Source of the DNA: Eubacteriales bacterium | Lineage (GTDB): Bacteria > Bacillota > Clostridia > Oscillospirales > CAG-272 | Length of the DNA: 64,000 nt | Assembly (NCBI GenBank): GCA_045612385.1 | Contig: JAZKYZ010000023.1 | Coordinates: 9,766-73,765 of the forward strand | Direction of reading: 5' to 3' | In this document: positions 1 through 64,000 of the stretch, piece by piece | Position numbering within the stretch: the first letter of the stretch is position 1 | How the letters are laid out: every line of letters begins with the position of its first letter | The notes under the pieces: generated by a model | What the model was told of the DNA's origin: nothing | The model's database searches: none | The model's input: the letters and a program-made list of their open reading frames with translations, nothing else | Made by a program: the position numbers and the translations under genes

Positions 1-524
1 CCTCCTATATTTCAGAGACCTATGATATCAGTAGTATCCTTTCCATTCTTTCGGGCGTGATTATGCCCATTTTCAGTGTGATTTGCGTCAGACTTTCTGC
101 ATTCCTCTACCAAAGGAAGATTAAAAACCCGACCACGCTCGCTGGCATTTTCTTCCTCGTCAGCACCATAGCCGCCATCGTACTCTTCCTGCTGGGTGGA
201 CGTAGCATCGTTCTCTCCATTCTTTCCTTCGCTCTTCTCGTTGGTGGAATGCACGGCACCAACCTGATGCTCACGACAATGCTTCCTCCCTATTTCAAGG
301 GACGGGGTAAGGTTTCCACCGTATCTGGCGTACTCAACTCCTGCACCTATGTCGGCAGCGCTGCCTCCACCTATGGTATCGCACTGCTTTCTACAAAAAT
401 GGGTTGGAATTTCACTGTGGGTCTTTGGGTTCTTATCGCGGCGCTTGGCGCTTTGGTTTGCTTTGTCGCTTCTCGTCTGTTCGCGCGTCAATTCTTCAGC
501 AGATGGAAAACTTCCGAGAAATAA
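1..524 (+). CDS. MFS-type transporter, C-terminal part (5' end lies outside the window)
   Basis: Frame 3 is open from the window edge to TAA at 522-524. The product is a run of hydrophobic helices (GIFFLVSTIAAIVLFLLGG, GLWVLIAALGALVCFVASRLF) typical of the second half of an MFS permease. A hairpin terminator follows. Confidence 0.5.
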   Translation, partial: SYISETYDISSILSILSGVIMPIFSVICVRLSAFLYQRKIKNPTTLAGIFFLVSTIAAIVLFLLGGRSIVLSILSFALLVGGMHGTNLMLTTMLPPYFKGRGKVSTVSGVLNSCTYVGSAASTYGIALLSTKMGWNFTVGLWVLIAALGALVCFVASRLFARQFFSRWKTSEK

Positions 525-567
525 AGAACGAAAAGTAAATATTTATTTCCTTTTTTACAAGCATAAT

Positions 568-600
568 AAAAAACCGATACTCAGCGAGTATCGGTTTTTT
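568..600. terminator. Bidirectional intrinsic terminator between convergent genes
   Basis: A6, then ccgatact / cagcg loop / agtatcgg, then T6. It lies between the stops at 524 (+) and 617 (-). Confidence 0.7.
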
Positions 601-616
601 GCATATTTGCTTAAGA

Positions 617-1318
617 TTATTCGCCAACAACAGTGATGCTGGTGATGTGGGGGTTAGGACCATTGTACCAGTAAACGAAACCGGTAATATCCAAAACGTC
701 GCCCTCAGCAAGGGTAGCAACGAGCTGATATACTTCAGTGTCGGGAGCAGTAAGGTAACGCTCAACGCAGAAGTCATAGTCAGCGCCGTCCTTGGTAACG
801 GTGAGGTAAATATCATCACCAGGCTCGCCGCCCTTATAGGAGATGGACTTAACGGTCATACCCTTGAAGATTGCGAGTTCGTTCTGGTGGTTGATGAGGT
901 CATCTGTGCCGAGCTTTGCTGTGAGGTCAGCAGGGGTAGCCACCCAGTTGCCTTCCAGAACCTCGAAGGTACAGTCGGTAATTTCCACTTCGCCGGACCA
1001 TTCTGCTTTATGACCGGTAACACGGATTTTCTGACCTTTTACAAGAGTCTTGCTTTGCTCTTCGGTACAAGTCATTTCGTACGCGAGGTACGCACCATTC
1101 TCTTCCTGAAGGTAAACGGTGATTTTGTTATCCCACCAGGATTGTGTTGCCTGAACATACGCTTCGATTACAACCGCGCTATCGAGGGGAGCTGCAACAT
1201 ACTCTGCGTGCGTCATAACGGTAACTTCATCACCGTTGTCAGGAGGTGTGGGCTGTACGCAAGAGAAGCAAGCGAGAGACATCACAAGAACAAGAAGAAA
1301 TGCGAGTAATTTTTTCAT
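617..1318 (-). CDS. Hypothetical lipoprotein, last gene of the sugar ABC operon
   Basis: The internal Met at 1318 gives MKKLLAFLLVLVMSLACFSC (signal peptide plus lipobox L-A-C), with AAAGGA upstream. Coding-like composition. I recognise no family. Confidence 0.6.
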   Translation of the reverse strand: MKKLLAFLLVLVMSLACFSCVQPTPPDNGDEVTVMTHAEYVAAPLDSAVVIEAYVQATQSWWDNKITVYLQEENGAYLAYEMTCTEEQSKTLVKGQKIRVTGHKAEWSGEVEITDCTFEVLEGNWVATPADLTAKLGTDDLINHQNELAIFKGMTVKSISYKGGEPGDDIYLTVTKDGADYDFCVERYLTAPDTEVYQLVATLAEGDVLDITGFVYWYNGPNPHITSITVVGE

Positions 1319-1396
1319 TTTTCTTTTTCCTTTCAAAAAATAATATTTCCAAAAAGTATTATACAACAAAAGAAACGCTCTGTCAAGAATAAAGAT

Positions 1397-2986
1397 TTAC
1401 TTTTTCCTTTTCTTTTTTAGATATTCTATTGTGCAATATGCTGAAATCACACACCATATTACGCCGAGCGAAATAAGAAGCACTACCGAGCCCGTCGGCA
1501 TTTTGCCAAGATCAATGTAGGAATCCGTCAGTTGAATCTGGTCGAGGCGATACAGCGCCGTCATCTCATCAAAGAGGTTTTCAACAAATGTGTTGTCGAC
1601 CTTTTTGTTTCGCCGTACTGCCTTTGTGACCTCTTCAATCATCTGTCCTGCCGCTTGTCTTGCCGAAGCCGAGCCATTAAAGACGGGCGTTACAAAGGTG
1701 TTTTCTGTATGAGCGAGCATCAGCTTCGCCGCCTGAATTTTGACAGCATAATGGGTGTCATTGTCCTCGCCCTCGCGCGCGAGGTAGTCGAGGTAGATGG
1801 GGTTTTCTTGCGCCTTTTTCGTGACGGGCACGTAGCCTTCCGTTTGCGAGTAGGCAATCTGCACCTCGTCGGTCAGAAGAAACTGTACGAAGAGCCAAGA
1901 GGCGAGTACCTCCTGTGGATCATCTTTGTTGAAGATACAGAGGGAAGGACCTTGCGAAATCATCACAGGCTCGTCGACATTCACTTGGGGAATGGGGCGA
2001 ACGACTGTCTCAAAGTTGACGAGGTTTTCCTCAGAGATATCCGACAAGGGCGCATCCGAGCCCATCCAGGCAGCGCCTGCCGTCGAGTCGATAGCGAAAA
2101 TACATTGACCTGCGTTTAAGAAATTGCCGGGATAGGAGGAAATGGCAAAGGTCGAGAAGGCGCGATTTTCTACGTGAGGTACAAGACCGAGCAGAATTTC
2201 CTTCGTGGTGTCATTAAACATCAGGATTTTGGCATCACTGGAGGTGTAATATGCGTCCATTTGCTTTAGCATCTGAATCATCATATTGTCGGTGGACTTG
2301 TAGATGAAGGGAATCATTGTTTTCTGTCCGTTGACCTTATAGGTGCCGTCTGGATTTTGCTCAGTCGCCTTATCGCTCACTTCAAAGATGAAATCCCACG
2401 TCAGCACATCCGGCACCTCATAACCGAGCTTTTCGACAAGGTCACGGTTGATGTAGCACGCTTCGGTGGAACGCATAAATGGCATTGCGTATTGCGAGCC
2501 GCCAAATCTGCCCTCGTCAAGGAACTTGTCTACCATTTCTTCCTTCGTCGGTGCATCAAAATTGACGCCGTCGGCTCCTAAACCATAGGTTTCGTCCTGG
2601 ATTAAGGAATCGAGTGGAACAATGACATTCTCTCCCGTATTGTAAGTCGCTATATGGTCGGGATAGGAGATGGCAATATTGGGGGTCGTGCCTGTTGAAA
2701 TGTTGGTAATGGCATCTTTATAGATGTCATTATAGTTGGTGTAATAGCGATTGACGATATGAATGTTCGGGTAAATCTTACTGAAATCCTCTGCCGCTTT
2801 TTCATAGATATTCTTTTGAGAGAGGTTGGAGTCATTCTTCGACCAGAAAACAATTTCATATTCTCTTGAGGTGTCAAACGCTTCTGGGACCTCAAAGGGA
2901 GGTGGCGTTTTCGTTTTTGCGCCGTGGCAGGAAAAGAGGGAGAAGGAAAGGGTGAGAACGAGCAGGAGGGATATGATTTTTTTCAT
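1397..2986 (-). CDS. ABC transporter extracellular solute-binding lipoprotein (carbohydrate type)
   Basis: N-terminus MKKIISLLLVLTLSFSLFSC has a lipobox. At 529 aa it has the composition of a family-1 sugar-binding protein. Its start overlaps the stop of the upstream permease gene. The C-terminus carries an extra hydrophobic helix followed by KKKRKK. Confidence 0.8.
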   Translation of the reverse strand: MKKIISLLLVLTLSFSLFSCHGAKTKTPPPFEVPEAFDTSREYEIVFWSKNDSNLSQKNIYEKAAEDFSKIYPNIHIVNRYYTNYNDIYKDAITNISTGTTPNIAISYPDHIATYNTGENVIVPLDSLIQDETYGLGADGVNFDAPTKEEMVDKFLDEGRFGGSQYAMPFMRSTEACYINRDLVEKLGYEVPDVLTWDFIFEVSDKATEQNPDGTYKVNGQKTMIPFIYKSTDNMMIQMLKQMDAYYTSSDAKILMFNDTTKEILLGLVPHVENRAFSTFAISSYPGNFLNAGQCIFAIDSTAGAAWMGSDAPLSDISEENLVNFETVVRPIPQVNVDEPVMISQGPSLCIFNKDDPQEVLASWLFVQFLLTDEVQIAYSQTEGYVPVTKKAQENPIYLDYLAREGEDNDTHYAVKIQAAKLMLAHTENTFVTPVFNGSASARQAAGQMIEEVTKAVRRNKKVDNTFVENLFDEMTALYRLDQIQLTDSYIDLGKMPTGSVVLLISLGVIWCVISAYCTIEYLKKKRKK

Positions 2987-3858
2987 CCTTTTGTACCTCC
3001 TCTTGCGACGCCTTCCATAACCTTGTCACGGAAAACCAAAAATAGAATGATGAGGGGGAGCGATACGGAAACGACCGCTGCCATCATTGCAGGGATATTA
3101 TCTCTGCCGAAGCCACTTTCCCGAATCGCCTGAATGCCATTGGACACAAGAAAATACTTCTCATTGTCGGTAATCAATCTTGGCCAGACATAGGAGTTCC
3201 AGCATTCAATAATTTTCAATATGATAATGGTGATTACGGTAGGCTTGGAAATGGGGAGCATCACACGCCACAGATATACAATATCACGTGTGCCGTCCAC
3301 CTTCGCTGCAAGGTAAAGCTCGTCGGGAATCTGCGCGAAATTCTCCTTCAAAAGATAAATATAGAATACGCTTGTAATCGAGGGGAGAATAAGACCTGTA
3401 AAGGTGTTGCGTAGATTCAGGTCGGTGATGGTGACGTAGTTTGTGATTACCACAAGCTCGGTCGGAATCATCATCAGGGCGAGAAACAGGGTGAAGGCAA
3501 TGTCCTTGCCCGGGAAATCCAGTCTTGCAAACGCAAATGCCGCAAGCACTGTTACCACAAGCATCAGCGCCGTTGTCAAAAGTGTGTAAATGATGGTGTT
3601 TAAAAAGTAAGAGAAAAGAGGAACGGCAGTGAATGCAGAAATGTAGTTTTCAAAGGTAGGACTCAAGGTAAAGAACTTTGGGATAAATTCAGTGTTATAC
3701 GCGGCAAAGGACTTCACACTGGAGAGAAGCATCCAGTAAAAAGGGAAGAGAACGACGAGAGCCCAGACCCCAAGCGCAATGTAAATCACCACGCTGAGTA
3801 TCTTTGAGAGGCGCTTATTTTTCTTTTCAGAAATCAAATAACTTGATACGGTACTCAT
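2983..3858 (-). CDS. Carbohydrate ABC transporter permease (MalG-like)
   Basis: Six hydrophobic segments. EAA-loop motif YLAAKVDGTRDIVYLWRVMLPISKP. Confidence 0.85.
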   Translation of the reverse strand: MSTVSSYLISEKKNKRLSKILSVVIYIALGVWALVVLFPFYWMLLSSVKSFAAYNTEFIPKFFTLSPTFENYISAFTAVPLFSYFLNTIIYTLLTTALMLVVTVLAAFAFARLDFPGKDIAFTLFLALMMIPTELVVITNYVTITDLNLRNTFTGLILPSITSVFYIYLLKENFAQIPDELYLAAKVDGTRDIVYLWRVMLPISKPTVITIIILKIIECWNSYVWPRLITDNEKYFLVSNGIQAIRESGFGRDNIPAMMAAVVSVSLPLIILFLVFRDKVMEGVARGGTKG

Positions 3859-3870
3859 CAGCGTCCTCCT

Positions 3871-4764
3871 TTAAGTATAATGCACATACTTCTTGCTGAC
3901 AAGCAAGTTGATGGCAGTGATGGTGAGGACAATCATAAAGAGAATGATTGCCGCCGCTGAAGCGAAGGAGGGATATCCTCCACTGTTGCCATAAAGCATA
4001 TCGTACACATAACCGACGAGGGTATTCATTCCCGCCGCATTGAGGTCGACCCCGAAGAGGGCGACAGAATCGCTATATGCCTTGAATGCGCCAATAAAGC
4101 CCGTGATGACAAGATAGAAAATCATTGGAGAAATCATTGGCAGAGTGATGCGAGAGAAGATGCGCCACCTGGACGCGCCGTCAAGCTTCGCTGCCTGATA
4201 ATAGTCATCCTTGACGGAGGCGAGGGCGCTCGTTAAAATCAAAATCTTGAAGGGCATAACAATCCAGATGGTATAAAAGCAAAGCACAAACATTTTTGCT
4301 GCATACGGACCGTCAATAAAATCCAGGGGACCTTGTCCAAACCAAGAGAGAAACAGGTTAACAAGACCGTCGGAGTAGGGCGTTCTCTTAAAGAGAATCA
4401 TAAAAACAAGACCGACGGCGAGTGTGTTTGTCACATAAGGCAAAAAATAGATGGTCTGGAAAAGCTTGCGAAGCGCCTTGATTTTAGAAAGACCCAGCGA
4501 GATGAGCAGAGCAATTCCTGTGGAGAGTGGCACCGTAATGGCGACCAGGATCAAGGTGTTTTTTAAGGCAGAGAGAAAATAGGGGTCGCGCAAAACATAG
4601 GCATAATTATAAAAGCCGACACCTAAATGCTCTCCGGAGGCGAAGTTATATCCCTCCTCAAAGGAGTAAATCAATACGTCAATGAGGGGGTAGACCATAA
4701 ATATTCCGAGAAAGAGAATGGCAGGGAGCAGATACAGCCATCCCTTTAACTTTTCAAGTTTCAT
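3871..4764 (-). CDS. Carbohydrate ABC transporter permease (MalF-like)
   Basis: EAA-loop motif YQAAKLDGASRWRIFSRITLPMISP. I prefer the Met at 4764 (MKLEKLKGW), which has AGAGGA 6 nt upstream, over the ORF-track start at 4809. Confidence 0.85.
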   Translation of the reverse strand: MKLEKLKGWLYLLPAILFLGIFMVYPLIDVLIYSFEEGYNFASGEHLGVGFYNYAYVLRDPYFLSALKNTLILVAITVPLSTGIALLISLGLSKIKALRKLFQTIYFLPYVTNTLAVGLVFMILFKRTPYSDGLVNLFLSWFGQGPLDFIDGPYAAKMFVLCFYTIWIVMPFKILILTSALASVKDDYYQAAKLDGASRWRIFSRITLPMISPMIFYLVITGFIGAFKAYSDSVALFGVDLNAAGMNTLVGYVYDMLYGNSGGYPSFASAAAIILFMIVLTITAINLLVSKKYVHYT

Positions 4765-4822
4765 AAGTAATCCTCTTTTCACATAGCGTGCAATTTGTCG
4801 CACAGACAACTAAAACAGAAAA

Positions 4823-5470
4823 TCAGAGAGAGGCTTCCAAAAGAAAATCGACAACGCGAGTGTCCTCGTAAGCACTCTCCCAGCTATTGTGACCGACACC
4901 ATCAAAGATGGTGAAACGGACATTGGCGCCATTTTTGCGCGCGCCCTTTACCATATCTATGCTGCTTGAGATGTCGACGGTAGAATCCTCATTTCCGTGA
5001 AATGCCCAAATGCTCTTTCCCTTCAGCGCTGTGGTACGCCAAGCCATACCACCTCCACAGATGGGAGCGAATGCGGCAAAGGCGTCGGGATAGGTCATTG
5101 CCATCTCCCACGTGCCATAACCACCCATGGATAGACCAGTGATAGTCATTCGTTTTTTATCAACGCTATAAGCGTTTGCTACGGTGTCAACAAGCGCTTT
5201 GAGGTCATAAACTCTTTGATTCCACACCTGACCTTCAGGACATTGAGGACAAAGGGCGATTGCCTCAAAATTCATTCTTCCTTCTTGGAGATAACGCGCG
5301 ATACCGTGCACATTGACACGTTCTAAATCGCTTGTGCCATTGCCACGCTCTCCAGCGCCGTGCAGGCAGAGGATAAGTGGGTAACTCTTTTCGGCATTAT
5401 AATGATCAGGAAGATACAAAATGTAACCAAATGTTTGCAAATTGCTTATTTTTACATCAATTCTTTTCAT
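4823..5470 (-). CDS. Alpha/beta-hydrolase esterase (carboxylesterase / CE1-like)
   Basis: Nucleophile elbow GLSMGG, LHGAGERG oxyanion region, and a C-terminal GHNSW histidine. The start at 5470 (MKRIDVK) avoids overlap with the upstream gene. Confidence 0.7.
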   Translation of the reverse strand: MKRIDVKISNLQTFGYILYLPDHYNAEKSYPLILCLHGAGERGNGTSDLERVNVHGIARYLQEGRMNFEAIALCPQCPEGQVWNQRVYDLKALVDTVANAYSVDKKRMTITGLSMGGYGTWEMAMTYPDAFAAFAPICGGGMAWRTTALKGKSIWAFHGNEDSTVDISSSIDMVKGARKNGANVRFTIFDGVGHNSWESAYEDTRVVDFLLEASL

Positions 5471-5480
5471 TGTATTGTCC

Positions 5481-6098
5481 TTATTTGATAAAATTTGTTC
5501 TGGCGCGCGCTTCCCGCACAGGAAGTCCATATGCCTCTTTGCCAAGACGGATGCTCTTCATCAGGAAGGCGGCGTTTCGGGCTAAGGTACGCATATTCTG
5601 CATCCCCTCCTCGTCACGGACGGCCTCGCCTGGAAGCATACCGTGAACGCTGTTCCAGTATTGTCCAGAAACGACAGGCATTCCACTGATGGTAAAATAC
5701 TTGTTCAACTCATCAAAGGTCGCAGAAGTGCCACCACGACGCGCGACCGTTACGGCAAAGCCGACTTTAAACTCCTTTGTGAAAGGCGTCGAATAAAACA
5801 GACGATCGAGCAGGGCGATCAGTGTTGCATTCGCAGAAGCGTAATACACCGGCGAGCCAACGACAAGACCGTCACACTCATAGAAAATGGGAGCGAGGGT
5901 GTTGACAATGTCATCAAAAACGCATCTCTCAAGTTCTCCACAACGTCCACAGGCAATGCATCCACGCACAGCGAGGTGACCGACATCAAAATATTCTACT
6001 TCAATGCCTTCTTCGATAAACGTTTTTTTGACTTCGGCGAGAGCGAGCGCCGTATTGCCATTCTTTCTCGGACTTCCGTTTAAAATGAGTACCTTCAT
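5481..6098 (-). CDS. Iron-sulfur flavoprotein / NADPH-dependent FMN reductase family
   Basis: MKVLILNGSPRKNGNT flavodoxin-like N-terminus plus a compact cysteine cluster CIACGRCGELERC (CX2CX2CX5C), as in the Isf family. Confidence 0.75.
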   Translation of the reverse strand: MKVLILNGSPRKNGNTALALAEVKKTFIEEGIEVEYFDVGHLAVRGCIACGRCGELERCVFDDIVNTLAPIFYECDGLVVGSPVYYASANATLIALLDRLFYSTPFTKEFKVGFAVTVARRGGTSATFDELNKYFTISGMPVVSGQYWNSVHGMLPGEAVRDEEGMQNMRTLARNAAFLMKSIRLGKEAYGLPVREARARTNFIK

Positions 6099-6152
6099 AC
6101 GCCTTCTCCTTATAGAACTTAATGATTACTTTATTATAATTATATTTCATAT

Positions 6153-6181
6153 TATATCACGTGTGCGCAATTTTTTCAATG
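6153..6181 (-). promoter_or_regulatory. Sigma-A type promoter for the minus-strand flavoprotein/esterase/ABC operon
   Basis: On the minus strand it reads TTGAAA, 17 nt, TATAAT, with a TG extended -10 (cgTGaTATAAT). Confidence 0.55.
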
Positions 6182-6242
6182 GATAAATTCACTTTTTTTA
6201 AAAAAGCAACGGCTAATTTTCAGAAAATAAAGAAAATGACTA

Positions 6243-6271
6243 TTGTTTTTTGGTTTTCCGTATGATATAAT
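6243..6271 (+). promoter_or_regulatory. Sigma-A type promoter for the DUF1538/P-II pair
   Basis: TTGTTT, 17 nt, TATAAT, with a TGa extended -10. It lies about 30 nt upstream of the RBS AAAGGAGAAG. Confidence 0.5.
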
Positions 6272-6301
6272 AAAGAAAATACTTTTGAAAGGAGAAGAGA
6301 T

Positions 6302-7819
6302 ATGCACATCCTGAAGGAAAAATGGCGCGAAGCCCTCGCTTCCGTCTTGCCCGTTAGCGCTATCGTGCTTCTGTTATCCATAACCATTGCCCCGATGCGC
6401 CTTTCGGTCTTTCTCTCTTTTTTGTTTGGTTCGGTGTTCCTGGTGTTTGGAATGGGACTGTTCTCACTCGGCGCAGATACGGCAATGATGCCTATGGGAG
6501 AATATGTCGGCGCTTCCTTGACAAAGATGAAGAAAATATTTCTTTTAATCCCTCTGTCTTTCTTTGTAGGACTTCTCATCACTGTATCCGAGCCTGATTT
6601 GCAGGTGCTCTCTCAGTATGCTCCTTCTATTGATTCCACTGTTCTTATTTGGTCGGTTGGTATTGGTGTCGGTGTCTTTCTTGTGCTTGCAATGCTTCGT
6701 ATTCTCTTCAATATCAAGCTTCGCATTCTCCTTCTTATCTTCTACATCCTCGCGTTCGGTATGGCGTTTTTTGTCAATCCGGATTTCTGGCCGATTGCCT
6801 TTGACGCTGGTGGCGTTACCACAGGCCCTATGACCGTTCCTTTCATTATGGCGCTTGGTACAGGTGTCAGCGCCATTCGTTCGGATAGCGACAATGCGGC
6901 GGACAGCTTTGGTCTGGTTTCCCTTTGCTCCGTCGGTCCTATTATTGCCGTCCTTTTTCTCGGTTTGATTCTTGAGCCGGAGGGCGCCTTTATTCCGATA
7001 ACCACACCGGTGGTAGACGAATCACGTGCGCTTGCTTTGGCATTCTTCGGCGCCGTTCCCCATACAATGCTGGAGGTGCTTCGTGCGCTACTCCCCATTA
7101 CGGCATTCTTCCTTGTTTATCAGTTGTTTGTAAATCGTCTGCCCTTAAAACAACTCGGTAAGATCCTCATTGGTGTGGTCTACACCTTTGTTGGTTTGAC
7201 CCTGTTTCTCACGGGCGCCAATGTCGGCTTTATGCCCGCAGGCTATGCGCTTGGTGAGATTCTCGGCGAGACGAATTTTAAATACTTAATGATTCCTATT
7301 GGTATGCTGATTGGTTACTTCATTGTAGCCGCTGAGCCTGCCGTTCAGGTCTTGCAAAAACAGGTAGAGGACATCACATCTGGCACCATTCCCCGTCGCG
7401 CTTTAGGTATCACTCTCGGTATCGGTGTTGCGATTTCCGTTGGCCTTGCGATGGTACGTGTCCTGACGGGCATATCCATTATGTATTTTTTGATCCCCTC
7501 CTATGTGATTTCATTGACCTTAACCTTTATTGTTCCCGATATTTTTACGTCAATTGCTTTCGACTCGGGTGGCGTAGCATCAGGACCAATGACAGCGACC
7601 TTCCTTCTCCCCTTTGCAATGGGAGCGTGCGTCAGCGTCGGAGGTACGATTGTTACCGACGCCTTTGGTGTTGTGGCAATGGTCGCTATGACTCCCTTGA
7701 TTGCCATTCAGATACTCGGTCTTGTATATAAGCTCAAGCTTCGTCATAGCCATAAGGTGGCAGAGGAAGAAAGAGAAGAGATTGTCGAGATTATCGAATT
7801 CTCTGAGGATTGGAGGTAA
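6302..7819 (+). CDS. DUF1538-family integral membrane protein (putative transporter)
   Basis: About 12 hydrophobic helices. An internal duplication shows paired motifs FDAGGVTTGPMTVPFIMALG and FDSGGVASGPMTATFLLPFAMG. Confidence 0.75.
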   Translation: MHILKEKWREALASVLPVSAIVLLLSITIAPMRLSVFLSFLFGSVFLVFGMGLFSLGADTAMMPMGEYVGASLTKMKKIFLLIPLSFFVGLLITVSEPDLQVLSQYAPSIDSTVLIWSVGIGVGVFLVLAMLRILFNIKLRILLLIFYILAFGMAFFVNPDFWPIAFDAGGVTTGPMTVPFIMALGTGVSAIRSDSDNAADSFGLVSLCSVGPIIAVLFLGLILEPEGAFIPITTPVVDESRALALAFFGAVPHTMLEVLRALLPITAFFLVYQLFVNRLPLKQLGKILIGVVYTFVGLTLFLTGANVGFMPAGYALGEILGETNFKYLMIPIGMLIGYFIVAAEPAVQVLQKQVEDITSGTIPRRALGITLGIGVAISVGLAMVRVLTGISIMYFLIPSYVISLTLTFIVPDIFTSIAFDSGGVASGPMTATFLLPFAMGACVSVGGTIVTDAFGVVAMVAMTPLIAIQILGLVYKLKLRHSHKVAEEEREEIVEIIEFSEDWR

Positions 7820-7822
7820 ATT

Positions 7823-8530
7823 ATGCAGAAAATGTACTTTTTTATAACCATCGCCAATCGTGCAGATGACAAGGAATTTCTTGAATTCTTTGAAAAAGAG
7901 AATGTAAAAAGCATCTATTCTACACCAGCACGTGGTACAGCGAGCAGCGCTGTTCTTGACCTTCTCGGACTTGCCGAGAGCGAAAAAACAATATACATTT
8001 CTCTCCTTCTCCACGATAAGATGAAGAGCATTATTAAAAAACTTACAAGCGAAATGTGGATTGACCTTCCGGGTCGTGGTATTGCTCTTGCTGTGCCACT
8101 TGCCAGCATTGGTGGACGAGATGCTCTTGCGCATTTTAGTGGTGGAGAGGACACCGAATCGACAAAAGAAAGTGAGGAAAAAGCTGTGGAAGCGAGAACA
8201 CAGGATAGAAAAAATGAATTGATTGTGGTAATCTGCGAGAAAGGACACACCGACCTCGTAATGGATGCTGCGCGCGCCGCTGGCGCAAGAGGTGGTACAG
8301 TTACTCGCGCCAAAGGTACAGGCGCGCAATACACCGATAAATTCTTTGGACTTTCCATTGCCGAAGAAAAAGAAATCATCTATATTGTTTCTTCAAGTGA
8401 ACACAAAGGAGAAATTATGACGCAAATTATGACGCAGGCAGGTAGCCATACCCCTGCGCACGCAGTTGTTTTCTCCCTTCCTGTTACCGATACGGCAGGA
8501 CTTCGCTTGTTTGATGAAAAGGCAGAATAA
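7823..8530 (+). CDS. Tandem P-II-like signal-transduction protein
   Basis: Two roughly 100-aa halves joined by an acidic linker. The second half (ELIVVICEKGHTDLVMDAARAAGARGGTVTRAKGTG) looks like P-II / nitrogen-regulatory protein. It starts 4 nt after the DUF1538 stop. Confidence 0.65.
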   Translation: MQKMYFFITIANRADDKEFLEFFEKENVKSIYSTPARGTASSAVLDLLGLAESEKTIYISLLLHDKMKSIIKKLTSEMWIDLPGRGIALAVPLASIGGRDALAHFSGGEDTESTKESEEKAVEARTQDRKNELIVVICEKGHTDLVMDAARAAGARGGTVTRAKGTGAQYTDKFFGLSIAEEKEIIYIVSSSEHKGEIMTQIMTQAGSHTPAHAVVFSLPVTDTAGLRLFDEKAE

Positions 8531-8552
8531 CCCATCTGTAATATCTTGAAAA

Positions 8553-8591
8553 GAAGCCGTCGGGGCGTTTGCTCCGACGGCTTTGCTTTTT
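8553..8591. terminator. Bidirectional terminator between the P-II-like gene and pgsA
   Basis: agccgtcgg / ccgacggct 9-bp stem followed by ttgcttttt. Confidence 0.6.
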
Positions 8592-9171
8592 ATAAGCGTC
8601 TGATAAAATCCTCTACAATATTCCGTTTGGAGCGAGGAAAGACCGAGAGATGCTCCTTTAAGTAAAGAATACAGGAAATGGAGAGGGTAGTAATGGAAAG
8701 GGACAAGGTGATCATACTCAAAAAGAGTGGTAAGGGAGGGAAAATAAGATGCAATAATACGGTACAAAAAAGGACACAGCCAGCGATTTTTCCGTGTATT
8801 CTCGCTCCGGCAATGTGCGTGGAGTGATGAATGGAGATTAGGCTTGTGGTGGCGCACAGCACCTCTTTGATGACGAGCGCAATGAGCAAAAGCAAGAGGG
8901 AAGGGGAATGCGCAATCAAACCGAGTAGGGCAAGAATATAAGTGGCTTTATCTGCGATAGGGTCGAGAATTTTACCGATGTCGCTCACCTCGCCGAGCCG
9001 TCTTGCAAGAAATCCGTCGGCAAGGTCACTTGCCCCCGAGAGAAGAAAAACAAAAATGGCGAGCGTGTGCATTTCCTCAATCAGGGCGAGATAGAGAATG
9101 GGAGCGAGAAACAGACGATACAGCGTCAGGATGTTTGGTAGAGTAAAAATTCCTGTTTCTTTATTTTTCAT
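8590..9171 (-). CDS. pgsA: CDP-diacylglycerol--glycerol-3-phosphate 3-phosphatidyltransferase
   Basis: CDP-alcohol phosphotransferase motif DGFLARRLGEVSDIGKILDPIADK (DGx2ARx8Gx3Dx3D). The start at 9171 (MKNKETG) has GGAG upstream. Confidence 0.8.
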   Translation of the reverse strand: MKNKETGIFTLPNILTLYRLFLAPILYLALIEEMHTLAIFVFLLSGASDLADGFLARRLGEVSDIGKILDPIADKATYILALLGLIAHSPSLLLLLIALVIKEVLCATTSLISIHHSTHIAGARIHGKIAGCVLFCTVLLHLIFPPLPLFLSMITLSLSITTLSISCILYLKEHLSVFPRSKRNIVEDFIRRL

Positions 9172-9246
9172 AGAGGAACTCCTTTTTTTAGAAAGTATAC
9201 CCGAAGAAGCTTTTTCCATTCGTCAAAAGGAAAGTTTTTATCTTAC

Positions 9247-9275
9247 TTGACATTGCTTTTGGTATATGATAGAAT
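9247..9275 (+). promoter_or_regulatory. Sigma-A type promoter for the Mrr-like gene
   Basis: TTGACA, 17 nt, TAGAAT. Confidence 0.5.
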
Positions 9276-9290
9276 GAAAATAAAGAACGG

Positions 9291-10304
9291 ATGCAACCGT
9301 TGGAGAGGAGAAGGCCTGTGAAAAATGCAAGAGAAAAAGCCAAGAGCGCTATTATATCTTTCTTAAAAACAGTGGCAAGTGCAACCAGACGCGAGGTGCT
9401 GGATGGTGCGCTTTTGCCCTTTGGATTGTCAAAGGAAGAGTTGGCAGGGAAAAACCAAAGTGGCAGATATGGTACGGCGCGTTCCTATCTTGGCGCAACG
9501 CTTTCAGAACTCGTCAGAGTGGGGGATGTCGCTCGGGGTGGCAGAGGTTACCTCTTAAATAAAGAAGAGGCAGTGGTCATTCGCGAGGACGAAACGGAAC
9601 GGAAAATTCGCGTTTCGCTGAAAAGTCGTTCGCTGACGCAAAATGAACTTGTCCGACATCTGGAAAATATCTTTGGCACGCGAGAGACAAGAAGCGTGGA
9701 GGATGATGAACAGCTTTACCAAATGGTCGACACTATCCTTGTCCGTATGATGGCAGAGGGGGAGGTCAAAAAAGAAGGCAACCGTTATGTCTTATGTCCG
9801 AAGCCTGTATGTAAGAGCTGTCCCAAAGAACTGGATGATTTTAAACTTGCCTTTTTTGATCTGCTTTCCACGCGTGGTGGCCCTGCCTTTGAAAGATATG
9901 TCGCGGGGCTATTAGAAAAGTATTATTTGATGACGGGAAAGGAAGTCCTTTTTTCCGAAACACTCGGTGGCAGTGACGATGGAGGAATTGACGTCCGTAT
10001 TGACGTGGTTGACTCCTTTGGTTTTATTGACCATATTTTAGCACAGGTCAAGTGTCGCAGAAAAATGCACGTCACCGAAAAGGAAGTCCGTGAGTTTTAT
10101 GGCGCTCTTTGCGCCAGAGGGGGTAGTCGAGGTATGTATATTACCACCTCCACCTTCCATCCGGGCGCACAGAATTTTTTGGATTCTTTGGATAATGTCG
10201 TTGGTGTGGATGGTGAAAAGATTTTTACTCTCGCTATGCAGACACGCTATGGCATTCGACAAAGTCGGGCTGGTTATACCTTTGACCCAACGGTTTTTGA
10301 CTGA
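9291..10304 (+). CDS. Mrr-like type IV restriction endonuclease (two winged-helix N-terminal domains plus an Mrr catalytic domain)
   Basis: C-terminal PD-(D/E)xK-like core GGSDDGGIDVRIDVV...ILAQVKCRRK...GMYITTSTF, as in Mrr_cat. The N-terminal half has wHTH-like segments. The start could instead be the GTG at 9318. Confidence 0.7.
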   Translation: MQPLERRRPVKNAREKAKSAIISFLKTVASATRREVLDGALLPFGLSKEELAGKNQSGRYGTARSYLGATLSELVRVGDVARGGRGYLLNKEEAVVIREDETERKIRVSLKSRSLTQNELVRHLENIFGTRETRSVEDDEQLYQMVDTILVRMMAEGEVKKEGNRYVLCPKPVCKSCPKELDDFKLAFFDLLSTRGGPAFERYVAGLLEKYYLMTGKEVLFSETLGGSDDGGIDVRIDVVDSFGFIDHILAQVKCRRKMHVTEKEVREFYGALCARGGSRGMYITTSTFHPGAQNFLDSLDNVVGVDGEKIFTLAMQTRYGIRQSRAGYTFDPTVFD

Positions 10305-10337
10305 TGTTTGTAAACAATTATGTGCGAGGCAACTAAA

Positions 10338-10727
10338 ATGATGGTAAAAATCTTGGATGGAGAGCATTGGTGAGGATTCAATTCCATTCACGCGTCAGGG
10401 CAACCATTTGATCAATATACGAAGCATGAAAGTGATCTTTGTCGCGACAGTGGAAATCAGTCTGCGCCCCTTCTTGTTTCCGATAAGGGAAGGTACATTT
10501 ATGCAGAAAATGCCATTCGATTAAAAATCGAAGATGGTTTGATTGATATGGAGTCACCACAGGGGTGTGTAATTTATGACGGTGGCAAAACGCTACGTGA
10601 TGCCTACCTTGCTGCCTCTCAAAATCATTTTCCTCTGACCGGAAAGGTACCTCCGACAAAATTCTTTGAAATTTCGTTAGAAAAAAACGACCTACGGGTC
10701 GTTTTTTTCTTTCTTACGCTGAGGTGA
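10338..10727 (+). pseudogene. Interrupted ORF: ATG, then an in-frame TGA at codon 12, then 117 open codons
   Basis: It reads MMVKILDGEHW, then TGA at 10371-10373, then GFNSIHASGQPFDQYTKHESDL...KFFEISLEKN, all in one frame. GAGG lies 8 nt upstream of the ATG. There is no start codon downstream until 10539. No family recognised. Confidence 0.25.
10681..10709 (+). terminator. Intrinsic terminator inside the end of the interrupted ORF
   Basis: A7, then acgacc / tacg loop / ggtcgt, then T7. Confidence 0.6.
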
Positions 10728-10791
10728 TCATTGATCACCTGAAGGACGCCACGTTAGTTTGCGAGAAGCAGGTCCAAACCGCTTCTCGCAC

Positions 10792-10829
10792 AAAAAAAGA
10801 GACCCGACTAAAGTCAGGTCTCTTTTTTT
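10792..10829 (-). terminator. Terminator of the tRNA-Thr/tRNA-Tyr transcription unit
   Basis: On the minus strand, directly after the tRNA-Tyr CCA, there is a gagacctgac...gtcgggtctc hairpin followed by T7. A second perfect 10-bp hairpin (tgcgagaagc/gcttctcgca, 10760-10790) follows. Confidence 0.65.
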
Positions 10830-10914
10830 TGGTGGGGGAAGCTGGATTCGGACCAGCGAAGTCAGTGACAACAGATTTACAGTCTGCCCCCTTTGGCCGC
10901 TCGGGAATTCCCCC
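10830..10914 (-). tRNA. tRNA-Tyr (anticodon GTA), long variable arm, CCA encoded
   Basis: Reverse complement: GGGGGAATTCCCGAGCGGCCAAAGGGGGCAGACTGTAAATCTGTTGTCACTGACTTCGCTGGTCCGAATCCAGCTTCCCCCACCA. Acceptor stem is 7 bp (GGGGGAA/TTCCCCC). Anticodon loop is CTGTAAA. T-loop reads TCCGAAT. Confidence 0.85.
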
Positions 10915-10989
10915 TGGAGCTGGTGAACGGAGTCGAACCATCAACCTGCTGATTACAAATCAGCTGCTCTGCCATTGAGCCACACCAGC
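10915..10989 (-). tRNA. tRNA-Thr (anticodon TGT), CCA encoded
   Basis: Reverse complement: GCTGGTGTGGCTCAATGGCAGAGCAGCTGATTTGTAATCAGCAGGTTGATGGTTCGACTCCGTTCACCAGCTCCA. Acceptor stem GCTGGTG/CACCAGC. Anticodon loop TTTGTAA. T-loop TTCGACT. Confidence 0.85.
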
Positions 10990-11006
10990 ATATTCAGAAC
11001 ATTAGC

Positions 11007-11035
11007 ATTATAGCAGAAAAAGATGGCTTTGTCAA
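11007..11035 (-). promoter_or_regulatory. Consensus sigma-A promoter for the tRNA pair
   Basis: On the minus strand it reads TTGACA, 17 nt, TATAAT, ending about 17 nt upstream of tRNA-Thr position 1. Confidence 0.7.
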
Positions 11036-11147
11036 GTACTTTTTTAAAAAATATTGCTTCTGTATAAAAATCTTTGAATTGGAAGAAAAATTTTAACAAA
11101 AAGGTTCCCCTTCTTTCTCTTTCATAACCCACCTTTTAGGCTTATGA

Positions 11148-11183
11148 AAAAGAATAAAGGTGGAGCATTTGCTTCCACCTTTA
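11148..11183 (-). terminator. Terminator of the Cys-rich lipoprotein gene
   Basis: aaaggtgga / tccaccttt hairpin followed, on the minus strand, by attcttttt. Confidence 0.6.
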
Positions 11184-11217
11184 TTACATTTTATATTGAT
11201 TATATTGAAAGAATCAA

Positions 11218-12594
11218 TTACAGGGGCATCCAAGGAGTGAGGTTGTCAAGAGTTCCGTCGTCGGGTACTTCTTCGGAAGGAAGATTGACGCCACACTTGT
11301 CGCATATACCATCATTGTGTTGGTCGACGTGCTGTGACTCACGCTCGTAACCACATCCACCATTACAAGTTGTGTCGCATCCTGTTTCGTCAAAGGTGTG
11401 CGCGCCCTCGTCGTTGTGAGGCTCTGTGCAACCCTCTACGGAGCAAGTCCAGTAGTGTGTGCCGTCTTCGGTGTGATACCACTTATAATTATGAATGGTC
11501 GCGGGCGCTTCAATGGCATTGTTTTCCATATCAAACATAGCCTCGCAAACGGAACAAACCTGATGCTCTTCTGCGCCGTGAGAGGTCTCGGTTGCATCTA
11601 CTTTGTTCACTGTAGTTAATTTGTGCTCAAGCGCAGCGCCTTCAAAGGTCTTATCTTCTCCAGTTTCATTATCCTTTATGTGTACACCACATCCCTCACG
11701 AGTACATACTATATAGTACTCGGGAATATCCCCACAGGTATATGTACCGACGAAGAATTCGGGAGATTCATTTCTTCCTTCTTTATGACCGAGAGGTAAA
11801 CCTGCACTCTTTGTTGCAACGAAGGTTCGCGTTAAATCTCTCAATCCACAGTGCTCACAGGAGAAATAATAGGTTGCAGCAGTTACACAATCCCTTGGAG
11901 TTGCAACAAATTGAGGACTTTCGTATTCGCCAAAGTTGTGACCAAGAGGTTCACCTACAATAAAGGATTCACCAAGATTGCTGTTACATCTTTCACAGGA
12001 TACCCAATATTTTGCAGCAAGTTCGCAAGTCTGTGCGTTTACGATATGGTCCTCGTGTTCCTCCTGAACAGGAATGTGTCCAAGCGCAGGTGCATCCTCC
12101 ACAACGAAATACTCAGCATCGTGCTTTTCACCACATCTGTCACAGGACAGGTAGTAGGTAAGCGCCTTTTCACAGCTCTGCTCGTAGAGGAGATATTCAT
12201 CGTCCTGCTCTTCTACATAATGATGTCCGAGCGCATTGCCGTGCTCGAAGGTACCAAGATCGACATTGCAAACAGAGCAATATGCTTTATATACTGCTAC
12301 GTTTTCACAATCTGCCACAGAGATAAGGTTCGCATCAATCGCATCCTGTACCTTTGTATGTCCGAATGCAGGGTCTGCTATAAAGGTCATGGTGTCGCTG
12401 ACAACGTGACATTTTGCGCAGGATTTGTAATACTGAGCAGACTCCGTACAGGATGCACTGGAAATCAATGCTTCCGCAACGTTTCTCTCCACCCAGTCGT
12501 GTTCGCATTTGTTGGATTTTCCACAACCCGTCGCCAGTGCTAAAACAGCAAGGACGAGAAGGGAAACAACAAGAACTTTCTTAAAAATATTCAT
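11218..12594 (-). CDS. Cys/His-rich repeat lipoprotein (six ~48-aa C3H modules plus a Cys-rich tail)
   Basis: Signal peptide with lipobox MNIFKKVLVVSLLVLAVLALATGC. There are six repeats of the pattern C-x6-7-Y-[YWK]-x2-C-x2-4-C-x14-20-[LF][GE]H. No family name recognised with confidence. Confidence 0.75.
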   Translation of the reverse strand: MNIFKKVLVVSLLVLAVLALATGCGKSNKCEHDWVERNVAEALISSASCTESAQYYKSCAKCHVVSDTMTFIADPAFGHTKVQDAIDANLISVADCENVAVYKAYCSVCNVDLGTFEHGNALGHHYVEEQDDEYLLYEQSCEKALTYYLSCDRCGEKHDAEYFVVEDAPALGHIPVQEEHEDHIVNAQTCELAAKYWVSCERCNSNLGESFIVGEPLGHNFGEYESPQFVATPRDCVTAATYYFSCEHCGLRDLTRTFVATKSAGLPLGHKEGRNESPEFFVGTYTCGDIPEYYIVCTREGCGVHIKDNETGEDKTFEGAALEHKLTTVNKVDATETSHGAEEHQVCSVCEAMFDMENNAIEAPATIHNYKWYHTEDGTHYWTCSVEGCTEPHNDEGAHTFDETGCDTTCNGGCGYERESQHVDQHNDGICDKCGVNLPSEEVPDDGTLDNLTPWMPL

Positions 12595-12628
12595 TAGAGG
12601 CTCTCCTAAAATATTATTATTTGCCTAC

Positions 12629-12657
12629 ATTTTACCACATCAAAAGGTAAAGTGCAA
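12629..12657 (-). promoter_or_regulatory. Sigma-A type promoter for the Cys-rich lipoprotein gene
   Basis: On the minus strand it reads TTGCAC, 17 nt, TAAAAT, with a TGg extended -10. A T10 tract lies upstream. Confidence 0.5.
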
Positions 12658-12754
12658 GAGTAAAAGCGAACAAAAAATGAAAAAACACAAAAAAAAAATA
12701 ACTTTACACAAAAAAACAATTATATATTTGTATAATTTGACCGAAGAAAAAAGG

Positions 12755-12783
12755 TTGAAAAGAGGAAGAAAAAGTGGTATAAT
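12755..12783 (+). promoter_or_regulatory. Sigma-A type promoter for the GH2-like gene
   Basis: TTGAAA, 17 nt, TATAAT, with a TGg extended -10. Confidence 0.5.
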
Positions 12784-12838
12784 GTTCTCGTACAGTAAAA
12801 GTGCGATAATGCGCCACCGAGAGCGAAGGAGGAGTACA

Positions 12839-15043
12839 ATGTATAAAAAGTTGCTTCGAGATTTTAAATTAGAATACGCAGGTACATCATATGCGTGTCT
12901 ACGTACGCCTTGTACCCTCTATCGTGCCTTGTCAGAGGGCGGACGGCTGGAAAATATGGATTACGCTTTGAATCTCTATGCCATTGAAGGCTTGCCCGAC
13001 TTGCCTTTTTCTGTGACTTGTCGCTTTTTTGTGACGGAAGAGTTGCTTTCTTATCCAAAGGTTGCGCTTCGGATTGGCGAGGTAGATGCTCCCTGTACGG
13101 TATCGGTTGGCGAGAATGTCGTGCTGGAAATTACGGATGATGCCCCGATTCATTATGTGGATATTCGTGAGGTGCTTACTCCAGGAGAAAACATTCTTTC
13201 CTTCGCCTTTTCTCCTCTTTTCAAAAAACAAAAAATCTCCTATTCTTCTCAAGAACTCACCGACAGAGGTATCTTTGGTGACATTGAGCTTTATGGTTAC
13301 CATACCACCTTCATTGAGGGCGTAAAATTCCGTCAAACTCACGAAAATGGAAAGGTAACTTTACATATTTCGTGTAAAACGCACGAAAATAGCGATTCTG
13401 TGGAAACGGTTGCTTCAATCGCATCTCCGAACGGAAGGATGTATTATTGTGGTCTTCATCACGGAGAAGGCGAACTTTTGATCACCGATCCTATGCTCTG
13501 GTTCCCCCATACAATGGGAAAGCCAAACCTCTATCGTGTGACATTGACAATGTATACCTCAGGCGAGCCGAGCGATTCGCTCACAGTGAGTCTTGGTCTG
13601 CGTGAGGTTGCCCGTTCCCTTAGTAGCGCTATGGGAGATGGTGAGTTTGCCCTGACCGTTTCGGGTGAGCGCTTCTTTGTGTGTGGCGCTGAATATTGCC
13701 CCTCCTCGCTCATTGTCAGGGAAGAAACAGACAAACGTCTTGAAGCCCTCATTCGCACCTATGTCAAAGCAAATGTCAATCTCCTGTTTGTCAGTGAGAA
13801 AAATCGACACCTTGCCCACTCCTTCTACGATTTGTGTGACCGTTACGGTCTGCTTGTGATGCAGGATATTCCTTCTCCGAAGGAAGCGGCAAGTAGCGAA
13901 GAAAAAACGCAGATTTACTTAAACACACTCAAAATCGGACTTTCGGAAATTGCAACGCATCCCTCTCTCGCCCTTCTGCGCTCTCACCTGACAGGTGAGG
14001 ATAGCATCCGTGAAATTCCCGAAGTCATTGCGGAGCAAGCCCCTGATGCCGTTTATACGAACGTATTTATCCCCAAAGGACAGCCTCTGAATCTGATGGA
14101 CACGACAACGGCGTTTGCAAGCCTCTCCTCCCCTCCCTCTTTCCCTGCGACACGCTCCTTGATGCGTTTTGTTCCAAAGGAAGAGTGGAACCCCTTTTCC
14201 AAAACAATGGAATCCCGTGCGACTTCTCCTATCTCTACCTTCTTAACCAAAGCATCAGAACGCTACCCCTACGCAATGTCGATGGAACAGGTGATTTACC
14301 TTTCCCAGCTTTCACAGAGCGATTGTGTTCGCGAAGGCGTGGAATATCTCCGTCTGCGACGTGGCAGAGCAATGGGTGTAATCTTGGAAGGAACCAATGA
14401 CCCACTCGGCAGAATCTCCTCCTCTGTGGCAGATGCTTATGGCAGGGAGAAGGCATTGGGATACACGCTTCACGACGTATATGCTCCTGTCGCAATTATC
14501 CTTCGTCGAGATGGTTACCGTATCAATTTCTATGTCGCAAACGAAACGAGGAAAGCGTTTCGTGGCACCCTCGTCTATCGCCTTCTTAATGCAAAGAATA
14601 AGGTGCAGAGGGAGGAGAGCGTAGAAATTACGGTAGAGAAGGATGAACTTTCCCTTGTGGCGTCGTCAGATTTTTCGACACAGGCGCATCGGCGCGAGTC
14701 GGAGGTTTTTGTAGAAGCGACGCTCTTGCTTGGCGAGACCGAATTGCATTCACAAACAATGTTTTTCACAGAGCCAAAGCGTTTTTGCTACCAAAATCCT
14801 ATGATAGAAAAAAATATCACTCCGTCGGGACAAGGCTTTGTCTTGACCCTGACACCACACGCATTTGCTCACCGTGTGTATCTCGATTTTGTGGATACGG
14901 ATGCTACCTTCTCCCATAACTTCTTTGATTTAACGAAGAATGCTCCAGTCCGTATCTCCTTTACCGTTCAGGATAAAAAAGCAACCGTCGATACGCTGAT
15001 GCAGTCCCTTCGTTTGCTTTCAGTTTATGATATTGGAAAATAA
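12839..15043 (+). CDS. Glycoside hydrolase family 2 (beta-mannosidase-like) homologue with degenerate catalytic motifs
   Basis: The start at 12839 (MYKKLL) has AAGGAGGAG upstream. GH2-like blocks are present: PNLYRVTLTMY, FALTVSGERFFVCGAEY, FYDLCDRYGLLVMQDI, THPSLALL. There is no signal peptide. The ORF-track extension to 12509 crosses the promoter. Confidence 0.65.
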   Translation: MYKKLLRDFKLEYAGTSYACLRTPCTLYRALSEGGRLENMDYALNLYAIEGLPDLPFSVTCRFFVTEELLSYPKVALRIGEVDAPCTVSVGENVVLEITDDAPIHYVDIREVLTPGENILSFAFSPLFKKQKISYSSQELTDRGIFGDIELYGYHTTFIEGVKFRQTHENGKVTLHISCKTHENSDSVETVASIASPNGRMYYCGLHHGEGELLITDPMLWFPHTMGKPNLYRVTLTMYTSGEPSDSLTVSLGLREVARSLSSAMGDGEFALTVSGERFFVCGAEYCPSSLIVREETDKRLEALIRTYVKANVNLLFVSEKNRHLAHSFYDLCDRYGLLVMQDIPSPKEAASSEEKTQIYLNTLKIGLSEIATHPSLALLRSHLTGEDSIREIPEVIAEQAPDAVYTNVFIPKGQPLNLMDTTTAFASLSSPPSFPATRSLMRFVPKEEWNPFSKTMESRATSPISTFLTKASERYPYAMSMEQVIYLSQLSQSDCVREGVEYLRLRRGRAMGVILEGTNDPLGRISSSVADAYGREKALGYTLHDVYAPVAIILRRDGYRINFYVANETRKAFRGTLVYRLLNAKNKVQREESVEITVEKDELSLVASSDFSTQAHRRESEVFVEATLLLGETELHSQTMFFTEPKRFCYQNPMIEKNITPSGQGFVLTLTPHAFAHRVYLDFVDTDATFSHNFFDLTKNAPVRISFTVQDKKATVDTLMQSLRLLSVYDIGK

Positions 15044-15059
15044 AGAAAGGAAAAAGAAG

Positions 15060-15665
15060 ATGAAAAAACTTTTTGAAGAATTCAAAAAATTTATCAGTCG
15101 TGGTAACGTCGTGGATATGGCAGTCGGCGTTGCTGTGGCTGGCGCATTTACGGCAATCGTCAATGCCTTCACCAAAGGTTTTATTTCTCCTTTGCTTGCC
15201 CTGCTCACCAACGATTCCGACCTTTCCTCTATGAAGTGGGTATTGCGCGAAGAACTCATTGACTCGGAGGGCGTGGTAACACAGACAGAGGTTGCCATTT
15301 TGTGGGGTGGCCTTGTACAGGCAATTCTTGATTTCCTGATTATTGCGGCGACTTTGTTCATTGTAATGAAGGTTTGGGCAGCAGTGACCAAGCGTGCCAG
15401 AGAAATCAATGAACAAATCAACAAGAGAGTCCACGAGCAAGAGTTGGCAGCCAAAGCAGCCGAAGAAGCCCGTCAGAAGGCTGAGGAAGAAGCGAAGGCA
15501 GCCGAAGAAGCAGCGCAAAGACAGCAAGAAGAAGCGCTACGCGCAGAAGAAGAAGAAGCAAGAGAAGCGCAGGCTCGCGAGGAAGAAGCTCGCCTTGCCA
15601 AGGAGCAAAGAGAAGAAGAACTCGCTCTCCTTCGCCAAATTTGCGAGGCATTGCAAAACAAATAA
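15060..15665 (+). CDS. mscL: Large-conductance mechanosensitive channel with a long charged C-terminal extension
   Basis: MKKLFEEFKKFISRGNVVDMAVGVAVAGAFTAIVNAF is the MscL TM1 signature. There is a second TM helix. About 70 aa of E/A/K/R-rich tail follows. Confidence 0.8.
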   Translation: MKKLFEEFKKFISRGNVVDMAVGVAVAGAFTAIVNAFTKGFISPLLALLTNDSDLSSMKWVLREELIDSEGVVTQTEVAILWGGLVQAILDFLIIAATLFIVMKVWAAVTKRAREINEQINKRVHEQELAAKAAEEARQKAEEEAKAAEEAAQRQQEEALRAEEEEAREAQAREEEARLAKEQREEELALLRQICEALQNK

Positions 15666-15695
15666 ATATACGGCACAACAAAGGTGTTTTTGAAA

Positions 15696-15742
15696 GCGCT
15701 CAACATTATCCCCCTGTGGAATGTTTGGGCGCCTTTTCTTTT
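15696..15742 (+). terminator. Terminator after mscL
   Basis: A ~12-bp stem gcgctcaacatt / aatgtttgggcgc with one bulge, followed by cttttctttt. Confidence 0.55.
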
Positions 15743-15765
15743 CGTACGAAAAATGATAATAATAC

Positions 15766-15794
15766 TTGACTTTTCTCTGCGTTTGTGCGATAAT
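15766..15794 (+). promoter_or_regulatory. Sigma-A type promoter for aspS
   Basis: TTGACT, 17 nt, GATAAT. Confidence 0.5.
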
Positions 15795-15838
15795 ATAAAA
15801 GAGAAATTAAATTTGCTATAAAATGAAAGGCATTTTTT

Positions 15839-17125
15839 ATGGAAAGAACAATGATCGCAAGCATTGCCCCGGGCAGACATAAGGTTTCGGGCTTTGTCGA
15901 AAATTATCGCAACAAAAGAACGATGGCATTCATCGTTGTTCGCGACTTCAGTGGAAAACTTCAGGTTACAGTGGAAAAAGAAAAGCATCCTGAATTTACA
16001 GAAATGCTTGAGAAACTGACGCTTCAATCTGTGGTTACCTTTGAAGGCGAGGTTGTTGCCAACGAGTATGTTAAGATGGGTGGCATTGAGATGCTTCCCG
16101 ACACAATGATAGTGGAGTCCTATGCAGATGCGATTCCGATTAAAGATGACTCCGATATTGATGTCCGTATGGACTATCGCTGGATTGACCTTCGTCGCGA
16201 GCGCAATCACGCAATGCTTCGTTTGCAGACCGTGATGACGGCTTCTTTGCGTGAATTCCTCCTTGAGAAAAACTTTGTGGAAATTCATACGCCGAAGCTG
16301 ATTGCCGCAGCGAGCGAGTCTGGCTCGGATGTATTTGAAGTAAAGTATTTTGATACCAACGCATATCTTGCGCAATCTCCTCAATTCTATAAGCAGATGG
16401 CAATGGCATCCGGACTGGAACGCATTTTTGAAACGGGTCCCGTATTCCGAGCTGAAAAGTCCTATACCAACAAGCACGCGACAGAATTTACTGGCTTTGA
16501 CCTGGAATTCTCTTACGTGACCGGTGTCGAGGACGTAATGCATATGGAAGAGGAATTGCTCACCTATATGCTCACCCGTGTGAAGGAAAAGTGTGGAGAT
16601 GAAATCAAAGCGCTTTTCGATATGGACGTTATTGTACCCACCCTTCCTTTCCCTCGAATGAAGCTGAAGGATGTGTACGCCCAACTGGAAGCACGTTATG
16701 GATATACCGTTCCTGACGAACTCAAGGGCGACCTTACTACGGAGGCAGAGCGTATGACAAAGCAGCTTTGCCAGGATATGTTCGGTCACGAATTCCTTTT
16801 CATCACCGATTATGATGCCAAAGAGCGCGCATTCTACCATATGCGTGACGAAAACGGCATTCCTCAGGGTTACGACCTGATCTGGCGCGGCGTAGAAATC
16901 ACCACAGGCGCGCAGAGAGAGCACCGTTATGATGTCCTCAAGGCGCAGGCAGAAGAGAAGGGACTGGCGGCAGATGTCGAATTCTATCTTCAGTTCTTCA
17001 AATATGGTTGTCCCCCTCACGGTGGCTTTGGACTTGGTATCGACAGACTGACTATGCTTTTCCTCGGTATGTCGATTAAGGAAGCGCAGTTCCTCTTCCG
17101 TGGTCCCAACCGTCTTACTCCGTAA
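15839..17125 (+). CDS. aspS: Aspartate--tRNA ligase, archaeal/eukaryotic type (class IIb)
   Basis: N-terminal OB fold. Class II motifs QSPQFYKQ, FRAEKSYTNKHATEFTGFDLE and GGFGLGIDRLTM. The 428-aa length is typical of type-2 AspRS. AsnRS is not fully excluded. Confidence 0.75.
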   Translation: MERTMIASIAPGRHKVSGFVENYRNKRTMAFIVVRDFSGKLQVTVEKEKHPEFTEMLEKLTLQSVVTFEGEVVANEYVKMGGIEMLPDTMIVESYADAIPIKDDSDIDVRMDYRWIDLRRERNHAMLRLQTVMTASLREFLLEKNFVEIHTPKLIAAASESGSDVFEVKYFDTNAYLAQSPQFYKQMAMASGLERIFETGPVFRAEKSYTNKHATEFTGFDLEFSYVTGVEDVMHMEEELLTYMLTRVKEKCGDEIKALFDMDVIVPTLPFPRMKLKDVYAQLEARYGYTVPDELKGDLTTEAERMTKQLCQDMFGHEFLFITDYDAKERAFYHMRDENGIPQGYDLIWRGVEITTGAQREHRYDVLKAQAEEKGLAADVEFYLQFFKYGCPPHGGFGLGIDRLTMLFLGMSIKEAQFLFRGPNRLTP

Positions 17126-17146
17126 TTCAAAACGAAAGGATATATT

Positions 17147-17785
17147 ATGAAAATTGCATTGATTAACGAAAACAGCCAAGCGGCAAAGAACGCTATCATT
17201 GAGGCGACCCTTAAGAAAGTAGTTGAACCACTCGGTCACGAGGTGTTTAACTATGGTATGTACTCTGCAGAGGACAAAAATCAACTTACCTATGTGCAAA
17301 TCGGTATTTTGAGCGCTGTTCTTCTGAACAGTGGCGCGTGCGACCTTGTTATCACAGGTTGTGGTACCGGAGAGGGCGCAATGCTTGCTGCAAACGCATT
17401 CCCTGGTGTGCTTTGTGGTCACGTGGTCGACCCCACCGACGCATACCAGTTCACTCAGGTAAACAACGGTAACTGCATCTCTCTTCCCTTTGCGAAGGGC
17501 TGGGGCTGGGGCGCAGAGCTCAACCTTCAGTATGTCTTTGAAAAGCTTTTTGTAGAAGAATGGGGACAGGGCTATCCTCGTGAAAGAGCCGTTCCTGAAC
17601 AGAGAAATAAGAGAATTCTTGACGAGGTAAAAAAGGTTACGCACAATGACCTTTGCTACATTCTTGAAAACCTCGACCGTGAGCTTGTTCTCGGAGCGCT
17701 TGCAGGCGAAAAGTTCCAAGAGTACTTCTTCGCGAACGCGAGTGACGAGAGAATTGTTGCTTGCGTAAAGGCTCTTCTTGCATAA
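17147..17785 (+). CDS. RpiB/LacA/LacB-family sugar-phosphate isomerase with a C-terminal extension
   Basis: MKIALINE...DLVITGCGTGEGAMLAANAFPGVLCGHV resembles the RpiB family. About 70 extra C-terminal residues. Confidence 0.65.
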   Translation: MKIALINENSQAAKNAIIEATLKKVVEPLGHEVFNYGMYSAEDKNQLTYVQIGILSAVLLNSGACDLVITGCGTGEGAMLAANAFPGVLCGHVVDPTDAYQFTQVNNGNCISLPFAKGWGWGAELNLQYVFEKLFVEEWGQGYPRERAVPEQRNKRILDEVKKVTHNDLCYILENLDRELVLGALAGEKFQEYFFANASDERIVACVKALLA

Positions 17786-17796
17786 AATTACTTTCA

Positions 17797-17832
17797 GAAA
17801 ACGAACTGTATTTGGCAGTTCGTTTTCCTTTT
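17797..17832 (+). terminator. Terminator after the rpiB-like gene
   Basis: aacgaactg / cagttcgtt stem followed by ttcctttt. Confidence 0.65.
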
Positions 17833-17889
17833 ATAACAGTTTCTTTGCATAATACGTAAACAATTATTAACATTTTGGGGTAAAAATAT

Positions 17890-18882
17890 ATGCAATTTCT
17901 TTATTTTCTTGAAAAAATACGAAATCCCGTCTTAGACTTTTTTATGTCTGCCATCACCTTTGTCGGTGGCGAAGCGGTCTTTCTTGCGATTGCGATTGTC
18001 CTGATTTGGTGTACGGAAAAACGGTATGGATACTTTACGCTTCTGACCTGCTTTTTCGGCACGATTTTAAATCAGGTATTGAAACTCACCTTTCGCATTC
18101 CTCGTCCTTGGGTAAAGGACCCCGATTTTACGATTGTCGAATCGGCGAGAGAGGAAGCGACGGGCTATTCCTTCCCATCGGGACATACGCAGAATGTTAC
18201 GGGCACATTCACCTCCTTCGCCCTTGCCAAGCAGAAAAAGGGCAGGATCATTTTTTGCGTCACCATCATTCTATTGGTTTCCTTTTCTCGTATGTATCTC
18301 GGTGTGCATACGCCTTTGGATGTTGGCGTTTCCCTTGTGTTGGGCGTTCTGATTTCCGCACTGCTTTATCCCTGCTTTAAGACAGAGGAGAGAATGGAAA
18401 AGGCAATGCCGTATATCTTATCGCTCACTGCCATATGCTCCATCGCATTTATGCTCTTTGCCTTTCTCCTTCCCGAAGAAGGACTCGACCCACACAATCT
18501 GGAGAGTGGTCGCAAAAATGCCTGCACAATGCTTGGTTGCGTGATAGGACTTTTCCCGGTCTACCTCCTTGACCGAAAGTATATCCACTATTCGACAGGG
18601 GCTCGCTGGTATGCGCAAGTGATTAAAGTCGTCGTTGGCTTTGGCATAGTTCTGCTGATTAAATCTACTCTGCAAACACCTCTTGAATGGATTTTTGGTG
18701 GAAGTATGTATATTGCTCGCACCGTGAGATATCTTCTCATCGTCTTATTTGCCGGTCTGCTTTGGCCTCTCACCTTCCGTAAATTTGCCTCTCTTGAAAT
18801 CCCGGTGCTTGATCGGTTTGGAGAGCGTGTTGTGGCATTCTTTTCTCGCATTTTTCGTTTGAATACAAACAAATTGCAATAA
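17890..18882 (+). CDS. PAP2-family membrane phosphatase
   Basis: Acid-phosphatase motifs KLTFRIPRP, FPSGHT and SRMYLGVHTPLD. Multiple TM helices. Confidence 0.8.
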   Translation: MQFLYFLEKIRNPVLDFFMSAITFVGGEAVFLAIAIVLIWCTEKRYGYFTLLTCFFGTILNQVLKLTFRIPRPWVKDPDFTIVESAREEATGYSFPSGHTQNVTGTFTSFALAKQKKGRIIFCVTIILLVSFSRMYLGVHTPLDVGVSLVLGVLISALLYPCFKTEERMEKAMPYILSLTAICSIAFMLFAFLLPEEGLDPHNLESGRKNACTMLGCVIGLFPVYLLDRKYIHYSTGARWYAQVIKVVVGFGIVLLIKSTLQTPLEWIFGGSMYIARTVRYLLIVLFAGLLWPLTFRKFASLEIPVLDRFGERVVAFFSRIFRLNTNKLQ

Positions 18883-18895
18883 TTTTTAAAATCTA

Positions 18896-18924
18896 TTTAC
18901 TTTTTCAAATCTTTATGCTATAAT
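18896..18924 (+). promoter_or_regulatory. Sigma-A type promoter for nrdR and downstream genes
   Basis: TTTACT, 17 nt, TATAAT, with a TGc extended -10. Confidence 0.45.
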
Positions 18925-18965
18925 ATTTAGATGAAATAAGAAAACGTGCTTGGAGAAAACGAAAA

Positions 18966-19454
18966 ATGAAATGCCCTGTCTGTGGTTCGAGGGATTCTCG
19001 CGTGCTTGACTCACGCCCCGTCGAGGACGATACCAGCATTAAGCGCCGTCGCGAATGCCCGACTTGCGGTAAGCGCTTTACCACCTATGAAGTTATTGAT
19101 ACTGTTTCTGTTACGGTAATCAAGAAAAATGGAAGTCGGGAATTTTTTGATAAGCATAAGCTGATGGTCGGCATTGAGCGCGCGTGCCAGAAGCGCCCCG
19201 TTGACCCACAGGAAATTGCCTCGTCGATTGAACAGGAATTGCAGAATTCAATTTTGACGGAAATCAGTTCCGTTGATATTGGTGAGATGGTATTGACACG
19301 CTTGCGTGAAAAGGATATTGTTTCATACATTCGCTTTGCTTCGGTTTACCGTGAGTTTCAGGACATTGACTCCTTTATGGAAGAAATACGCACCTTGAGC
19401 CGACGTGCTCGTCGTCAAGCGAAAAAAGAAGGGGAGGGTGAAGAGAATGATTAA
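18966..19454 (+). CDS. nrdR: Transcriptional repressor NrdR
   Basis: MKCPVCGSRDSRVLDSRP...CPTCGKRFTTYE zinc ribbon plus an ATP-cone. The C-terminal tail is acidic/basic. Confidence 0.9.
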   Translation: MKCPVCGSRDSRVLDSRPVEDDTSIKRRRECPTCGKRFTTYEVIDTVSVTVIKKNGSREFFDKHKLMVGIERACQKRPVDPQEIASSIEQELQNSILTEISSVDIGEMVLTRLREKDIVSYIRFASVYREFQDIDSFMEEIRTLSRRARRQAKKEGEGEEND

Positions 19455-20334
19455 GAGTATGACTGCCTTTGGCAGAGCAAAGATCGAGGGCGAAGTTTTT
19501 GATATTACTGTTGAGATGCGTTCGGTAAACTCTCGCTTCCTTGACCCGAATATCAAGCTCCCTCGCGCTTATATCTTCTTGGAGGATAGACTTCGCACCT
19601 ATATACAGACGAATATGACCACACGTGGTAAGGTCGACCTTTTTGTTACGGTGGACCGTCACGGTAACGCTGAGGGCGCTCCCGTTGTGGATGTAGAATA
19701 CACCCGAGCATATCTGGAGGCGCTCGCTTCTCTTCGTGATACTTTTGGTCTTGCAGACGATATCAGCGTGATGAGCGTTTCTCGCAATCCTGAGGTTTTT
19801 TCGACCAAGAAAAAGGAAGAGGATCTGGAAGAGGTCTATGCGACCCTTCTCCCCGCCTTGAATATGGCGTGTGAGGGGTACTGCGCAATGCGTTTGTCTG
19901 AGGGGCGACGGATTGAAAACGACCTGCTGGAAAAGCTTGCGCATTTGAAGGAACTTGTGTGTGAGGTTGAGAGAATTTCACACGAGGACACTGTCGGCTA
20001 CCGAGATAAGTTGGAGAGCCGTATTCGTGCGATTTTAGAGGAGTATGAGGTAAGTGTGGACGAAAATCGCCTGCTCACTGAATGCGCTATTTGGCAAGAC
20101 AAAATCGCCATTGATGAAGAAATTGTCCGTCTGCGCTCTCACTTTGATGCCTTCTTTGAGATTGTCGCCCTGCCCGAGCCTTCGGGAAGAAAACTCGACT
20201 TTTTGATGCAGGAGATGAACCGTGAGACCAATACCATTGGCTCAAAAGCGAATAATGCGCGCATTGCTCGTATCGTTGTGGATATGAAGGGCGAGCTCGA
20301 AAAAATGCGTGAGCAGATTCAGAATGTAGAGTGA
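19447..20334 (+). CDS. yicC: YicC-family stress-induced protein
   Basis: [11 protein letters not shown]...[12 protein letters not shown]-terminus and a C-terminal [14 protein letters not shown] motif. The start overlaps the nrdR stop. Confidence 0.85.
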
Positions 20335-20344
20335 GGTGACGAGT

Positions 20345-20602
20345 ATGAAATTTATCAATATCGGATTTGGAAACCTTGTCAGCGCCTCGCGCATTGTTGC
20401 GATTGCCAGCCCCGATTCTGCCCCTGTCAAGCGTCTGGTACAGGATGCAAAAGAGGAGGGAAGAATTATTGACGTATCGTGTGGACGTCGCACGCGCGCC
20501 GTAATTATCACCGATTCCGACCACGTCATTCTCTCGGCAATTCAGACAGAAACCATATCCAATCGCCTTGCCCTCGACCTCGTTGAGGATGAAGAAGAAT
20601 AA
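20345..20602 (+). CDS. remA: RemA/DUF370 family regulator
   Basis: [67 protein letters not shown]. Confidence 0.85.
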
Positions 20603-20625
20603 TATTAAAATTTGGAGATATAAAA

Positions 20626-20886
20626 ATGATTTACCCTACCATTGATGAACTTACCAAAGGAAAACTCAATCGTTACGAGCTTGTTGTCGGCGTTTCTAAA
20701 GCTGCTCGTATCGTAACAGATGAGTACGTTGCGCAGAGAACTCGCGCGCAGAAAATGATTGACAACCGTGAGACCGATAAGCCCCTCAGCGCCTTGATCG
20801 ACCCCGAATACAAGGACCAGAAGGCGGTTAAAATCGCTATCTCAAAAATTATTGGTGGAAGATTTGAACTTCGCCGTCCCGAGTAA
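20626..20886 (+). CDS. rpoZ: DNA-directed RNA polymerase subunit omega
   Basis: MIYPTIDELTKGKLNRYELVVGVSKAARIV matches the omega N-terminal helix pattern. It sits between remA and priA. Confidence 0.75.
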   Translation: MIYPTIDELTKGKLNRYELVVGVSKAARIVTDEYVAQRTRAQKMIDNRETDKPLSALIDPEYKDQKAVKIAISKIIGGRFELRRPE

Positions 20887-20920
20887 ATAAAAGCGTAAAA
20901 CGAAGAATGGAGGTGTGGGT

Positions 20921-23173
20921 GTGTTTGTAAAGGTTTATATTTTAGATGCCCCCTACGCCATTGACAACGTCTTTGATTATGAATGCCCAGAGGAATTGTT
21001 ACCGAAGGTAACGAAGGGCGTTTTCGTCAAGGTTCCTTTCGGAAAGGCAAACAAATTGCGCGTTGGCATTGTCACCTCCCTTCAACAGAACAGTGAAAGT
21101 GAAAAGACGAAGCCTGTGCATTCGGTCATTGCTGACCACTTCTCCTTGAATGAGGAAATGCTCGGGCTTTGTTTCTTTATGAAGCAATACACGCTTTGCA
21201 CCTATGGAGAAGCAGTGCGTACCGTCTTACCACCAGGAGCCTTGCAGGAATTACCCAACATTCGTTATCGAAAGATATACACTCTTGCCGTCCCAGAGGA
21301 GGAGGCGCAGGAGATTCTGGATGCCACAGGAAGAAAGGGCATACGTAGCGAAGGGCAAAGACAGGCGCTTTCCTATCTGATTCGTACGGAAACGGCAGAC
21401 GCTTCCTTGCTCTGCGAGCTTCCCTCCGTAGACAGCACTCACCTCGCCGCGCTCGTCAAGCGAGGACTTGTTTCTCTTACGACAGAGGAGGAATATCGGA
21501 ATCCTTATTCACAGTACGCGACAGCGCAGGATAAGACTCCCATTGTCCTATCGGATGCGCAGATGCGAGCGTTTTCGGAGATTGACGGAAAACTAACTTC
21601 AAATAAGCCCGAAGCCGTCCTTCTTTACGGTGTCACAGGAAGTGGTAAAACGCAGGTAATGATGCGTTCGATTGACCGTACATTGGAACTTGGGAAAACC
21701 GTAATTATGCTTGTGCCGGAAATTGCTCTCACGCCACAAACGGTGCAAATTTTCTGCCGTCGTTATGGCACACGTGTCGCTGTTATTCATTCGTCGCTTT
21801 CCCAGGGCGAGCGTTGCGACGCTTATCGTAGAATCCGAGATGGAATGGTCGATCTTGTCATAGGTACGCGCTCGGCGATTTTTGCGCCCTTGAAAAATCT
21901 CGGTTTGATTATTATTGACGAAGAGCACGAGCATACCTATAAATCGGAATCTGACCCTAAATACCACGCGCGCGATATTGCTTCATATCGTGTGGGCGAA
22001 AACAATGCGACACTGCTTCTCGCTTCTGCGACCCCCTCGATTGAGAGTTTTTATAAGGCGAAATGTGGGAAATATACGCTTGTTGCTCTGCGTGAGCGTT
22101 ATGGTGGTTTTTCCCTGCCAGAAGCCAAAATCGTTGATATGCGAGAGGAACTCCGTATGGGAAACACCTCGCCGATCAGCCAAACCCTTTTAGATGCTTT
22201 GGAAGATGTGTATGAAGCAGATGAACAGGCAATTCTCTTTTTGAATCGTCGTGGATTTCATAGCCAAATCAGTTGTAAGAGCTGTGGTGATGTCATTACC
22301 TGTCCACGTTGCTCGGTCTCCCTGACCTACCATTCCAGTGGGGATGGGGGCGTGCTTATGTGCCATCTTTGTGGTTTTCGTGACCGTACCCCTCGCGTCT
22401 GCCCCTCTTGTAGTGGAGAAAATCTATCTTTTCTTGGCTTTGGAACACAGAGAGTGGAAAGCGAGCTGATTAAATATGTGCCTGATCTCCCTGTGATGCG
22501 TATGGATGCCGACACGACAGGACAAAAACTGGCGTATGACCGTATGCTGGATGATTTTCGCGCAGAAAAAGCGCGCATTCTTCTCGGCACGCAAATGGTG
22601 ACGAAGGGACACGATTTTCCACGTGTTACCCTCGTAGGCGTTGTGCTTGCCGATACCTCGCTTTATGTCAGTGATTTTCGCGCCAGCGAGAGAACCTTTT
22701 CTCTGTTGACACAGGTCATTGGCAGAGCAGGCAGAGCGAAGGAGGGTGGTGTCGCCGTCATACAGACCTATTCTCCACAAAACGAGATTATACGTCTTGC
22801 TTGCCTTCAGGATTATGACCGTTTTTATGAAGGCGAAATTGCAATGCGTAAATCGCTGACCTATCCCCCCTTCTGCGATATGGTAGCGCTCACGCTGACG
22901 GGCAGTGACGAAACCGAACTTCTCAAAGAGAGTAATGCGCTCTCCCTTTTTGCGAAGGAGAAGATGACAAAGGAATATTCTGACGTTCCTATGATTGCCT
23001 TCGGCCCCTTTGAAGCACAGGTGTATAAGTTAAATGAAAAATATCGTATGCGTATGGTCGTCAAATGCAGGCTGAACGCAAGATCTCGCGCCTTTTTCCA
23101 CGAACTTCTCTTAGAGTATTCAAAGCATAGAGGTGTCACCCTTGCGATTGACCTCAATCCCTTAACGGTATAA
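20921..23173 (+). CDS. priA: Primosomal protein N' (replication restart helicase PriA)
   Basis: Walker A GVTGSGKT. IIDEEH box. Cys-rich zinc region CKSCGDVITCPRCSVSLTYH...CHLCG...CPSC. The GTG at 20921 sits 7 nt after GGAGG. The ORF-track start at 20915 is only 1 nt from the RBS. Confidence 0.9.
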   Translation: MFVKVYILDAPYAIDNVFDYECPEELLPKVTKGVFVKVPFGKANKLRVGIVTSLQQNSESEKTKPVHSVIADHFSLNEEMLGLCFFMKQYTLCTYGEAVRTVLPPGALQELPNIRYRKIYTLAVPEEEAQEILDATGRKGIRSEGQRQALSYLIRTETADASLLCELPSVDSTHLAALVKRGLVSLTTEEEYRNPYSQYATAQDKTPIVLSDAQMRAFSEIDGKLTSNKPEAVLLYGVTGSGKTQVMMRSIDRTLELGKTVIMLVPEIALTPQTVQIFCRRYGTRVAVIHSSLSQGERCDAYRRIRDGMVDLVIGTRSAIFAPLKNLGLIIIDEEHEHTYKSESDPKYHARDIASYRVGENNATLLLASATPSIESFYKAKCGKYTLVALRERYGGFSLPEAKIVDMREELRMGNTSPISQTLLDALEDVYEADEQAILFLNRRGFHSQISCKSCGDVITCPRCSVSLTYHSSGDGGVLMCHLCGFRDRTPRVCPSCSGENLSFLGFGTQRVESELIKYVPDLPVMRMDADTTGQKLAYDRMLDDFRAEKARILLGTQMVTKGHDFPRVTLVGVVLADTSLYVSDFRASERTFSLLTQVIGRAGRAKEGGVAVIQTYSPQNEIIRLACLQDYDRFYEGEIAMRKSLTYPPFCDMVALTLTGSDETELLKESNALSLFAKEKMTKEYSDVPMIAFGPFEAQVYKLNEKYRMRMVVKCRLNARSRAFFHELLLEYSKHRGVTLAIDLNPLTV

Positions 23174-23226
23174 TATAAAAATTCACATAAAAGAAAAAGC
23201 CCGAATGTCGGGCGAAAGGATAAAAA

Positions 23227-23700
23227 ATGGCTATTTTGAACATCATTGAAGAGGGCGATCCCCTTCTTCGTAAAACCAGCAGACCTGTCGAGGAAATCAC
23301 TCCTCGTATCATCACGTTACTTGACGATATGATTGATACAATGCGTAAAGCAGACGGTTGTGGCCTCGCCGCCGTACAGGTCGGCGTGCTTCGTCGCATC
23401 TGTGTGATTGAGACCGAGCCCGGCACAGTGTATGAACTCATTAACCCGAAAATTATCGCCTTTTCCGGTCATCAGGAAAATCCCGAAGGCTGTCTTAGCG
23501 TTCCGGGAAAAGCGAGCATCACCAATCGCCCAATGCACGTTACCGTGCGCGCGACCAATCGCAAGGGTGAGGTGTATGACCTGACAGGCTCCGAACTTCT
23601 TGCTCGTTGCATCTGCCACGAGGTTGACCATCTGGACGGTAAACTCTTCATTGATGAGGGCATTCATCTCCGTCCCTATGTGGAAAAGAAAAAGAAGTAA
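23227..23700 (+). CDS. def: Peptide deformylase
   Basis: Motifs GCGLAAVQVG, EGCLSVPG and HEVDHLDG. Confidence 0.95.
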   Translation: MAILNIIEEGDPLLRKTSRPVEEITPRIITLLDDMIDTMRKADGCGLAAVQVGVLRRICVIETEPGTVYELINPKIIAFSGHQENPEGCLSVPGKASITNRPMHVTVRATNRKGEVYDLTGSELLARCICHEVDHLDGKLFIDEGIHLRPYVEKKKK

Positions 23701-23765
23701 TTTTGATCAAGATTCACCAGAAAACGGCTTCGATTTAGATGAAGGAATGAGAAAGGATTGTACGG

Positions 23766-24704
23766 ATGAATACTCGTATTCTGTTTATGGGTACGCCAGA
23801 GATTGCGGCGACTGCCCTTTCCCGTCTGATTTTGGCAGGAAAAAATATCGTCGGTGTTCTCACACGCGAGGATAAACCACGTGGAAGGGGGCACAATATG
23901 ATGCCCACCCCTGTGAAAACTTTGGCTTTGGAGCACGGCATTCCTGTCTATGAGCCAAAGACACTTCGTGATGAAGCATTCGCTACCCTTCTTGCCGAAA
24001 TAGATCCGGAACTCATTATTGTGGTTGCTTATGGCAAAATTTTGCCCAAAAATGTTCTCGATTATCCTCGTCTTGGAGCGCTCAATGCCCACGTATCTCT
24101 CTTGCCGAAATATCGTGGTGCTGCCCCAATGCAAAGAGCCGTGATGAATGGTGAGAGCGAAACCGGTGTTACGGTTATGTATATGGCAGAGGGACTGGAC
24201 ACAGGGGATATTATGCTCGCCGAAGCCTTCCCGATCGGTGAGGATGACGATTTTGAAACGGTTCACGACACCTCTGCGCGCATCAGTGGCGAGTTGTTGC
24301 TCTCTGCGATCACCCTGCTGGAGGAAGGAAGAGCGCCACGCATTCCACAGGAGGATGCGAAAGCCTCTTATGCCGAAAAAATCGAAAAAGAGGACTGCCA
24401 TATCGACTTCACCCTACCGGCAAAGGTGGTGAGTGCCAGAGTTCGTGGCGTCACGCCGATTCCTATGGCATTTGCCTATCAGGAGGGAAAGATGCTCAAA
24501 CTCTTCCACCCTACCGTTACCGAAGGAAAAGGAGCGCCTGGCGAAGTCATCTTTACGGATGGTAAGGGCGAGGGCTCCATTACCATTGCTTGTGGCGAGG
24601 GGGCTGTTCGCTTTCTCGGCGTCATTCCCGAAGGAAAGGGAAGAATGAGCGCAGGGGATTATGTTCGTGGAAGAAAAATCAATGTAGGAGATGTTCTGAA
24701 ATAA
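23766..24704 (+). CDS. fmt: Methionyl-tRNA formyltransferase
   Basis: ILFMGTPEIA N-terminus, NAHVSLLPKYRGAAPMQRA motif, and a position directly after def. Confidence 0.95.
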   Translation: MNTRILFMGTPEIAATALSRLILAGKNIVGVLTREDKPRGRGHNMMPTPVKTLALEHGIPVYEPKTLRDEAFATLLAEIDPELIIVVAYGKILPKNVLDYPRLGALNAHVSLLPKYRGAAPMQRAVMNGESETGVTVMYMAEGLDTGDIMLAEAFPIGEDDDFETVHDTSARISGELLLSAITLLEEGRAPRIPQEDAKASYAEKIEKEDCHIDFTLPAKVVSARVRGVTPIPMAFAYQEGKMLKLFHPTVTEGKGAPGEVIFTDGKGEGSITIACGEGAVRFLGVIPEGKGRMSAGDYVRGRKINVGDVLK

Positions 24705-25423
24705 TGGAATTTACCTTATATATTGCAGTTTGCCTTGCCTTACTGCTATCTCTTTTTGCGCAGATTTATGTTTCGTCTACCTTTCGTCGCTACTCTCGTG
24801 TGGCATCCTTTAGTGGGCAACGCGCAGAGGATGTGGCGCGATATGTGCTGGATGAGGCAGGATGTCAGGATGTTACGATTGAGCGTACACGTGGAAGCCT
24901 GACTGACCACTATGACCCTCGTACGAGAACGCTTCGCCTCTCCGATTCGACCTATGGCAATGCCTCGTCGGCTGCTGTCGGCGTTGCCTGTCACGAGGCA
25001 GGACACGCCATTCAACATCAAAAGCAGTACTTTCCTCTTAAGGTGCGTTCGGCGCTTGTTCCAGTGACGAATTTCGTTTCTCGCTTCTGGTCTGTTTTCA
25101 TCATTATCGGAATGGCGTTCCTTCTGTTTGTTCCCGAAACCACATTGCCGGGCGCCTTTTCGTTTGGACAGATGTTCTTGCTTGGTGGTATCGCTGTATT
25201 CAGTGTTAACACACTTTTTCAGTTGATAACACTCCCTTGTGAGTTTGATGCCTCAAGACGCGCCCTTCGCGCAATGCGCGCGACAGGTTATTTTGAAAGA
25301 GGCGAAATCGCCACAGCGAAAAAGGTGCTCTCTGCTGCGGCAATGACTTATATCGCAGCTGCTTTGGTGTCTATTCTCCACCTCATCCGTTTGATTACAA
25401 TTTTCCGTCGTAGCAGAAGATGA
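24704..25423 (+). CDS. Membrane zinc metallopeptidase (HExxH)
   Basis: The start at 24704 overlaps the fmt stop by 1 nt (TAATG). HEAGHAIQH motif. N- and C-terminal TM helices. Confidence 0.8.
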   Translation: MEFTLYIAVCLALLLSLFAQIYVSSTFRRYSRVASFSGQRAEDVARYVLDEAGCQDVTIERTRGSLTDHYDPRTRTLRLSDSTYGNASSAAVGVACHEAGHAIQHQKQYFPLKVRSALVPVTNFVSRFWSVFIIIGMAFLLFVPETTLPGAFSFGQMFLLGGIAVFSVNTLFQLITLPCEFDASRRALRAMRATGYFERGEIATAKKVLSAAAMTYIAAALVSILHLIRLITIFRRSRR

Positions 25424-26739
25424 ATATTCGTAAAATTGCACTTAAACTTCTGTCAGAACACGAAGAAAACGGTACTTTTGCAAACCTTGCTTTGCAAAAT
25501 CATCTGACAGACAGCCTATCCTTTGAAGAAAAGGCATTTCTTACGGCATTGTTTTATACAACAGTCGAGAGAAAAATAACTTTAGATTATATGATTGGCG
25601 CCTTATCGAAGAGAGGACTGAATAGCGTTGATACGTACACGAAAAACCTCCTTCGTATCGGACTTTGCCAAGTACTTTATATGTCGAATATCCCACAGTT
25701 TGCCGCCGTCAATGAAACGGTAAAACTCGGGCGACACGAGGGTGAGCGTCGTTTTGTGAACTTTGTTTTGCGTGAGGCACTGCGAAGAAAAGATGACCTC
25801 CCATATCCGGAGCGTGAAAGAAATGTTGCGCGATATTTCAGTATTTTCTATTCCTGTCCTTTGTGGATTGTGAAGGAATTGATTTCCCTGTTGGGGGTAG
25901 AGGATGCTGAGAAATATCTTTGCACGATCAATACCGAGCCACCACTGACGCTTGCTGTGAATCTGAGGAAGATTTCTCGCGAGAACTTTATAGAACTTCT
26001 TAAAAATCAAGGAATTGAGGCATTTCCGTGTCTGCTTTCGGAGGCTGGAATTCGCCTTGTGGGTAAGTATCGGCCGACCTCTATTGTCGGTTTTGATGAG
26101 GGGTTGTTTTTCGTTCAGGACGAGGCTTCACAGTTGGTCTCCCAAATTCTTGCGCCGACAGAGGGAGATACCATTGTGGATGTCTGCGCGTGTCCTGGTG
26201 GAAAATCCTTCTCGTGCGCCACTCGTATGGGGGACAGGGGAGAGATTGCTTCCTTCGACCTTCACGAGAGCAAACTTCCTTTGATTATAAAAGGGGCAGA
26301 GCGTCTTGGTCTTTCTTCCATTACTGCCGAAGTGTGTGATGCCACACAAGGAAAAGAGGCCTTGTTTGGTAAGGCAGACGGTGTCATATGTGACGTGCCT
26401 TGCTCTGGTCTTGGCGTTCTTTGGAAAAAGCCCGACCTCCGATATAAGAGCGAGGAGAGCATAAAGGAACTTGCCTCTTTGGGATTAGAAATACTCTCCC
26501 GAAGCGCATCCTACCTCAAGTCGGGAGGTACTCTTGTTTTCTCGACCTGTACCATTAGAAAGGAAGAAAATGAGGATGTCCTTTACGCCTTTTTGAAGGA
26601 GCATCCCGACTTCTCACTTGTCCCCTTTGCAGTGGGAGAGCGTGTTTGTCAGGAGGGAATTCTTCGTCTGTATCCACATACCGATAGTACGGATGGCTTC
26701 TTTATTGCAAAATTGCAGAAAACACATAAAAATACATAA
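25420..26739 (+). CDS. rsmB: 16S rRNA (cytosine967-C5)-methyltransferase
   Basis: NusB-like N-terminal domain. SAM-MTase motifs DVCACPGGKS, DVPCSGLG and FSTCTI. Confidence 0.9.
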   Translation: MNIRKIALKLLSEHEENGTFANLALQNHLTDSLSFEEKAFLTALFYTTVERKITLDYMIGALSKRGLNSVDTYTKNLLRIGLCQVLYMSNIPQFAAVNETVKLGRHEGERRFVNFVLREALRRKDDLPYPERERNVARYFSIFYSCPLWIVKELISLLGVEDAEKYLCTINTEPPLTLAVNLRKISRENFIELLKNQGIEAFPCLLSEAGIRLVGKYRPTSIVGFDEGLFFVQDEASQLVSQILAPTEGDTIVDVCACPGGKSFSCATRMGDRGEIASFDLHESKLPLIIKGAERLGLSSITAEVCDATQGKEALFGKADGVICDVPCSGLGVLWKKPDLRYKSEESIKELASLGLEILSRSASYLKSGGTLVFSTCTIRKEENEDVLYAFLKEHPDFSLVPFAVGERVCQEGILRLYPHTDSTDGFFIAKLQKTHKNT

Positions 26740-26772
26740 AAAGCACGACACGTGTCGGCTTTGGTGAACACA

Positions 26773-27813
26773 ATGATTGATTTATATTCTATGAGCCGTG
26801 AGGAGTTGGTTGCCTTCACTTTGGAAATGGGCGAAAGCAAATTCCGAGCAGGACAACTTGCCCTTTGGCTGAAAAGTGGAACGCCCATTGATGAGATGTC
26901 TAATCTCTCTTTGGCATTCCGAGAGAAACTGAAAGGCTGCGTGACTGATACGCTCCCGAAGGTTGAGCAAAAACTCATCTCCAAAATAGATGGCACAATC
27001 AAATATCTGTTTCGTCTGTATGATGGCGAATGCATTGAGAGTGTGTTTATGAGATATGAACACGGAAATACCCTTTGTATTTCCTCGCAGGTCGGATGCC
27101 GTATGGGATGCCGTTTCTGCGCCTCCACTCTCGCTGGCAGGGTAAGAAATCTGCTTCCCTCCGAGCTTCTTGGGCAGATTATCGCGGCAGAACGTGATAC
27201 AGGGGAACGTATCTCCAACGTGGTGATGATGGGAATTGGCGAGCCTCTTGATAACTACGATAATGTCATTCGTTTTCTGGAACTTGTCGGATCGCCCGAC
27301 AATCTGAATATTGGTTACCGTCATATCTCGCTTTCCACGTGTGGTGTCGTGCCTGGTATTCTGAAGCTTGCAGAGGAAAAATACCCTATCACACTCTCGA
27401 TCTCCCTGCACGCTACCACCGATGAGGGACGATCTGCCATTATGCCCGTCAACAACAAGTGGGGCATAGACGAACTTCTTTCTGCCTGCGTGACCTACTA
27501 CAAAGCGACGGGTAGACGTATCTCCTTTGAGTACACCTTAATTCGGGGACGTAACGATAGCATTGAAGAAGCAAAAGCGCTTGCTGCGCTCCTGAAGAAT
27601 GCCTTTCGCGATACAGGCGCGCCCATCCACGTGAACCTCATTCGTGTGAACGAGGTGGCTGAAACGGGAATGCGACAAGGAACACAGGATAGCGCCAATC
27701 GCTTTGCCGAGACATTGAATCGTCTTGGCGTGGTTGCGACGGTGCGCCGTAGACTTGGCAGTGATGTCAATGCTGCTTGTGGACAGCTTCGCCGTTCCAG
27801 CGCTAAAAAGTAA
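26773..27813 (+). CDS. rlmN: 23S rRNA (adenine2503-C2)-methyltransferase, radical SAM
   Basis: FRAGQLALW N-terminal motif and radical-SAM CRMGCRFC. The start is uncertain: ATG at 26773 or GTG at 26752. Confidence 0.9.
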   Translation: MIDLYSMSREELVAFTLEMGESKFRAGQLALWLKSGTPIDEMSNLSLAFREKLKGCVTDTLPKVEQKLISKIDGTIKYLFRLYDGECIESVFMRYEHGNTLCISSQVGCRMGCRFCASTLAGRVRNLLPSELLGQIIAAERDTGERISNVVMMGIGEPLDNYDNVIRFLELVGSPDNLNIGYRHISLSTCGVVPGILKLAEEKYPITLSISLHATTDEGRSAIMPVNNKWGIDELLSACVTYYKATGRRISFEYTLIRGRNDSIEEAKALAALLKNAFRDTGAPIHVNLIRVNEVAETGMRQGTQDSANRFAETLNRLGVVATVRRRLGSDVNAACGQLRRSSAKK

Positions 27814-27915
27814 TCACATATAACAAAAATAAGACAGATATGAAAACAATAGTTTGCATATTTGAGATATTTTCAGAAGATTAAAAAGCAAACTTTAAGA
27901 AAGCATAGAGTTAGA

Positions 27916-28857
27916 ATGATTTATCAAATAGAAGGAAAGGTCGTCAAAGGACTTGGTGGCCTTTACGAAATCCGTGCTACAAAAGATGGTAGCGTTTGCC
28001 ACTTTTCGTGTCGCGCCAAGGGCGTTTTACACCGTGATGAGGCGAAGGTGCTGGTGGGTGACAATGTGGAACTGAAGATTGATGATGCTATGCCGGATAG
28101 TGTCGTTATCAGCCGAATTCTTGAGAGGAAAAATGCCCTGATTCGTCCACCAATGGCGAACCTCGATATCCTCTTTATTGTGTTTGCGACGGCGAAGCCC
28201 TCTCCGGTGCTTGAAACAATAGATAAGCTTCTCGCCATTGCCGAGCATTCCTCCATTCGTCCGGTGCTTATCATTACGAAGGCAGATCTGGATATCGATA
28301 TGGCAAAAAAATATGCCGATATCTACACGCTCGCAGGATATCCTGTGTTCGTCACCTCCTCTAACAGTGGAGATGGCATTGATGCCGTAAAAGCCTTTGT
28401 CGAAAAGGAAATCACAGGGGGTGTTACCTCTGCCTTTGCAGGCGCTTCGGGCGTTGGAAAATCCACTTTATTAAATGCTCTGTTCCCAAATCTTGCCCTT
28501 GCGACAGCAGAAATTTCTCATAAAATCGAAAGAGGAAAGCACACCACACGTCACGTGGAACTTTACGAAATTACGTCGGACTCTCCCGACACGGGTTATC
28601 TTGCCGACACACCAGGCTTTTCCCTGATTGATTTTGAGAGATTCCACTTTTTCTCGTTGGATGAGTTGTTTTCCACCTTCCCCGATTTTGTACCATATAT
28701 CGGAAAGTGCCAGTATGCAGATTGCGCCCACGTGGGTGAGAGTGCAAGAGAATGCGCGATTGCTCGCGCCGTTGAGGAGGGAAGAATCGCCCCCTCGCGC
28801 CTTGCGTCCTATCGTGCAATTTATCGTGTCTTAAAATCCAAAAACGAATATAAATAA
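27916..28857 (+). CDS. rsgA: Ribosome small-subunit-dependent GTPase A
   Basis: N-terminal OB fold (GKVVKGLGGLYEI). Circularly permuted GTPase motifs TKADL ... GASGVGKSTLLN. C-terminal zinc motif CQYADCAHVGESARECA. Confidence 0.9.
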   Translation: MIYQIEGKVVKGLGGLYEIRATKDGSVCHFSCRAKGVLHRDEAKVLVGDNVELKIDDAMPDSVVISRILERKNALIRPPMANLDILFIVFATAKPSPVLETIDKLLAIAEHSSIRPVLIITKADLDIDMAKKYADIYTLAGYPVFVTSSNSGDGIDAVKAFVEKEITGGVTSAFAGASGVGKSTLLNALFPNLALATAEISHKIERGKHTTRHVELYEITSDSPDTGYLADTPGFSLIDFERFHFFSLDELFSTFPDFVPYIGKCQYADCAHVGESARECAIARAVEEGRIAPSRLASYRAIYRVLKSKNEYK

Positions 28858-28860
28858 ATT

Positions 28861-28892
28861 GAAGCCTCTCTTTATAGAGAGGCTCTTTTTTT
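28861..28892 (+). terminator. Terminator after rsgA
   Basis: agcctctc / gagaggct stem with a tttata loop, followed by T8. Confidence 0.75.
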
Positions 28893-28931
28893 GTGAAAAT
28901 TATGAAAAACTGTGAAATAGAAAAAATAGTA

Positions 28932-28960
28932 TTGACAACTTTTGTCCTTTATGGCATAAT
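28932..28960 (+). promoter_or_regulatory. Sigma-A type promoter for the small lipoprotein gene
   Basis: TTGACA, 17 nt, CATAAT. Confidence 0.5.
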
Positions 28961-29006
28961 ATAAATACGGACATACCCCGTACAATCAATTAAAGGAGAA
29001 ATACAA

Positions 29007-29360
29007 ATGAAAAAAATTATTTCGCTCATTCTTGCACTCACTCTCGTGCTTGGTATGGTATTTACTCTCGCTTCTTGTGGCAAAATGCTTTCTGGTAAGT
29101 ACCAATCTGGCATTACTACCTATGACTTCGCTGGTAACAAAGTAACTGTTACCTATGAAATTCTTGGTTTCCAGAAGTCTATTGAAGGTACTTATAAGAT
29201 TGCTGAAACTGATGAAGGAAAAATGACCATCACCTTCACCTTTGAAGGCGCTGAAGAAGGTTCTGATGAATATGCGGGCGAATTCGCATTTGCTGAAGGA
29301 ACTGAAAATGGCGAGGATTACATCAAGATTGGTTTGCTTAAATATACTAAAGTAAAATAA
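29007..29360 (+). CDS. Small hypothetical lipoprotein
   Basis: MKKIISLILALTLVLGMVFTLASC (lipobox LASC). AAAGGAGA RBS. It has its own promoter and terminator. Confidence 0.65.
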   Translation: MKKIISLILALTLVLGMVFTLASCGKMLSGKYQSGITTYDFAGNKVTVTYEILGFQKSIEGTYKIAETDEGKMTITFTFEGAEEGSDEYAGEFAFAEGTENGEDYIKIGLLKYTKVK

Positions 29361-29369
29361 GATTTTTAC

Positions 29370-29407
29370 AAAAAAAAGCGTTGTGATTTTCACAACGCTT
29401 TTTCTTT
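29370..29407. terminator. Bidirectional terminator
   Basis: A8, then agcgttgtg / cacaacgct, then a T-rich run. It lies between convergent stops at 29360 (+) and 29408 (-). Confidence 0.75.
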
Positions 29408-30817
29408 TTATTCTTCTGTATTCTCTCCACTTTCGCTTTTGATTTTCTTCTTAAAGATTTGTCTACGGAAAAGGACAAGATTCAAAATTACAAAATAAGC
29501 CAAAATAATCCCAAGTGTGCCGAGTGGCATCTTCGGCGCTAAGGTCGCAATAATCATCATTGGGAAGCCGAGCAAAATCGCAGGGAAATTCTGATAGACA
29601 AGGTTGTTTTGCGCAGGTGTTTTAAAATCGGGGTCAATTTCACGAAGGAGCATTACGCCTGTGCTCGCCGTACCGGTCAGCATACCGTACATTACAAGGA
29701 ATTGTTCCTCACTATATTCGGGGAAGAACTTGCGCGCGATATACAGATTATAGAAATAGGTGGCGAAAGCGCCGACAACACCGAGAAGGAGAACTACCCA
29801 CCAGGTGTCTGCGAGAAGGTCAAGACGAATCGCCGCAATGCCTGCGACAATCATCAAATCGAAGAAGAAGGACGAAAGACGGTTCATCAGAAAGTCGTTG
29901 GTATATTGCTTGTGCATAATCTTGGTTTTACGCAGACCACGAATAAAGAGCTTGCCAATGGTCGCGCCAAGAACACCAAACAGGAAGTTAAAGCCATAGA
30001 TAATCGACTTAAGACCCGAAGCGAGCTCGCCGAGCGCAAACATCAAAAGGTAGGAAAGACCGTATGTAACAAGAACAACGGCGATCTGAATGGTCATTTT
30101 ATCCATTGAACTGTTCATAGGAATTTCGTCAATGCCTTGAATTTCGTGCTCGAAAATCTGTACGCTTACCTCACTGTCGACTCTCTTGAAGCCGTGACGT
30201 CTTTTTAAAATATTCAAGTGGATAACTCCACCCAGCGCTGCGCTGATAAAGCCGAGCGCCGCGACGGATAGACCGAAGGAACGACCACCGACGAAACCAT
30301 ATTCCGTTTCGTAGATGTTACCATAGTTCATTGCCTGTCCCGTACCCTGTCCGTAACCGAAGGGAAGGATAATACCGGAGGCAGGAAAGATATTCGTTAG
30401 GACATAGGAAAAGCCAATGGTGATTGCAAGACCGATTACACCCTGTAAAAGGTAGGTAGAAACGGTTGTTACGCCAGTGTCAATCGAGGAGGTTATCTCC
30501 TTTTTTGTCATTTTGCGATTGGAAGTAAAGGTCGTGGCAATAAAACCAAGAGCCAGTGCGTGATAGGTAATCGCCTCCATTGTAGCAATGCCGTTGCCAC
30601 CAAAGAGGGCAGTATCAAAAAATCTATCTCCCGCAATCGCCTCATAAACCACCGAGATGAGAAGAAGAATAATACCACCGAGTACGGAGGTAGGAATCAG
30701 GGATGCACGAAGGAAATAAATTTTTCTTTTGAGTGTGTTTGCCAGTAGCATACTGCCGAGAAGCAAAGCGCAAAGGAAAATAAACCCCCATACATTAGAT
30801 GCCGAGAAATCTGTCAT
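29408..30817 (-). CDS. Sodium/glutamate symporter (GltS/ESS)-like membrane transporter
   Basis: A 469-aa polytopic membrane protein. The N-terminus (FIFLCALLLGSMLLANTLKRKIYFLRASLIPTSVLGGIILL) resembles the GltS family. Family assignment is from memory only. Confidence 0.55.
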   Translation of the reverse strand: MTDFSASNVWGFIFLCALLLGSMLLANTLKRKIYFLRASLIPTSVLGGIILLLISVVYEAIAGDRFFDTALFGGNGIATMEAITYHALALGFIATTFTSNRKMTKKEITSSIDTGVTTVSTYLLQGVIGLAITIGFSYVLTNIFPASGIILPFGYGQGTGQAMNYGNIYETEYGFVGGRSFGLSVAALGFISAALGGVIHLNILKRRHGFKRVDSEVSVQIFEHEIQGIDEIPMNSSMDKMTIQIAVVLVTYGLSYLLMFALGELASGLKSIIYGFNFLFGVLGATIGKLFIRGLRKTKIMHKQYTNDFLMNRLSSFFFDLMIVAGIAAIRLDLLADTWWVVLLLGVVGAFATYFYNLYIARKFFPEYSEEQFLVMYGMLTGTASTGVMLLREIDPDFKTPAQNNLVYQNFPAILLGFPMMIIATLAPKMPLGTLGIILAYFVILNLVLFRRQIFKKKIKSESGENTEE

Positions 30818-32060
30818 AATGGCCTCCTTTGATAGATATGTAGTTGTAGTAAAGATTCATATATTCGAGAAGTGGGAAACGGTCGTCCCCCTTGATTTGG
30901 TAGAGTTTTTCTTTGGTTGTAAAGTTCACCTTTTTCTTGCCAAGACACGTCACCGACTTGATTTCGTCAAAGAGGAACACTTGCTCCCCTTCCTCTGTTT
31001 GAATCTCATATCGGTCGCCATACAGTTTGATTTTTGCCTTTTTTGACAATAAACGTTTACATTTATATGGTTCTATCTCAAAAAGCGAGATGTCTGCCGT
31101 GTGTATTGGCGTTTCAATAAGTGTGCTTGTATCGTGAGAAAGCAGATATTCGTTTTGGTAGTCGTACCAGCCTGCCGTATCCGAGAAGGGAAGTGGTGCG
31201 CTCTCTGTCGAAAGGGAAAGGTCCTCGCCGAGAGTAATTATCTTCTGGCACCTCTGGCAGACCACCTCTGCCCCACGTGAGCGAAAGGTACTGATGCCAC
31301 ATTCGGGACAAATGTAGAATGCACGCTCCATACATTCTGCTCGTTTCTTGGAGCGAAAGCGCTTGCCGGAAGCACAATCGTTGACAGAAAGTTCCTGTTC
31401 GATTAGGGCGAAGAGTTCCTCGTCCGTCATTTGCTTGATTTCCTCTACCGAGATCACACGACTGACATAAGCGTCAATGCGTCCACGTCTCGTCCTCTTT
31501 CCCCAGCGAGGCTCTACGCCATAGCCACCTTCAATACGAAGAAGCGCCACTGGAATTTTCAAAGCGCGCGCAAGAGAAGCGACCGAGTTTTTCATTGTAA
31601 CGGTTTTTCCGTCAAAGGTACGATTCCCTTCGGGGGAGATGCCGATTGAGCCACCCTCTCGCACGACACGGATGCAGTTCATTACGCAACTGACATCACT
31701 CGTCTGCTTCTTGATGGGAATGGGGTTGACAAGATATTTAATGAGCTTCGACACAAAGCCATTGGTAAAGATATCCTCGCTCGCCACATAGTATGGCATA
31801 ATCTTTGGGTAAAGGACAAGTCCCATAAAGAACTGGTCGAATGCCGTCTGGTGATTGGCTAAAACAAGATATTGCTTTTCTGTCGGATGGAATTTTTTAT
31901 AATGAAGCCCGTATTTCAGCCTCGTGAATACTGCCATAAAAGGGCAGATGATATGTTGAATGATTCTATGACGGAGTCGTATCCATTTTTGTCGTTTTTT
32001 CTTTTTTTCTTTCACAAAACAGCCCTCTTTAGTTTCTCTTTGGGGTATGTATTTCCACAC
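30795..32060 (-). CDS. Lysophospholipid (PlsC-like) acyltransferase with a C-terminal zinc-ribbon extension
   Basis: Acyltransferase blocks NHQTAFD (HX4D) and SPEGNRT. The C-terminal ~190 aa contains CPECG...CQRCQ. Its stop overlaps the downstream transporter start by 23 nt. Confidence 0.7.
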   Translation of the reverse strand: MWKYIPQRETKEGCFVKEKKKKRQKWIRLRHRIIQHIICPFMAVFTRLKYGLHYKKFHPTEKQYLVLANHQTAFDQFFMGLVLYPKIMPYYVASEDIFTNGFVSKLIKYLVNPIPIKKQTSDVSCVMNCIRVVREGGSIGISPEGNRTFDGKTVTMKNSVASLARALKIPVALLRIEGGYGVEPRWGKRTRRGRIDAYVSRVISVEEIKQMTDEELFALIEQELSVNDCASGKRFRSKKRAECMERAFYICPECGISTFRSRGAEVVCQRCQKIITLGEDLSLSTESAPLPFSDTAGWYDYQNEYLLSHDTSTLIETPIHTADISLFEIEPYKCKRLLSKKAKIKLYGDRYEIQTEEGEQVFLFDEIKSVTCLGKKKVNFTTKEKLYQIKGDDRFPLLEYMNLYYNYISIKGGHYDRFLGI

Positions 32061-32194
32061 CCATCCATTTTACATTATAACACAAGCTCAAAGAAAAATC
32101 AAGTTATGATTTGGTAAAAACTGTCACAGAATTGTGACAACTTTTCTTTCATTTTGTAAAAATAAGAAAAAAGAAAAAAACTTCTCGTCATCTC

Positions 32195-32223
32195 TTGACA
32201 AAGATAGTTAAAAATGATATAAT
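32195..32223 (+). promoter_or_regulatory. Consensus sigma-A promoter of the pur operon
   Basis: TTGACA, 17 nt, TATAAT, with a TGa extended -10. Confidence 0.7.
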
Positions 32224-32249
32224 TTGTGCGTGAGCAATTTTTGCTCCAA

Positions 32250-32336
32250 AACTTCTGCAACTGACGGATGAGTGGAAGCCGACGTGGCAAAACCACAAGG
32301 GAACAGAGGTTTCATATATGCCGACCGTCTGGGCTT
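32250..32336 (+). promoter_or_regulatory. ZTP (pfl-motif) riboswitch aptamer
   Basis: Blocks resemble the pfl/ZTP consensus. The 5' part is CAACUGACGG...GUGG..(loop)..CCACAAGGGAAC. After a linker, the 3' part is CCGACCGUCUGGGC (consensus ...CCGCCUGGGC). GACGG/CCGUC could be a compensatory pair relative to consensus GGCGG/CCGCC. It sits between the promoter and purE. Confidence 0.6.
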
Positions 32337-32379
32337 ACCGTCTTAGTGATTAGGATAGGTGCGCCCTTTTTTGTTTTTT
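32331..32379 (+). terminator. Riboswitch expression-platform terminator
   Basis: An imperfect long hairpin gggcttaccgtcttag...ttaggataggtgcgccc followed by TTTTTTGTTTTTT. Its 5' arm overlaps the conserved CUGGGC of the aptamer. Confidence 0.55.
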
Positions 32380-32412
32380 ACTCAACGCTTTGAATATAGA
32401 AAGGAAAAATCA

Positions 32413-32907
32413 ATGAAAAAAGTAGGTATCTTAATGGGAAGTGATTCCGACCTTCCTGTCATTCGTAAGGCAACAGCCGTTCTGGAGGAATTCGGCGTTC
32501 CTTATGAAGTTCACGTTTACTCTGCGCATCGCACGCCTGTGGAGGCCGCTGACTTTGCTCAAAATGCCGCATCCTGTGGCTTTGGTGTTCTGATTTGTGC
32601 GGCTGGTATGGCAGCGCACCTTGCCGGTGTGGTTGCTTCCAAAACCATTCTTCCGGTCATTGGTATTCCCTGTAAGGGCGCGAATCTGGATGGACTGGAT
32701 GCCCTCCTTTCTACCGTAATGATGCCTTCGGGCATTCCTGTGGCGACTGTCGCTGTGGATGGAGGCGCGAACGCGGCTCTGCTCGCGTGTCAGATGCTCG
32801 CTCTGTCGGATGCGTCCCTCGCTCTGGCTCTTACACAAAAGCGAGAGAGAGATCGACTGACGGTATTGGAAAAGAACAAAAAAGTAGAACTTGAATTTAA
32901 CAAATAA
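32413..32907 (+). CDS. purE: 5-(carboxyamino)imidazole ribonucleotide mutase
   Basis: [22 protein letters not shown] and GMAAHLAG motifs. The start at 32413 lies downstream of the terminator. Confidence 0.9.
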
Positions 32908-32936
32908 AATACAAATATAACGAGGAGAACAAAAAA

Positions 32937-33617
32937 ATGAAACTTGTTTACACAGGAAAAACCAAAGATGTTTACGCTCTTGAAAATGGCAACTATCTTC
33001 TGAAATTCAAAGACGATTGCACTGGAAAAGACGGTGTGTTTGATCCAGGCGAAAACAGTGTAGGTCTTACCATTGAGGGCGTTGGTGACGTCAATTTGCG
33101 TATGTCGATTTATTTCTTTGAAAAGGTCAATGCTGCTGGTATCAAGACTCACTATATCAGTGCCGACCTTGCAAAAACCACTATGGAAGTTCTCCCTGCG
33201 AAGCCTTTTGGCAAGGGACTGGAAGTCATCTGCCGTCATAAGGCAGTCGGCTCCTTCTATCGTCGTTACAGCGACTATGTTACACTCGGTCAGGATCTTC
33301 CCGCCTATGTGGAAATGACCTTTAAAAATGATGAAAAGGGCGATCCATTGGTAACCAAAGAGGGTCTGGTATGTCTTGGTGTTATGACAGAAAAGCAGTA
33401 TGATGATGTCGCAGAAATGACAAGAAAAATCACACAGATTGTCGCAGATGATCTTCTTGAAAAGGGTCTTGTTCTCTATGATATCAAGTTTGAATTCGGC
33501 TACGACCAAAACGGTGACGTTATGCTGATCGACGAGATTGCATCAGGCAATATGCGTGTTTACAAAAACGGTGAATACATTGATCCTATGACCCTCTCCA
33601 CCCTTTTCTTTGCATAA
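32937..33617 (+). CDS. purC: SAICAR synthetase
   Basis: [14 protein letters not shown]-terminus, ~226 aa, and its position in the pur operon. Confidence 0.85.
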
Positions 33618-33628
33618 AGGAGCGTCAG

Positions 33629-35050
33629 ATGGGTGGATTTTTTGGAGCAACCCTGCGCCACGACGCCATTATGGACGTGTTCTTTGGCGTTGACTATCAT
33701 TCCCATTTAGGAAATCGTCGCGCAGGTATGGCCGCCATCAATGAGGAAGTGGGTTTTCAGCGCGAGATTCACAGCATTGAAAACTCTCCCTTCCGTACGA
33801 AATTTGAAAAAATATTTGAAGAAATGTCGGGCAATAGCGCGATTGGCTGTATCAGTGATAGTGAGCCCCAGCCTCTCCTGATGCGTTCCCGACTTGGTAC
33901 CTACGCCATCTGTATGGTGGGTATCATCAATAACGCCGATCAAATCATTCGTGAATGCCTGCCCGACGGCGTGCATTTTAACGCAATGACAGGTGGTCGG
34001 GTCAACGCTGTGGAACTGCTCTCGGCGCTTATCAACTGTAAAAGCTCCTTTGTCGAGGGAATTTCCTATGCGCAGAGCGTGATTCAGGGTACGGTGAACG
34101 TCTTGATTTTATGCGAGGATGGCTCTTTGCTTTGCGCTCGTGACAAAATGGGAAGAATTCCCGTTCTTCTCGGCAAATGCGAGGATGGCTACTGTGTCAC
34201 CTTTGAATCCTTCGCCTACGAAAAACTTGGATATACGAAAGCCTATGAGCTTGGACCGGGTGAGATTGTGTCGGTCCGACAGGATGGTTTTTCTGTGCTA
34301 AAAGAGCGTGGGGAAGAGATGCGTATCTGTGCCTTCCTCTGGTCTTACTACGGTTATCCCACCTCCTGTTATGAAGGCGTCAATGTCGAAACAATGCGTT
34401 ATCGCAATGGTGAGATTATGGCAGAAAATGACCAGAAGAGTGGCTTCTCCTCTCCTTTGGATTGTGTCGCTGGCATTCCCGATTCGGGTACCCCTCACGC
34501 CATTGGTTATGCCAATCGCTCTCGCACGCCGTTCGCTCGTCCCTTTATTAAGTACACCCCGACCTGGCCCCGTAGTTTTATCGGCGCCAAAACGGCAGAC
34601 CGTAAGCGTGTCGCCAAGATGAAGATGGTCCCTGTCAAAGAACTCATAGCAGGGAAAGATCTTCTTTTTGTAGACGATTCTATTGTGCGTGGCACACAGC
34701 TCAAGGAAACTGTCGATTTCCTTTATGACAATGGAGCAAGGAGCGTACATATGCGTTCTGCTTGCCCCCCAATTATGCACTCCTGTAAATTCTTAAACTT
34801 CACTCGTTCGACAAATGAGATGGATCTGATTGCTCGTCGCGCAGTGATGGAATTGGAAGGAGAGGAGGGCTTCCTCCACTTAGATGAATACAGTGATGGA
34901 ATGACCGAGCGTGGCAAACGTCTGCGTGTCGCCATTGCCGAAAAATTTCATTTTGCTACCCTTGATTTTCAGTCGCTTGACGGAGTGATTCGCGCGATTG
35001 GAATTGACCCCTGTAAACTTTGCACCTATTGCTGGAATGGAAAGGAATAA
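33629..35050 (+). CDS. purF: Amidophosphoribosyltransferase homologue lacking the N-terminal Cys nucleophile
   Basis: PRPP-binding motif LLFVDDSIVRGTQ. The Ntn-like N-domain is recognisable but begins MGGFFG rather than MCG. It occupies the canonical purF slot between purC and purM. Confidence 0.75.
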   Translation: MGGFFGATLRHDAIMDVFFGVDYHSHLGNRRAGMAAINEEVGFQREIHSIENSPFRTKFEKIFEEMSGNSAIGCISDSEPQPLLMRSRLGTYAICMVGIINNADQIIRECLPDGVHFNAMTGGRVNAVELLSALINCKSSFVEGISYAQSVIQGTVNVLILCEDGSLLCARDKMGRIPVLLGKCEDGYCVTFESFAYEKLGYTKAYELGPGEIVSVRQDGFSVLKERGEEMRICAFLWSYYGYPTSCYEGVNVETMRYRNGEIMAENDQKSGFSSPLDCVAGIPDSGTPHAIGYANRSRTPFARPFIKYTPTWPRSFIGAKTADRKRVAKMKMVPVKELIAGKDLLFVDDSIVRGTQLKETVDFLYDNGARSVHMRSACPPIMHSCKFLNFTRSTNEMDLIARRAVMELEGEEGFLHLDEYSDGMTERGKRLRVAIAEKFHFATLDFQSLDGVIRAIGIDPCKLCTYCWNGKE

Positions 35051-35053
35051 TAT

Positions 35054-36097
35054 ATGAATACAGAATCCAGATCAGATAGCTACGCTCTTGCTGGCGTTGA
35101 TATTACCGCAGGCTACAAAGCCGTTGAATTGATGAAAACACATATCGCTCGCACAATGCTTCACGGAGATGCTTCAGACATCGGAGGCTTTGGCGGTCTG
35201 TTTGCTCTCGACCTCACAGGTTACCAGAATCCCATTCTTGTTTCTGGTACAGATGGTGTCGGCACTAAACTCAAACTCGCCTTCCTCTTGGACAAGCACG
35301 ATACCGTAGGTATCGACTGCGTCGCAATGTGTGTGAACGACGTAATTTGTTGTGGCGCAAAGCCCCTCTTTTTCCTCGATTATATCGCTTGTGGAAAGAA
35401 CTTCCCTGAAAAGATTGCCGATATCGTTGGTGGTATCGCAGAGGGCTGCGTACAGTCGGGATGTGAGCTGATCGGTGGCGAAACTGCCGAGATGCCAGGT
35501 TTTTACCCCATTGACGAATATGACCTTGCCGGCTTCGCTGTCGGTATTGTAGATCGCAGTCAGGTGATTGACAAAACCTCGATGAAGGAAGGGGATGTGA
35601 TGATTGCCATTCCTTCCTCTGGCGTACATTCCAACGGCTTTTCACTTGTACGTCGCGTGTTTGATGTCGAAAACTGTGACCTTCGCGCACCCCTTGAGGA
35701 ACTCGGTGGTAAATCGCTTGGCGAAACCCTCCTCACCCCCACGAAAATCTATGTTAAGCCAATGCTTGCTCTGATGGAGCAGGTGAAGGTAAAGGGCATT
35801 TCCCATATTACCGGTGGTGGCTTCTATGAAAATATGCCTCGCTCCATTCCTGACGGACTGGGCGTTAAAATCAAGAAGGCAGATGTTCGCATTCTTCCTA
35901 TCTTCAAACTTCTCCAGAAGGTCGGTAATATTTCCGAGCACGATATGTTCAACACCTTTAATATGGGTGTGGGTATGTCCGTCGTTGTGGCGAAAGAGGA
36001 TGTCGAAGCGACCCTTCGTATTCTGCGCGACAATGGCGAGGATGCCTATGTCATTGGCGAGATTATCGCTGGCGATAAGAAGGTAATCATAGAATGA
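35054..36097 (+). CDS. purM: AIR synthetase
   Basis: [18 protein letters not shown] and GGETAEMPG motifs. Confidence 0.9.
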
Positions 36098-36717
36098 GAG
36101 CGCCATTAAGAGTTGCCGTTTTGGTTTCAGGTGGTGGCACGAATCTGCAAGCCCTGATAGATGCAGAGCGTTCTGGAAAAATCAAGAGTGGCACACTCTC
36201 TCTCGTTATCTCAAATAAAGAGGGAGCGTTTGCGCTTGAGCGTGCGAAAAACGCAGGAATTCCGACCGAAACGGTATTAAAGAAAGCGATTGGAAGCGCC
36301 GAAGGCTTTGAGGCGAAAATCCACTCTCTTTTAGAGGAATACAGAATTGATATCATTGTCCTGGCTGGCTTTATGTGTATTCTTTCCGAAAACTTCACCT
36401 CGCGTTATGAAAAAAGAATTCTCAATGTTCACCCCTCCCTCATTCCGTCCTTCTGTGGTGCTGGCTATTATGGACTCCGTGTCCACGAGGCGGCGCTCGC
36501 CTATGGCGTGAAGGTGACGGGAGCGACGGTCCATTTCGTAAACGAGGTGCCGGACGGTGGCGAGATTATTTTACAGAAGGCGGTATCGGTCCGAGAGGGA
36601 GATACCCCTGAACTTCTGCAAGCGCGTGTGATGCGTGAGGCAGAATGGAAGATTCTTCCTCGTGCGCTGGAGATGGTATGTAAACAGACCTCTCCCTTAT
36701 ATTCCCCTTTATATTGA
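36094..36717 (+). CDS. purN: GAR formyltransferase
   Basis: [17 protein letters not shown] and [12 protein letters not shown] motifs. The start overlaps the purM stop. Confidence 0.9.
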
Positions 36718-36736
36718 TTTAAATGGAAGGTAAACT

Positions 36737-37456
36737 ATGAATATTTACGCAGTACCGAATATCAGCGAGCGTCTGCTTGGAAATCCCTATGTAGGACGTG
36801 GAATTGTCATTGGAAAAAGTGAATGTGGAAAGTATGCCGTCAGCGCCTATTTTATTATGGGTCGTTCAGAAAATAGCAGAAATCGCATTTTTACCCTTCG
36901 TGAGGATGCGCTTTACACCGAGCCTTATGATGTGAGCCGTGTAGAGGACCCCTCTTTGATTATTTATCGCGCGCTCTGCCGTCTGGATTCTCACCTGATT
37001 GTTACCAACGGTGACCAGACCGATACGATTTATGACGGAATGAAGGAAGGAAAGACCTTCTCCGAGTCCCTCCTTTGCCGTGAGTTTGAGCCGGATGCAC
37101 CGAATCTCACCCCTCGTATCAGTGGTATTCTCCACTTTGGTGAAGGGGACTTTACCTATGAGATGAGCATTCTCAAGAGCGCTGATGCTTTGGGAACGGC
37201 GTGCAATCGTTACACCTTCTCCTATCCTGCGCTTGCTGGTCTTGGACACTTCATTCACACCTATGTGACTGACGGTAATCCCATTCCTACTTTTCAGGGC
37301 GAGCCCGAGCGCGTAAAAATCCCCTCCGATATTGATGAGTTTACCAATACCATCTGGTCGACTCTGGATGAAAACAATAAGATTTCCCTCTATGTGCTTT
37401 ATACAAATTTACAAGACGGATCCACCGAATACCGTCTGATCAACAAAAATGTCTGA
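36737..37456 (+). CDS. IMP cyclohydrolase, PurO-like (archaeal type)
   Basis: A 239-aa protein immediately upstream of an AICARFT-only gene. NPYVGRGIVIG...FIMGRSENSRNR resembles the PurO/IMP_cyclohyd family (from memory). Confidence 0.6.
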   Translation: MNIYAVPNISERLLGNPYVGRGIVIGKSECGKYAVSAYFIMGRSENSRNRIFTLREDALYTEPYDVSRVEDPSLIIYRALCRLDSHLIVTNGDQTDTIYDGMKEGKTFSESLLCREFEPDAPNLTPRISGILHFGEGDFTYEMSILKSADALGTACNRYTFSYPALAGLGHFIHTYVTDGNPIPTFQGEPERVKIPSDIDEFTNTIWSTLDENNKISLYVLYTNLQDGSTEYRLINKNV

Positions 37457-37468
37457 AAGGATATAGAA

Positions 37469-38653
37469 ATGCTTGAATTTGAATTGAAATACGGTTGCAA
37501 TCCGAATCAAAAGCCTGCGAGAATTTATATGAGCGACGGCTCCCCTCTTCCAATCGAAATTCTTTGTGGCAGACCTGGATATATCAATTTTCTGGACGCC
37601 TTCAACTCCTGGCAGTTGGTAAAGGAACTCAAGGAAGCGACAGGCCTCCCTGCCGTTACCTCCTTTAAGCACGTCAGTCCTACCTCTGCTGCAGTGGGGC
37701 TTCCTCTCTCGGACACCCTGAAGCGCGCGTGCTTTGTTGACGATATCGAAAATCTTGATTCTTCTCCCCTTGCTTGCGCATATGCGCGCGCGAGAGGCAC
37801 GGACAGGATGTGTTCCTTTGGCGACTGGGTTGCTCTTTCTGATGTCTGTGACGTTACGACAGCCCTGCTGATTAAGCGTGAAGTTTCCGACGGAATTATT
37901 GCACCAGGCTATGAGCCCGAAGCATTGGAAATCCTTAAAAGCAAGAGAAAAGGAAATTATAATATTGTAAAGATTGATCCAAACTATGTACCTCACCCCA
38001 TCGAAATAAAGCAGGTATATGGTATCACCTTTGAGCAGGGAAGAAATAACTTTAAGATTGATCGCGAACTTCTCACCAATCTTGTAACCGAAAATAAAAA
38101 CCTTCCCGAAAGCGCAATTCTTGATCTTATCATTGCGCTCATTACCTTGAAATATACCCAGTCGAACTCTGTTTGTTATGCCGTAGACGGTCAGGCGATC
38201 GGTGTCGGCGCAGGTCAGCAGTCACGTATCCATTGCACAAGACTTGCTGGCACAAAGGCAGACACGTGGTTCCTTCGTCAGAGCGAAAGAGTGCTCTCCT
38301 TGCCCTTCCTTCCGACACTTGCAAGACCCGATCGAGATAACGTGATTGATGGCTACATCAATCATAACGAGGAGGATGTCACAGCAGAGGGCAACTGGCA
38401 GAAATATTTTACCACCCGTCCTGAGCCATTCACCCTTGAGGAGCAAAGAGCCTACCTTGCTACAATTCACGGTGTTTCTCTTGCTTCGGATGCGTTCTTC
38501 CCCTTCTCCGATAACATTGAACGTGCCCATTTGAGTGGCGTGGATTACATTGCAGAGCCTGGTGGCTCCATTCGTGATGATGCCGTTATCGCAAAAGCGA
38601 ATGAGTATGGTATGACGATTGCATTTACAGGAATGCGCCTGTTCCACCATTGA
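37469..38653 (+). CDS. purH: AICAR formyltransferase (PurH C-terminal domain only, no MGS-like IMPCH domain)
   Basis: LKYGCNPNQ N-terminus and a C-terminal FFPFSDNIE...GGSIRD motif typical of the AICARFT domain. At 394 aa it is shorter than the ~510 aa bifunctional PurH. Confidence 0.8.
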   Translation: MLEFELKYGCNPNQKPARIYMSDGSPLPIEILCGRPGYINFLDAFNSWQLVKELKEATGLPAVTSFKHVSPTSAAVGLPLSDTLKRACFVDDIENLDSSPLACAYARARGTDRMCSFGDWVALSDVCDVTTALLIKREVSDGIIAPGYEPEALEILKSKRKGNYNIVKIDPNYVPHPIEIKQVYGITFEQGRNNFKIDRELLTNLVTENKNLPESAILDLIIALITLKYTQSNSVCYAVDGQAIGVGAGQQSRIHCTRLAGTKADTWFLRQSERVLSLPFLPTLARPDRDNVIDGYINHNEEDVTAEGNWQKYFTTRPEPFTLEEQRAYLATIHGVSLASDAFFPFSDNIERAHLSGVDYIAEPGGSIRDDAVIAKANEYGMTIAFTGMRLFHH

Positions 38654-38700
38654 TTTTGCAAAGAATACTTTACAAAATTACAACCAAATAGGAGTAAAAG

Positions 38701-39966
38701 ATGAAAATTCTTGTTGTTGGTGGTGGTGGACGTGAGCACGCCATTATCAAAAAAATCAAAGAAAATCAAAGTGTTGAGAAAATATATGCCCTTCCCGGAA
38801 ACGGTGGTATGAGCGAGGATTGCGAATGCGTTTCGGTTTCTGCGACGGATATCGACGCCATTGTCGCTTTCGCCAAAGAGATGGCGATTGATTATGCTGT
38901 TGTTGCCCCGGACGATCCACTGGTGCTTGGTCTTGTCAATGCGCTGGATGCCGCTGGCATCCCTGCGTTTGGTCCACGTAGCGAGGCAGCGATTATCGAA
39001 GGCAGTAAGGTTTTCTCAAAAAACCTGATGAAAAAATACGGAATTCCGACAGCAAAATATGAGGTTTTTACCGACCTTTCCCTTGCGCTTGACTATTTAG
39101 AGAGCGCCCCCATCCCTACGGTAATCAAGGCGGATGGTCTTGCACTTGGTAAGGGCGTTATCATTGCAATGACCCGTGAGGAAGCCAAAGTGGCTGTTCG
39201 CTCAATGATGGAAGATCACGTTTTCGGCAAGAGTGGCGAGCGTGTCGTCATCGAAGAATTCCTTGTTGGTCCGGAAATTTCCGTTCTTGCATTCACAGAC
39301 GGTAAGTGCCTCAAACCAATGGTTTCTTCTATGGACCACAAGCGCGCCTTTGATGGCGACTTGGGACTGAATACCGGTGGAATGGGTACGGTTGCCCCCA
39401 ATCCCTATTATACCCCTGAGGTAGCAAAGCGTTGTATGGAGGAGATCTTTCTTCCGACGATCAACGCAATGAACGCCGAAGGACGTACCTTTCAAGGCTG
39501 TCTGTATTTTGGCTTGATGCTGACAGAGGACGGACCGAAGGTGATAGAGTACAACTGTCGCTTCGGTGACCCTGAAACACAGGTAGTTCTTCCTCTTTTG
39601 AAATCCGATCTTCTCACCATTATGATGGCGACAACAAACGGCACTTTGGATGCCTGTGATGTCACCTTTGGCGATGGCGCCTGCGCCTGCGTTATTATGG
39701 CATCCAACGGTTATCCTGAAAAATATGAAAAGGGATATGAAATCACCATTGCTCCAGAGGTTTTGCCATACGTGTATATCGCTGGTGCAAGAAAAGAGGG
39801 AGATGCCCTTTTGACAAATGGTGGCAGAGTGCTTGGCGTGAGCGCCGAAGCGCCCACCCTGAAAGAAGCCTTGACGCTTGCGTATGCTCGTGTTGAGCAA
39901 GTACATTTTGATAATCAATTCTATCGCCACGATATTGGCGAGCGTGCCTTGAAGGCAGGGAGATAA
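38701..39966 (+). CDS. purD: GAR synthetase
   Basis: MKILVVGGGGREHA N-terminus, ATP-grasp core and GGRVLGV C-terminal motif. Confidence 0.9.
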   Translation: MKILVVGGGGREHAIIKKIKENQSVEKIYALPGNGGMSEDCECVSVSATDIDAIVAFAKEMAIDYAVVAPDDPLVLGLVNALDAAGIPAFGPRSEAAIIEGSKVFSKNLMKKYGIPTAKYEVFTDLSLALDYLESAPIPTVIKADGLALGKGVIIAMTREEAKVAVRSMMEDHVFGKSGERVVIEEFLVGPEISVLAFTDGKCLKPMVSSMDHKRAFDGDLGLNTGGMGTVAPNPYYTPEVAKRCMEEIFLPTINAMNAEGRTFQGCLYFGLMLTEDGPKVIEYNCRFGDPETQVVLPLLKSDLLTIMMATTNGTLDACDVTFGDGACACVIMASNGYPEKYEKGYEITIAPEVLPYVYIAGARKEGDALLTNGGRVLGVSAEAPTLKEALTLAYARVEQVHFDNQFYRHDIGERALKAGR

Positions 39967-39968
39967 CT

Positions 39969-42900
39969 ATGGTATATAGAGTATATGTAGAAAAAAAGCA
40001 GGGACTTGACAACGAAGCGCGTTCTCTGCAAAGCGAGCTTTCCACCCTTCTTGGCATTCACGCTCTTACAGGCGTTCGTGTCTTGAATCGTTATGATGTG
40101 GAAAACCTCGACGAGGACCTTTTTGCCCGTACCATCACAGACGTGTTCTCGGAACCACAACTGGATTTGGCAACACGTGAGCTCTCGCTCGGGGAGGATG
40201 AAACGGTGATTGCCACCGAGTATCTTCCCGGACAGTTTGACCAAAGAGCCGATAGCGCAATGCAGTGCATTCGCCTGATGTGTCCCGAAGCGAATCCCCT
40301 CGTCAGAACAGCGAAGGTTTTTATCTTCAAAGGTAACCTTTCCACCGATGACATTCTCGCAATTAAAAAATACATCATTAACCCAGTGGAGGCAAGAGAG
40401 GCGAAACTGGAGCTTCCCGAAACGCTTGCCCTTGCCTACGAACTTCCTGAAACGGTCGAAAAAGTAGAGGGCTTTATCACCCTCGACCGTGACGGGCTGA
40501 AGTCACTTCTTGCAAAACTCGGTCTGGCAATGGATATAGATGACATTCTCTTTTGCCAAAAGTATTTTCAGGAGGAAGGCAGAGATCCCACCATTACAGA
40601 AATCCGAATGATTGACACTTACTGGTCCGACCACTGTCGTCATACGACCTTCCTGACCACGATTGACAACGTCACCTTTGAGGATGACTTGCTTCGTGAA
40701 GCGTATAATGAATATCTTGCTCTTCGCCAGCGTATTGGCAGAACCAAGCCTCAAAACCTGATGGATATTGCGACGCTTGCCGTGAAGGTTCTGCGCAGAG
40801 AGGGCAAACTGGATAAACTGGATGAATCGGAAGAAATCAACGCGTGTACCGTAAAAATGAAAGTGGAAGTGGACGGTGTATGCGAGGACTGGCTTCTTCT
40901 GTTCAAAAATGAAACACACAATCATCCCACAGAAATTGAACCCTTTGGTGGTGCTGCTACCTGTATCGGTGGCGCCATTCGTGACCCTCTTTCTGGTCGT
41001 TCCTATGTTTACGGCGCTATGCGTGTGACGGGTGCTGCCGATCCTACCGTTGCTGTGGAGGATACGATTGAAGGAAAACTTCCACAAAGAAAAATTGTCA
41101 CTACTGCGGCGGCAGGCTACTCCTCTTATGGTAACCAGATTGGTCTTGCCACAGGCATTGTAGACGAACTCTATCACCAGGGTTATGCAGCGAAGCGTAT
41201 GGAAATTGGCGCAGTGATTGCTGCTGCTCCCGCGCGTAATGTGCGTCGTGAGTGCCCTGTGGATGGCGACGTAGTCATCCTTCTTGGTGGACGTACTGGC
41301 AGAGATGGCTGTGGTGGCGCGACGGGCTCCTCGAAAAAGCACACCCTCACCTCCCTTGAGAGCTGTGGCGCAGAGGTCCAAAAGGGAAATGCCCCTGAGG
41401 AAAGAAAACTTCAGCGCCTGTTCCGTAACTATGAAGCTTGTCGTATGATCAAGCGCTGTAACGACTTTGGCGCAGGTGGTGTCTCTGTTGCAATCGGTGA
41501 ACTTGCCGACGGTCTTGACATTAACCTCAATGCCGTTCCTAAAAAATATGAAGGCCTTGATGGCACCGAACTTGCGATTTCCGAATCGCAGGAGCGAATG
41601 GCTGTCGTAGTGGAAAAAGAAAATGTAGAACGCTTTATGGCGCTCGCTGAAAGCGAAAACCTTGAGGCGACAGTGGTCGCTTTTGTGACGGAGGAAAAAC
41701 GCCTTCGTATGCACTGGAATGGTGTAACGATTGTCGATCTTTCTCGTGATTTCCTGAACTCAAACGGCGCAGAAAAGCATATTGATATCTCTCCTGCAAA
41801 GCCTCTCTCCTACGAAAAAGCGAGCGTTGCTTCCTTTGAGGAAGGCTATCTTGCTCTTGCAGAGGATCTCAACGTTTGTTCAAAACGTGGACTCAGCGAG
41901 CGTTTCGATTCCACCATTGGAGCCGGCACTGTCCTGATGCCATTTGGTGGTAAGCACCAAGCGACGCCCATTCAGGCAATGGTGCAGAAGATTTCCGTTG
42001 AAGAAAAGCACACCAATACCTGCTCTTATATGGCTTGGGGCTATAACCCCTATATCGCAGAGAAAAGCCCCTATCATTCAGCATACCTCGCTGTTGTAGA
42101 AAGTGTAGCGAAGTTGATCGCTACGGGCGCGAGCTTCTCGGACACCTACCTTACCTTCCAGGAATATTTTGAAAAGCCTGGACGGGATGGCAAGCGTTGG
42201 GGCAAGCCCTTCGCCGCACTTCTCGGCGCACTGAAGGCGCAGATGGATCTTGGCATTGGCGCTATTGGTGGCAAGGACTCAATGAGTGGATCCTTTGAAG
42301 ACTTGGATGTTCCTCCTACTCTGGTTTCCTTCGCCGTTACCACAGGCAATGTGGACGAGGTCATCACAGGCGAATTCAAAAAGGCGGGACACTCCCTTGT
42401 GCATCTTGCGCCTGAATATGACGAAAACGGTTTGCCGAAGAAGGAGAGCCTTCTCGCCCTCTTCGATCGTGTCACCACTCTTATGAGAGAGGGAAAGGTC
42501 TTTGCCTCTTACACGCCTACCTATGGTGGCATAGCTGAAGCAGTGCTGAAAATGTCACTTGGCAATGGTCTTGGTTTCTCCTACTCTCCCTGTGTATCGC
42601 TGGATAGCATTTTTGGCTACGCCTATGGCTCCTTCCTTCTTGAAGTAGAGGATGCGTCACTTGGTACGCTCATTGGTACCATCACAGATACAGCCGAAAT
42701 TACCTACGGTGACACAACAATTTCCCTTGAAAAGTTAATAAAAGTTTACAATAGCAAGCTCGAAGGCGTATATCCGACGCTTGAGGGTGACAATGCGAAG
42801 CGCCTTGAAACCTTCTCGTTTGAGAGAAAGAAAGCCATTCCTTCCCCTGCGATCAAGGTGGCGAAGCCTCGTGTGCTGATTCCTGTATTCCCTGGTACAA

Positions 42901-43664
42901 ACTGCGAATACGACTCGGCGAAGGTAATGCGCGACGCTGGCGCTATCCCTGAAATTTTTGTAATCAACAACCAGTCGGAGGACGGAATCAAACGTTCGGT
43001 GGAAGCCTTCTCACAAAGACTTTCCGAGTCACAGATGGTATTTGTTCCCGGTGGCTTTTCGGGCGGTGACGAGCCGGATGGTTCGGGTAAATTCATTATG
43101 GCATTCTTCCGTAATCCTTCTGTGAAGGAGCAAATCCATACCCTCCTTGATCGTCGTGACGGCTTGATGTGTGGTATCTGTAATGGCTTCCAGGCTCTTG
43201 TTAAACTGGGACTTGTCCCCTACGGTCATATTATGGATGCCGACGAGAATGCGCCTACACTTACCTTCAATACCATCGCGCGTCACCAGTCGAAGATCGT
43301 TCGTGTACGAATTGCCTCCAATGCTTCCCCTTGGCTCTCGCATACGAAGGTTGGTGAGATTTATTCCGTTCCGATCTCTCACGGAGAAGGTCGTTTCCTC
43401 GCCAGTGATGAGGTGGTACGTGCTCTTTCTGAAAACGGACAGATCGCTACCCAGTATGTTGACCTCGAAGGCTTTGCGACGGATGATGTTCGCTACAATC
43501 CGAACAATTCGGTTTATGGCATTGAGGGCATCCTCTCGCCCGATGGTCGTGTAATTGGTAAGATGGGACACAGCGAGCGTATCGGCTATGGTTTATACAA
43601 AAATGTGCTTGGCGAATATGATATGGGTATGTTCCAGAGCGCAGTAGAGTACTTCAAAAAATAA
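39969..43664 (+). CDS. purL: FGAM synthase, single-chain large form (PurS/PurL/PurQ fused)
   Basis: 1231 aa. ETHNHPTEIEPFGGAATCIGG motif. The C-terminal GATase has GICNGFQAL (Cys) and ISHGEGRF (His/Glu). Confidence 0.9.
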   Translation: MVYRVYVEKKQGLDNEARSLQSELSTLLGIHALTGVRVLNRYDVENLDEDLFARTITDVFSEPQLDLATRELSLGEDETVIATEYLPGQFDQRADSAMQCIRLMCPEANPLVRTAKVFIFKGNLSTDDILAIKKYIINPVEAREAKLELPETLALAYELPETVEKVEGFITLDRDGLKSLLAKLGLAMDIDDILFCQKYFQEEGRDPTITEIRMIDTYWSDHCRHTTFLTTIDNVTFEDDLLREAYNEYLALRQRIGRTKPQNLMDIATLAVKVLRREGKLDKLDESEEINACTVKMKVEVDGVCEDWLLLFKNETHNHPTEIEPFGGAATCIGGAIRDPLSGRSYVYGAMRVTGAADPTVAVEDTIEGKLPQRKIVTTAAAGYSSYGNQIGLATGIVDELYHQGYAAKRMEIGAVIAAAPARNVRRECPVDGDVVILLGGRTGRDGCGGATGSSKKHTLTSLESCGAEVQKGNAPEERKLQRLFRNYEACRMIKRCNDFGAGGVSVAIGELADGLDINLNAVPKKYEGLDGTELAISESQERMAVVVEKENVERFMALAESENLEATVVAFVTEEKRLRMHWNGVTIVDLSRDFLNSNGAEKHIDISPAKPLSYEKASVASFEEGYLALAEDLNVCSKRGLSERFDSTIGAGTVLMPFGGKHQATPIQAMVQKISVEEKHTNTCSYMAWGYNPYIAEKSPYHSAYLAVVESVAKLIATGASFSDTYLTFQEYFEKPGRDGKRWGKPFAALLGALKAQMDLGIGAIGGKDSMSGSFEDLDVPPTLVSFAVTTGNVDEVITGEFKKAGHSLVHLAPEYDENGLPKKESLLALFDRVTTLMREGKVFASYTPTYGGIAEAVLKMSLGNGLGFSYSPCVSLDSIFGYAYGSFLLEVEDASLGTLIGTITDTAEITYGDTTISLEKLIKVYNSKLEGVYPTLEGDNAKRLETFSFERKKAIPSPAIKVAKPRVLIPVFPGTNCEYDSAKVMRDAGAIPEIFVINNQSEDGIKRSVEAFSQRLSESQMVFVPGGFSGGDEPDGSGKFIMAFFRNPSVKEQIHTLLDRRDGLMCGICNGFQALVKLGLVPYGHIMDADENAPTLTFNTIARHQSKIVRVRIASNASPWLSHTKVGEIYSVPISHGEGRFLASDEVVRALSENGQIATQYVDLEGFATDDVRYNPNNSVYGIEGILSPDGRVIGKMGHSERIGYGLYKNVLGEYDMGMFQSAVEYFKK

Positions 43665-43753
43665 AAAACGCAGGTGCTCCACTTTGTGGTGGAGCGCCGA
43701 AAACTTAAATTTTGTGGGGCGTTCTCGCGCCCCTTTATGAAAGGGTAACAATT

Positions 43754-45427
43754 ATGGCACAGCTTTCTGATATCGAAATTGCGCAGGGTGCGAAAATGCT
43801 CCCCATTACCACCATTGCCGAAAAACTCGGCATTGATGGCGAGCTTGTTGAGCCTTATGGAAAATACAAAGCAAAACTTGACCTCTCCTTAATGCAAACT
43901 TCTCGTAAGGAGGGAAAATTGATTTTGGTTACTGCCATCACCCCTACCCCTGCCGGTGAGGGAAAAACCACCACGACCATTGGTCTGGCTGACGGTCTGT
44001 CCCGTCTTGGAAAAAAGACGGTAGTGGCACTGCGTGAGCCCTCGCTCGGACCGGTATTCGGCATCAAGGGTGGCGCAGCAGGAGGTGGCTATGCGCAGGT
44101 AGTGCCTATGGAGGACATCAACCTGCACTTCACAGGTGACTTCCACGCCATTGGCGCAGCGAACAACCTTCTCGCAGCAATGCTCGATAACCACATTTAT
44201 CAAGGCAATCGCCTGAACATTGATCCACGTCGCATCACTTGGAAGCGTTGTGTGGATATGAACGACCGTCAGCTTCGTTTTGTTACGGATGGTCTTGGTG
44301 GCAGAGTGAACGGCGTTCCTCGCGAGGATGGCTTTGATATCACTGTCGCATCCGAGATTATGGCAGTCTTTTGTCTTGCTTCCTCGATTGAGGATCTGAA
44401 GGCAAGGCTTTCTCGTATCGTGGTCGCATACACCTATAACGAAGAGCCCATCACTGCTGGTGATTTGGGCGCGGTCGGTGCAATGACGGCACTGCTAAAG
44501 GATGCCATCAAGCCCAATCTCGTGCAGACGCTCGAAGGTACGCCCGCCCTTGTTCACGGTGGACCATTTGCTAATATCGCGCACGGATGCAACTCTGTCA
44601 TTGCGACAAAACTTGCTCTTGCGCTCGGCGATTATGCGATAACAGAGGCTGGCTTCGGCGCAGATCTCGGCGCAGAAAAATTCCTTGACATCAAATGTCG
44701 TATGGCAGGTCTTGCCCCCTCTGCCGTTGTTGTTGTAGCGACGGTGCGCGCCTTGAAGATGCACGGTGGCGTTCCCAAAACCGAACTTTCTGGCGAAAAT
44801 CTGGAAGCGCTCGCAAAGGGACTTCCGAATCTCCTTCGTCACGTGAAGAATATGAGAGAAGTTTACAAACTTCCTTGTGTCGTTGCTGTTAACCGTTTCC
44901 CCACCGATACAGATGCAGAAATTGCCCTCGTCATTGAAAAATGCAAGGAGCTCGGTGTCAACGTGTCACTCTCTACCGTCTGGGCAGAAGGTGGCAAGGG
45001 TGGAGAAGAGCTGGCTCGTGAGGTGATTCGCCTTTGTGAAGAAGAAAAGGGTGATTTTACCTTCTCATATGAGCTTGATACTACCATTGTTGAAAAAATT
45101 GAAGCGATTGTAAAGAAGGTCTACGGTGGCTGTGGCGTAGTTCTCACGCCTCAGGCGAAAAAGCAGCTCACAACCCTTGAAGCGCACGGCTTTGGTCAAC
45201 TTCCTGTCTGTATGGCAAAAACACAGTATTCCTTCTCGGATGACCCGACAAAACTGGGTGCGCCCGAAGGCTTTACCGTTACTGTTCGTAACCTGAAGGT
45301 AAGCGCAGGCGCTGGCTTCGTGGTTGCCCTGACTGGAGATATTATGACAATGCCGGGACTTCCTAAAGTTCCTTCGGCAGAAAAAATTGATGTCGACGAA
45401 AACGGAAGAATCACAGGTCTTTTCTAA
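43754..45427 (+). CDS. fhs: Formate--tetrahydrofolate ligase
   Basis: SDIEIAQ N-terminus and P-loop [16 protein letters not shown] prefer the start at 43754 (MAQLSDIE). Confidence 0.9.
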
Positions 45428-45441
45428 TATAATTCAATAAT

Positions 45442-45480
45442 AAAGGGTGCCCGAAGCGTTGCTTTCTGGCGCCCTTTCTT
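45442..45480 (+). terminator. Probable terminator after fhs
   Basis: aaagggtgcc / ggcgcccttt 10-bp stem. The T-run is weak (tttctt, partly inside the stem). Confidence 0.4.
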
Positions 45481-45605
45481 AAAAAGAAATATCATCCCCA
45501 CAGGCGAGCCGGAACTTCTCATTTATTTTTCCGACTTTACCCTCACCGAAACAGTGACGGATGTTAGCATCACTCTCTTTGAAGAAATCATTTAATAATT
45601 TTTCT

Positions 45606-45638
45606 CTGTCCCAAATTCGTTTTGGGACAGATTTTTTT
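45606..45638 (+). terminator. Strong intrinsic terminator with no assigned gene upstream
   Basis: ctgtcccaaa / tttgggacag 10-bp stem with a ttcgt loop, followed by aT7. Confidence 0.7.
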
Positions 45639-45719
45639 GCTTGTTTTCACAAATTATACTGAAAAAACACATTTACATTGTGTAATGTTACAAAACTATC
45701 AAAAAGCAGAAAAACTGCC

Positions 45720-45748
45720 TTGACAAAAAAGAATTATTATGTTATAAT
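45720..45748 (+). promoter_or_regulatory. Consensus sigma-A promoter of the pyr operon
   Basis: TTGACA, 17 nt, TATAAT, with a TGt extended -10. Confidence 0.7.
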
Positions 45749-45788
45749 AAATAGAAAATAATAGAAAATAAATTTTGTGGAGGTAGGT

Positions 45789-47033
45789 ATGAAAACTCGT
45801 GTAGAAATGACCGAAGCGATTCGTTCTCACGCATTGGCAAATTTGTCCTCTTTTGTCGACCCCTCTTCTTTTGATATTGATAATCTTTTGATTTTGCCCG
45901 GTTTTTGCGATGTGCATGTGCATTTTCGTGAGCCGGGTTTTTCTTATAAAGAAACCATAAAGACAGGCTCTGCCTCTGCGGCGCGTGGTGGCTATACTGC
46001 CGTGATGACAATGCCAAATCTCTCCCCAGTTCCCGATAGCGTTGTGCATCTTGAAGAACAACTCACAATCATTGAGCGTGATGCGACCATTGATATCTAC
46101 CCCTATGGCGCGATTACCGTCGGGCAGATGGGTGAGGAACTTTCCGATATGGAAGGTATGGCAGAGCGTGTGATTGCCTTTTCTGATGATGGAAAGGGTG
46201 TGCAGAGCGAGGAGATGATGCGAGAAGCAATGCTTCGCGCCAAGTCACTTGGTAAAATCATTGTGGCGCACTGCGAGGTGAACGCTCTCTTGCGTGGTGG
46301 TTATATTCACGATGGCGTATATGCAAAAGCGTTTGGACATCGTGGCATATCTTCTGCCTCTGAGTATGAGCAAATACGTAGAGATATCCGACTGGTGGAG
46401 GAAATTGGCGTGGCATACCACGTCTGCCACGTGTCGACGAAGGAAAGCGTTGCCTTGATTCGTGAGGCAAAGCGACGTGGTGTCAATATCACCTGCGAAA
46501 CCGGACCTCACTACCTGATCTTAAATGACCAGATGATAGGCGAGGAGGGCAGATATAAAATGAATCCTCCGATTCGCTCGGAGGCAGACCGTATCGCTCT
46601 CGTGCAAGGCATACTGGATGGCACGATTGATATGATTGCTACCGACCACGCGCCCCACAGTGAGGAAGAAAAAAGTCGTGGACTTGAAAAGAGTGCTTTT
46701 GGTATTGTGGGGCTTGAAACGGCATTCCCTCTCCTTTATACATACTACATCAAAACTGGAATCCTATCTTTGGAGAGAGCGCTTGATCTTCTTGTATATA
46801 ACCCACGTGAACGCTTCGGCTTGCCCATAGAGCCGGACGGATTCTCTGTTTGGGACGTTTCAAAGGAAAAGGTTGTGCGTCCGGAGGAATTTCTTTCTAT
46901 GGGACACGCGACCCCCTTCGAGGGCTGGCCCTTGTATGGAGAGAATCTCTTGACGGTATGTCGTGGTAAAATTGTTTATCAAAAAAATGAAGATAGAATA
47001 GACGGAGGAAATAAAAATGGCGAAAAGAAGTGA
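45789..47033 (+). CDS. pyrC: Dihydroorotase
   Basis: DVHVHFREPG metal site, ATDHAPH motif, and GGAGG RBS before the ATG at 45789. Confidence 0.9.
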   Translation: MKTRVEMTEAIRSHALANLSSFVDPSSFDIDNLLILPGFCDVHVHFREPGFSYKETIKTGSASAARGGYTAVMTMPNLSPVPDSVVHLEEQLTIIERDATIDIYPYGAITVGQMGEELSDMEGMAERVIAFSDDGKGVQSEEMMREAMLRAKSLGKIIVAHCEVNALLRGGYIHDGVYAKAFGHRGISSASEYEQIRRDIRLVEEIGVAYHVCHVSTKESVALIREAKRRGVNITCETGPHYLILNDQMIGEEGRYKMNPPIRSEADRIALVQGILDGTIDMIATDHAPHSEEEKSRGLEKSAFGIVGLETAFPLLYTYYIKTGILSLERALDLLVYNPRERFGLPIEPDGFSVWDVSKEKVVRPEEFLSMGHATPFEGWPLYGENLLTVCRGKIVYQKNEDRIDGGNKNGEKK

Positions 47034-50000
47034 TTTAAAGAAAATTCTGATTATCGGCTCTGGTCCTATTATTATTGGACAGGCGGCAGAATTTGACTAT
47101 GCTGGTACACAGGCGTGCCTTGCCCTTAAGGAAGAAGGCTACGAGGTTGTCCTCGTTAACTCCAACCCTGCGACCATTATGACCGATACGAGCATTGCGG
47201 ATAAGGTTTATATGGAGCCCTTGACGCTTGAATATGTAGCGAAGATTCTTCGTTATGAGCGTCCCGATGCGATTGTTCCTGGCATTGGTGGACAGACGGG
47301 TCTGAACCTCGCAATGCAACTTGAGAAAAAGGGCATTTTAAAGGAATGCCACACCGAGCTTCTTGGTACGTCGAGCGAGTCGATTGAGAGAGCAGAGGAC
47401 CGTGAACTTTTCAAGGAGCTTTGCATTTCGATTGGCGAGCCTACCATTCCCTCCGAAATCACATACAATCTTGAAGAGGCAAAAGCAGCCGCAGAGCGCA
47501 TTGGTTATCCTGTGGTTCTTCGTCCTGCCTTTACGCTTGGTGGTACAGGTGGTGGCTTCGCTTCCAATGAGGAGGAACTTGTCAAAATCGGTACCAACGG
47601 CTTTGCGCTTTCTCCTGTGCATCAGGTGTTGATTGAAAAGAGCGTGAAGGGCTACAAGGAAATCGAGTTTGAGGTAATGCGTGACAGAAATGATAACGCC
47701 ATCACCATCTGTGGTATGGAAAATATTGACCCTGTCGGCGTGCATACTGGCGACTCTATCGTTGTCGCTCCCATTCTCTCTCTCTCCGAGCACGACCTTC
47801 GTATGCTCAATGATAGTGCGATTAAAATTATTCGTGAACTGAAAATTGAGGGTGGTTGTAACGTGCAGTTTGCTCTCAATCCTGAAACGTCCGAATATTT
47901 CCTGATTGAGGTAAACCCCCGTGTATCCCGTTCTTCTGCCCTTGCCTCTAAAGCAAGTGGTTACCCAATCGCACGTGTGACGGCTAAGGTTGCCGTCGGT
48001 ATGACACTGGATGAAATCGAGGTCGCAGGTACGACAGCGATTCACGAGCCTCGTCTTGACTATATCGTAGCGAAATTCCCTCGCTTCCCCTTCGATAAAT
48101 TCACCTCTGCATCTAACCTTCTCGGCACGCAGATGAAAGCAACAGGTGAGGTAATGGCAATCGGAACGACCCTGACCGAAGCATTGCTTAAGTCGGTGCG
48201 CTCTCTTGAAATCGGAGCAATGCATTTCCATCTTCCGAAGTTCGATTCTTATACCGACGAGGAACTTCGTACCTACCTTTCTGATATGCACTATGACAGC
48301 TCCTTTGCTGTAATGGAGTTGCTTCGTCGTGGCGAGAGCATAGAGAGCCTTCACGAGATCACAAAAATCACCGAGTTGTTCCTCGAAGCCTTCCGTTCCA
48401 TCGTAGAAATGGAAGAGATACTCAAGGAAAAGAAAAACGATATAAAGGCACTCAAGGCAGCAAAGATGATTGGCTTCTGTGACGCCTATATTGCCAAACT
48501 TTGGGGCGTTTCGGAAATGGATATCTACAATATGCGTCACAAAGAGAATATTCGTCCTGTGTTCCGTATGGTTGATACGCTCCACAGTGGTGCGTATATC
48601 CCCTATTTCTATTCCTCCTACTACGGCGAAAATCAGTCTATTGTCACCGATAAAAAGAAGGTCATCACGCTTGGCGCCGGCCCCATTCGTATCGGACAGG
48701 GCGTTGAGTTCGATTATTCCACCGTTCACGCTGTTTCCACCATCAAGCGTTCGGGCTACGAAGCGATTATCATTAACAATAACCCGGAAACGGTTTCCAC
48801 CGATTATACCACCTCCGATAAACTTTACTTTGAGCCTCTTACCCCTGAGGATGTGATGAACATTCTTGAATTTGAGGGAGCAAATGAGGTAATCGCCTCG
48901 CTCGGTGGACAGACGGCAATCAACCTTGCCGACCCCCTGATGCGTCGTGGCGTTTCCATTATCGGTACCGATTGCGCTGCGATTGACAGAGCAGAGAACC
49001 GTGACCTCTTTGAAAAGGTCTTACGTGAACTTAATATTCCTCAGCCCGAAGGCAGAGCCGTCACCAAAATTGAGGATGGTGTTGCTGCTGCGGCAAAAAT
49101 CGGTTATCCCGTTCTTGTTCGTCCCTCGTTCGTGCTGGGTGGCAGAGCAATGCAGATTGTATCCAACGAAGAGCAACTTCGCCACTACCTTAAGACAGCG
49201 GTAGAAATCGACGAGGACAAGCCTGTCTTGGTCGACAAGTATATTACGGGTAAAGAGGTTGAGGTCGACGCTATCTGCGACGGACGCGACGTCTTTGTTC
49301 CAGGCATTATGGAACTTGTTGAGCGTACGGGTATTCACTCTGGCGACTCCATCAGCGTTTACCCCACCTTCTCCATCTCCAATAAGGTGAAAGGCACCAT
49401 CCTCCAGTATGCGAAGAAACTCGGTCTTGGCATTGGCATTGTCGGTCTTTATAACATTCAGTTTATCGTCGACAAGAATGAAAATGTATATATAATCGAG
49501 GTCAATCCTCGTTCTTCAAGAACCGTCCCCTTCCTCTCTAAAGCGACTGGCTATTCTCTTGCCGATATCGCAACGGAAGTCATTTTGGGTAAAACACTCA
49601 AGGAGCAGGGAATTTTCGATATTTATCCCGAAGAAAAGAAGAGATGGTATGTCAAGGTTCCTGTTTTCTCCTTCAATAAAATCACAGGACTCGATGCCTA
49701 CCTCTCCCCTGAAATGAAATCGACTGGCGAAGCCATTGGCTATGACGATAAACTCAATCGCGCACTCTACAAAGCCCTTCAGGCGTCGGGTATGCGACTT
49801 CAGAATTACGGAACCGTTTTTGCGACGATTGCAAGAGGGGATAAGGAGGAGGCGCTTCCTCTCATTCGCCGTTTCTATAATCTCGGATTCAATATTGAAG
49901 CGACAGAGGGTACGGCGAAATTCCTAAAGGAAAACGGCATTCGCACGCATATTCTTCGTAAGATTTCCGACGGTTCCAACGAAATTCTCGATTCCATCCG

Positions 50001-50190
50001 TCAAGGACATATTGCTTATGTCATTAACACTTCGGGCGTTGGCTCGACCTCCTCGTCCTCAGATGGTTATAAGATTCGTAAGCAGGCGACCGAAAGCAAT
50101 GTCACCATCTTCACCTCTCTGGATACCGTAAGGGTTCTTCTGGACGTCCTTGAGGAAACTACCCTTTGTATCTCCACAATTGATGCGTGA
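47017..50190 (+). CDS. carB: Carbamoyl-phosphate synthase large subunit
   Basis: 1057 aa with two ATP-grasp halves (ILIIGSGPIIIGQAAEFDYAG and VITLGAGPIRIGQGVEFDY) and a C-terminal MGS-like domain. Confidence 0.95.
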   Translation: MAKRSDLKKILIIGSGPIIIGQAAEFDYAGTQACLALKEEGYEVVLVNSNPATIMTDTSIADKVYMEPLTLEYVAKILRYERPDAIVPGIGGQTGLNLAMQLEKKGILKECHTELLGTSSESIERAEDRELFKELCISIGEPTIPSEITYNLEEAKAAAERIGYPVVLRPAFTLGGTGGGFASNEEELVKIGTNGFALSPVHQVLIEKSVKGYKEIEFEVMRDRNDNAITICGMENIDPVGVHTGDSIVVAPILSLSEHDLRMLNDSAIKIIRELKIEGGCNVQFALNPETSEYFLIEVNPRVSRSSALASKASGYPIARVTAKVAVGMTLDEIEVAGTTAIHEPRLDYIVAKFPRFPFDKFTSASNLLGTQMKATGEVMAIGTTLTEALLKSVRSLEIGAMHFHLPKFDSYTDEELRTYLSDMHYDSSFAVMELLRRGESIESLHEITKITELFLEAFRSIVEMEEILKEKKNDIKALKAAKMIGFCDAYIAKLWGVSEMDIYNMRHKENIRPVFRMVDTLHSGAYIPYFYSSYYGENQSIVTDKKKVITLGAGPIRIGQGVEFDYSTVHAVSTIKRSGYEAIIINNNPETVSTDYTTSDKLYFEPLTPEDVMNILEFEGANEVIASLGGQTAINLADPLMRRGVSIIGTDCAAIDRAENRDLFEKVLRELNIPQPEGRAVTKIEDGVAAAAKIGYPVLVRPSFVLGGRAMQIVSNEEQLRHYLKTAVEIDEDKPVLVDKYITGKEVEVDAICDGRDVFVPGIMELVERTGIHSGDSISVYPTFSISNKVKGTILQYAKKLGLGIGIVGLYNIQFIVDKNENVYIIEVNPRSSRTVPFLSKATGYSLADIATEVILGKTLKEQGIFDIYPEEKKRWYVKVPVFSFNKITGLDAYLSPEMKSTGEAIGYDDKLNRALYKALQASGMRLQNYGTVFATIARGDKEEALPLIRRFYNLGFNIEATEGTAKFLKENGIRTHILRKISDGSNEILDSIRQGHIAYVINTSGVGSTSSSSDGYKIRKQATESNVTIFTSLDTVRVLLDVLEETTLCISTIDA

Positions 50191-50198
50191 GGTGAAAG

Positions 50199-50945
50199 AT
50201 GAAACAAAGTTATTTCAAGATCATTGAAAATATCCCCCTGACGAAAACGGTATATCGTATGCGCCTTGTCGGAGATACCTCTGATATCAGCGCATCCGGT
50301 CAGTTCGTCAACATAAAACTTGACGGTTTTTTCCTTCGCCGACCAATCTCGGTCTGTGATGTTGAGGGTGACACCCTCACCCTTGTATATAAAGTGGTCG
50401 GTAAGGGAACAGAAGCAATGTCAAAAATGAAAGAAGGTACGCTGGATGTCCTGACGGGACTTGGCAATGGCTATGACCTGTCAAAATCTGGGGATGCCCC
50501 CGTTCTTGTCGGTGGTGGCGTCGGCGTTCCTCCTCTCTACCTTCTCTGCAAAAGACTTCTTGCTGAAGGAAAGAAACCGAGCGTCATTCTCGGTTTCAAT
50601 AACAGAGAAGAAATTTTCTACGAAAAAGAATTTCTTGCGCTCGGTGTTGAGGTGTCTGTCGCTACGGTAGACGGCTCTTATGGTACGCGTGGCTTTGTCA
50701 CCGATTGCCTTTCGCTCCCTGCGTATAAAAATGCGACCTATTTCTACACCTGTGGTCCCGAGCCAATGCTCAAGGCGCTTTGTAAAGCAACTGACATCAG
50801 TGGCCAGCTTAGCTTTGAAGAGCGTATGGGCTGTGGCTTTGGCGCCTGTATGGGTTGCTCCTGCCAAACCTTGACAGGAAACAAACGCATCTGTAAGGAA
50901 GGTCCCGTGCTGGAAAAGGAGGAACTCTTATGGAACGCAAATTGA
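50199..50945 (+). CDS. pyrK: Dihydroorotate dehydrogenase B electron-transfer subunit
   Basis: FAD/NAD-binding fold and a C-terminal 2Fe-2S motif CGFGACMGCSC. Confidence 0.9.
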   Translation: MKQSYFKIIENIPLTKTVYRMRLVGDTSDISASGQFVNIKLDGFFLRRPISVCDVEGDTLTLVYKVVGKGTEAMSKMKEGTLDVLTGLGNGYDLSKSGDAPVLVGGGVGVPPLYLLCKRLLAEGKKPSVILGFNNREEIFYEKEFLALGVEVSVATVDGSYGTRGFVTDCLSLPAYKNATYFYTCGPEPMLKALCKATDISGQLSFEERMGCGFGACMGCSCQTLTGNKRICKEGPVLEKEELLWNAN

Positions 50946-51841
50946 ATGTAACGCTCTGTGGCGTACCAATGGATAACCCCATCATTCCTGCAAGTGGCAC
51001 CTTTGGTTACGGCTACGAATTTGCAGAACTTTATGACATTAACATTCTCGGTACCTTTTCCTTTAAGGGTACAACAAAGGAGCCTCGTTTCGGCAATCCT
51101 ACACCACGTATTGCCGAGTGTGCTTCGGGAATGATTAACGCCGTTGGACTTCAGAATCCTGGCGTGGAGCAGGTCATCGCGCACGAGCTTCCCTTGATGC
51201 GAAAGGTATTTCACAAAAAGGTTATGGCGAATGTGTCTGGCTTTTCGGTAGAGGAATATGTTTACACGGTGAAAAAACTGAACGAATGCCCCGAAATTGG
51301 TTGGTTTGAGGTCAACGTGTCCTGCCCCAACGTTCACGGTGGCGGAATGAGCTTTGGCACCAGCCCTGAGGCGGCTGCTCAGGTTTGTCGTGCAGTAAAA
51401 GAGGTCACCGACAAGCCCGTCATTATGAAACTCTCGCCCAATGTCACCGACATTGTTGCCATTGCGAAAGCCTGCGAGGAAGCAGGCGCCGATGGTATTG
51501 CCCTGATTAACACCCTTCTTGGTATGCGTATCGACCTCGCTCGTCGACGCCCCGTTATTGCGAATAAAATGGGTGGCTTCTCTGGCAGAGCCATTTTCCC
51601 CGTTGCCGTCCGAATGGTCTATCAGGTAGCGCACGCAGTTTCCATTCCTGTTGTCGGTATGGGTGGCGTAGCCACAGCAGAGGACGTGATCGAGATGATG
51701 ATGGCAGGCGCAACAGCCGTCGAGGTCGGCGCAGAAAACCTCGTCAACCCCTATGCGTGCCGAGACATTATCGAGGATTTGCCTCGCGTGATGGAAAAAT
51801 ACGGCATTGAAAATCTTTCGGATATCATTGGGGTTGTATAG
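50930..51841 (+). CDS. pyrD: Dihydroorotate dehydrogenase B catalytic subunit
   Basis: NPIIPASGTFGYG, NVSCPNV and GGVATAEDV motifs. Overlaps the pyrK end. Confidence 0.9.
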   Translation: MERKLNVTLCGVPMDNPIIPASGTFGYGYEFAELYDINILGTFSFKGTTKEPRFGNPTPRIAECASGMINAVGLQNPGVEQVIAHELPLMRKVFHKKVMANVSGFSVEEYVYTVKKLNECPEIGWFEVNVSCPNVHGGGMSFGTSPEAAAQVCRAVKEVTDKPVIMKLSPNVTDIVAIAKACEEAGADGIALINTLLGMRIDLARRRPVIANKMGGFSGRAIFPVAVRMVYQVAHAVSIPVVGMGGVATAEDVIEMMMAGATAVEVGAENLVNPYACRDIIEDLPRVMEKYGIENLSDIIGVV

Positions 51842-51875
51842 GAAAACAGGAAAATAATAGTTAGGAGATATAATA

Positions 51876-52574
51876 ATGGGAAAAGACGTAATCATTGCCT
51901 GTGATTTTGACAGCGCAGAAAAAACCTTCCGTTTTCTTGACCAGTTCACTGGCAAGAAACCCTTTGTAAAAATCGGTATGGAACTCTACTATGCCGAAGG
52001 TCCGGAGATTGTTCGTGAAATCAAAAGACGTGGTCATAAAATCTTCCTTGACCTCAAACTTCACGATATTCCCAATACTGTAAAAAAGGCGATGGCAGTC
52101 CTCTCTCGTCTGGATGTCGATATGACAAACCTTCACGCATCAGGTACCATTCCTATGATGAAGGCTGCGATCGAAGGACTCACTCGCCCCGATGGTACTC
52201 GTCCCATCCTCATTGCGGTAACGCAGTTGACATCAACGGACGAGGATACAATGCGTCACGATCTTTTGATTGAGCACCCGATTGCTGATGTTGTTATGCA
52301 CTACGCGCAGTGCGCGAAAGAAGCAGGACTTGACGGCGTTGTCTGCTCGCCGAAAGAAGCGCAGGTGGTCCACTCCTCCTGTGGGGAATCCTTCATTACT
52401 GTAACACCTGGCGTTCGTTTTGCTGACGGTGACGTGGGAGACCAAAAGAGAGTTATGACGCCCGCTGAGGCAAAGAGAATTGGCTCCGACTACATTGTTG
52501 TCGGCCGTCCGATCACTGCTGCCGAAGATCCTGTGGCTGCATACGAGCGTTGCGTTCGTGAATTTGTTGATTGA
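51876..52574 (+). CDS. pyrF: Orotidine 5'-phosphate decarboxylase
   Basis: IIACDF..., [12 protein letters not shown] and VVGRPIT motifs. Confidence 0.9.
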
Positions 52575-52599
52575 TTTGATAAAAAGAAAGGATACGATT

Positions 52600-53232
52600 A
52601 TGGAAAAGAAAATTGCAAGAGATCTGCTCTCCATTCAGGCGGTATTCTTCCGTCCCGAAGAGCCTTTTACTTGGGCAAGTGGCATCAAAAGCCCCGTTTA
52701 CTGTGATAACCGTTTGACACTCACTGCACCCGAAGTGCGTATAGATGTCGAAGAGGGACTTGCTGAGGTTGTTCGCACCCATTATCCTGATTGTGAAGTC
52801 TTGATGGGTACCTCTACTGCTGGCATTGCGCACGCAGCAATTACTGCGCATATTCTCGGTCTGCCTATGGGCTATGTTCGTTCTGGCTCTAAGGATCACG
52901 GCAGACAAAATCAAATTGAAGGAAAACTTCTTCCTGGTCAGAAGGTTGTTGTTATCGAGGATTTGATTTCTACCGGTGGTAGCGTTATCGAGGTAGTCAA
53001 TGTCCTTCGAGAAGCAGGAGCTGAGGTGCTCGGTATCGCTTCTATCTTCACTTATGGTATGAAAAAGGGACTCGTTCGTCTTGCAGAAGCCAATGTGAAA
53101 AATGTTTCCCTCACCAACTTTGACACCATTGCAGAGTGTGCTGCTGAGGAAGGCTACATTAAGCCTGAGGACATTGCTCGCTTGATTGCCTTCCGTAACA
53201 ATCCTTCTGACGAATCTTGGATTAAGGCATAA
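52600..53232 (+). CDS. pyrE: Orotate phosphoribosyltransferase
   Basis: [16 protein letters not shown] and the PRPP motif [13 protein letters not shown]. The start at 52600 follows the pyrF stop. Confidence 0.9.
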
Positions 53233-53234
53233 AA

Positions 53235-54305
53235 ATGAGAAGTTTAATTGACATTATTGACCTTAGTGTCGAAGAAATTGAGGAACTTTGTCGCTGTGCG
53301 TGCGACATTATTGCCCATCCGGAAAAGTATCGTGAAGCGTGTAAATATAAAACGCTCGCCACCCTTTTCTTTGAGCCATCTACGAGAACGCGTCTTTCCT
53401 TTGAGAGCGCAATGCTCGGACTTGGTGGCAGTGTGCTCGGCTTTTCGGAAGCATCTTCCTCTTCTGCGAGCAAGGGCGAGAGCGTTGCCGATACGACAAA
53501 AATTGTAAGTGGCTATGCCGATATTATCGCTATGCGCCACCCTCGCGAGGGCGCTGCCCTTGTCGGCGCCAAAAGCGCGCTTGTTCCCCTGATTAACGCA
53601 GGAGATGGCGCTCACGCGCATCCGACGCAGACTCTCACCGACCTTCTTACCCTCTATCGCGAGAAGGGAAGATTTGACAATCTTACCGTTGCCTTCTGTG
53701 GCGACCTCAAATACGGAAGAACGGTGCATTCCTTTATCGCTGCGCTCTCACGCTATGAGAATATTCGCATCATTCTGGTCTCCCCCGAAGAGCTTGCGAT
53801 TCCTGATTATATCAAGGAAGAATATCTCTCAAAGATGTCATATGAGGAAGTACGTGATTTGGAGGACGCTCTCCCACACGCAGATGTGCTTTATATGACG
53901 AGAATCCAGCGTGAGCGCTTCTCCGATCCCGATGAGTATGAAAGACTGAAAAATTCCTATTGTCTTACTGCCGAGAAGATGACGAGAGCGAAGGAGACAA
54001 TGTCTGTCCTTCATCCCCTCCCCCGTGTCAATGAGATTGCCGTTGCTGTGGATGACGACCCTCGTGCCGCCTATTTCCGTCAGGCATATAACGGTAAATA
54101 TATCCGTATGGCGCTCATCTTGAAATTGTTGCGTGAGAATGACGGCGAAAGATATGCGCTTGACACCTCGAAACTTCAAATAAGTGATTCGCCCTGCCAA
54201 AACGAGAAATGCATCTCGCACGTAGAGCAGGAGCTTCCCCAATATTTCACTCGCGATAGTCACGGAAATGTCCGTTGCCTTTGGTGCGAGTCCGTAGTCC
54301 TCTGA
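53235..54305 (+). CDS. pyrB: Aspartate carbamoyltransferase catalytic chain fused to a PyrI-type zinc domain
   Basis: Catalytic motifs [17 protein letters not shown] and HPLPR. The last ~50 aa are [14 protein letters not shown]...VRCLWCE, i.e. the CX4C...CX2C zinc domain of the regulatory chain. Confidence 0.85.
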
Positions 54306-54333
54306 TAATTGTTCGACTACAAAGGAGAGAAAA

Positions 54334-55335
54334 ATGAACATTCAAAAACGCCCAGAATCGCTTGCTCGCATCACTACCTTTGAGCAGGCAAATGCTTTTA
54401 TTACCGAACAAGTGGATGCCATTCGCGCCCAAGTAGGAGAGGATAAAGTCCTTCTCGCTCTGTCGGGTGGTGTCGACTCCTCTGTTGTTGCCGCCCTTCT
54501 TGTCAAGGCGATTGGCAAACAGCTTATCTGCGTTCACGTCAATCACGGCCTGATGCGTAAAAATGAGTCCGAAGACGTGATCGAAGTATTCCAAAACCAA
54601 CTGGATGCTAACCTCGTTTATGTGGATGCGACCGACCGTTTCCTTGATTTGCTCGCCGGCGTTGCCGATCCTGAGCGTAAAAGAAAAATTATCGGCGCTG
54701 AATTTATCAATGTATTCGCTGACGAGGCGCGCAAACTGGAGGGTGTCAAATTCCTTGCGCAAGGCACCATCTATCCTGACATTCTTGAGTCCATTAAGCA
54801 GGCAGAGGGAAAGAAGGCAGTGAAGTCTCACCATAATGTCGGTGGACTTCCCGACGACCTTCAGTTTGAACTCTGCGAGCCACTGAAATTCCTCTATAAA
54901 GATGAGGTTCGTGTGGTTGGAGAGGCGCTTGGCCTCCCTCACGCTATGGTTTATCGTCAGCCCTTCCCGGGTCCAGGTCTCGGTGTTCGCTGTCTTGGCG
55001 CTATTACACGTGACCGTCTCCACGCCCTGCGTGAAGCAGATGCCATTCTTCGTGAGGAATTCGATAAGGCTGGCCTCGCTGGCAAGGTCTGGCAATACTT
55101 TGTCGCTATTCCCGATATGAAATCGGTCGGTGTCAAGGACGATAGCCGTTACGAAGGTTGGCCAGCGATTATCCGTGCGGTCAATACGACGGATGCGATG
55201 TCTGCTACCATCGAGGAAATCCCTTACGCCATCCTCCACCGTATCACCTCTCGTATCACCTCTGAAGTCGAAGGCATTAACCGTGTCCTCTACGACCTCA
55301 CTCCCAAGCCAACCGGCACCATTGAGTGGGAATAA
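54334..55335 (+). CDS. guaA: GMP synthase ATP-pyrophosphatase plus dimerisation domains only (no glutaminase domain)
   Basis: P-loop LALSGGVDSSV about 40 aa from the N-terminus. C-terminal KPTGTIEWE. At 333 aa it is well short of the ~515 aa bifunctional enzyme. Confidence 0.85.
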   Translation: MNIQKRPESLARITTFEQANAFITEQVDAIRAQVGEDKVLLALSGGVDSSVVAALLVKAIGKQLICVHVNHGLMRKNESEDVIEVFQNQLDANLVYVDATDRFLDLLAGVADPERKRKIIGAEFINVFADEARKLEGVKFLAQGTIYPDILESIKQAEGKKAVKSHHNVGGLPDDLQFELCEPLKFLYKDEVRVVGEALGLPHAMVYRQPFPGPGLGVRCLGAITRDRLHALREADAILREEFDKAGLAGKVWQYFVAIPDMKSVGVKDDSRYEGWPAIIRAVNTTDAMSATIEEIPYAILHRITSRITSEVEGINRVLYDLTPKPTGTIEWE

Positions 55336-55345
55336 TCATATAAGG

Positions 55346-55385
55346 CAAAAAGTGGCTTGGACTATTTATTCCAGGTCACTTTTTG
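55346..55385 (+). terminator. Terminator after guaA
   Basis: agtggcttgg / ccaggtcact 10-bp stem (two G-U pairs) followed by TTTT. Confidence 0.5.
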
Positions 55386-55577
55386 CAAGGCATTCTGTTG
55401 AGTAACTTCAGTGTTGGTGTGGGTATGATTTCTGGGTGTGTAAACGTATATGGTCCCACCTTGTATCGCTGTTCGGATGGTTCAATCTCCCTGTTTCTTA
55501 AGCGCTATACACATCTTGTGTAGGGGAACGTAACGGATTGGGCGCAAAGATTTTAATTTCAGAAAGGAATCTTTAGT

Positions 55578-57299
55578 ATGCAACAAGAGAAAAGAAAAAC
55601 CACACAAGGTCTTTTATTAAATCTCCTGTCTGATGGTACAGGCTATGAGGTCTGTGGTATGGGAACTGCCACAGAAAGCGATATTTATATTGATCGGGCT
55701 GAGGACGGCTTGCCGATTTGTAAAATAGGACGAAGAGCCTTTCAATATTGCAAAGTCATCACATCCGTCACCTTAGGCGAGTCGGTGAAAAGCATTGAAT
55801 CCTACGCCTTTACGGGTGCCAGCAACTTAAAAAGCCTGAAGGTCGAAAATACAATAGATGCAATCGGCGACGGTGCCTCTCTACGTTGCAATGCTCTTGA
55901 GGAGGTCGATCTCGGTGGACCAAGCAATTTGCGACTTTACAACTATGCCTTTCGTGAGTGTACCTCTCTCAAGAAAATCACCATCCCCGATGGTACTTAT
56001 TCTTTGGCAGATGGTTTGTTTCTCGGTTGCACCTCTCTTCAAACCGTTTGTGTGCCCGACACAATGAAGTATTTTGGAGGTGGCGCCTTTTATGGTTGCA
56101 CATCTCTTGAAAATGTAAATATTCCTTCACAAATTGGTGGAATTGCGGAAGGATGCTTCCGTTTTTGTGAGAAATTGAATGGTATCACTCTTCCGGAAGG
56201 AATGACGTCAATTATGGCAAAGGCCTTTGACGGATGCCATTCTCTTGAAAAAATCAATCTCCCTGAATCCTTGATATGGATGAATCGTGGCGCATTTTTG
56301 GATTGTACCTCGCTCACCTCCGTTCATATCCCTTCAGGCATTGAAAGGTGGGAGGGTGACGTTTTTCAGGGATGTACCTCCTTAAAGAGCGCTTCTTTTG
56401 CCGAAGGAACAACCATTGTTCCGCCTGGTATATTCAGTCAATGTAAATCGCTTATGACAGTCACCCTGCCCGAAAGCATTACAGAGATATCGGGTGGCGC
56501 ATTTGAAGGCTGTTGCGCTCTTGAGAACATCTCCCTTCCCAAAGGGCTTGTTCGTATTGCTGGCAATGCCTTTCAGGATACCTCTATTCGTGTAATGGAA
56601 CTTCCGAAGAGCGTGAGCTGGCTTGGTGGCTCCTGCTTTCAAGGGTGTACCTCTCTTGTTCGTGTTGATATCCCTGAAGGCCTGCAAGTAATTTGCGCAT
56701 CCATTTTTGAGGGATGCACAGCCTTGACCTCTCTCACCCTTCCCGAAAGCGTCAAGGAAATTCGTCAAAATGCCTTTAAGGACTGTGTCGCTTTGGTTTC
56801 TATCTCCATTCCCGATGGTGTGGAAAGCGTGGGCAAGCAAGCCTTTTATCAATGTAAAGCGCTTTCCGAAGTGAATTTCCCAGATACTTTGGTACGTATT
56901 GAAGAAAGCGCCTTTGAATATTGCAGAGCGCTTCAAAGCGTACAGCTTCCCCCTTCCTTGAAATATTTGCAAGCTCGCGCTTTTGCAAATTGCTCGTCTT
57001 TATCCGACATTTCCTTCCCTGAGAAGATGGAGGAAATCGGTGAATTTGCTTTTATCTGTTGCGATTCCCTTACATCCATTCACCTTCCCGAAGGCATAAA
57101 ATACCTCGCAGGTGGCATTTTGATGTCGTGTAGCAATTTGCGTGAGGCATACGTTCCAAAGAGCGTATGCTCCATCCGTGGCTGGGCATTTCATCACTGT
57201 CCCTCCCTCGAAAAACTGGTTTTTGGAAATCCGATCGGCTGGGGGGATGACGCGCTCTATTCCGACCCCTGCGCCCTCGCACAGAAATTTCGGAAATAA
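55578..57299 (+). CDS. BspA-like leucine-rich repeat protein
   Basis: About 20 tandem ~23-aa repeats of the pattern F.GC.SL.S(V/I).(I/L)P..(V/I).I....F, as in the bacterial LRR_5/BspA type. No signal peptide or anchor is visible. Confidence 0.75.
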   Translation: MQQEKRKTTQGLLLNLLSDGTGYEVCGMGTATESDIYIDRAEDGLPICKIGRRAFQYCKVITSVTLGESVKSIESYAFTGASNLKSLKVENTIDAIGDGASLRCNALEEVDLGGPSNLRLYNYAFRECTSLKKITIPDGTYSLADGLFLGCTSLQTVCVPDTMKYFGGGAFYGCTSLENVNIPSQIGGIAEGCFRFCEKLNGITLPEGMTSIMAKAFDGCHSLEKINLPESLIWMNRGAFLDCTSLTSVHIPSGIERWEGDVFQGCTSLKSASFAEGTTIVPPGIFSQCKSLMTVTLPESITEISGGAFEGCCALENISLPKGLVRIAGNAFQDTSIRVMELPKSVSWLGGSCFQGCTSLVRVDIPEGLQVICASIFEGCTALTSLTLPESVKEIRQNAFKDCVALVSISIPDGVESVGKQAFYQCKALSEVNFPDTLVRIEESAFEYCRALQSVQLPPSLKYLQARAFANCSSLSDISFPEKMEEIGEFAFICCDSLTSIHLPEGIKYLAGGILMSCSNLREAYVPKSVCSIRGWAFHHCPSLEKLVFGNPIGWGDDALYSDPCALAQKFRK

Positions 57300-57318
57300 T
57301 CTCTCGCCACAATCCTTG

Positions 57319-57354
57319 AAAAATCCCACCGAAGTCATTTTCGGTGGTTTTTTC
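57319..57354 (+). terminator. Terminator after the LRR gene
   Basis: ccaccgaa / ttcggtgg stem followed by T7. Confidence 0.7.
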
Positions 57355-57420
57355 GTTCCTCCATCTTCGCTCATAGCTACATTCAGTTTCCACATCCCTT
57401 TTTATAATACCTACCTCGCT

Positions 57421-57520
57421 ATCCTTTTTTCATTTCTCCCCCTTTTCCTCCCTTTTTTCCTTTTTCCTTCCATTTTCTTGCCTTTTTCTCTCCATTTTCC
57501 TTCCGTTTTTGCTTCTTTTG
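57421..57520 (+). repeat. Polypyrimidine tract (about 92% C/T on the + strand) with a degenerate ~22-nt tandem duplication
   Basis: I count 8 purines in 100 nt. The units tccattttcttgcctttttctc and tccattttccttccgtttttgc are adjacent. Confidence 0.6.
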
Positions 57521-57531
57521 GAAAAAAACTC

Positions 57532-57567
57532 TTGACAAAAGCAATATTTCGTGTTACGATATATATC
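57532..57567 (+). promoter_or_regulatory. Sigma-A type promoter of the padR operon with an overlapping palindrome
   Basis: TTGACA, 17 nt, TACGAT. A perfect 10-bp palindrome GATATATATC (57558-57567) spans the -10/+1 region and is a candidate PadR operator. Confidence 0.5.
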
Positions 57568-57584
57568 ACAAGGAGGAATATTCT

Positions 57585-57902
57585 ATGGATATTCAACTAA
57601 AAAGAGGGCTTCTTGACGTCTGCGTCTTGAGCACCATTAAGAGTGGTGACTCGTATGGCTATCAGATGATCAAGGATATGAAGCCATATATCGAGATGTC
57701 GGTATCGACACTATACACCATACTCAAGCGCCTTGAACTTTCTGGAATGATTACCGTTTACAGTATGGAACACGGTGGCAGAATTCGCAAGTATTACCAC
57801 ATTACAAAGGCGGGACTTGTCAGAATTGAGGATTTCCAAGAAGAATGGCGAGAGGTTATGAGTATTTATCGCTATGTCACGAGAGAGGATGAAAGAAAAT
57901 GA
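57585..57902 (+). CDS. PadR-family transcriptional regulator
   Basis: LLDVCVLSTIKSGDSYGYQMIKDM...STLYTILKRLELSGMI winged-helix pattern. Confidence 0.85.
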   Translation: MDIQLKRGLLDVCVLSTIKSGDSYGYQMIKDMKPYIEMSVSTLYTILKRLELSGMITVYSMEHGGRIRKYYHITKAGLVRIEDFQEEWREVMSIYRYVTREDERK

Positions 57903-58501
57903 CAAAAACCACATTTCTCTATCAGTTGAAAAATCAATTATCTTTGATCCCCGAAAAGGAAAGGGAAGAGAGAATTTCCTTTTATAGTGAAATGATCGAC
58001 GATCGTATAGAAGAGGGAATCTGCGAGGAAGAGGCTGTCGAAAGCATTGGTTCGCTTGACACGATTGTCCACGATATTTTGGAAGAAATACGTTTATCAA
58101 AACAATCCGACACCAGCGCCAAGACGAAAAAACAATGGAAAGCGTGGGAAATCGTCCTTTTGGCGCTTGGCTCCCTCCTTTGGATTGTGCTGATTGCGAG
58201 CGCCTTCGTGGTCTTGCTCTCCTTCTTTCTTTCGCTTTGGAGCGTTGTGGCATCTCTGCTTGCAGTTGGTATCTCCCTTCCTGTCGCGAGCATAGGTTCT
58301 CTTGTCATTTTTGCGATATCACTTTTGGGAGGGAACCTTCCTTTTGGGTTCGTTATGCTCGGTGTGGCAGTATTTTCGGCAGGACTTTCTATTTTTGCCT
58401 TTTTTGGCGTGAAGCTCGCTATCAAAGGCGCGTGGATTCTTACGAAAAAGACAGTTTCAGGAATTCTTCAGTTATTTCATAGAAAGGAAGAACAAGAATG
58501 A
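57899..58501 (+). CDS. DUF1700-like membrane protein (PadR-associated)
   Basis: N-terminus FLYQLKNQLSLIPEKEREERISFYSEMIDD, then 3-4 TM helices. There is a 4-nt overlap with padR. Confidence 0.7.
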   Translation: MTKTTFLYQLKNQLSLIPEKEREERISFYSEMIDDRIEEGICEEEAVESIGSLDTIVHDILEEIRLSKQSDTSAKTKKQWKAWEIVLLALGSLLWIVLIASAFVVLLSFFLSLWSVVASLLAVGISLPVASIGSLVIFAISLLGGNLPFGFVMLGVAVFSAGLSIFAFFGVKLAIKGAWILTKKTVSGILQLFHRKEEQE

Positions 58502-59472
58502 GTCACGTTGTTAGAAGAAATATTTTTATTGCGACAATTCTTGCCGTAGTTGGGCTTGCCATTTTCGCTGTTACAATGACAGTGTTGAAATGGGATTTTG
58601 AAAAACTTTCGTGGGGAGATAAGACAATGACAACGTATGAAATCAGCGAATCCTTCAATAGCATCACCATTCTGGAAGAAACAACGGACATTCAAATTCT
58701 TCCGTCGGAGGATGAAACGGCTCATATTTCGTATACACAAAAGAAAAATTACACACAAACCGTTACTGTTTTTGACGGTACATTACGTATCGAAATTGCA
58801 GATACAAGAAGATGGTATGAGCGAATTTTCAACTTTACCTCCCATAAAGTTGTTCTTTATTTGCCCAAAGGGGAATATGAAGGCCTGACAGTAAACGCCG
58901 ATACCGGTGATATTGACGTAGCAAGCGCCTTTGCCTTTTCCAGCATTGATATCGTCGCAGATACGGGGGACATTCGTTGCCTCGCCTCCTCAAGTGGAAG
59001 CATCAAAATACAGACAAGCACAGGTGAGATTACCCTTAGTAATTTAGTGGCAGATACGATCGCTCTCACCACCACAACAGGTGATATTGAACTTACGAAT
59101 ATTGAATGCCAAAGCTCTGTTACGCTTTTGGTGAATACTGGAGATATCAAACTCTCCTCCGTACGCTGTGAGGATCTTCTCTCTCGTGGAGATACAGGCG
59201 ATATCGAACTTCGGGATGTTATTGCGCAGGGAGCGTTCAAAATTGAGCGAGATACAGGTGACGTTGAACTGGATGGCTCGGATGCCACAGAAATATTTAT
59301 CCAAACAGATACAGGTGATGTTGAAGGAAGTCTGCTTTCTGAAAAAATCTTTCTTGTGAGAAGCAATACGGGAAAAATCTCTGTTCCCAAGAGCGTAAAT
59401 GGTGGCAGATGCGAAATTGAAACAGATACAGGAGATATTATTATTTTTGTGAAAGGTGGAGAAACCACTTGA
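58498..59472 (+). CDS. DUF4097-like beta-helix repeat protein with an N-terminal TM anchor
   Basis: About ten repeats centred on (D/N)TGD(I/V) spaced ~20 aa apart. It has an N-terminal TM helix and overlaps the upstream gene by 4 nt. Confidence 0.7.
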   Translation: MSHVVRRNIFIATILAVVGLAIFAVTMTVLKWDFEKLSWGDKTMTTYEISESFNSITILEETTDIQILPSEDETAHISYTQKKNYTQTVTVFDGTLRIEIADTRRWYERIFNFTSHKVVLYLPKGEYEGLTVNADTGDIDVASAFAFSSIDIVADTGDIRCLASSSGSIKIQTSTGEITLSNLVADTIALTTTTGDIELTNIECQSSVTLLVNTGDIKLSSVRCEDLLSRGDTGDIELRDVIAQGAFKIERDTGDVELDGSDATEIFIQTDTGDVEGSLLSEKIFLVRSNTGKISVPKSVNGGRCEIETDTGDIIIFVKGGETT

Positions 59473-59521
59473 CCTTTTCCTTTTGTTGTAGTATAATGAA
59501 CGTATTACCAAAAAGGAAAAA

Positions 59522-60190
59522 ATGATGATAAAGCTTTGTATTTTTGATTTGGATGGTACGGTGCTGGATACCGTTCATAGCATTGCCTATTTTTGCAACT
59601 GCGTGCTTGAAAAGAGAGGTATTGCGCCCTTCGCTGACGAAGAATATAATTACCTCGCAGGAGGTGGCGCCCCTAACCTGATTCATCAGGTGTTAGAACG
59701 ACGTGGGCTGGATACTCCTGAACTTTTTGAAGAGGTGCTTTCTGAATATTCCCCTATGTACCGTGAGAACGTGACATATAAAACCAAAATTTTTGACGGA
59801 CTGAAAGAACAACTCGATATTTTAAAGGAAAAAGGATATCGACTCGCTATTGTGTCAAACAAGATTGATGCGCAAGCGCAGGCAGTCGTCAATGCCACCT
59901 ATGGCAAAGGCTACTTTGATTATGTGACAGGACAAAAGCCTGGTGGTCCGGTAAAGCCTGACATCACAGAGGTCATAGGCGTGTTTGACTACTTCGGTGT
60001 CACTCCTGATGAGTGCCTCTACTTTGGTGATACCTCGACGGATATGATCACAGGAAAGCGTGCAGGTATTTTCACCGTAGGCGTTCTGTGGGGATTTCGT
60101 GGCGAGGATGAATTGCGTTCGACGGGCGCTGATCACATTCTTCGCCTACCGACAGAACTCGCAGAGTTTGTGTTAAATTATAAAGCATAA
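59522..60190 (+). CDS. HAD-superfamily hydrolase (phosphoglycolate phosphatase-like)
   Basis: Motif I FDLDGTVLDT, motif II VSNK, motif IV GDTSTDMITG. Confidence 0.8.
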   Translation: MMIKLCIFDLDGTVLDTVHSIAYFCNCVLEKRGIAPFADEEYNYLAGGGAPNLIHQVLERRGLDTPELFEEVLSEYSPMYRENVTYKTKIFDGLKEQLDILKEKGYRLAIVSNKIDAQAQAVVNATYGKGYFDYVTGQKPGGPVKPDITEVIGVFDYFGVTPDECLYFGDTSTDMITGKRAGIFTVGVLWGFRGEDELRSTGADHILRLPTELAEFVLNYKA

Positions 60191-60200
60191 GGAGATAAAA

Positions 60201-60518
60201 ATGGACTGGTTAGAAACATTTGTTTACAATTCACTTGGAATTTCGCTCATTACTCTTGTTCTTTACATTTTTGCTGGACTATCCGCCCTCACCCTTCTTC
60301 TTTATCTGATTGATAAAATTAAGGCAAAGGTTGGCGCGTGGAGAATTTCGGAAAAGACCCTTCTTCTCTTTTCCTTCTTCGGCGGTGGCGTTGGTGGCGC
60401 TCTCGGAATGCTTTTGTTCCGTCATAAAACACGTCACTGGTATTTCGTCGTTGTCAATATTCTCGGCGTTCTCCTGCAAGCGGGCGTTCTTGTTTACCTC
60501 TACTTTTTCTACATTTAA
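60201..60518 (+). CDS. DUF1294-like small membrane protein
   Basis: DKIKAKVGAWRISEKTLLLFSFFGGGVGGALGMLLFRHKTRHWYF matches my memory of the DUF1294 core. Three TM helices. Confidence 0.65.
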   Translation: MDWLETFVYNSLGISLITLVLYIFAGLSALTLLLYLIDKIKAKVGAWRISEKTLLLFSFFGGGVGGALGMLLFRHKTRHWYFVVVNILGVLLQAGVLVYLYFFYI

Positions 60519-60529
60519 TTCTATAAACC

Positions 60530-60563
60530 GAAAAAAGCCTTTGCACACGCGCAAAGGCTTTTT
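60530..60563 (+). terminator. Terminator after the DUF1294 gene
   Basis: aagcctttgc / gcaaaggctt 10-bp stem followed by a T-run. Confidence 0.7.
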
Positions 60564-60592
60564 CTTGACATTAGGTGAGTAGCGTGGTATAC
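60564..60592 (+). promoter_or_regulatory. Sigma-A type promoter upstream of the sigma factor gene
   Basis: TTGACA, 17 nt, TATACT, with a TGg extended -10. Confidence 0.55.
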
Positions 60593-60622
60593 TGATAGAA
60601 AGTTTAAAAAAATTGGAATTTC

Positions 60623-60649
60623 TGTAACCTTTTACTGAAAAATTCCGTC
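60623..60649 (+). promoter_or_regulatory. Candidate ECF-type autoregulatory promoter
   Basis: TGTAAC, 17 nt, CGTC, about 48 nt upstream of the sigma start codon. It resembles the Bacillus SigX/SigM/SigW class (TGAAAC/TGTAAC N16-17 CGTC/CGTA). Confidence 0.4.
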
Positions 60650-60696
60650 TTTATAAGTGTAAAGGCCTTTCACGAACACAAAAGGAGGTGTCACAA

Positions 60697-61251
60697 ATGA
60701 GCATTGACGAACGACTTATCGACCAATTTTTAAAGCGGGACGAAAAGGTGCTTGAGGAGATTGAAGGGCATTATGGCTCCTATTGCCGTAGTGTCGCAAG
60801 GAATATTTTAAACAATGCGACAGAGGCGCAGGATTGCGTTACAGACGCCTATATGCACGCTTGGAATCATATCCCTCCCGATTCGCCTAAAAGTCTACTT
60901 GCTTATCTGTGCCGTATTGCGCGCAACCTCGCTATCGACCTCTATCGTAAAAAACGCGCAGGCAAACGCTCCTTGCATATGGAAACACTGCTTTCCGAGC
61001 TGGAAGAGTGCATTGGCGCAAAGAACGAGGATATCACCGAAACGCTTGCTCTGCGTGATGCTCTGAACGCATATCTTTCGACCCTTCCCACCCTCGCGCG
61101 AAAGGTTTTTGTGCGCCGTTACTTTTACGCCTCCACCATTAGCGAGATTGCAAAAGAATTCGGTCTTACCGATAGCGCCGTCAAAACATCTCTCCACCGT
61201 TCAAGATATGCCTTAAAAACTTATCTTCAAGAGAAAGGAATACAAGTATGA
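60697..61251 (+). CDS. ECF-type (group 4) sigma-70 family sigma factor
   Basis: Region 2 (DCVTDAYMHAWNHIP...LCRIARNLAIDLYRKK) and region 4 (ISEIAKEFGLTDSAVKTSLHRSRYALK). GGAGG lies 8 nt before the ATG at 60697. Confidence 0.8.
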   Translation: MSIDERLIDQFLKRDEKVLEEIEGHYGSYCRSVARNILNNATEAQDCVTDAYMHAWNHIPPDSPKSLLAYLCRIARNLAIDLYRKKRAGKRSLHMETLLSELEECIGAKNEDITETLALRDALNAYLSTLPTLARKVFVRRYFYASTISEIAKEFGLTDSAVKTSLHRSRYALKTYLQEKGIQV

Positions 61252-63155
61252 AAAGAGACAGACTTTTTTCAGCATTTTCCGATATAGATGACTCCTATAT
61301 CGTGGAATCCAGACCGAAAAAGACACAAAAAAAGAAATATAACTGGCTTCGCTTTGGCGCATTTGCTGCAGCCCTCGCTCTCCTGCTCGCCTGGCTTTTT
61401 GTTCCCTTTACCTACAATCCAGGCGCAAAAGTAGCCAAATATCAGGGAAGCGAATATTATCCCGTTATCGCCAAAATCAATACCTATCTCTCCACCCCTC
61501 CAAGATATCAAAATAACTTCGATAAGATTTTCTCGAATTTGGTTTCTTGCTCAAAAGCAGATATGGCGCCAGGTGGTGGAAATTCTCCCGATATGGACAA
61601 CATTGTTAACGAGGGAATGCCCGAAGGATCTTACGAAGAAGTCACCGACAATCAGGTCGCAGGTGTCATTGAAGCCGACCGGATTAAGCGTACCTCGACA
61701 CATTTCTTCTACCTCGATGGCACGACCATTAAGGTCTATTCCATTGCTGGGGACTCCTCCGAGCTTGTCGAAGCCTTTGAAATTCCCAGACCCGAGTCGG
61801 CAAAGTATCTCTACGCGACAAATCTTGAGTTTTATCTCTCGACGGATGCAAAGCGTCTTACCGTTATCTATCCGTATTTTCACCAGAACCGTGAGAGCGT
61901 CTATGACATCATCTCTCTTAATGTCGAAAATCCCTTGCATATCACCGAGCAAAATCGCACCACAGTGACAGGATCGTATGTTTCAAGCCGTCTGGTAGAT
62001 GGCACCCTCCTCATTGTCGGTGAATACTATATTCATTACACCCCTGACTATGATAAGGAGGAAACCTTCCTTCCACAATACAATACTGGGGATGGCTTTG
62101 AGAGCATTCCTATGGACAATATCATTGCTCCAGAGCAAATCAACAGCCGTCGTTATACCGTTGTCACAAAGTATGAGGAGAGCACCTTGACCCTTCAGGA
62201 TACCCTCGCTGTTCTCTCTTACAGTGATGTGCTTTATGTTTCCGACACCTCGCTCTACCTCACCAGAAGTTATAGCGAAACTACCACAGAAGGTACCTTG
62301 CAGTACGCCAGCACCAAGAGCGACATTCTTCGTATTGATTACAGAGGCGAAGCCTTCGTAGAAAAAGGATGCGCCAAAGTGGATGGCTTTTTTGAAAACC
62401 AGTATAGTCTTGACGAATATGACGGTGTGCTTCGCGCCGTTACCACCACAACAAAAAATCGTGTGTACACGCAAAATGGTAACTGGCAAAATGGAATGGC
62501 CCTCGCTCCCGAATCTCTCTCCTTTGGCACCAGCGCAAGTCTATATCTGATCGACCTCGAAACAATGCAGACGATAAACAGCGTCATCGACTTTGCCCCC
62601 ATTGGCGAGACGGTTCGTTCGGTCCGTTTTGACGGCACGAATGCCTATGTCTGCACAGCCGTTCAAAGCACCGATCCCGTGTTTTTCTTCGACCTTTCCG
62701 ATAAGGACAATATCACCTATAAGGATACAGGCACCATTACAGGCTTCTCCACCTCGCTCATTCAACTCGGCAATGGCTTCCTGCTTGGTATCGGTCAGGG
62801 CGAAATGTGGGGTAGCGTAAAGGTAGAAATCTATGAAGAGAGCGAAAGCAGTGTCATCTCTGTCGCAAAATACGAAATCAAAGACGCAGGTTATTATGCG
62901 ACAGAATATAAATCCTACCTTATCGACCGTGAAAATGGACTCTTTGGTTTCTCCTACACCGACTACAAATACGCAGATAGTTATGGAAAATACGAAAACA
63001 CTTTTTATGTCGTTGTCCACTTCGATGGCTATCACCTTGTGGAGATTTCCAAAGTAGAACTCCCGGGTGGAAACTCCTCTCGTGCTGTCCACATTGATGA
63101 GTTCATCTACTTCTTTGGCGAGAATGCCTTTGTGGTGGATAATATCACAGATTAA
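61248..63155 (+). CDS. Membrane-anchored beta-propeller domain protein, putative anti-sigma/sensor partner
   Basis: ATGA overlap with the sigma gene. The short cytoplasmic N-terminus (LFSAFSDIDDSYIVES) is followed by one TM helix (FGAFAAALALLLAWLFVPF) and a ~570-aa extracytoplasmic region resembling the secreted beta-propeller family (from memory). Confidence 0.65.
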   Translation: MKRDRLFSAFSDIDDSYIVESRPKKTQKKKYNWLRFGAFAAALALLLAWLFVPFTYNPGAKVAKYQGSEYYPVIAKINTYLSTPPRYQNNFDKIFSNLVSCSKADMAPGGGNSPDMDNIVNEGMPEGSYEEVTDNQVAGVIEADRIKRTSTHFFYLDGTTIKVYSIAGDSSELVEAFEIPRPESAKYLYATNLEFYLSTDAKRLTVIYPYFHQNRESVYDIISLNVENPLHITEQNRTTVTGSYVSSRLVDGTLLIVGEYYIHYTPDYDKEETFLPQYNTGDGFESIPMDNIIAPEQINSRRYTVVTKYEESTLTLQDTLAVLSYSDVLYVSDTSLYLTRSYSETTTEGTLQYASTKSDILRIDYRGEAFVEKGCAKVDGFFENQYSLDEYDGVLRAVTTTTKNRVYTQNGNWQNGMALAPESLSFGTSASLYLIDLETMQTINSVIDFAPIGETVRSVRFDGTNAYVCTAVQSTDPVFFFDLSDKDNITYKDTGTITGFSTSLIQLGNGFLLGIGQGEMWGSVKVEIYEESESSVISVAKYEIKDAGYYATEYKSYLIDRENGLFGFSYTDYKYADSYGKYENTFYVVVHFDGYHLVEISKVELPGGNSSRAVHIDEFIYFFGENAFVVDNITD

Positions 63156-63213
63156 TCTCTTATAGAGTTGCAGTTCTGTTAGAGAATGATTCCTTGTATG
63201 ATAATTACAGCAA

Positions 63214-63256
63214 CAAAAAATGCAGATTTTGACTTGTGCAAAATCTGCATTTTCTT
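63214..63256. terminator. Strong bidirectional terminator
   Basis: A 14-bp perfect stem aaaatgcagatttt / aaaatctgcatttt, A-rich on the 5' side and T-rich on the 3' side. Confidence 0.8.
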
Positions 63257-63317
63257 ATATATCCACTCCTACCTCTCAAAGCCTCGCCCTATGGGAAAGG
63301 CGAAGATCTTGTGATGT

Positions 63318-63347
63318 AGGGCGGGGGTTTACTCCCGCCGTTTTTCG
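63318..63347 (+). terminator. Plus-strand terminator hairpin with no assigned gene
   Basis: ggcggg / cccgcc stem with a ggtttact loop, followed by gTTTTT. It has no U-run when read on the minus strand. Confidence 0.5.
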
Positions 63348-63379
63348 TCTAATTCTCAGGCAAACTTCTGTACAGGCAC

Positions 63380-64000
63380 TCACGAAGGGAGAACAGGCAC
63401 CGTAACAGTGGTCTTTTCTTCCGTGATAGCATGCGTGAAAAGCATCTCAGGGCGCTTTCCGTTTTCTACCCAATCACGCATTACATCCATTACGCTTCCA
63501 TCCTCTTCGTGATAGGTGACGACAGAGGTATCGCTACTTGCAGCGCTGTGGTCGCGTGTGGGTAAAACAAAGAACATAAAATTCTGAAGATACTCGTCAT
63601 CTACACATTCACGTACGGCCTTGACGTAATCGACGGTTCCGCCGTACGGAACAATGCAATCGTTTGTTCCCGCAAACATCAATAGCTTTCCTCCACGAGA
63701 GAAGAAGGGGGTTAGGTCGGGGGATGCCGCATCAAGATTTTCGGAAAGAAGAGCCATAGAGGCTTCATAGTCCCGTCCGAAATCGAAGGTGTAAGGGTTG
63801 AAATCGTGACCGAGCGCCCAAAGGGAAACGAATTTATGAGCAAGCATCCTTTCGGAAGTGGAAGCATTGTAAAGACCAAATGGCTGAAATTCGCTACCAA
63901 TGGGATACCCACGATAGAAGCGCTTTCCTGTATTGGGATTGACAGGGCCCTGATACACATCATAGAGAGCCTGCTTTTGTTCTTCGGTCAGAGGAAGCGC
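63380..64000 (-). CDS. Tannase/feruloyl-esterase family hydrolase, C-terminal part (5' end outside the window)
   Basis: The frame is open to the window edge. FFSRGGKLLMFAGTNDCIVPYGGTVDYVKAV and RDWVENGKRPEML resemble the C-terminal region of the tannase/feruloyl esterase family. Confidence 0.6.
   Translation of the reverse strand, partial: ALPLTEEQKQALYDVYQGPVNPNTGKRFYRGYPIGSEFQPFGLYNASTSERMLAHKFVSLWALGHDFNPYTFDFGRDYEASMALLSENLDAASPDLTPFFSRGGKLLMFAGTNDCIVPYGGTVDYVKAVRECVDDEYLQNFMFFVLPTRDHSAASSDTSVVTYHEEDGSVMDVMRDWVENGKRPEMLFTHAITEEKTTVTVPVLPS

Follow-up and report, generated by a model that had tools for sequence, protein, structure and literature searches.

This locus raises the question of whether a bacterium has replaced glutamine by free ammonia at several steps of nucleotide biosynthesis at once. 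In the window, i.e. the whole 64,000-nucleotide stretch of DNA that was analysed, the original prediction had recognised a PurF homologue (hereafter PurF*) with Gly in place of Cys1, a carB gene without carA, and a guaA gene without its GATase domain, with PurL alone keeping an intact glutaminase. It had interpreted these features as a coordinated shift to ammonia. All four observations on the genes are correct, but the shift itself calls for more nuance.

Organisation of the pur and pyr operons

The host is an uncultured member of the gut Clostridia, and the genes form two biosynthetic operons of ordinary type, with the following features.

32247-32341, forward strand: ZMP/ZTP riboswitch aptamer (Rfam RF01750, full-length match, 56.5 bits against a gathering score of 39)
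32359-32907, forward strand: purE (Pfam AIRC, 200.8 bits)
32937-33617, forward strand: purC (Pfam SAICAR_synt, 138.4 bits)
33629-35050, forward strand: purF*, 473 aa, PurF homologue with a degenerate glutaminase site
35054-36097, forward strand: purM (Pfam)
36094-36717, forward strand: purN (Pfam)
36737-37456, forward strand: PurO-like IMP cyclohydrolase (Pfam)
37469-38653, forward strand: AICARFT-only purH (NF005492, 667 bits against a cut-off of 415)
38701-39966, forward strand: purD (Pfam)
39969-43664, forward strand: purL, FGAM synthase, large single chain (TIGR01857, 1842.6 bits against 1057)
43712-45427, forward strand: fhs, formate-tetrahydrofolate ligase (Pfam FTHFS, 918.7 bits)
45428-45776, forward strand: inter-operon gap (pattern scan and direct sequence reading)
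45777-47033, forward strand: pyrC, dihydroorotase (TIGR00857, 363 bits against 279)
47017-50190, forward strand: carB, large (synthetase) subunit of carbamoyl-phosphate synthase, 1057 aa (NF003671, 1432 bits against 599)
50199-50945, forward strand: pyrK (Pfam, NCBIfam)
50930-51841, forward strand: pyrD (Pfam, NCBIfam)
51876-52574, forward strand: pyrF (Pfam, NCBIfam)
52480-53232, forward strand: pyrE ORF (Pfam, NCBIfam)
53235-54305, forward strand: pyrB fused to a PyrI zinc domain (TIGR00670, 345.7 bits; PF02748 PyrI_C)
54334-55335, forward strand: guaA, 333 aa, ATPPase and dimerisation module only (NF000848)

The first operon has the order purE-purC-purF*-purM-purN-purO-purH-purD-purL-fhs, with fhs closing it, and the second the order pyrC-carB-pyrK-pyrD-pyrF-pyrE-pyrB, followed by the gene of the GMP-synthase ATPPase. 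The genes are co-directional as predicted, but the 19 that had been counted are 18 protein genes plus the riboswitch, and they do not form one block. The 349-nt gap between the operons harbours two terminator-like hairpins (45456-45472 and 45605-45631, by pattern scan) and a sigma-70 promoter that matches the consensus at 12/12 positions and has an extended -10 element (45720-45748), which makes two transcription units.

The predicted ZTP control was confirmed: the riboswitch, located 17 nt upstream of purE, controls the pur operon. The split PurH is also real, in the form of an AICARFT-only enzyme alongside a PurO-like cyclohydrolase, and so is the fusion of PyrB to a zinc domain (residues 321-354; 27.4 bits against 23.4 for PF02748). 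However, these features are ordinary rather than the architectural novelties that they had been taken for. For AICARFT-only PurH there is a dedicated NCBIfam equivalog model, and ZTP control is usual, pur and fhs genes being the customary regulon of this riboswitch. In relatives, pyrB has the same zinc-domain fusion, or else there is a separate full-length pyrI. Homologues of the pyrE ORF align from residue 40 or so, and its true start is probably close to that position.

A PurF homologue with a degenerate glutaminase site

The translation of purF* begins MGGFFGATL. Its alignment to the PurF proteins of B. subtilis and E. coli places Gly2 at Cys1, Leu27 at Arg26, Ser76 at Arg73, Asp77 at Tyr74, followed by an 8-residue loop deletion, Val97 at Asn101 and Ala127 at Asp127. 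In this alignment, PurF* is devoid of every residue needed for glutamine binding or hydrolysis. It scores 152 bits on TIGR01134, whose cut-off is 350, and matches PDB 1ao0 with E = 1.5e-39. The phosphoribosyltransferase domain is intact, with a conserved PRPP loop (DDSIVRGT), and the 4Fe-4S ligands Cys234, Cys386, Cys465 and Cys468 are conserved. The AlphaFold2 model (pLDDT 92.2) has Foldseek TM-scores of 0.81-0.84 to the PurF proteins of B. subtilis, Arabidopsis and E. coli. Nothing of the PurF fold, of the PRPP site or of the Fe-S ligands has been lost.

PurF* belongs to a large family (7164 clusters at E<1e-3), on which we found no literature. Among its 120 closest homologues, 119 start with (M/V)GGF(F/L)G or MGGLFG, and the remaining one has MGGF behind a 4-residue upstream start. 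Cys is found at position 1 in none of 36 diverse family representatives. In the window, as in each of the 18 related loci that include the gene at full length, purF* takes the place of purF within the pur operon; one more locus, the 19th, breaks off inside purF*. Cultured Bacteroides have members of the family too, and in Muribaculaceae-like contigs purF* directly follows purL.

E. coli PurF mutants of Cys1 lose the use of glutamine and keep that of ammonia (Mei and Zalkin 1989, as cited in PMC3261824). Ammonia dependence appears to be the best reading of PurF*, with a strong case, because the glutaminase site in cis is fully degenerate family-wide and those mutants retain ammonia activity.

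One observation against the ammonia reading is that the N-domain of PurF* is nearly as conserved as its catalytic domain (mean pairwise identities of 37.6% and 41.0%, respectively) and has a new conserved polar motif, G20-x-D22-Y23-H24-S25-H26. This conservation and the DYHSH motif hint at a function beyond scaffolding. The N-domain might have gained a new role, either using another nitrogen donor or acting as a regulatory or sensor domain around DYHSH. Besides the conservation of the domain, D22-Y23-x-x-H26 and Ser76, which are near-invariant in the family and new in PurF*, argue for such a role. So does position 1, at which Ser (12) and Thr (5) make up about half of the 36 representatives of the deep family; as a variant of the new-donor idea, these residues could serve as Ntn nucleophiles. 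However, once Met has been removed, the protein begins in this clade and in Bacteroides with Gly, a residue unable to act as a nucleophile, and the oxyanion and substrate-binding residues have no consistent replacement. Moreover, a Cys1-to-Ser variant of E. coli PurF has no glutaminase activity, according to the account given in PMC3261824. We thus regard a new function as improbable. If PurF* depends on ammonia, its N-domain has probably been kept and conserved because it is part of the active-site closure, channel and regulatory architecture.

CarB and GuaA without adjacent glutaminase genes

CarB is full length, and the start of its gene overlaps the 3' end of pyrC by 17 nt, so that there is no space for carA between the two. 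Neither CarA nor a class I GATase turned up when the remaining large ORFs in the window were scanned with Pfam, and tblastn searches of the whole window with E. coli CarA, GuaA-N and PurF agree, with no CarA found. Nor did an E. coli CarA query, verified against PDB, detect CarA in 1.6 Mb of related loci. The B. subtilis-type order is pyrC-pyrAA-pyrAB-pyrK-pyrD-pyrF-pyrE, and carA is missing precisely from its slot in this order in 74 of 80 related species, where pyrC is just upstream of carB. The pyrC-carB gap is at most 250 nt in 73 species and 705 nt in one, in which it holds an endonuclease-like ORF.

A lone CarB has been described in B. thetaiotaomicron, namely CarB2 (BT3866), for which an ammonium-dependent carbamoyl-phosphate synthase activity was proposed; in the presence of ammonium it is CarB2 that is important, whereas carAB matters only when ammonium is lacking (Liu et al. 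2021, PMC8121099). This proposal makes it plausible that the CarB of the window is ammonia-dependent as well. It also means that the trait, thought not to have been described as a coherent whole, had already been proposed in another phylum as far as the lone CarB is concerned. As Bacteroides has both carAB and the lone carB2 (PMC8121099), a lone carB does not imply a genome without carA.

The guaA gene starts 28 nt past pyrB, and of the 512 positions of the GMP synthase model its product covers only 193-512 (465 bits). Its motifs SGGVDSS (at 44), VKSHHN (163), YKDEVR (188) and GTIEWE (328) are intact, and some 20 residues of the linker between the domains are retained. GuaA is a bacterial-type enzyme cut off at that linker. 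None of its 120 best homologues has a GATase domain, and all but six of them are 333 aa long; sequences of this form share 86-95% identity within the clade. Three longer homologues that were inspected turned out to be assembly or start-site artefacts. No GATase gene was found beside guaA in four different gene contexts, including that of the window.

Reviews, among them PMC10526850, describe GMP synthase as a two-domain enzyme in bacteria and as a two-subunit enzyme in archaea. The archaeal subunits are as a rule encoded separately and associate only transiently (PMC10526850). On its own, the ATPPase subunit of M. jannaschii produces GMP from NH4+ (Km 4.1 mM), and its kcat equals that of the holoenzyme working with glutamine (PMC10526850, Table 1). 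As a point against the ammonia reading, other characterised GMP synthases have high Km values for NH4+, 103 mM in E. coli and 174 mM in humans (PMC10526850). Because two-subunit enzymes whose glutaminase gene lies elsewhere are the norm in archaea, loss and relocation of the glutaminase are indistinguishable for GuaA. GuaA retains the invariant KDEVR helix, which is compatible with a GATase partner; in the P. falciparum enzyme, the Asp of this helix is in contact with the GATase domain.

The original prediction had called for a comparison across the clade, and the PurF* N-terminus, the pyrC-carB junction and the 333-aa GuaA do recur in related genomes. These carry the labels Oscillospiraceae, Acutalibacteraceae or Christensenellaceae; they mostly come from gut samples of ruminants, other animals and humans (rumen, caecum, colon, rectum, faeces). 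Since the same states recur in so many related genomes, chance is not an issue, and the three losses are traits conserved in the lineage, not accidents of one locus. Mis-called starts, frameshifts, pseudogenes or MAG mis-assembly might be suspected, as the contig is metagenome-assembled and two database GuaA homologues are assembly artefacts with internal duplications. However, the frame upstream of the PurF* start soon meets stop codons and offers no Cys-Gly motif, the PurF* N-terminus is also found in cultured Bacteroides, and all three states are present in hundreds of independent assemblies (NCBI, ENA, JGI, Logan). This recurrence effectively refutes an artefact, which we deem extremely unlikely.

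Nitrogen source and comparison with known systems

PurL, a very poor user of ammonia, is the sole amidotransferase of the block that has kept its glutaminase, with an intact triad (GICNGFQ at residue 1069, HGEGR at residue 1138) and a GATase_5 domain (269 bits, residues 966-1229). A relative (L075) encodes an intact HisH. Glutaminases are thus clearly not lost globally, and the cell still uses glutamine amide nitrogen, an observation that runs against the ammonia reading.

As PurF*, CarB and GuaA are encoded without a working glutaminase part, they most likely use free ammonia. Three steps, from PRPP to phosphoribosylamine, from bicarbonate to carbamoyl phosphate and from XMP to GMP, are encoded in this region as synthase modules only, and free ammonia would enter via the former internal ammonia channel. 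In the ammonia-rich gut habitat, glutaminase loss might represent adaptation or relaxation, and PurL would hold on to its glutaminase as a weak ammonia user. Direct use of cytoplasmic free ammonia by all three enzymes is the best explanation overall, and we put its chances at about even. The conserved losses fit the coherent shift that had been predicted, but the case is only plausible for CarB, and for GuaA it is not distinguished from relocation.

Alternatively, PurF* might be ammonia-dependent, with CarB and/or GuaA relying on glutaminase subunits encoded elsewhere, namely a carA, perhaps among arginine genes, and a stand-alone GuaA-type GATase. That such unlinked genes may exist is a further point against the ammonia reading; gene linkage would then have changed, but not the nitrogen source. 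The separate genes and transient association of the archaeal GMP synthase, the KDEVR interface helix of GuaA, the co-occurrence of carAB and a lone carB2 in Bacteroides and the presence of class I glutaminases such as HisH in the clade are in line with this scenario. It is harder to reconcile with the absence of carA from its exact slot in most species, with the 1.6 Mb around the clade's pur, pyr and guaA genes, in which neither CarA nor a GuaA-type GATase was found, and with the lack of a conserved glutaminase neighbour of guaA. In addition, carA and carB2 are not co-fit in B. thetaiotaomicron (r = -0.02; PMC8121099). We consider it a possible but doubtful alternative.

Direct use of ammonia has parallels in known systems. 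In archaeal GuaAA/GuaAB (M. jannaschii, P. horikoshii), ATPPase and dimerisation module make up a polypeptide of their own, as in the window. However, the GuaA of the window is of the bacterial type, with 367 bits to a bacterial two-domain enzyme (7sbc) and 316 bits to an archaeal subunit B (6jp9), and archaea have a gene for the GATase subunit, whereas none was found for GuaA in the window or in related loci. Like the CarB of the window, BT3866 is a full-length synthetase subunit of a gut anaerobe without an adjacent glutaminase gene, for which direct ammonium use was proposed. In contrast, the carB of the window is inside a pyr operon, beside the expected slot of carA, in a Clostridia host.

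PurF* shares with canonical PurF of the B. subtilis 4Fe-4S type (1ao0/1gph) the two-domain fold, the PRPP-binding loop, the four Fe-S cysteines and the position in the pur operon. It differs by the replacement of Cys1, Arg26, Arg73, Asn101 and Asp127, by the deletion of the loop after Arg73 and by a score far under the TIGR01134 equivalog cut-off, and there are family-specific substitutions close to the PRPP site (Thr353 to Gln, Asn306 to Tyr, B. subtilis numbering). The E. coli PurF Cys1 mutants, as far as PMC3261824 relates them, similarly keep a dead glutaminase domain and have an ammonia-dependent synthase reaction. Mitochondrial CPS I, as cited in PMC8121099, also has an inactivated glutaminase site and runs on ammonia. 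Unlike that laboratory mutant and that eukaryotic urea-cycle enzyme, PurF* represents a natural, ancient and widespread state in bacterial purine synthesis.

Operon layout and retained glutaminases

The window is part of a metagenome-assembled NCBI contig of 110,602 nt. ORF listing, together with Pfam and NCBIfam scans, places 18 protein genes in the same direction behind one riboswitch, one gene fewer than the 19 of the original prediction. The riboswitch belongs to the ZMP/ZTP family (RF01750), with a score of 56.5 bits against a gathering threshold of 39 and a position 5' of the purine genes. The first gene set comprises purE, purC, the purF homologue, purM, purN, a PurO-like IMP cyclohydrolase gene, an AICARFT-only purH, purD, a large single-chain purL and fhs. 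The second comprises pyrC, carB, pyrK, pyrD, pyrF, pyrE, pyrB with a PyrI zinc domain and a guaA encoding a protein of 333 residues. Between fhs and pyrC lies a gap with two terminator-like hairpins and a promoter, and therefore what had been described as a single 23-kb block is two operons.

Features of the region (window coordinates)
32247-32341: ZMP/ZTP riboswitch, 17 nt upstream of purE
33629-35050: purF homologue (473 residues)
39969-43664: purL
45428-45776: fhs-pyrC gap of 349 nt, two terminator-like hairpins followed by a sigma-70 promoter
45456-45472 and 45605-45631: the two terminator-like hairpins, about 130 nt apart
45720-45748: sigma-70 promoter with an extended -10 element, 12/12 consensus match
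47017-50190: carB
54334-55335: guaA

PurL was predicted to be the one amidotransferase with an intact triad, and it is: its C-terminal triad glutaminase is complete, with GICNGFQ and HGEGR, and the protein scores 1842.6 bits on TIGR01857 (vs 1057) and 269 bits on GATase_5. Pfam scans over the 64-kb window revealed no CarA, class I glutaminase or second PurF in its other large ORFs, and tblastn with E. coli CarA, GuaA-N and PurF found none across the whole window. When these queries were run by tblastn and phmmer on the window, 80 related pyr/pur loci and the guaA contexts, the only glutaminase found near the genes was one HisH. It is encoded on the + strand of L075, a related locus, at about 2714-3358, and is intact, with a catalytic Cys (GICLGMQ, HPEKS). 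Class I glutaminases have thus not been lost from the lineage, which, given its intact PurL and HisH, continues to produce and consume the amide nitrogen of glutamine. The change in glutaminases is selective, not a general loss.

Elsewhere in the window, positions 6302-8530 encode a DUF1538 membrane protein of 505 residues followed by a 235-residue protein with a C-terminal P-II nitrogen-regulator domain, a pair that may be relevant to nitrogen or carbon sensing. An ORF of 458 residues with no Pfam match (11218-12594, minus strand) adjoins tRNA-Tyr and tRNA-Thr genes (10830-10989) and a GH2-family glycosidase gene.

The PurF* family

The PurF homologue of the window, which we call PurF* together with its family, starts with MGGFFGATL. 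Residue 2 is Gly, in agreement with the predicted replacement of Cys1, and the remaining residues of the glutaminase site are replaced as well. A start further upstream that would restore Cys1 was ruled out: stop codons lie close 5' of the start, and hence no alternative start could supply the Cys. The replacements were read from an alignment of 36 family members, the window protein included, with the B. subtilis and E. coli PurF proteins.

Glutaminase-site residues of E. coli PurF and their counterparts in the window PurF*
Cys1: Gly2
Arg26: Leu27
Arg73: Ser76
Tyr74: Asp77, then an 8-residue deletion
Asn101: Val97
Asp127: Ala127

Neither the N-terminal Cys nucleophile of class II (Ntn, PurF-type) glutaminases nor their glutamine-binding/oxyanion residues Arg26, Arg73, Asn101 and Asp127 are present in the window PurF*. 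The protein is homologous to B. subtilis PurF across both domains (E = 1.5e-39), and its score of 152.4 bits on the equivalog model TIGR01134 is below the curated cut-off of 350. The PRPP loop, VDDSIVRGT, is kept around D350 and R354. Cys234, Cys386, Cys465 and Cys468 align with the 4Fe-4S ligands Cys236, 382, 437 and 440 of B. subtilis PurF, and these four Cys residues are conserved in 32-35 of 36 diverse full-length representatives. The AlphaFold2 model (pLDDT 92.2, pTM 0.90) has the two-domain PurF fold, with Foldseek TM-scores of 0.81-0.85 against 1ao0, 6lbp and 1ecb, which indicates that the Ntn-type domain is still folded.

The loss of Cys1 is not a local mutation. Cys is found at position 1 in none of the 120 closest homologues and in none of the 36 diverse representatives. 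The N-terminus reads (M/V)GGF(F/L)G or MGGLFG in 119 of those 120, the remaining one having MGGF behind a start located 4 residues upstream. Position 1 is Gly in 15 of the 36 representatives, Ser in 12, Thr in 5 and another residue in the rest, and the Arg73 position is Ser in 34 of them. Searched exhaustively with HMMER, the cluster representatives yield 7164 clusters of the family at E<1e-3, of which 506 pass E<1e-30. Its members extend to Muribaculaceae and to cultured Bacteroides, in which NCBI names them 'amidophosphoribosyltransferase'; one such Bacteroides protein, of 470 residues, begins MGGFFGTVSK. In the Clostridia clade, the gene occupies the purF slot, from purC (or purE) to purM, in all 18 loci that reach a full-length copy; a 19th locus with the same slot ends within the gene. 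An artefact is highly improbable as the explanation of the overall pattern. The newest element of this work appears to be PurF* itself, a very large and apparently uncharacterised family also present in cultured Bacteroides; our literature search found no paper describing a Cys-less PurF family of this kind.

As for gene contexts outside the Clostridia, PurF* is located at 10001-11413 (L093, L094) or 10001-11416 (L090-L092) on Bacteroides and Muribaculaceae-like contigs. On the latter the gene comes immediately after purL, and in cultured Bacteroides (B. intestinalis, 'MULTISPECIES Bacteroides') it adjoins genes for an M20 peptidase and gcvT.

The former glutaminase domain harbours a new near-invariant motif, G-x-D-Y-H-S-H-L-G, and with a mean pairwise identity of 37.6%, vs 41.0% for the catalytic domain, it is almost as conserved as the latter. 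This conservation would fit an N-domain that has taken on a new role, a reading that we nevertheless consider unlikely. Among deeper representatives (P0265, P0270, P0272, P0275 and others), about half have Ser or Thr after Met, and Gly is found in the window clade and Bacteroides. Other Ntn hydrolases use Ser or Thr as the nucleophile, so some PurF* members might hydrolyse something. The most economical reading of PurF* is an ammonia-dependent phosphoribosylamine synthase, because replacing Cys1 in E. coli PurF abolishes the use of glutamine and leaves that of ammonia (Mei and Zalkin 1989, as cited in PMC3261824). An ammonia-dependent PurF* is thus predicted from sequence, and well supported.

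CarB without a linked CarA and an ATPPase-only GuaA

The window CarB is full-length (1057 residues; 1432 bits vs 599 on NF003671, 1386 bits vs 1027 on TIGR01369), and the gene begins within the 3' end of pyrC, with which it shares 17 nt. Scanning it against one genome per species (GTDB representatives) yielded at least 80 related loci at 75-84% identity. All 80 are from gut or rumen MAGs labelled Oscillospiraceae, Acutalibacteraceae, Christensenellaceae, Faecousia, Ruminococcus or plain Clostridia. Mapping of the window genes onto them gives the order pyrC-carB-pyrK-pyrD-pyrF-(pyrE)-pyrB nearly everywhere, often with the pur operon adjoining. The predicted carB without carA holds in the window, and the pyrC-carB junction recurs, pyrC being immediately 5' of carB in 74 of the 80 species. 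The gap between the two genes is at most 250 nt in 73 of these 74 loci and 705 nt in the other, where it houses a DUF559-like endonuclease ORF; nowhere does the junction have room for carA (about 1.1 kb). No CarA was found in the 64-kb window or within 10 kb on either side of the locus in the 80 related species. The E. coli CarA query, checked as correct against PDB 1cs0_B, had no tblastn or phmmer match in the 1.6 Mb of clade loci.

We also considered other genes as possible glutaminases. The carB loci outside the pyr operon (L019, L083) have unrelated neighbours. The extra genes in the relatives' operons include no glutaminase; they encode an esterase, a Na/Pi transporter, a BspA-like protein, PyrI, GuaB, another PyrE type and the DUF559-like endonuclease.

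The window pyrB (53235-54305) carries only the PyrI zinc domain at its C-terminus (residues 321-354). Some relatives share this fusion, with pyrB aligning to about residue 353, and others have a 301-residue pyrB; in the three loci of the latter kind that we inspected (L020, L069, L078), a separate full-length pyrI comes next, followed by guaB in L020 and L069. The pyrE ORF (52480-53232) is listed with a TTG start and overlaps pyrF by 95 nt; as homologues align only from about residue 40, translation probably starts near 52597. The window query missed a different PyrE type that many relatives have. A BspA-type leucine-rich-repeat protein is encoded directly 3' of guaA (55578-57299), and in L011 a BspA-like repeat gene (9473-10708) is inserted between carB and pyrK.

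GuaA lacks the N-terminal class I GATase domain, as predicted: its match to NF000848 (465 bits vs 400) is restricted to model positions 193-512, and it scores 437 bits vs 339 on TIGR00884. The gene starts 28 nt after pyrB. The PP-loop SGGVDSS, the lid loop VKSHHN, the KDEVR helix and the C-terminal GTIEWE are kept. Nearly all of the best 120 matches have 333 residues, with 86-95% identity, and come from Clostridia and Ruminococcaceae MAGs. Three longer homologues (P0139, P0155, P0182) were inspected as possible fused forms and rejected as assembly duplications or over-extended starts; P0139 and P0155 have internal tandem duplications of up to 100 residues on very short contigs, which are assembly artefacts, not fusions. 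Our literature search found no description of a bacterial ATPPase-only GuaA.

Contexts of guaA
Window: after pyrB
L001-L004: after rpoB-rpoC
L085: after purA
L086: isolated

No glutaminase gene was found beside guaA in these four contexts, and no gene for a separate GATase subunit in the window or the 1.6 Mb of related loci. The three predicted losses are confirmed in the window, and the observation extends to its relatives. GMP synthase has a two-domain form in bacteria and a two-subunit form in archaea (two reviews, one of them PMC10526850). The archaeal form, with its GATase encoded separately from the ATPPase, is a precedent for a mixed model, in which unlinked glutaminase subunits would serve CarB, GuaA or both; we regard this model as possible, if rather doubtful. 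The window GuaA has a higher score with bacterial two-domain enzymes than with archaeal subunit B, and its sequence suggests a bacterial enzyme truncated at the linker between the domains. In the KDEVR helix, the interface Asp has been kept. We discarded interface residues as an indicator of a partner, since this helix is the same in every GMP synthase and has ATP binding as a further role, which makes it uninformative.

Ammonia as the proposed nitrogen donor, and known systems

In textbooks and annotation pipelines, PurF, CarAB and GuaA count as glutamine-dependent, and NCBI gives proteins of the window type names to match. Whether all three steps run on free ammonia seems to us evenly poised; the absence of carA, a GuaA-type GATase and a Cys1 PurF covers the window and neighbourhoods of about 20 kb in the relatives. 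The wider proposal, which we put forward tentatively and which in its full extent is more probably wrong than right, is that a large lineage of gut Clostridia feeds these steps with free ammonia and has no glutaminase partner genome-wide, and that its PurF* belongs to an uncharacterised, very widespread family common to Bacteroides and Muribaculaceae, with the former glutaminase domain remodelled around the new DYHSH motif.

If so, the gut microbiome would have, in ammonia-dependent phosphoribosylamine synthesis, a major pathway that has been overlooked. Should a dominant group among the gut and rumen Clostridia indeed use ammonia directly for these steps, and Bacteroides too in the case of PurF*, models of gut nitrogen flux would need revising, and genome-based predictions of nucleotide auxotrophy would change. 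Many rumen bacteria are well known to require ammonia, and this requirement would gain a concrete enzymatic basis. PurF* would also offer a natural test case of amidotransferase function after loss of the glutaminase site, and the question is directly testable because the family has thousands of members, some of them in cultured, genetically tractable Bacteroides.

The B. subtilis pyr operon has the order pyrC-pyrAA-pyrAB-pyrK-pyrD-pyrF-pyrE, and the arrangement in the clade looks like this operon minus exactly the glutaminase gene. As for GuaA, the isolated ATPPase subunit of Methanocaldococcus jannaschii produces GMP with NH4+ as the donor at a Km of 4.1 mM and without a change in kcat, the corresponding NH4+ figure for the E. 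coli enzyme being 103 mM (PMC10526850); the ATPPase module is therefore competent on ammonia in principle, and the window GuaA may run on ammonia or, as in archaea, with an unlinked glutaminase subunit. An ammonia-dependent lone CarB is plausible by analogy with B. thetaiotaomicron, the only report on CarB2 that our literature search found (PMC8121099). In that bacterium, the lone CarB2 (BT3866), which lacks a glutaminase partner and is proposed to be ammonium-dependent, is important in the presence of ammonium, carAB matters only without it, and carA is not co-fit with carB2 (PMC8121099). The window CarB resembles this CarB2 type in being a synthetase subunit without a linked glutaminase partner.

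Follow-up and report, generated by a model that had tools for sequence, protein, structure and literature searches.

PurF, which textbooks describe as a glutamine amidotransferase, catalyzes the step at which purine synthesis is committed and regulated. A PurF homologue that occupies the purF position of a purine operon, yet starts without the cysteine of the glutaminase site, therefore raises the question of whether such a protein can still open the pathway and, if so, where its nitrogen comes from. This question is addressed here for a Cys-less PurF-family protein (PurFx) encoded in a 64-kb window, meaning the whole stretch of DNA analyzed, from an Eubacteriales bacterium.

Gene boundaries and operon context

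The 473-residue product of the open reading frame (ORF) at 33629-35050 on the forward strand has the N-terminus MGGFFGATLRHD and begins MGGFFG (Table 1). As the first-pass annotation had read, GGT directly follows the ATG, and 11 nt separate this ATG from the purC stop codon (TAA, 33615-33617). The PurFx frame is closed upstream by an in-frame TGA at 33581-33583, and no ATG, GTG or TTG is found in this frame from that codon to 33629, so that an upstream extension is impossible, as had been claimed. The accompanying statement that no cysteine precedes the start needs qualification, since an in-frame TGC is present at 33611-33613; however, this codon is untranslatable and out of register with Cys1, and a hidden propeptide cysteine or upstream start was rejected on these grounds. 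The annotated start is correct, given that the motif DY[HNQ]SH[LM]G occurs in 234 of 234 close relatives and Gly2 in 230 of the 232 close relatives sized 465-480 aa.

The gene is flanked by purC and purM within an operon for de novo purine synthesis, of the order purE-purC-PurFx-purM-purN-purO-purH-purD-purL-fhs, located behind a ZTP riboswitch. For the PurO-like gene, a homologue in a comparison locus (L089) has Pfam IMP_cyclohyd on record. The glutaminase motif of PurL, GICNGFQ, starts at residue 1069, and because PurL retains its glutaminase cysteine, glutamine use has not been given up generally in this organism.

Table 1. Features of the purine operon and of PurFx, in positions of the 64-kb window.
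Feature	Position	Strand	Basis
ZMP/ZTP riboswitch aptamer	32247..32341	+	Rfam RF01750, 56.5 bits vs gathering score 39
purE	32359..32907	+	TIGR01162, 185.9 bits
purC, short divergent type	32937..33617	+	TIGR00081, 117.6 bits, under cut-off 189.9
Ribosome-binding site AGGAG	33618..33622	+	6 nt 5' of PurFx ATG, read from sequence
PurFx, Cys-less PurF-family protein	33629..35050	+	473 aa plus stop (ORF list)
N-terminal Ntn-fold domain, residues 1-230	33629..34318	+	Glutaminase residues lost (alignments, column counts)
Type I PRTase core, residues 231-395	34319..34813	+	Near-invariant columns; alignment to 1ao0
Family-specific helical insertion, residues ~396-445	34814..34963	+	Gap in all canonical PurF rows
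C-terminal tail, C465 + C468 (Fe-S ligands), non-conserved C462	34964..35047	+	Alignment to CGQCLAC of 1ao0
purM	35054..36097	+	TIGR00878, 445 bits
purN	36094..36717	+	TIGR00639, 198 bits
PurO-like IMP cyclohydrolase	36737..37456	+	NF003167, TIGR01922: partial, under their cut-offs
AICAR formyltransferase (PurH without IMP cyclohydrolase domain)	37469..38653	+	NF005492, 667 bits
purD, phosphoribosylamine consumer	38701..39966	+	TIGR00877, 515 bits
Large FGAM synthase (PurL), glutaminase domain intact	39969..43664	+	TIGR01857, 1842 bits
Formate-tetrahydrofolate ligase (fhs)	43712..45427	+	NF010030, 945 bits

Loss of the glutaminase site and remodeling of the pocket

The N-terminal domain carries the motif G20-V-D22-Y23-H24-S25-H26-L27-G28 together with I-S76-D77, V97-G98 and N126, and reaches only 28 bits against Pfam GATase_7. 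Alignment with E. coli and B. subtilis PurF, which the first-pass annotation had proposed as a check, confirms the loss of the nucleophile, with G2 aligned to Cys1 both of B. subtilis PurF and of canonical PurFs including that of E. coli. The same annotation had held that Cys1, the arginine and the Asn-Gly pair were all replaced; this is borne out for Cys1, for the arginine (Arg to Leu, where H26-L27-G28 aligns with the canonical H-R-G) and for the oxyanion asparagine (Asn to Val, where M96-V97-G98 aligns with H-N-G), but the adjacent glycine, G98, is retained. Two further losses had been overlooked, namely an 8-residue deletion that removes the Arg73/Tyr74/Thr76 glutamine loop, turning GHVRYxTxG into GCI--SD, and the replacement of Asp127 of the canonical SDTE by N126/A127 in the alignment. 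In terms of the canonical glutamine site, none of Arg26, the Arg73/Tyr74 loop, oxyanion Asn101 and Asp127 is kept; Gly102 is.

The glutaminase machinery is gone, and the sequence predicts that phosphoribosylamine synthesis from glutamine is absent. Alignment, profile scores, structure prediction and comparative genomics agree with the original view of a dead Ntn glutaminase site in a PurF homologue that occupies the purF slot, and the same four lines point to an enzyme that would not depend on glutamine by the canonical mechanism, as had been suggested.

Across the family, the polar residues D22, Y23, H26, S76, D77 and N126 are near-invariant, and they fall precisely on the loops which in canonical PurF surround the glutamine pocket. 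Position 2 in 25 diverse representatives is G (8), S (11), T (1), A (1), K (1) or D (1), and never Cys. Two candidate chemistries were rejected. A conserved substitute nucleophile, Ser or Thr at position 2, was dismissed because this residue varies and the clade of this ORF has Gly there; an invariant His-x-His metal motif within DYHSH was dismissed because position 24 varies (H, N, Q, L). Mean pairwise identity within the family is 36% in the N-domain and 43% in the PRTase core, and the conservation of a remodeled N-domain raises the question of its present role.

Phosphoribosyltransferase core, iron-sulfur ligands and fold

The PRTase half is intact, in line with the initial reading: its core holds C234, PDSG (284-287), K308, R315, R325, K332 and C386, as well as the PRPP motif VDDSIVRGTQ (348-357), and the PRPP-site motifs, comprising VDDSIVRGT (348-356), the PDSG of the PPi loop and the flexible-loop residues K308 and R315, are conserved across PurFx members and common to canonical PurFs. 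The C-terminal cysteines had been regarded as extra, which proved mistaken, since C465 and C468 are standard [4Fe-4S] ligands and C462 alone is not conserved. In the alignment, the four Fe-S ligands of B. subtilis PurF, Cys236, 382, 437 and 440, have their counterparts in C234, C386, C465 and C468, and in the PurFx family these ligand cysteines are invariant or conserved at 90% or more (C468 invariant, C465 at least 90%). A novel metal site at the C-terminus was discarded because of this match to B. subtilis-type ligands. The family-specific insertion is predicted to contain helices at 401-422 and 427-440.

The AF2 model of PurFx (pLDDT 92.7, pTM 0.91) shows the predicted two-domain fold of an Ntn alpha-beta-beta-alpha sandwich and a type I PRTase, and its full-length Foldseek matches are the B. 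subtilis, Arabidopsis and E. coli PurFs (1ao0, 6lbp and 1ecb; TM 0.80-0.85). The best PDB sequence match is likewise B. subtilis PurF (E 1.5e-39), and the purF equivalog model TIGR01134 gives 152.4 bits, below its cut-off of 350. PurFx is closest to PurF alone, both by sequence and by fold.

Size, spread and conservation of the family

The initial impression of a single odd gene has to be abandoned, as PurFx belongs to a very large, ancient and conserved family. A collection with one genome per species contains at least 599 relatives, the best of them 70% identical to this protein; the family motif is G-T/V-D-Y-H-S-H-L-G, the nucleophile is missing from the family, and the hosts are Clostridia, Muribaculaceae and archaea. 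The archaeal members found here adjoin PolD and are therefore not Crenarchaeota; for P0186 and P0183, examined for a link to Crenarchaeota, the contigs are too short to show a gene context. Identity among diverse members is 35-67%, and to canonical PurF 25-32%. Among the best 150 representatives at 50% identity, one (P0262) has Cys and QHRG in register, and this protein also lacks the insertion; P0127 fits the Cys pattern as well, yet it is an AsnB-PurFx chimera. The chimera is probably an assembly artefact, P0129 carries TPR repeats, and the longer members are otherwise uninformative.

Recent decay or a pseudogene was ruled out, because the family is huge and conserved, its N-domain is under constraint and the glutaminase losses are fixed across this old and large group. 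A full-text literature search found neither a study of the bacterial PurFx family nor enzymatic or genetic data on any member, and the Fibro-purF riboswitch paper and the clostridial thiC-purF paper do not address it. The family is large, uncharacterized and labeled in databases as an ordinary glutamine enzyme.

Exchange of PurFx and canonical PurF in the purF slot

The same pur context surrounds PurFx in 78 of 80 related loci, being absent from the other 2 bacterial loci and from the archaeal members examined; members outside pur clusters include archaeal L082 and L085 and bacterial L049, L055 and L084. PurFx stands alone in the slot, with no canonical partner nearby, at 73/80 loci, and in tandem with canonical purF at 5/80 (L013, L025, L045, L072 and L074), with the canonical gene of L013 starting 1-2 nt after the PurFx stop. 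Conversely, all four sampled canonical clusters (among L089-L098), from related Acutalibacteraceae, Oscillospiraceae and Clostridia, have canonical purF alone in the same slot, and their flanks hold no PurFx. The ZTP riboswitch occurs with all three slot states and precedes purE in L008, L045, L089 and L093. Within the 64-kb window, tblastn revealed no second PurF homologue. A count of close canonical PurF homologues gave no information on co-occurrence, as many Clostridia share canonical PurFs at 75-80% identity. The exchange of the two forms in one slot argues for their functional equivalence, and adds to the initial proposal evidence that PurFx supplies phosphoribosylamine.

Relation to known systems

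PurFx is most similar to the [4Fe-4S] type of PurF from B. subtilis (1AO0, 1GPH), with which it shares the best sequence match, a TM of 0.81-0.84, the combination of Ntn and type I PRTase domains, the four Fe-S cysteines, the PDSG, K...R and DDSIVRGT motifs, and a gene position after purC and before purM. In contrast to that enzyme, PurFx has no propeptide, Gly in place of Cys1, HLG for HRG, MVG for HNG, RGTQ for RGTT, no Arg73/Tyr74 loop (8 residues) and no Asp127, and it carries the additional helical insertion of ~50 residues (396-445); overall identity is 26%.

In lacking the nucleophile, PurFx resembles a natural, evolutionarily fixed version of the E. coli Cys1 to Ala/Ser mutants, in which glutamine-dependent activity was lost but phosphoribosylamine synthesis from ammonia persisted (Mei and Zalkin 1989, as cited in PMC3261824). 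These mutants, however, retain the other glutamine-site residues, whereas the PurFx pocket is wholly rebuilt with new conserved residues; moreover, E. coli PurF has no Fe-S cluster, whereas PurFx keeps the cluster ligands.

By analogy, the nearest precedent for an ammonia-dependent PurFx is the hypothesis put forward in 2011 for crenarchaeal PurF', a PurF-like protein clustered with purine genes in which Ala or Val replaces the N-terminal cysteine (Brown, Hoopes, White and Sarisky 2011; Biol Direct 6:63, PMC3261824). In that work PurF' was proposed, as a hypothesis only, to be an ammonia-dependent PRPP aminotransferase, and its description covered Crenarchaeota only, where it always accompanied canonical PurF (PMC3261824). 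Compared by description only, PurFx fits the definition of a PurF homologue without N-terminal cysteine among purine genes, but it is bacterial here, in most species alone in its slot, and very common among Muribaculaceae and gut Clostridia.

Ammonia-dependent counterparts of amidotransferases are familiar from AsnA as against AsnB and from the single-domain, NH3-dependent NAD+ synthetase NadE. These pairs are comparable in that one biosynthetic step exists in a glutamine form and a free-ammonia form in different organisms (for NadE, ammonia use is also discussed in PMC6946656); however, they lack a glutaminase domain or have unrelated folds, whereas in PurFx the domain is kept, conserved and remodeled.

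Proposed function and alternative explanations

PurFx is probably a working ammonia-dependent phosphoribosylamine (PRA) synthase that gave up glutamine, a reading to which we assign a probability of about 0.6. In such an enzyme, the PRTase domain would bind PRPP and ammonia would displace pyrophosphate, as in canonical PurF, with free NH3 as the presumed nitrogen donor, drawn from the medium or cytosol and not from glutamine hydrolysis on an N-terminal cysteine. The old glutamine pocket, opened by the loop deletion, may serve as an entry or recruitment site for NH3/NH4+ leading to the inter-domain channel, a role that would explain the new conserved pocket residues. In this respect, PPAT is known to use ambient NH3, and external NH3 has been proposed to enter via the glutamine site (PMC12017579). 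The arrangement could be advantageous in ammonia-rich, energy-poor gut and rumen habitats through saving the ATP of glutamine synthetase, and genomes with PurFx and purF in tandem could switch between nitrogen regimes. [quoted passage not shown]

An accessory or regulatory role is an unlikely alternative, in which PurFx would be a pseudo-amidotransferase paralogue that assists a canonical PurF whose gene lies at another locus of the genome; the two might, for instance, join in a hetero-oligomer, or PurFx might sense nucleotides as a subunit or take up ammonia that escapes from the canonical glutaminase. The tandem pairs, with their closely spaced genes in L013, and the constant company of PurF in Crenarchaeota are in its favor, the conserved N-domain and helical insertion might provide surfaces for interaction, and, as the search for a second PurF covered the 64-kb window, the rest of the genome could hold a canonical purF. 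However, most related operons have no canonical partner nearby, the sampled canonical clusters use the same slot rather than a separate locus, which fits displacement and not partnership, and PurFx keeps, like active enzymes, the PRPP motif, the PPi loop and both flexible-loop residues (Lys and Arg).

Greater doubt attaches to the proposal that PurFx makes PRA with its remodeled N-domain acting as a new active site (with another donor and non-Ntn chemistry) or as a docking site for partner-supplied ammonia. The near-invariant residues on the glutamine-pocket loops suggest as much, as does the presence at position 2 of many distant members of Ser or Thr, which are nucleophiles in other Ntn hydrolases; yet no single residue is fixed at position 2 (G, S, T, A, K, D), the variation of H24 excludes a fixed His-x-His metal site, residue 97 at the oxyanion site differs widely among members, glutamine does not support activity of the E. 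coli C1S mutant (as cited in PMC3261824), and no conserved candidate partner gene was found among the 80 loci. It is very improbable that PurFx catalyzes another phosphoribosyl transfer without forming PRA, or is a non-functional relic. The sub-threshold equivalog score and the members outside pur clusters would agree with such a departure from PurF function, but a relic is excluded by the strong conservation of the family, which spans thousands of clusters and two domains of life, and the slot directly 5' of purM, accompanied by purD and alternating with canonical purF, argues against a different reaction, as do a sequence and fold nearest to PurF only.

For the ammonia-dependent synthase, the near-invariant pocket residues and the conserved 50-residue insertion are not obviously needed for passive ammonia entry and hint at a further function. 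As a speculative extension, to which we give little credence, the former glutaminase pocket would have been rebuilt as a new functional site in a protein that would form the sole purine entry of hundreds of gut and rumen species. Such a pocket may be a vestibule for ammonium capture and deprotonation following an Amt-like logic, a site for catalysis with a non-glutamine donor, or a sensor through which nitrogen status controls purine synthesis.

Implications

If PurFx is the working enzyme, free ammonia goes directly into purines in a large share of the Clostridia of gut and rumen, in Muribaculaceae and in some archaea, with consequences that range from metabolic modeling to database curation: the stoichiometry and ATP cost assigned to these organisms would change; purine N9 would be labeled from ammonium and not from the glutamine amide; the first step would be insensitive to the cysteine-alkylating glutamine analogues DON, azaserine and acivicin; and thousands of sequences would be misnamed by the general database label "amidophosphoribosyltransferase" (glutamine-dependent, EC 2.4.2.14). 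The ammonia hypothesis for archaeal PurF' dates from 2011, and bacterial PurFx now offers tractable genes for complementation and assay. The family furthermore represents a natural experiment, in which an Ntn glutaminase domain whose chemistry was abandoned has been retained and remodeled rather than deleted.

Exchange of genes in the purF slot

The most informative result is the exchange of genes within a single operon slot. PurFx, the family of the Cys-less PurF homologue encoded between purC and purM, comprises at least 599 relatives recovered by a family-specific pattern from a collection of one genome per species, and 78 of the best 80 of these keep the same neighbours around the gene. 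In five loci (L013, L025, L045, L072, L074), PurFx is immediately followed by canonical purF, the gene for glutamine PRPP amidotransferase; the two translations inspected (L013 and L045) carry a propeptide with CGVFG, LQHRGQES, GH[VA]RY.TTG, AHNGNL and D[ST]EV at the Asp127 site. The nearest canonical PurFs of Acutalibacteraceae, Oscillospiraceae and Clostridia (P0418, P0519, P0458, P0435) are encoded alone between purC and purM, with purO and AICARFT genes downstream in three of the four operons, and no PurFx was found in the flanks of these four loci. Furthermore, a ZTP riboswitch lies 5' of purE in PurFx-only (window, L008), tandem (L045) and canonical-only (L089, L093) operons. One slot of one conserved, co-regulated operon is filled by PurFx, by canonical purF, or by both, a pattern characteristic of functionally equivalent genes displacing one another in situ, and this exchange argues that PurFx supplies phosphoribosylamine (PRA) to PurD.

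The window's operon runs ZTP riboswitch, purE, purC, PurFx, purM, purN, PurO-like IMP cyclohydrolase, AICARFT, purD, large FGAM synthase and fhs, all presumably controlled by the riboswitch. PurFx is its sole candidate for step 1, and no second PurF homologue was found in the 64 kb window. The FGAM synthase retains its glutaminase cysteine (GICNGFQ), and glutamine use has therefore not been abandoned in general.

The purC position is a second variable slot of the PurFx operon: the window's purC (32937-33617, +) is of a short 226-aa type (TIGR00081, 117.6 against a cut-off of 189.9), and in loci L001-L080 purC is either missing, of this short type (74-89% identical) or of a standard type that is about 236-240 aa long and about 30% identical. 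For the last two purine steps, the window encodes a PurO-like IMP cyclohydrolase and an AICARFT-only PurH (36737-38653, +), not a bifunctional PurH; prokaryotic variation in these steps is described in PMC6486802. Elsewhere, a DUF1538 membrane protein (505 aa) precedes a 235-aa protein with a C-terminal P-II-like domain (6302-8530, +), and a 458-aa ORF (11218-12594, -), for which Pfam gave no match at E<=1e-5, adjoins two tRNA genes (10833-10989, -).

Reading frame, active sites and fold

The first-pass annotation had PurFx beginning MGGFFG with no upstream extension, and both the frame and its relatives bear this out. Traced backwards, the frame meets a TGA at 33581-33583, and no ATG, GTG or TTG lies between it and 33629; PurFx is therefore not extendable upstream. 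The motif DY[HNQ]SH[LM]G occurs in all 234 close relatives and Gly at position 2 in 230 of 232 close relatives of 465-480 aa, so the annotated start is correct. An in-frame TGC (Cys) at 33611-33613, six codons 5' of the ATG and inside the end of purC, was rejected as a hidden Cys1, being untranslatable (no start follows the TGA) and out of register with Cys1.

Sequence features of PurFx and its surroundings, with counterparts of canonical PurF residues
Feature	Position or state in PurFx	Strand	Remark
ZMP/ZTP riboswitch (RF01750)	32247-32341	+	56.5 bits; directly 5' of purE
purC stop TAA	33615-33617	+	11 nt upstream of PurFx ATG
Ribosome-binding site AGGAG	upstream of PurFx	+	6 nt before ATG
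PurFx ORF	33629..35050	+	473 residues; start MGGFFG, second codon GGT
Canonical Cys1	Gly2
Canonical LQHRGQ (Arg26)	H26-L27-G28		His and Gly retained, Arg gone
Glutamine loop GHVRYxTxG (Arg73, Tyr74, Thr76)	GCI--SD		8-residue deletion
Oxyanion hole HNG	M96-V97-G98		Gly retained, Asn gone
Canonical SDTE (Asp127)	N126/A127
PPi loop PDSG	residues 284-287		retained
Flexible-loop K308 and R315			retained
R325 and K332			retained
PRPP motif VDDSIVRGTQ	residues 348-357		retained
Fe-S cluster ligands C234, C386, C465, C468			retained
Helical insertion, about 50 residues	residues 396-445		in all family members; without counterpart in canonical PurF

PurFx was aligned with B. subtilis PurF and with a canonical set including two PurFs of related Clostridia and E. 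coli b2312. Cys1, Arg26, the Arg73/Tyr74 loop, the oxyanion Asn and Asp127 are gone; the first-pass claim that Cys1, Arg and Asn-Gly are all replaced holds for the first two and for Asn, but the oxyanion Gly is kept. Canonical Ntn glutaminase chemistry appears impossible, because the nucleophile, the oxyanion Asn and the substrate-binding Arg and Asp have all been lost. The PRTase site, judged intact at first pass, is so by its PPi-loop, flexible-loop and PRPP-motif residues. The supposedly extra C-terminal cysteines, on the other hand, align as Fe-S cluster ligands, with C462 alone non-conserved.

On the structural level, the nearest solved structure is the [4Fe-4S] PurF of B. subtilis (1AO0/1GPH; E about 1e-39, residues 3-414 aligned). 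A confident AlphaFold2 model (pLDDT 92.7, pTM 0.91; input alignment of 26 sequences) matches the PurF structures of B. subtilis, Arabidopsis and E. coli from end to end (TM 0.80-0.85), and GlmS and GFAT match it through the Ntn domain only; PurFx has the complete PurF fold, with both domains. Pfam detects GATase_7 weakly (28 bits) and Pribosyltran below threshold, and with TIGR01134, the purF equivalog of NCBIfam, PurFx reaches 152 bits where the cut-off is 350. By nucleophile, glutamine site and equivalog score PurFx falls outside canonical PurF; by fold, PRPP site, Fe-S ligands and operon position it belongs with PurF.

Family size and conservation

A word-indexed search returned 8000 matches, the best 120 at 69-100% identity, and scanning 1.84 billion representatives exhaustively with HMMER gave 506 clusters at E<1e-30. 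Every full-length representative, down to about 31% identity, has the start M-[GSTA]-G-x-x-G and G-[TV]-D-Y-H-S-H-L-G. Identity is 35-67% within PurFx, 25-32% between PurFx and canonical PurF, and 38-49% among canonical PurFs. Across 25 diverse members, position 2 varies (G8, S11, T1, A1, K1, D1), the oxyanion Asn site at position 97 is highly variable, and D22, Y23, H26, S76, N102 and N126 are near-invariant; pairs of members are on average 36% identical across the N-domain and 43% identical across the PRTase core, and purifying selection acts on the N-domain.

The best 80 of the at least 599 relatives belong to uncultured gut and rumen Clostridia (Acutalibacteraceae, Oscillospiraceae, Christensenellales, "Ruminococcus"). 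Muribaculaceae also carry PurFx, adjoining purL, one member occurs in a multihaem-cytochrome bacterium, and archaeal members lie directly downstream of PolD DP2. In two archaeal contigs (L082 4882-6297, L085 10001-11386) the order PolD DP2-PurFx-TctA is kept, with no purine cluster. Two of the 80 close loci place PurFx outside the pur operon, L049 (4901-6325) beside an M20 peptidase, an AraC regulator and a PfkB kinase, and L055 (10001-11425) beside a radical SAM protein and a GH31 fragment.

Of the best 150 50%-identity representatives, only P0262 (about 190 bits) combines a Cys in register with QHRG. This intermediate type keeps the propeptide, Cys and LQHRGQ, lacks the Arg73/Tyr74 loop and the helical insertion, reads FSGN in place of HNGN and shares RGTQ with PurFx; its identity is 32-41% with PurFx and 35-38% with canonical PurF, and it may represent a third PurF class or an evolutionary link. 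P0127 likewise fitted the Cys pattern, but is an AsnB-PurFx chimera.

Proposed function and alternatives

Free NH3 is an alternative substrate of PurF, and ammonia in gut and rumen lies in the millimolar range. PurFx is probably (about 0.6) an ammonia-dependent PRA synthase whose open old pocket serves as channel entry. Its PRTase half would work as that of PurF does, and the protein would resemble the E. coli C1A mutant; in E. coli, Cys1 mutants lose glutamine use and keep NH3 activity (Mei and Zalkin 1989, cited in PMC3261824), and the glutamine site has been put forward as the way in for external NH3 (PMC12017579). The old glutamine pocket, opened by the loop deletion, would lead into the inter-domain channel; the pocket's newly conserved Asp, Tyr, Ser, Asn and His residues may serve to recruit NH4+ or to deprotonate it; and bypassing glutamine synthetase would save one ATP per PRA. 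The first-pass interpretation, a glutamine-independent and presumably ammonia-dependent enzyme, seems the best explanation and is partly supported.

That PurFx instead acts with, or regulates, a canonical PurF from another locus of the genome is unlikely: the tandem pairs would suit such a role, as would crenarchaeal PurF', a Cys-less paralogue beside canonical purF, but 73 of the 80 related loci are PurFx-only operons, and canonical purF in the sampled operons always occupies the same slot. PurF', proposed as ammonia-dependent (Brown et al. 2011, PMC3261824), is the only published precedent found and, unlike most PurFx loci, always adjoins canonical purF; no publication on the bacterial family was found in full-text searches of a collection that covers few subscription journals. 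Less likely still, the remodelled pocket could be a site for a new donor or for partner-fed ammonia, and an enzyme of a different reaction, or a relic, is the least probable reading.

If the ammonia-dependent reading is right, the novelty would lie in a PurF that has naturally lost its glutaminase, is widespread and takes the place of the canonical enzyme within the operon. Such an enzyme would be moderately surprising to specialists, is directly testable, and would bear widely on gut microbial nitrogen and purine metabolism.
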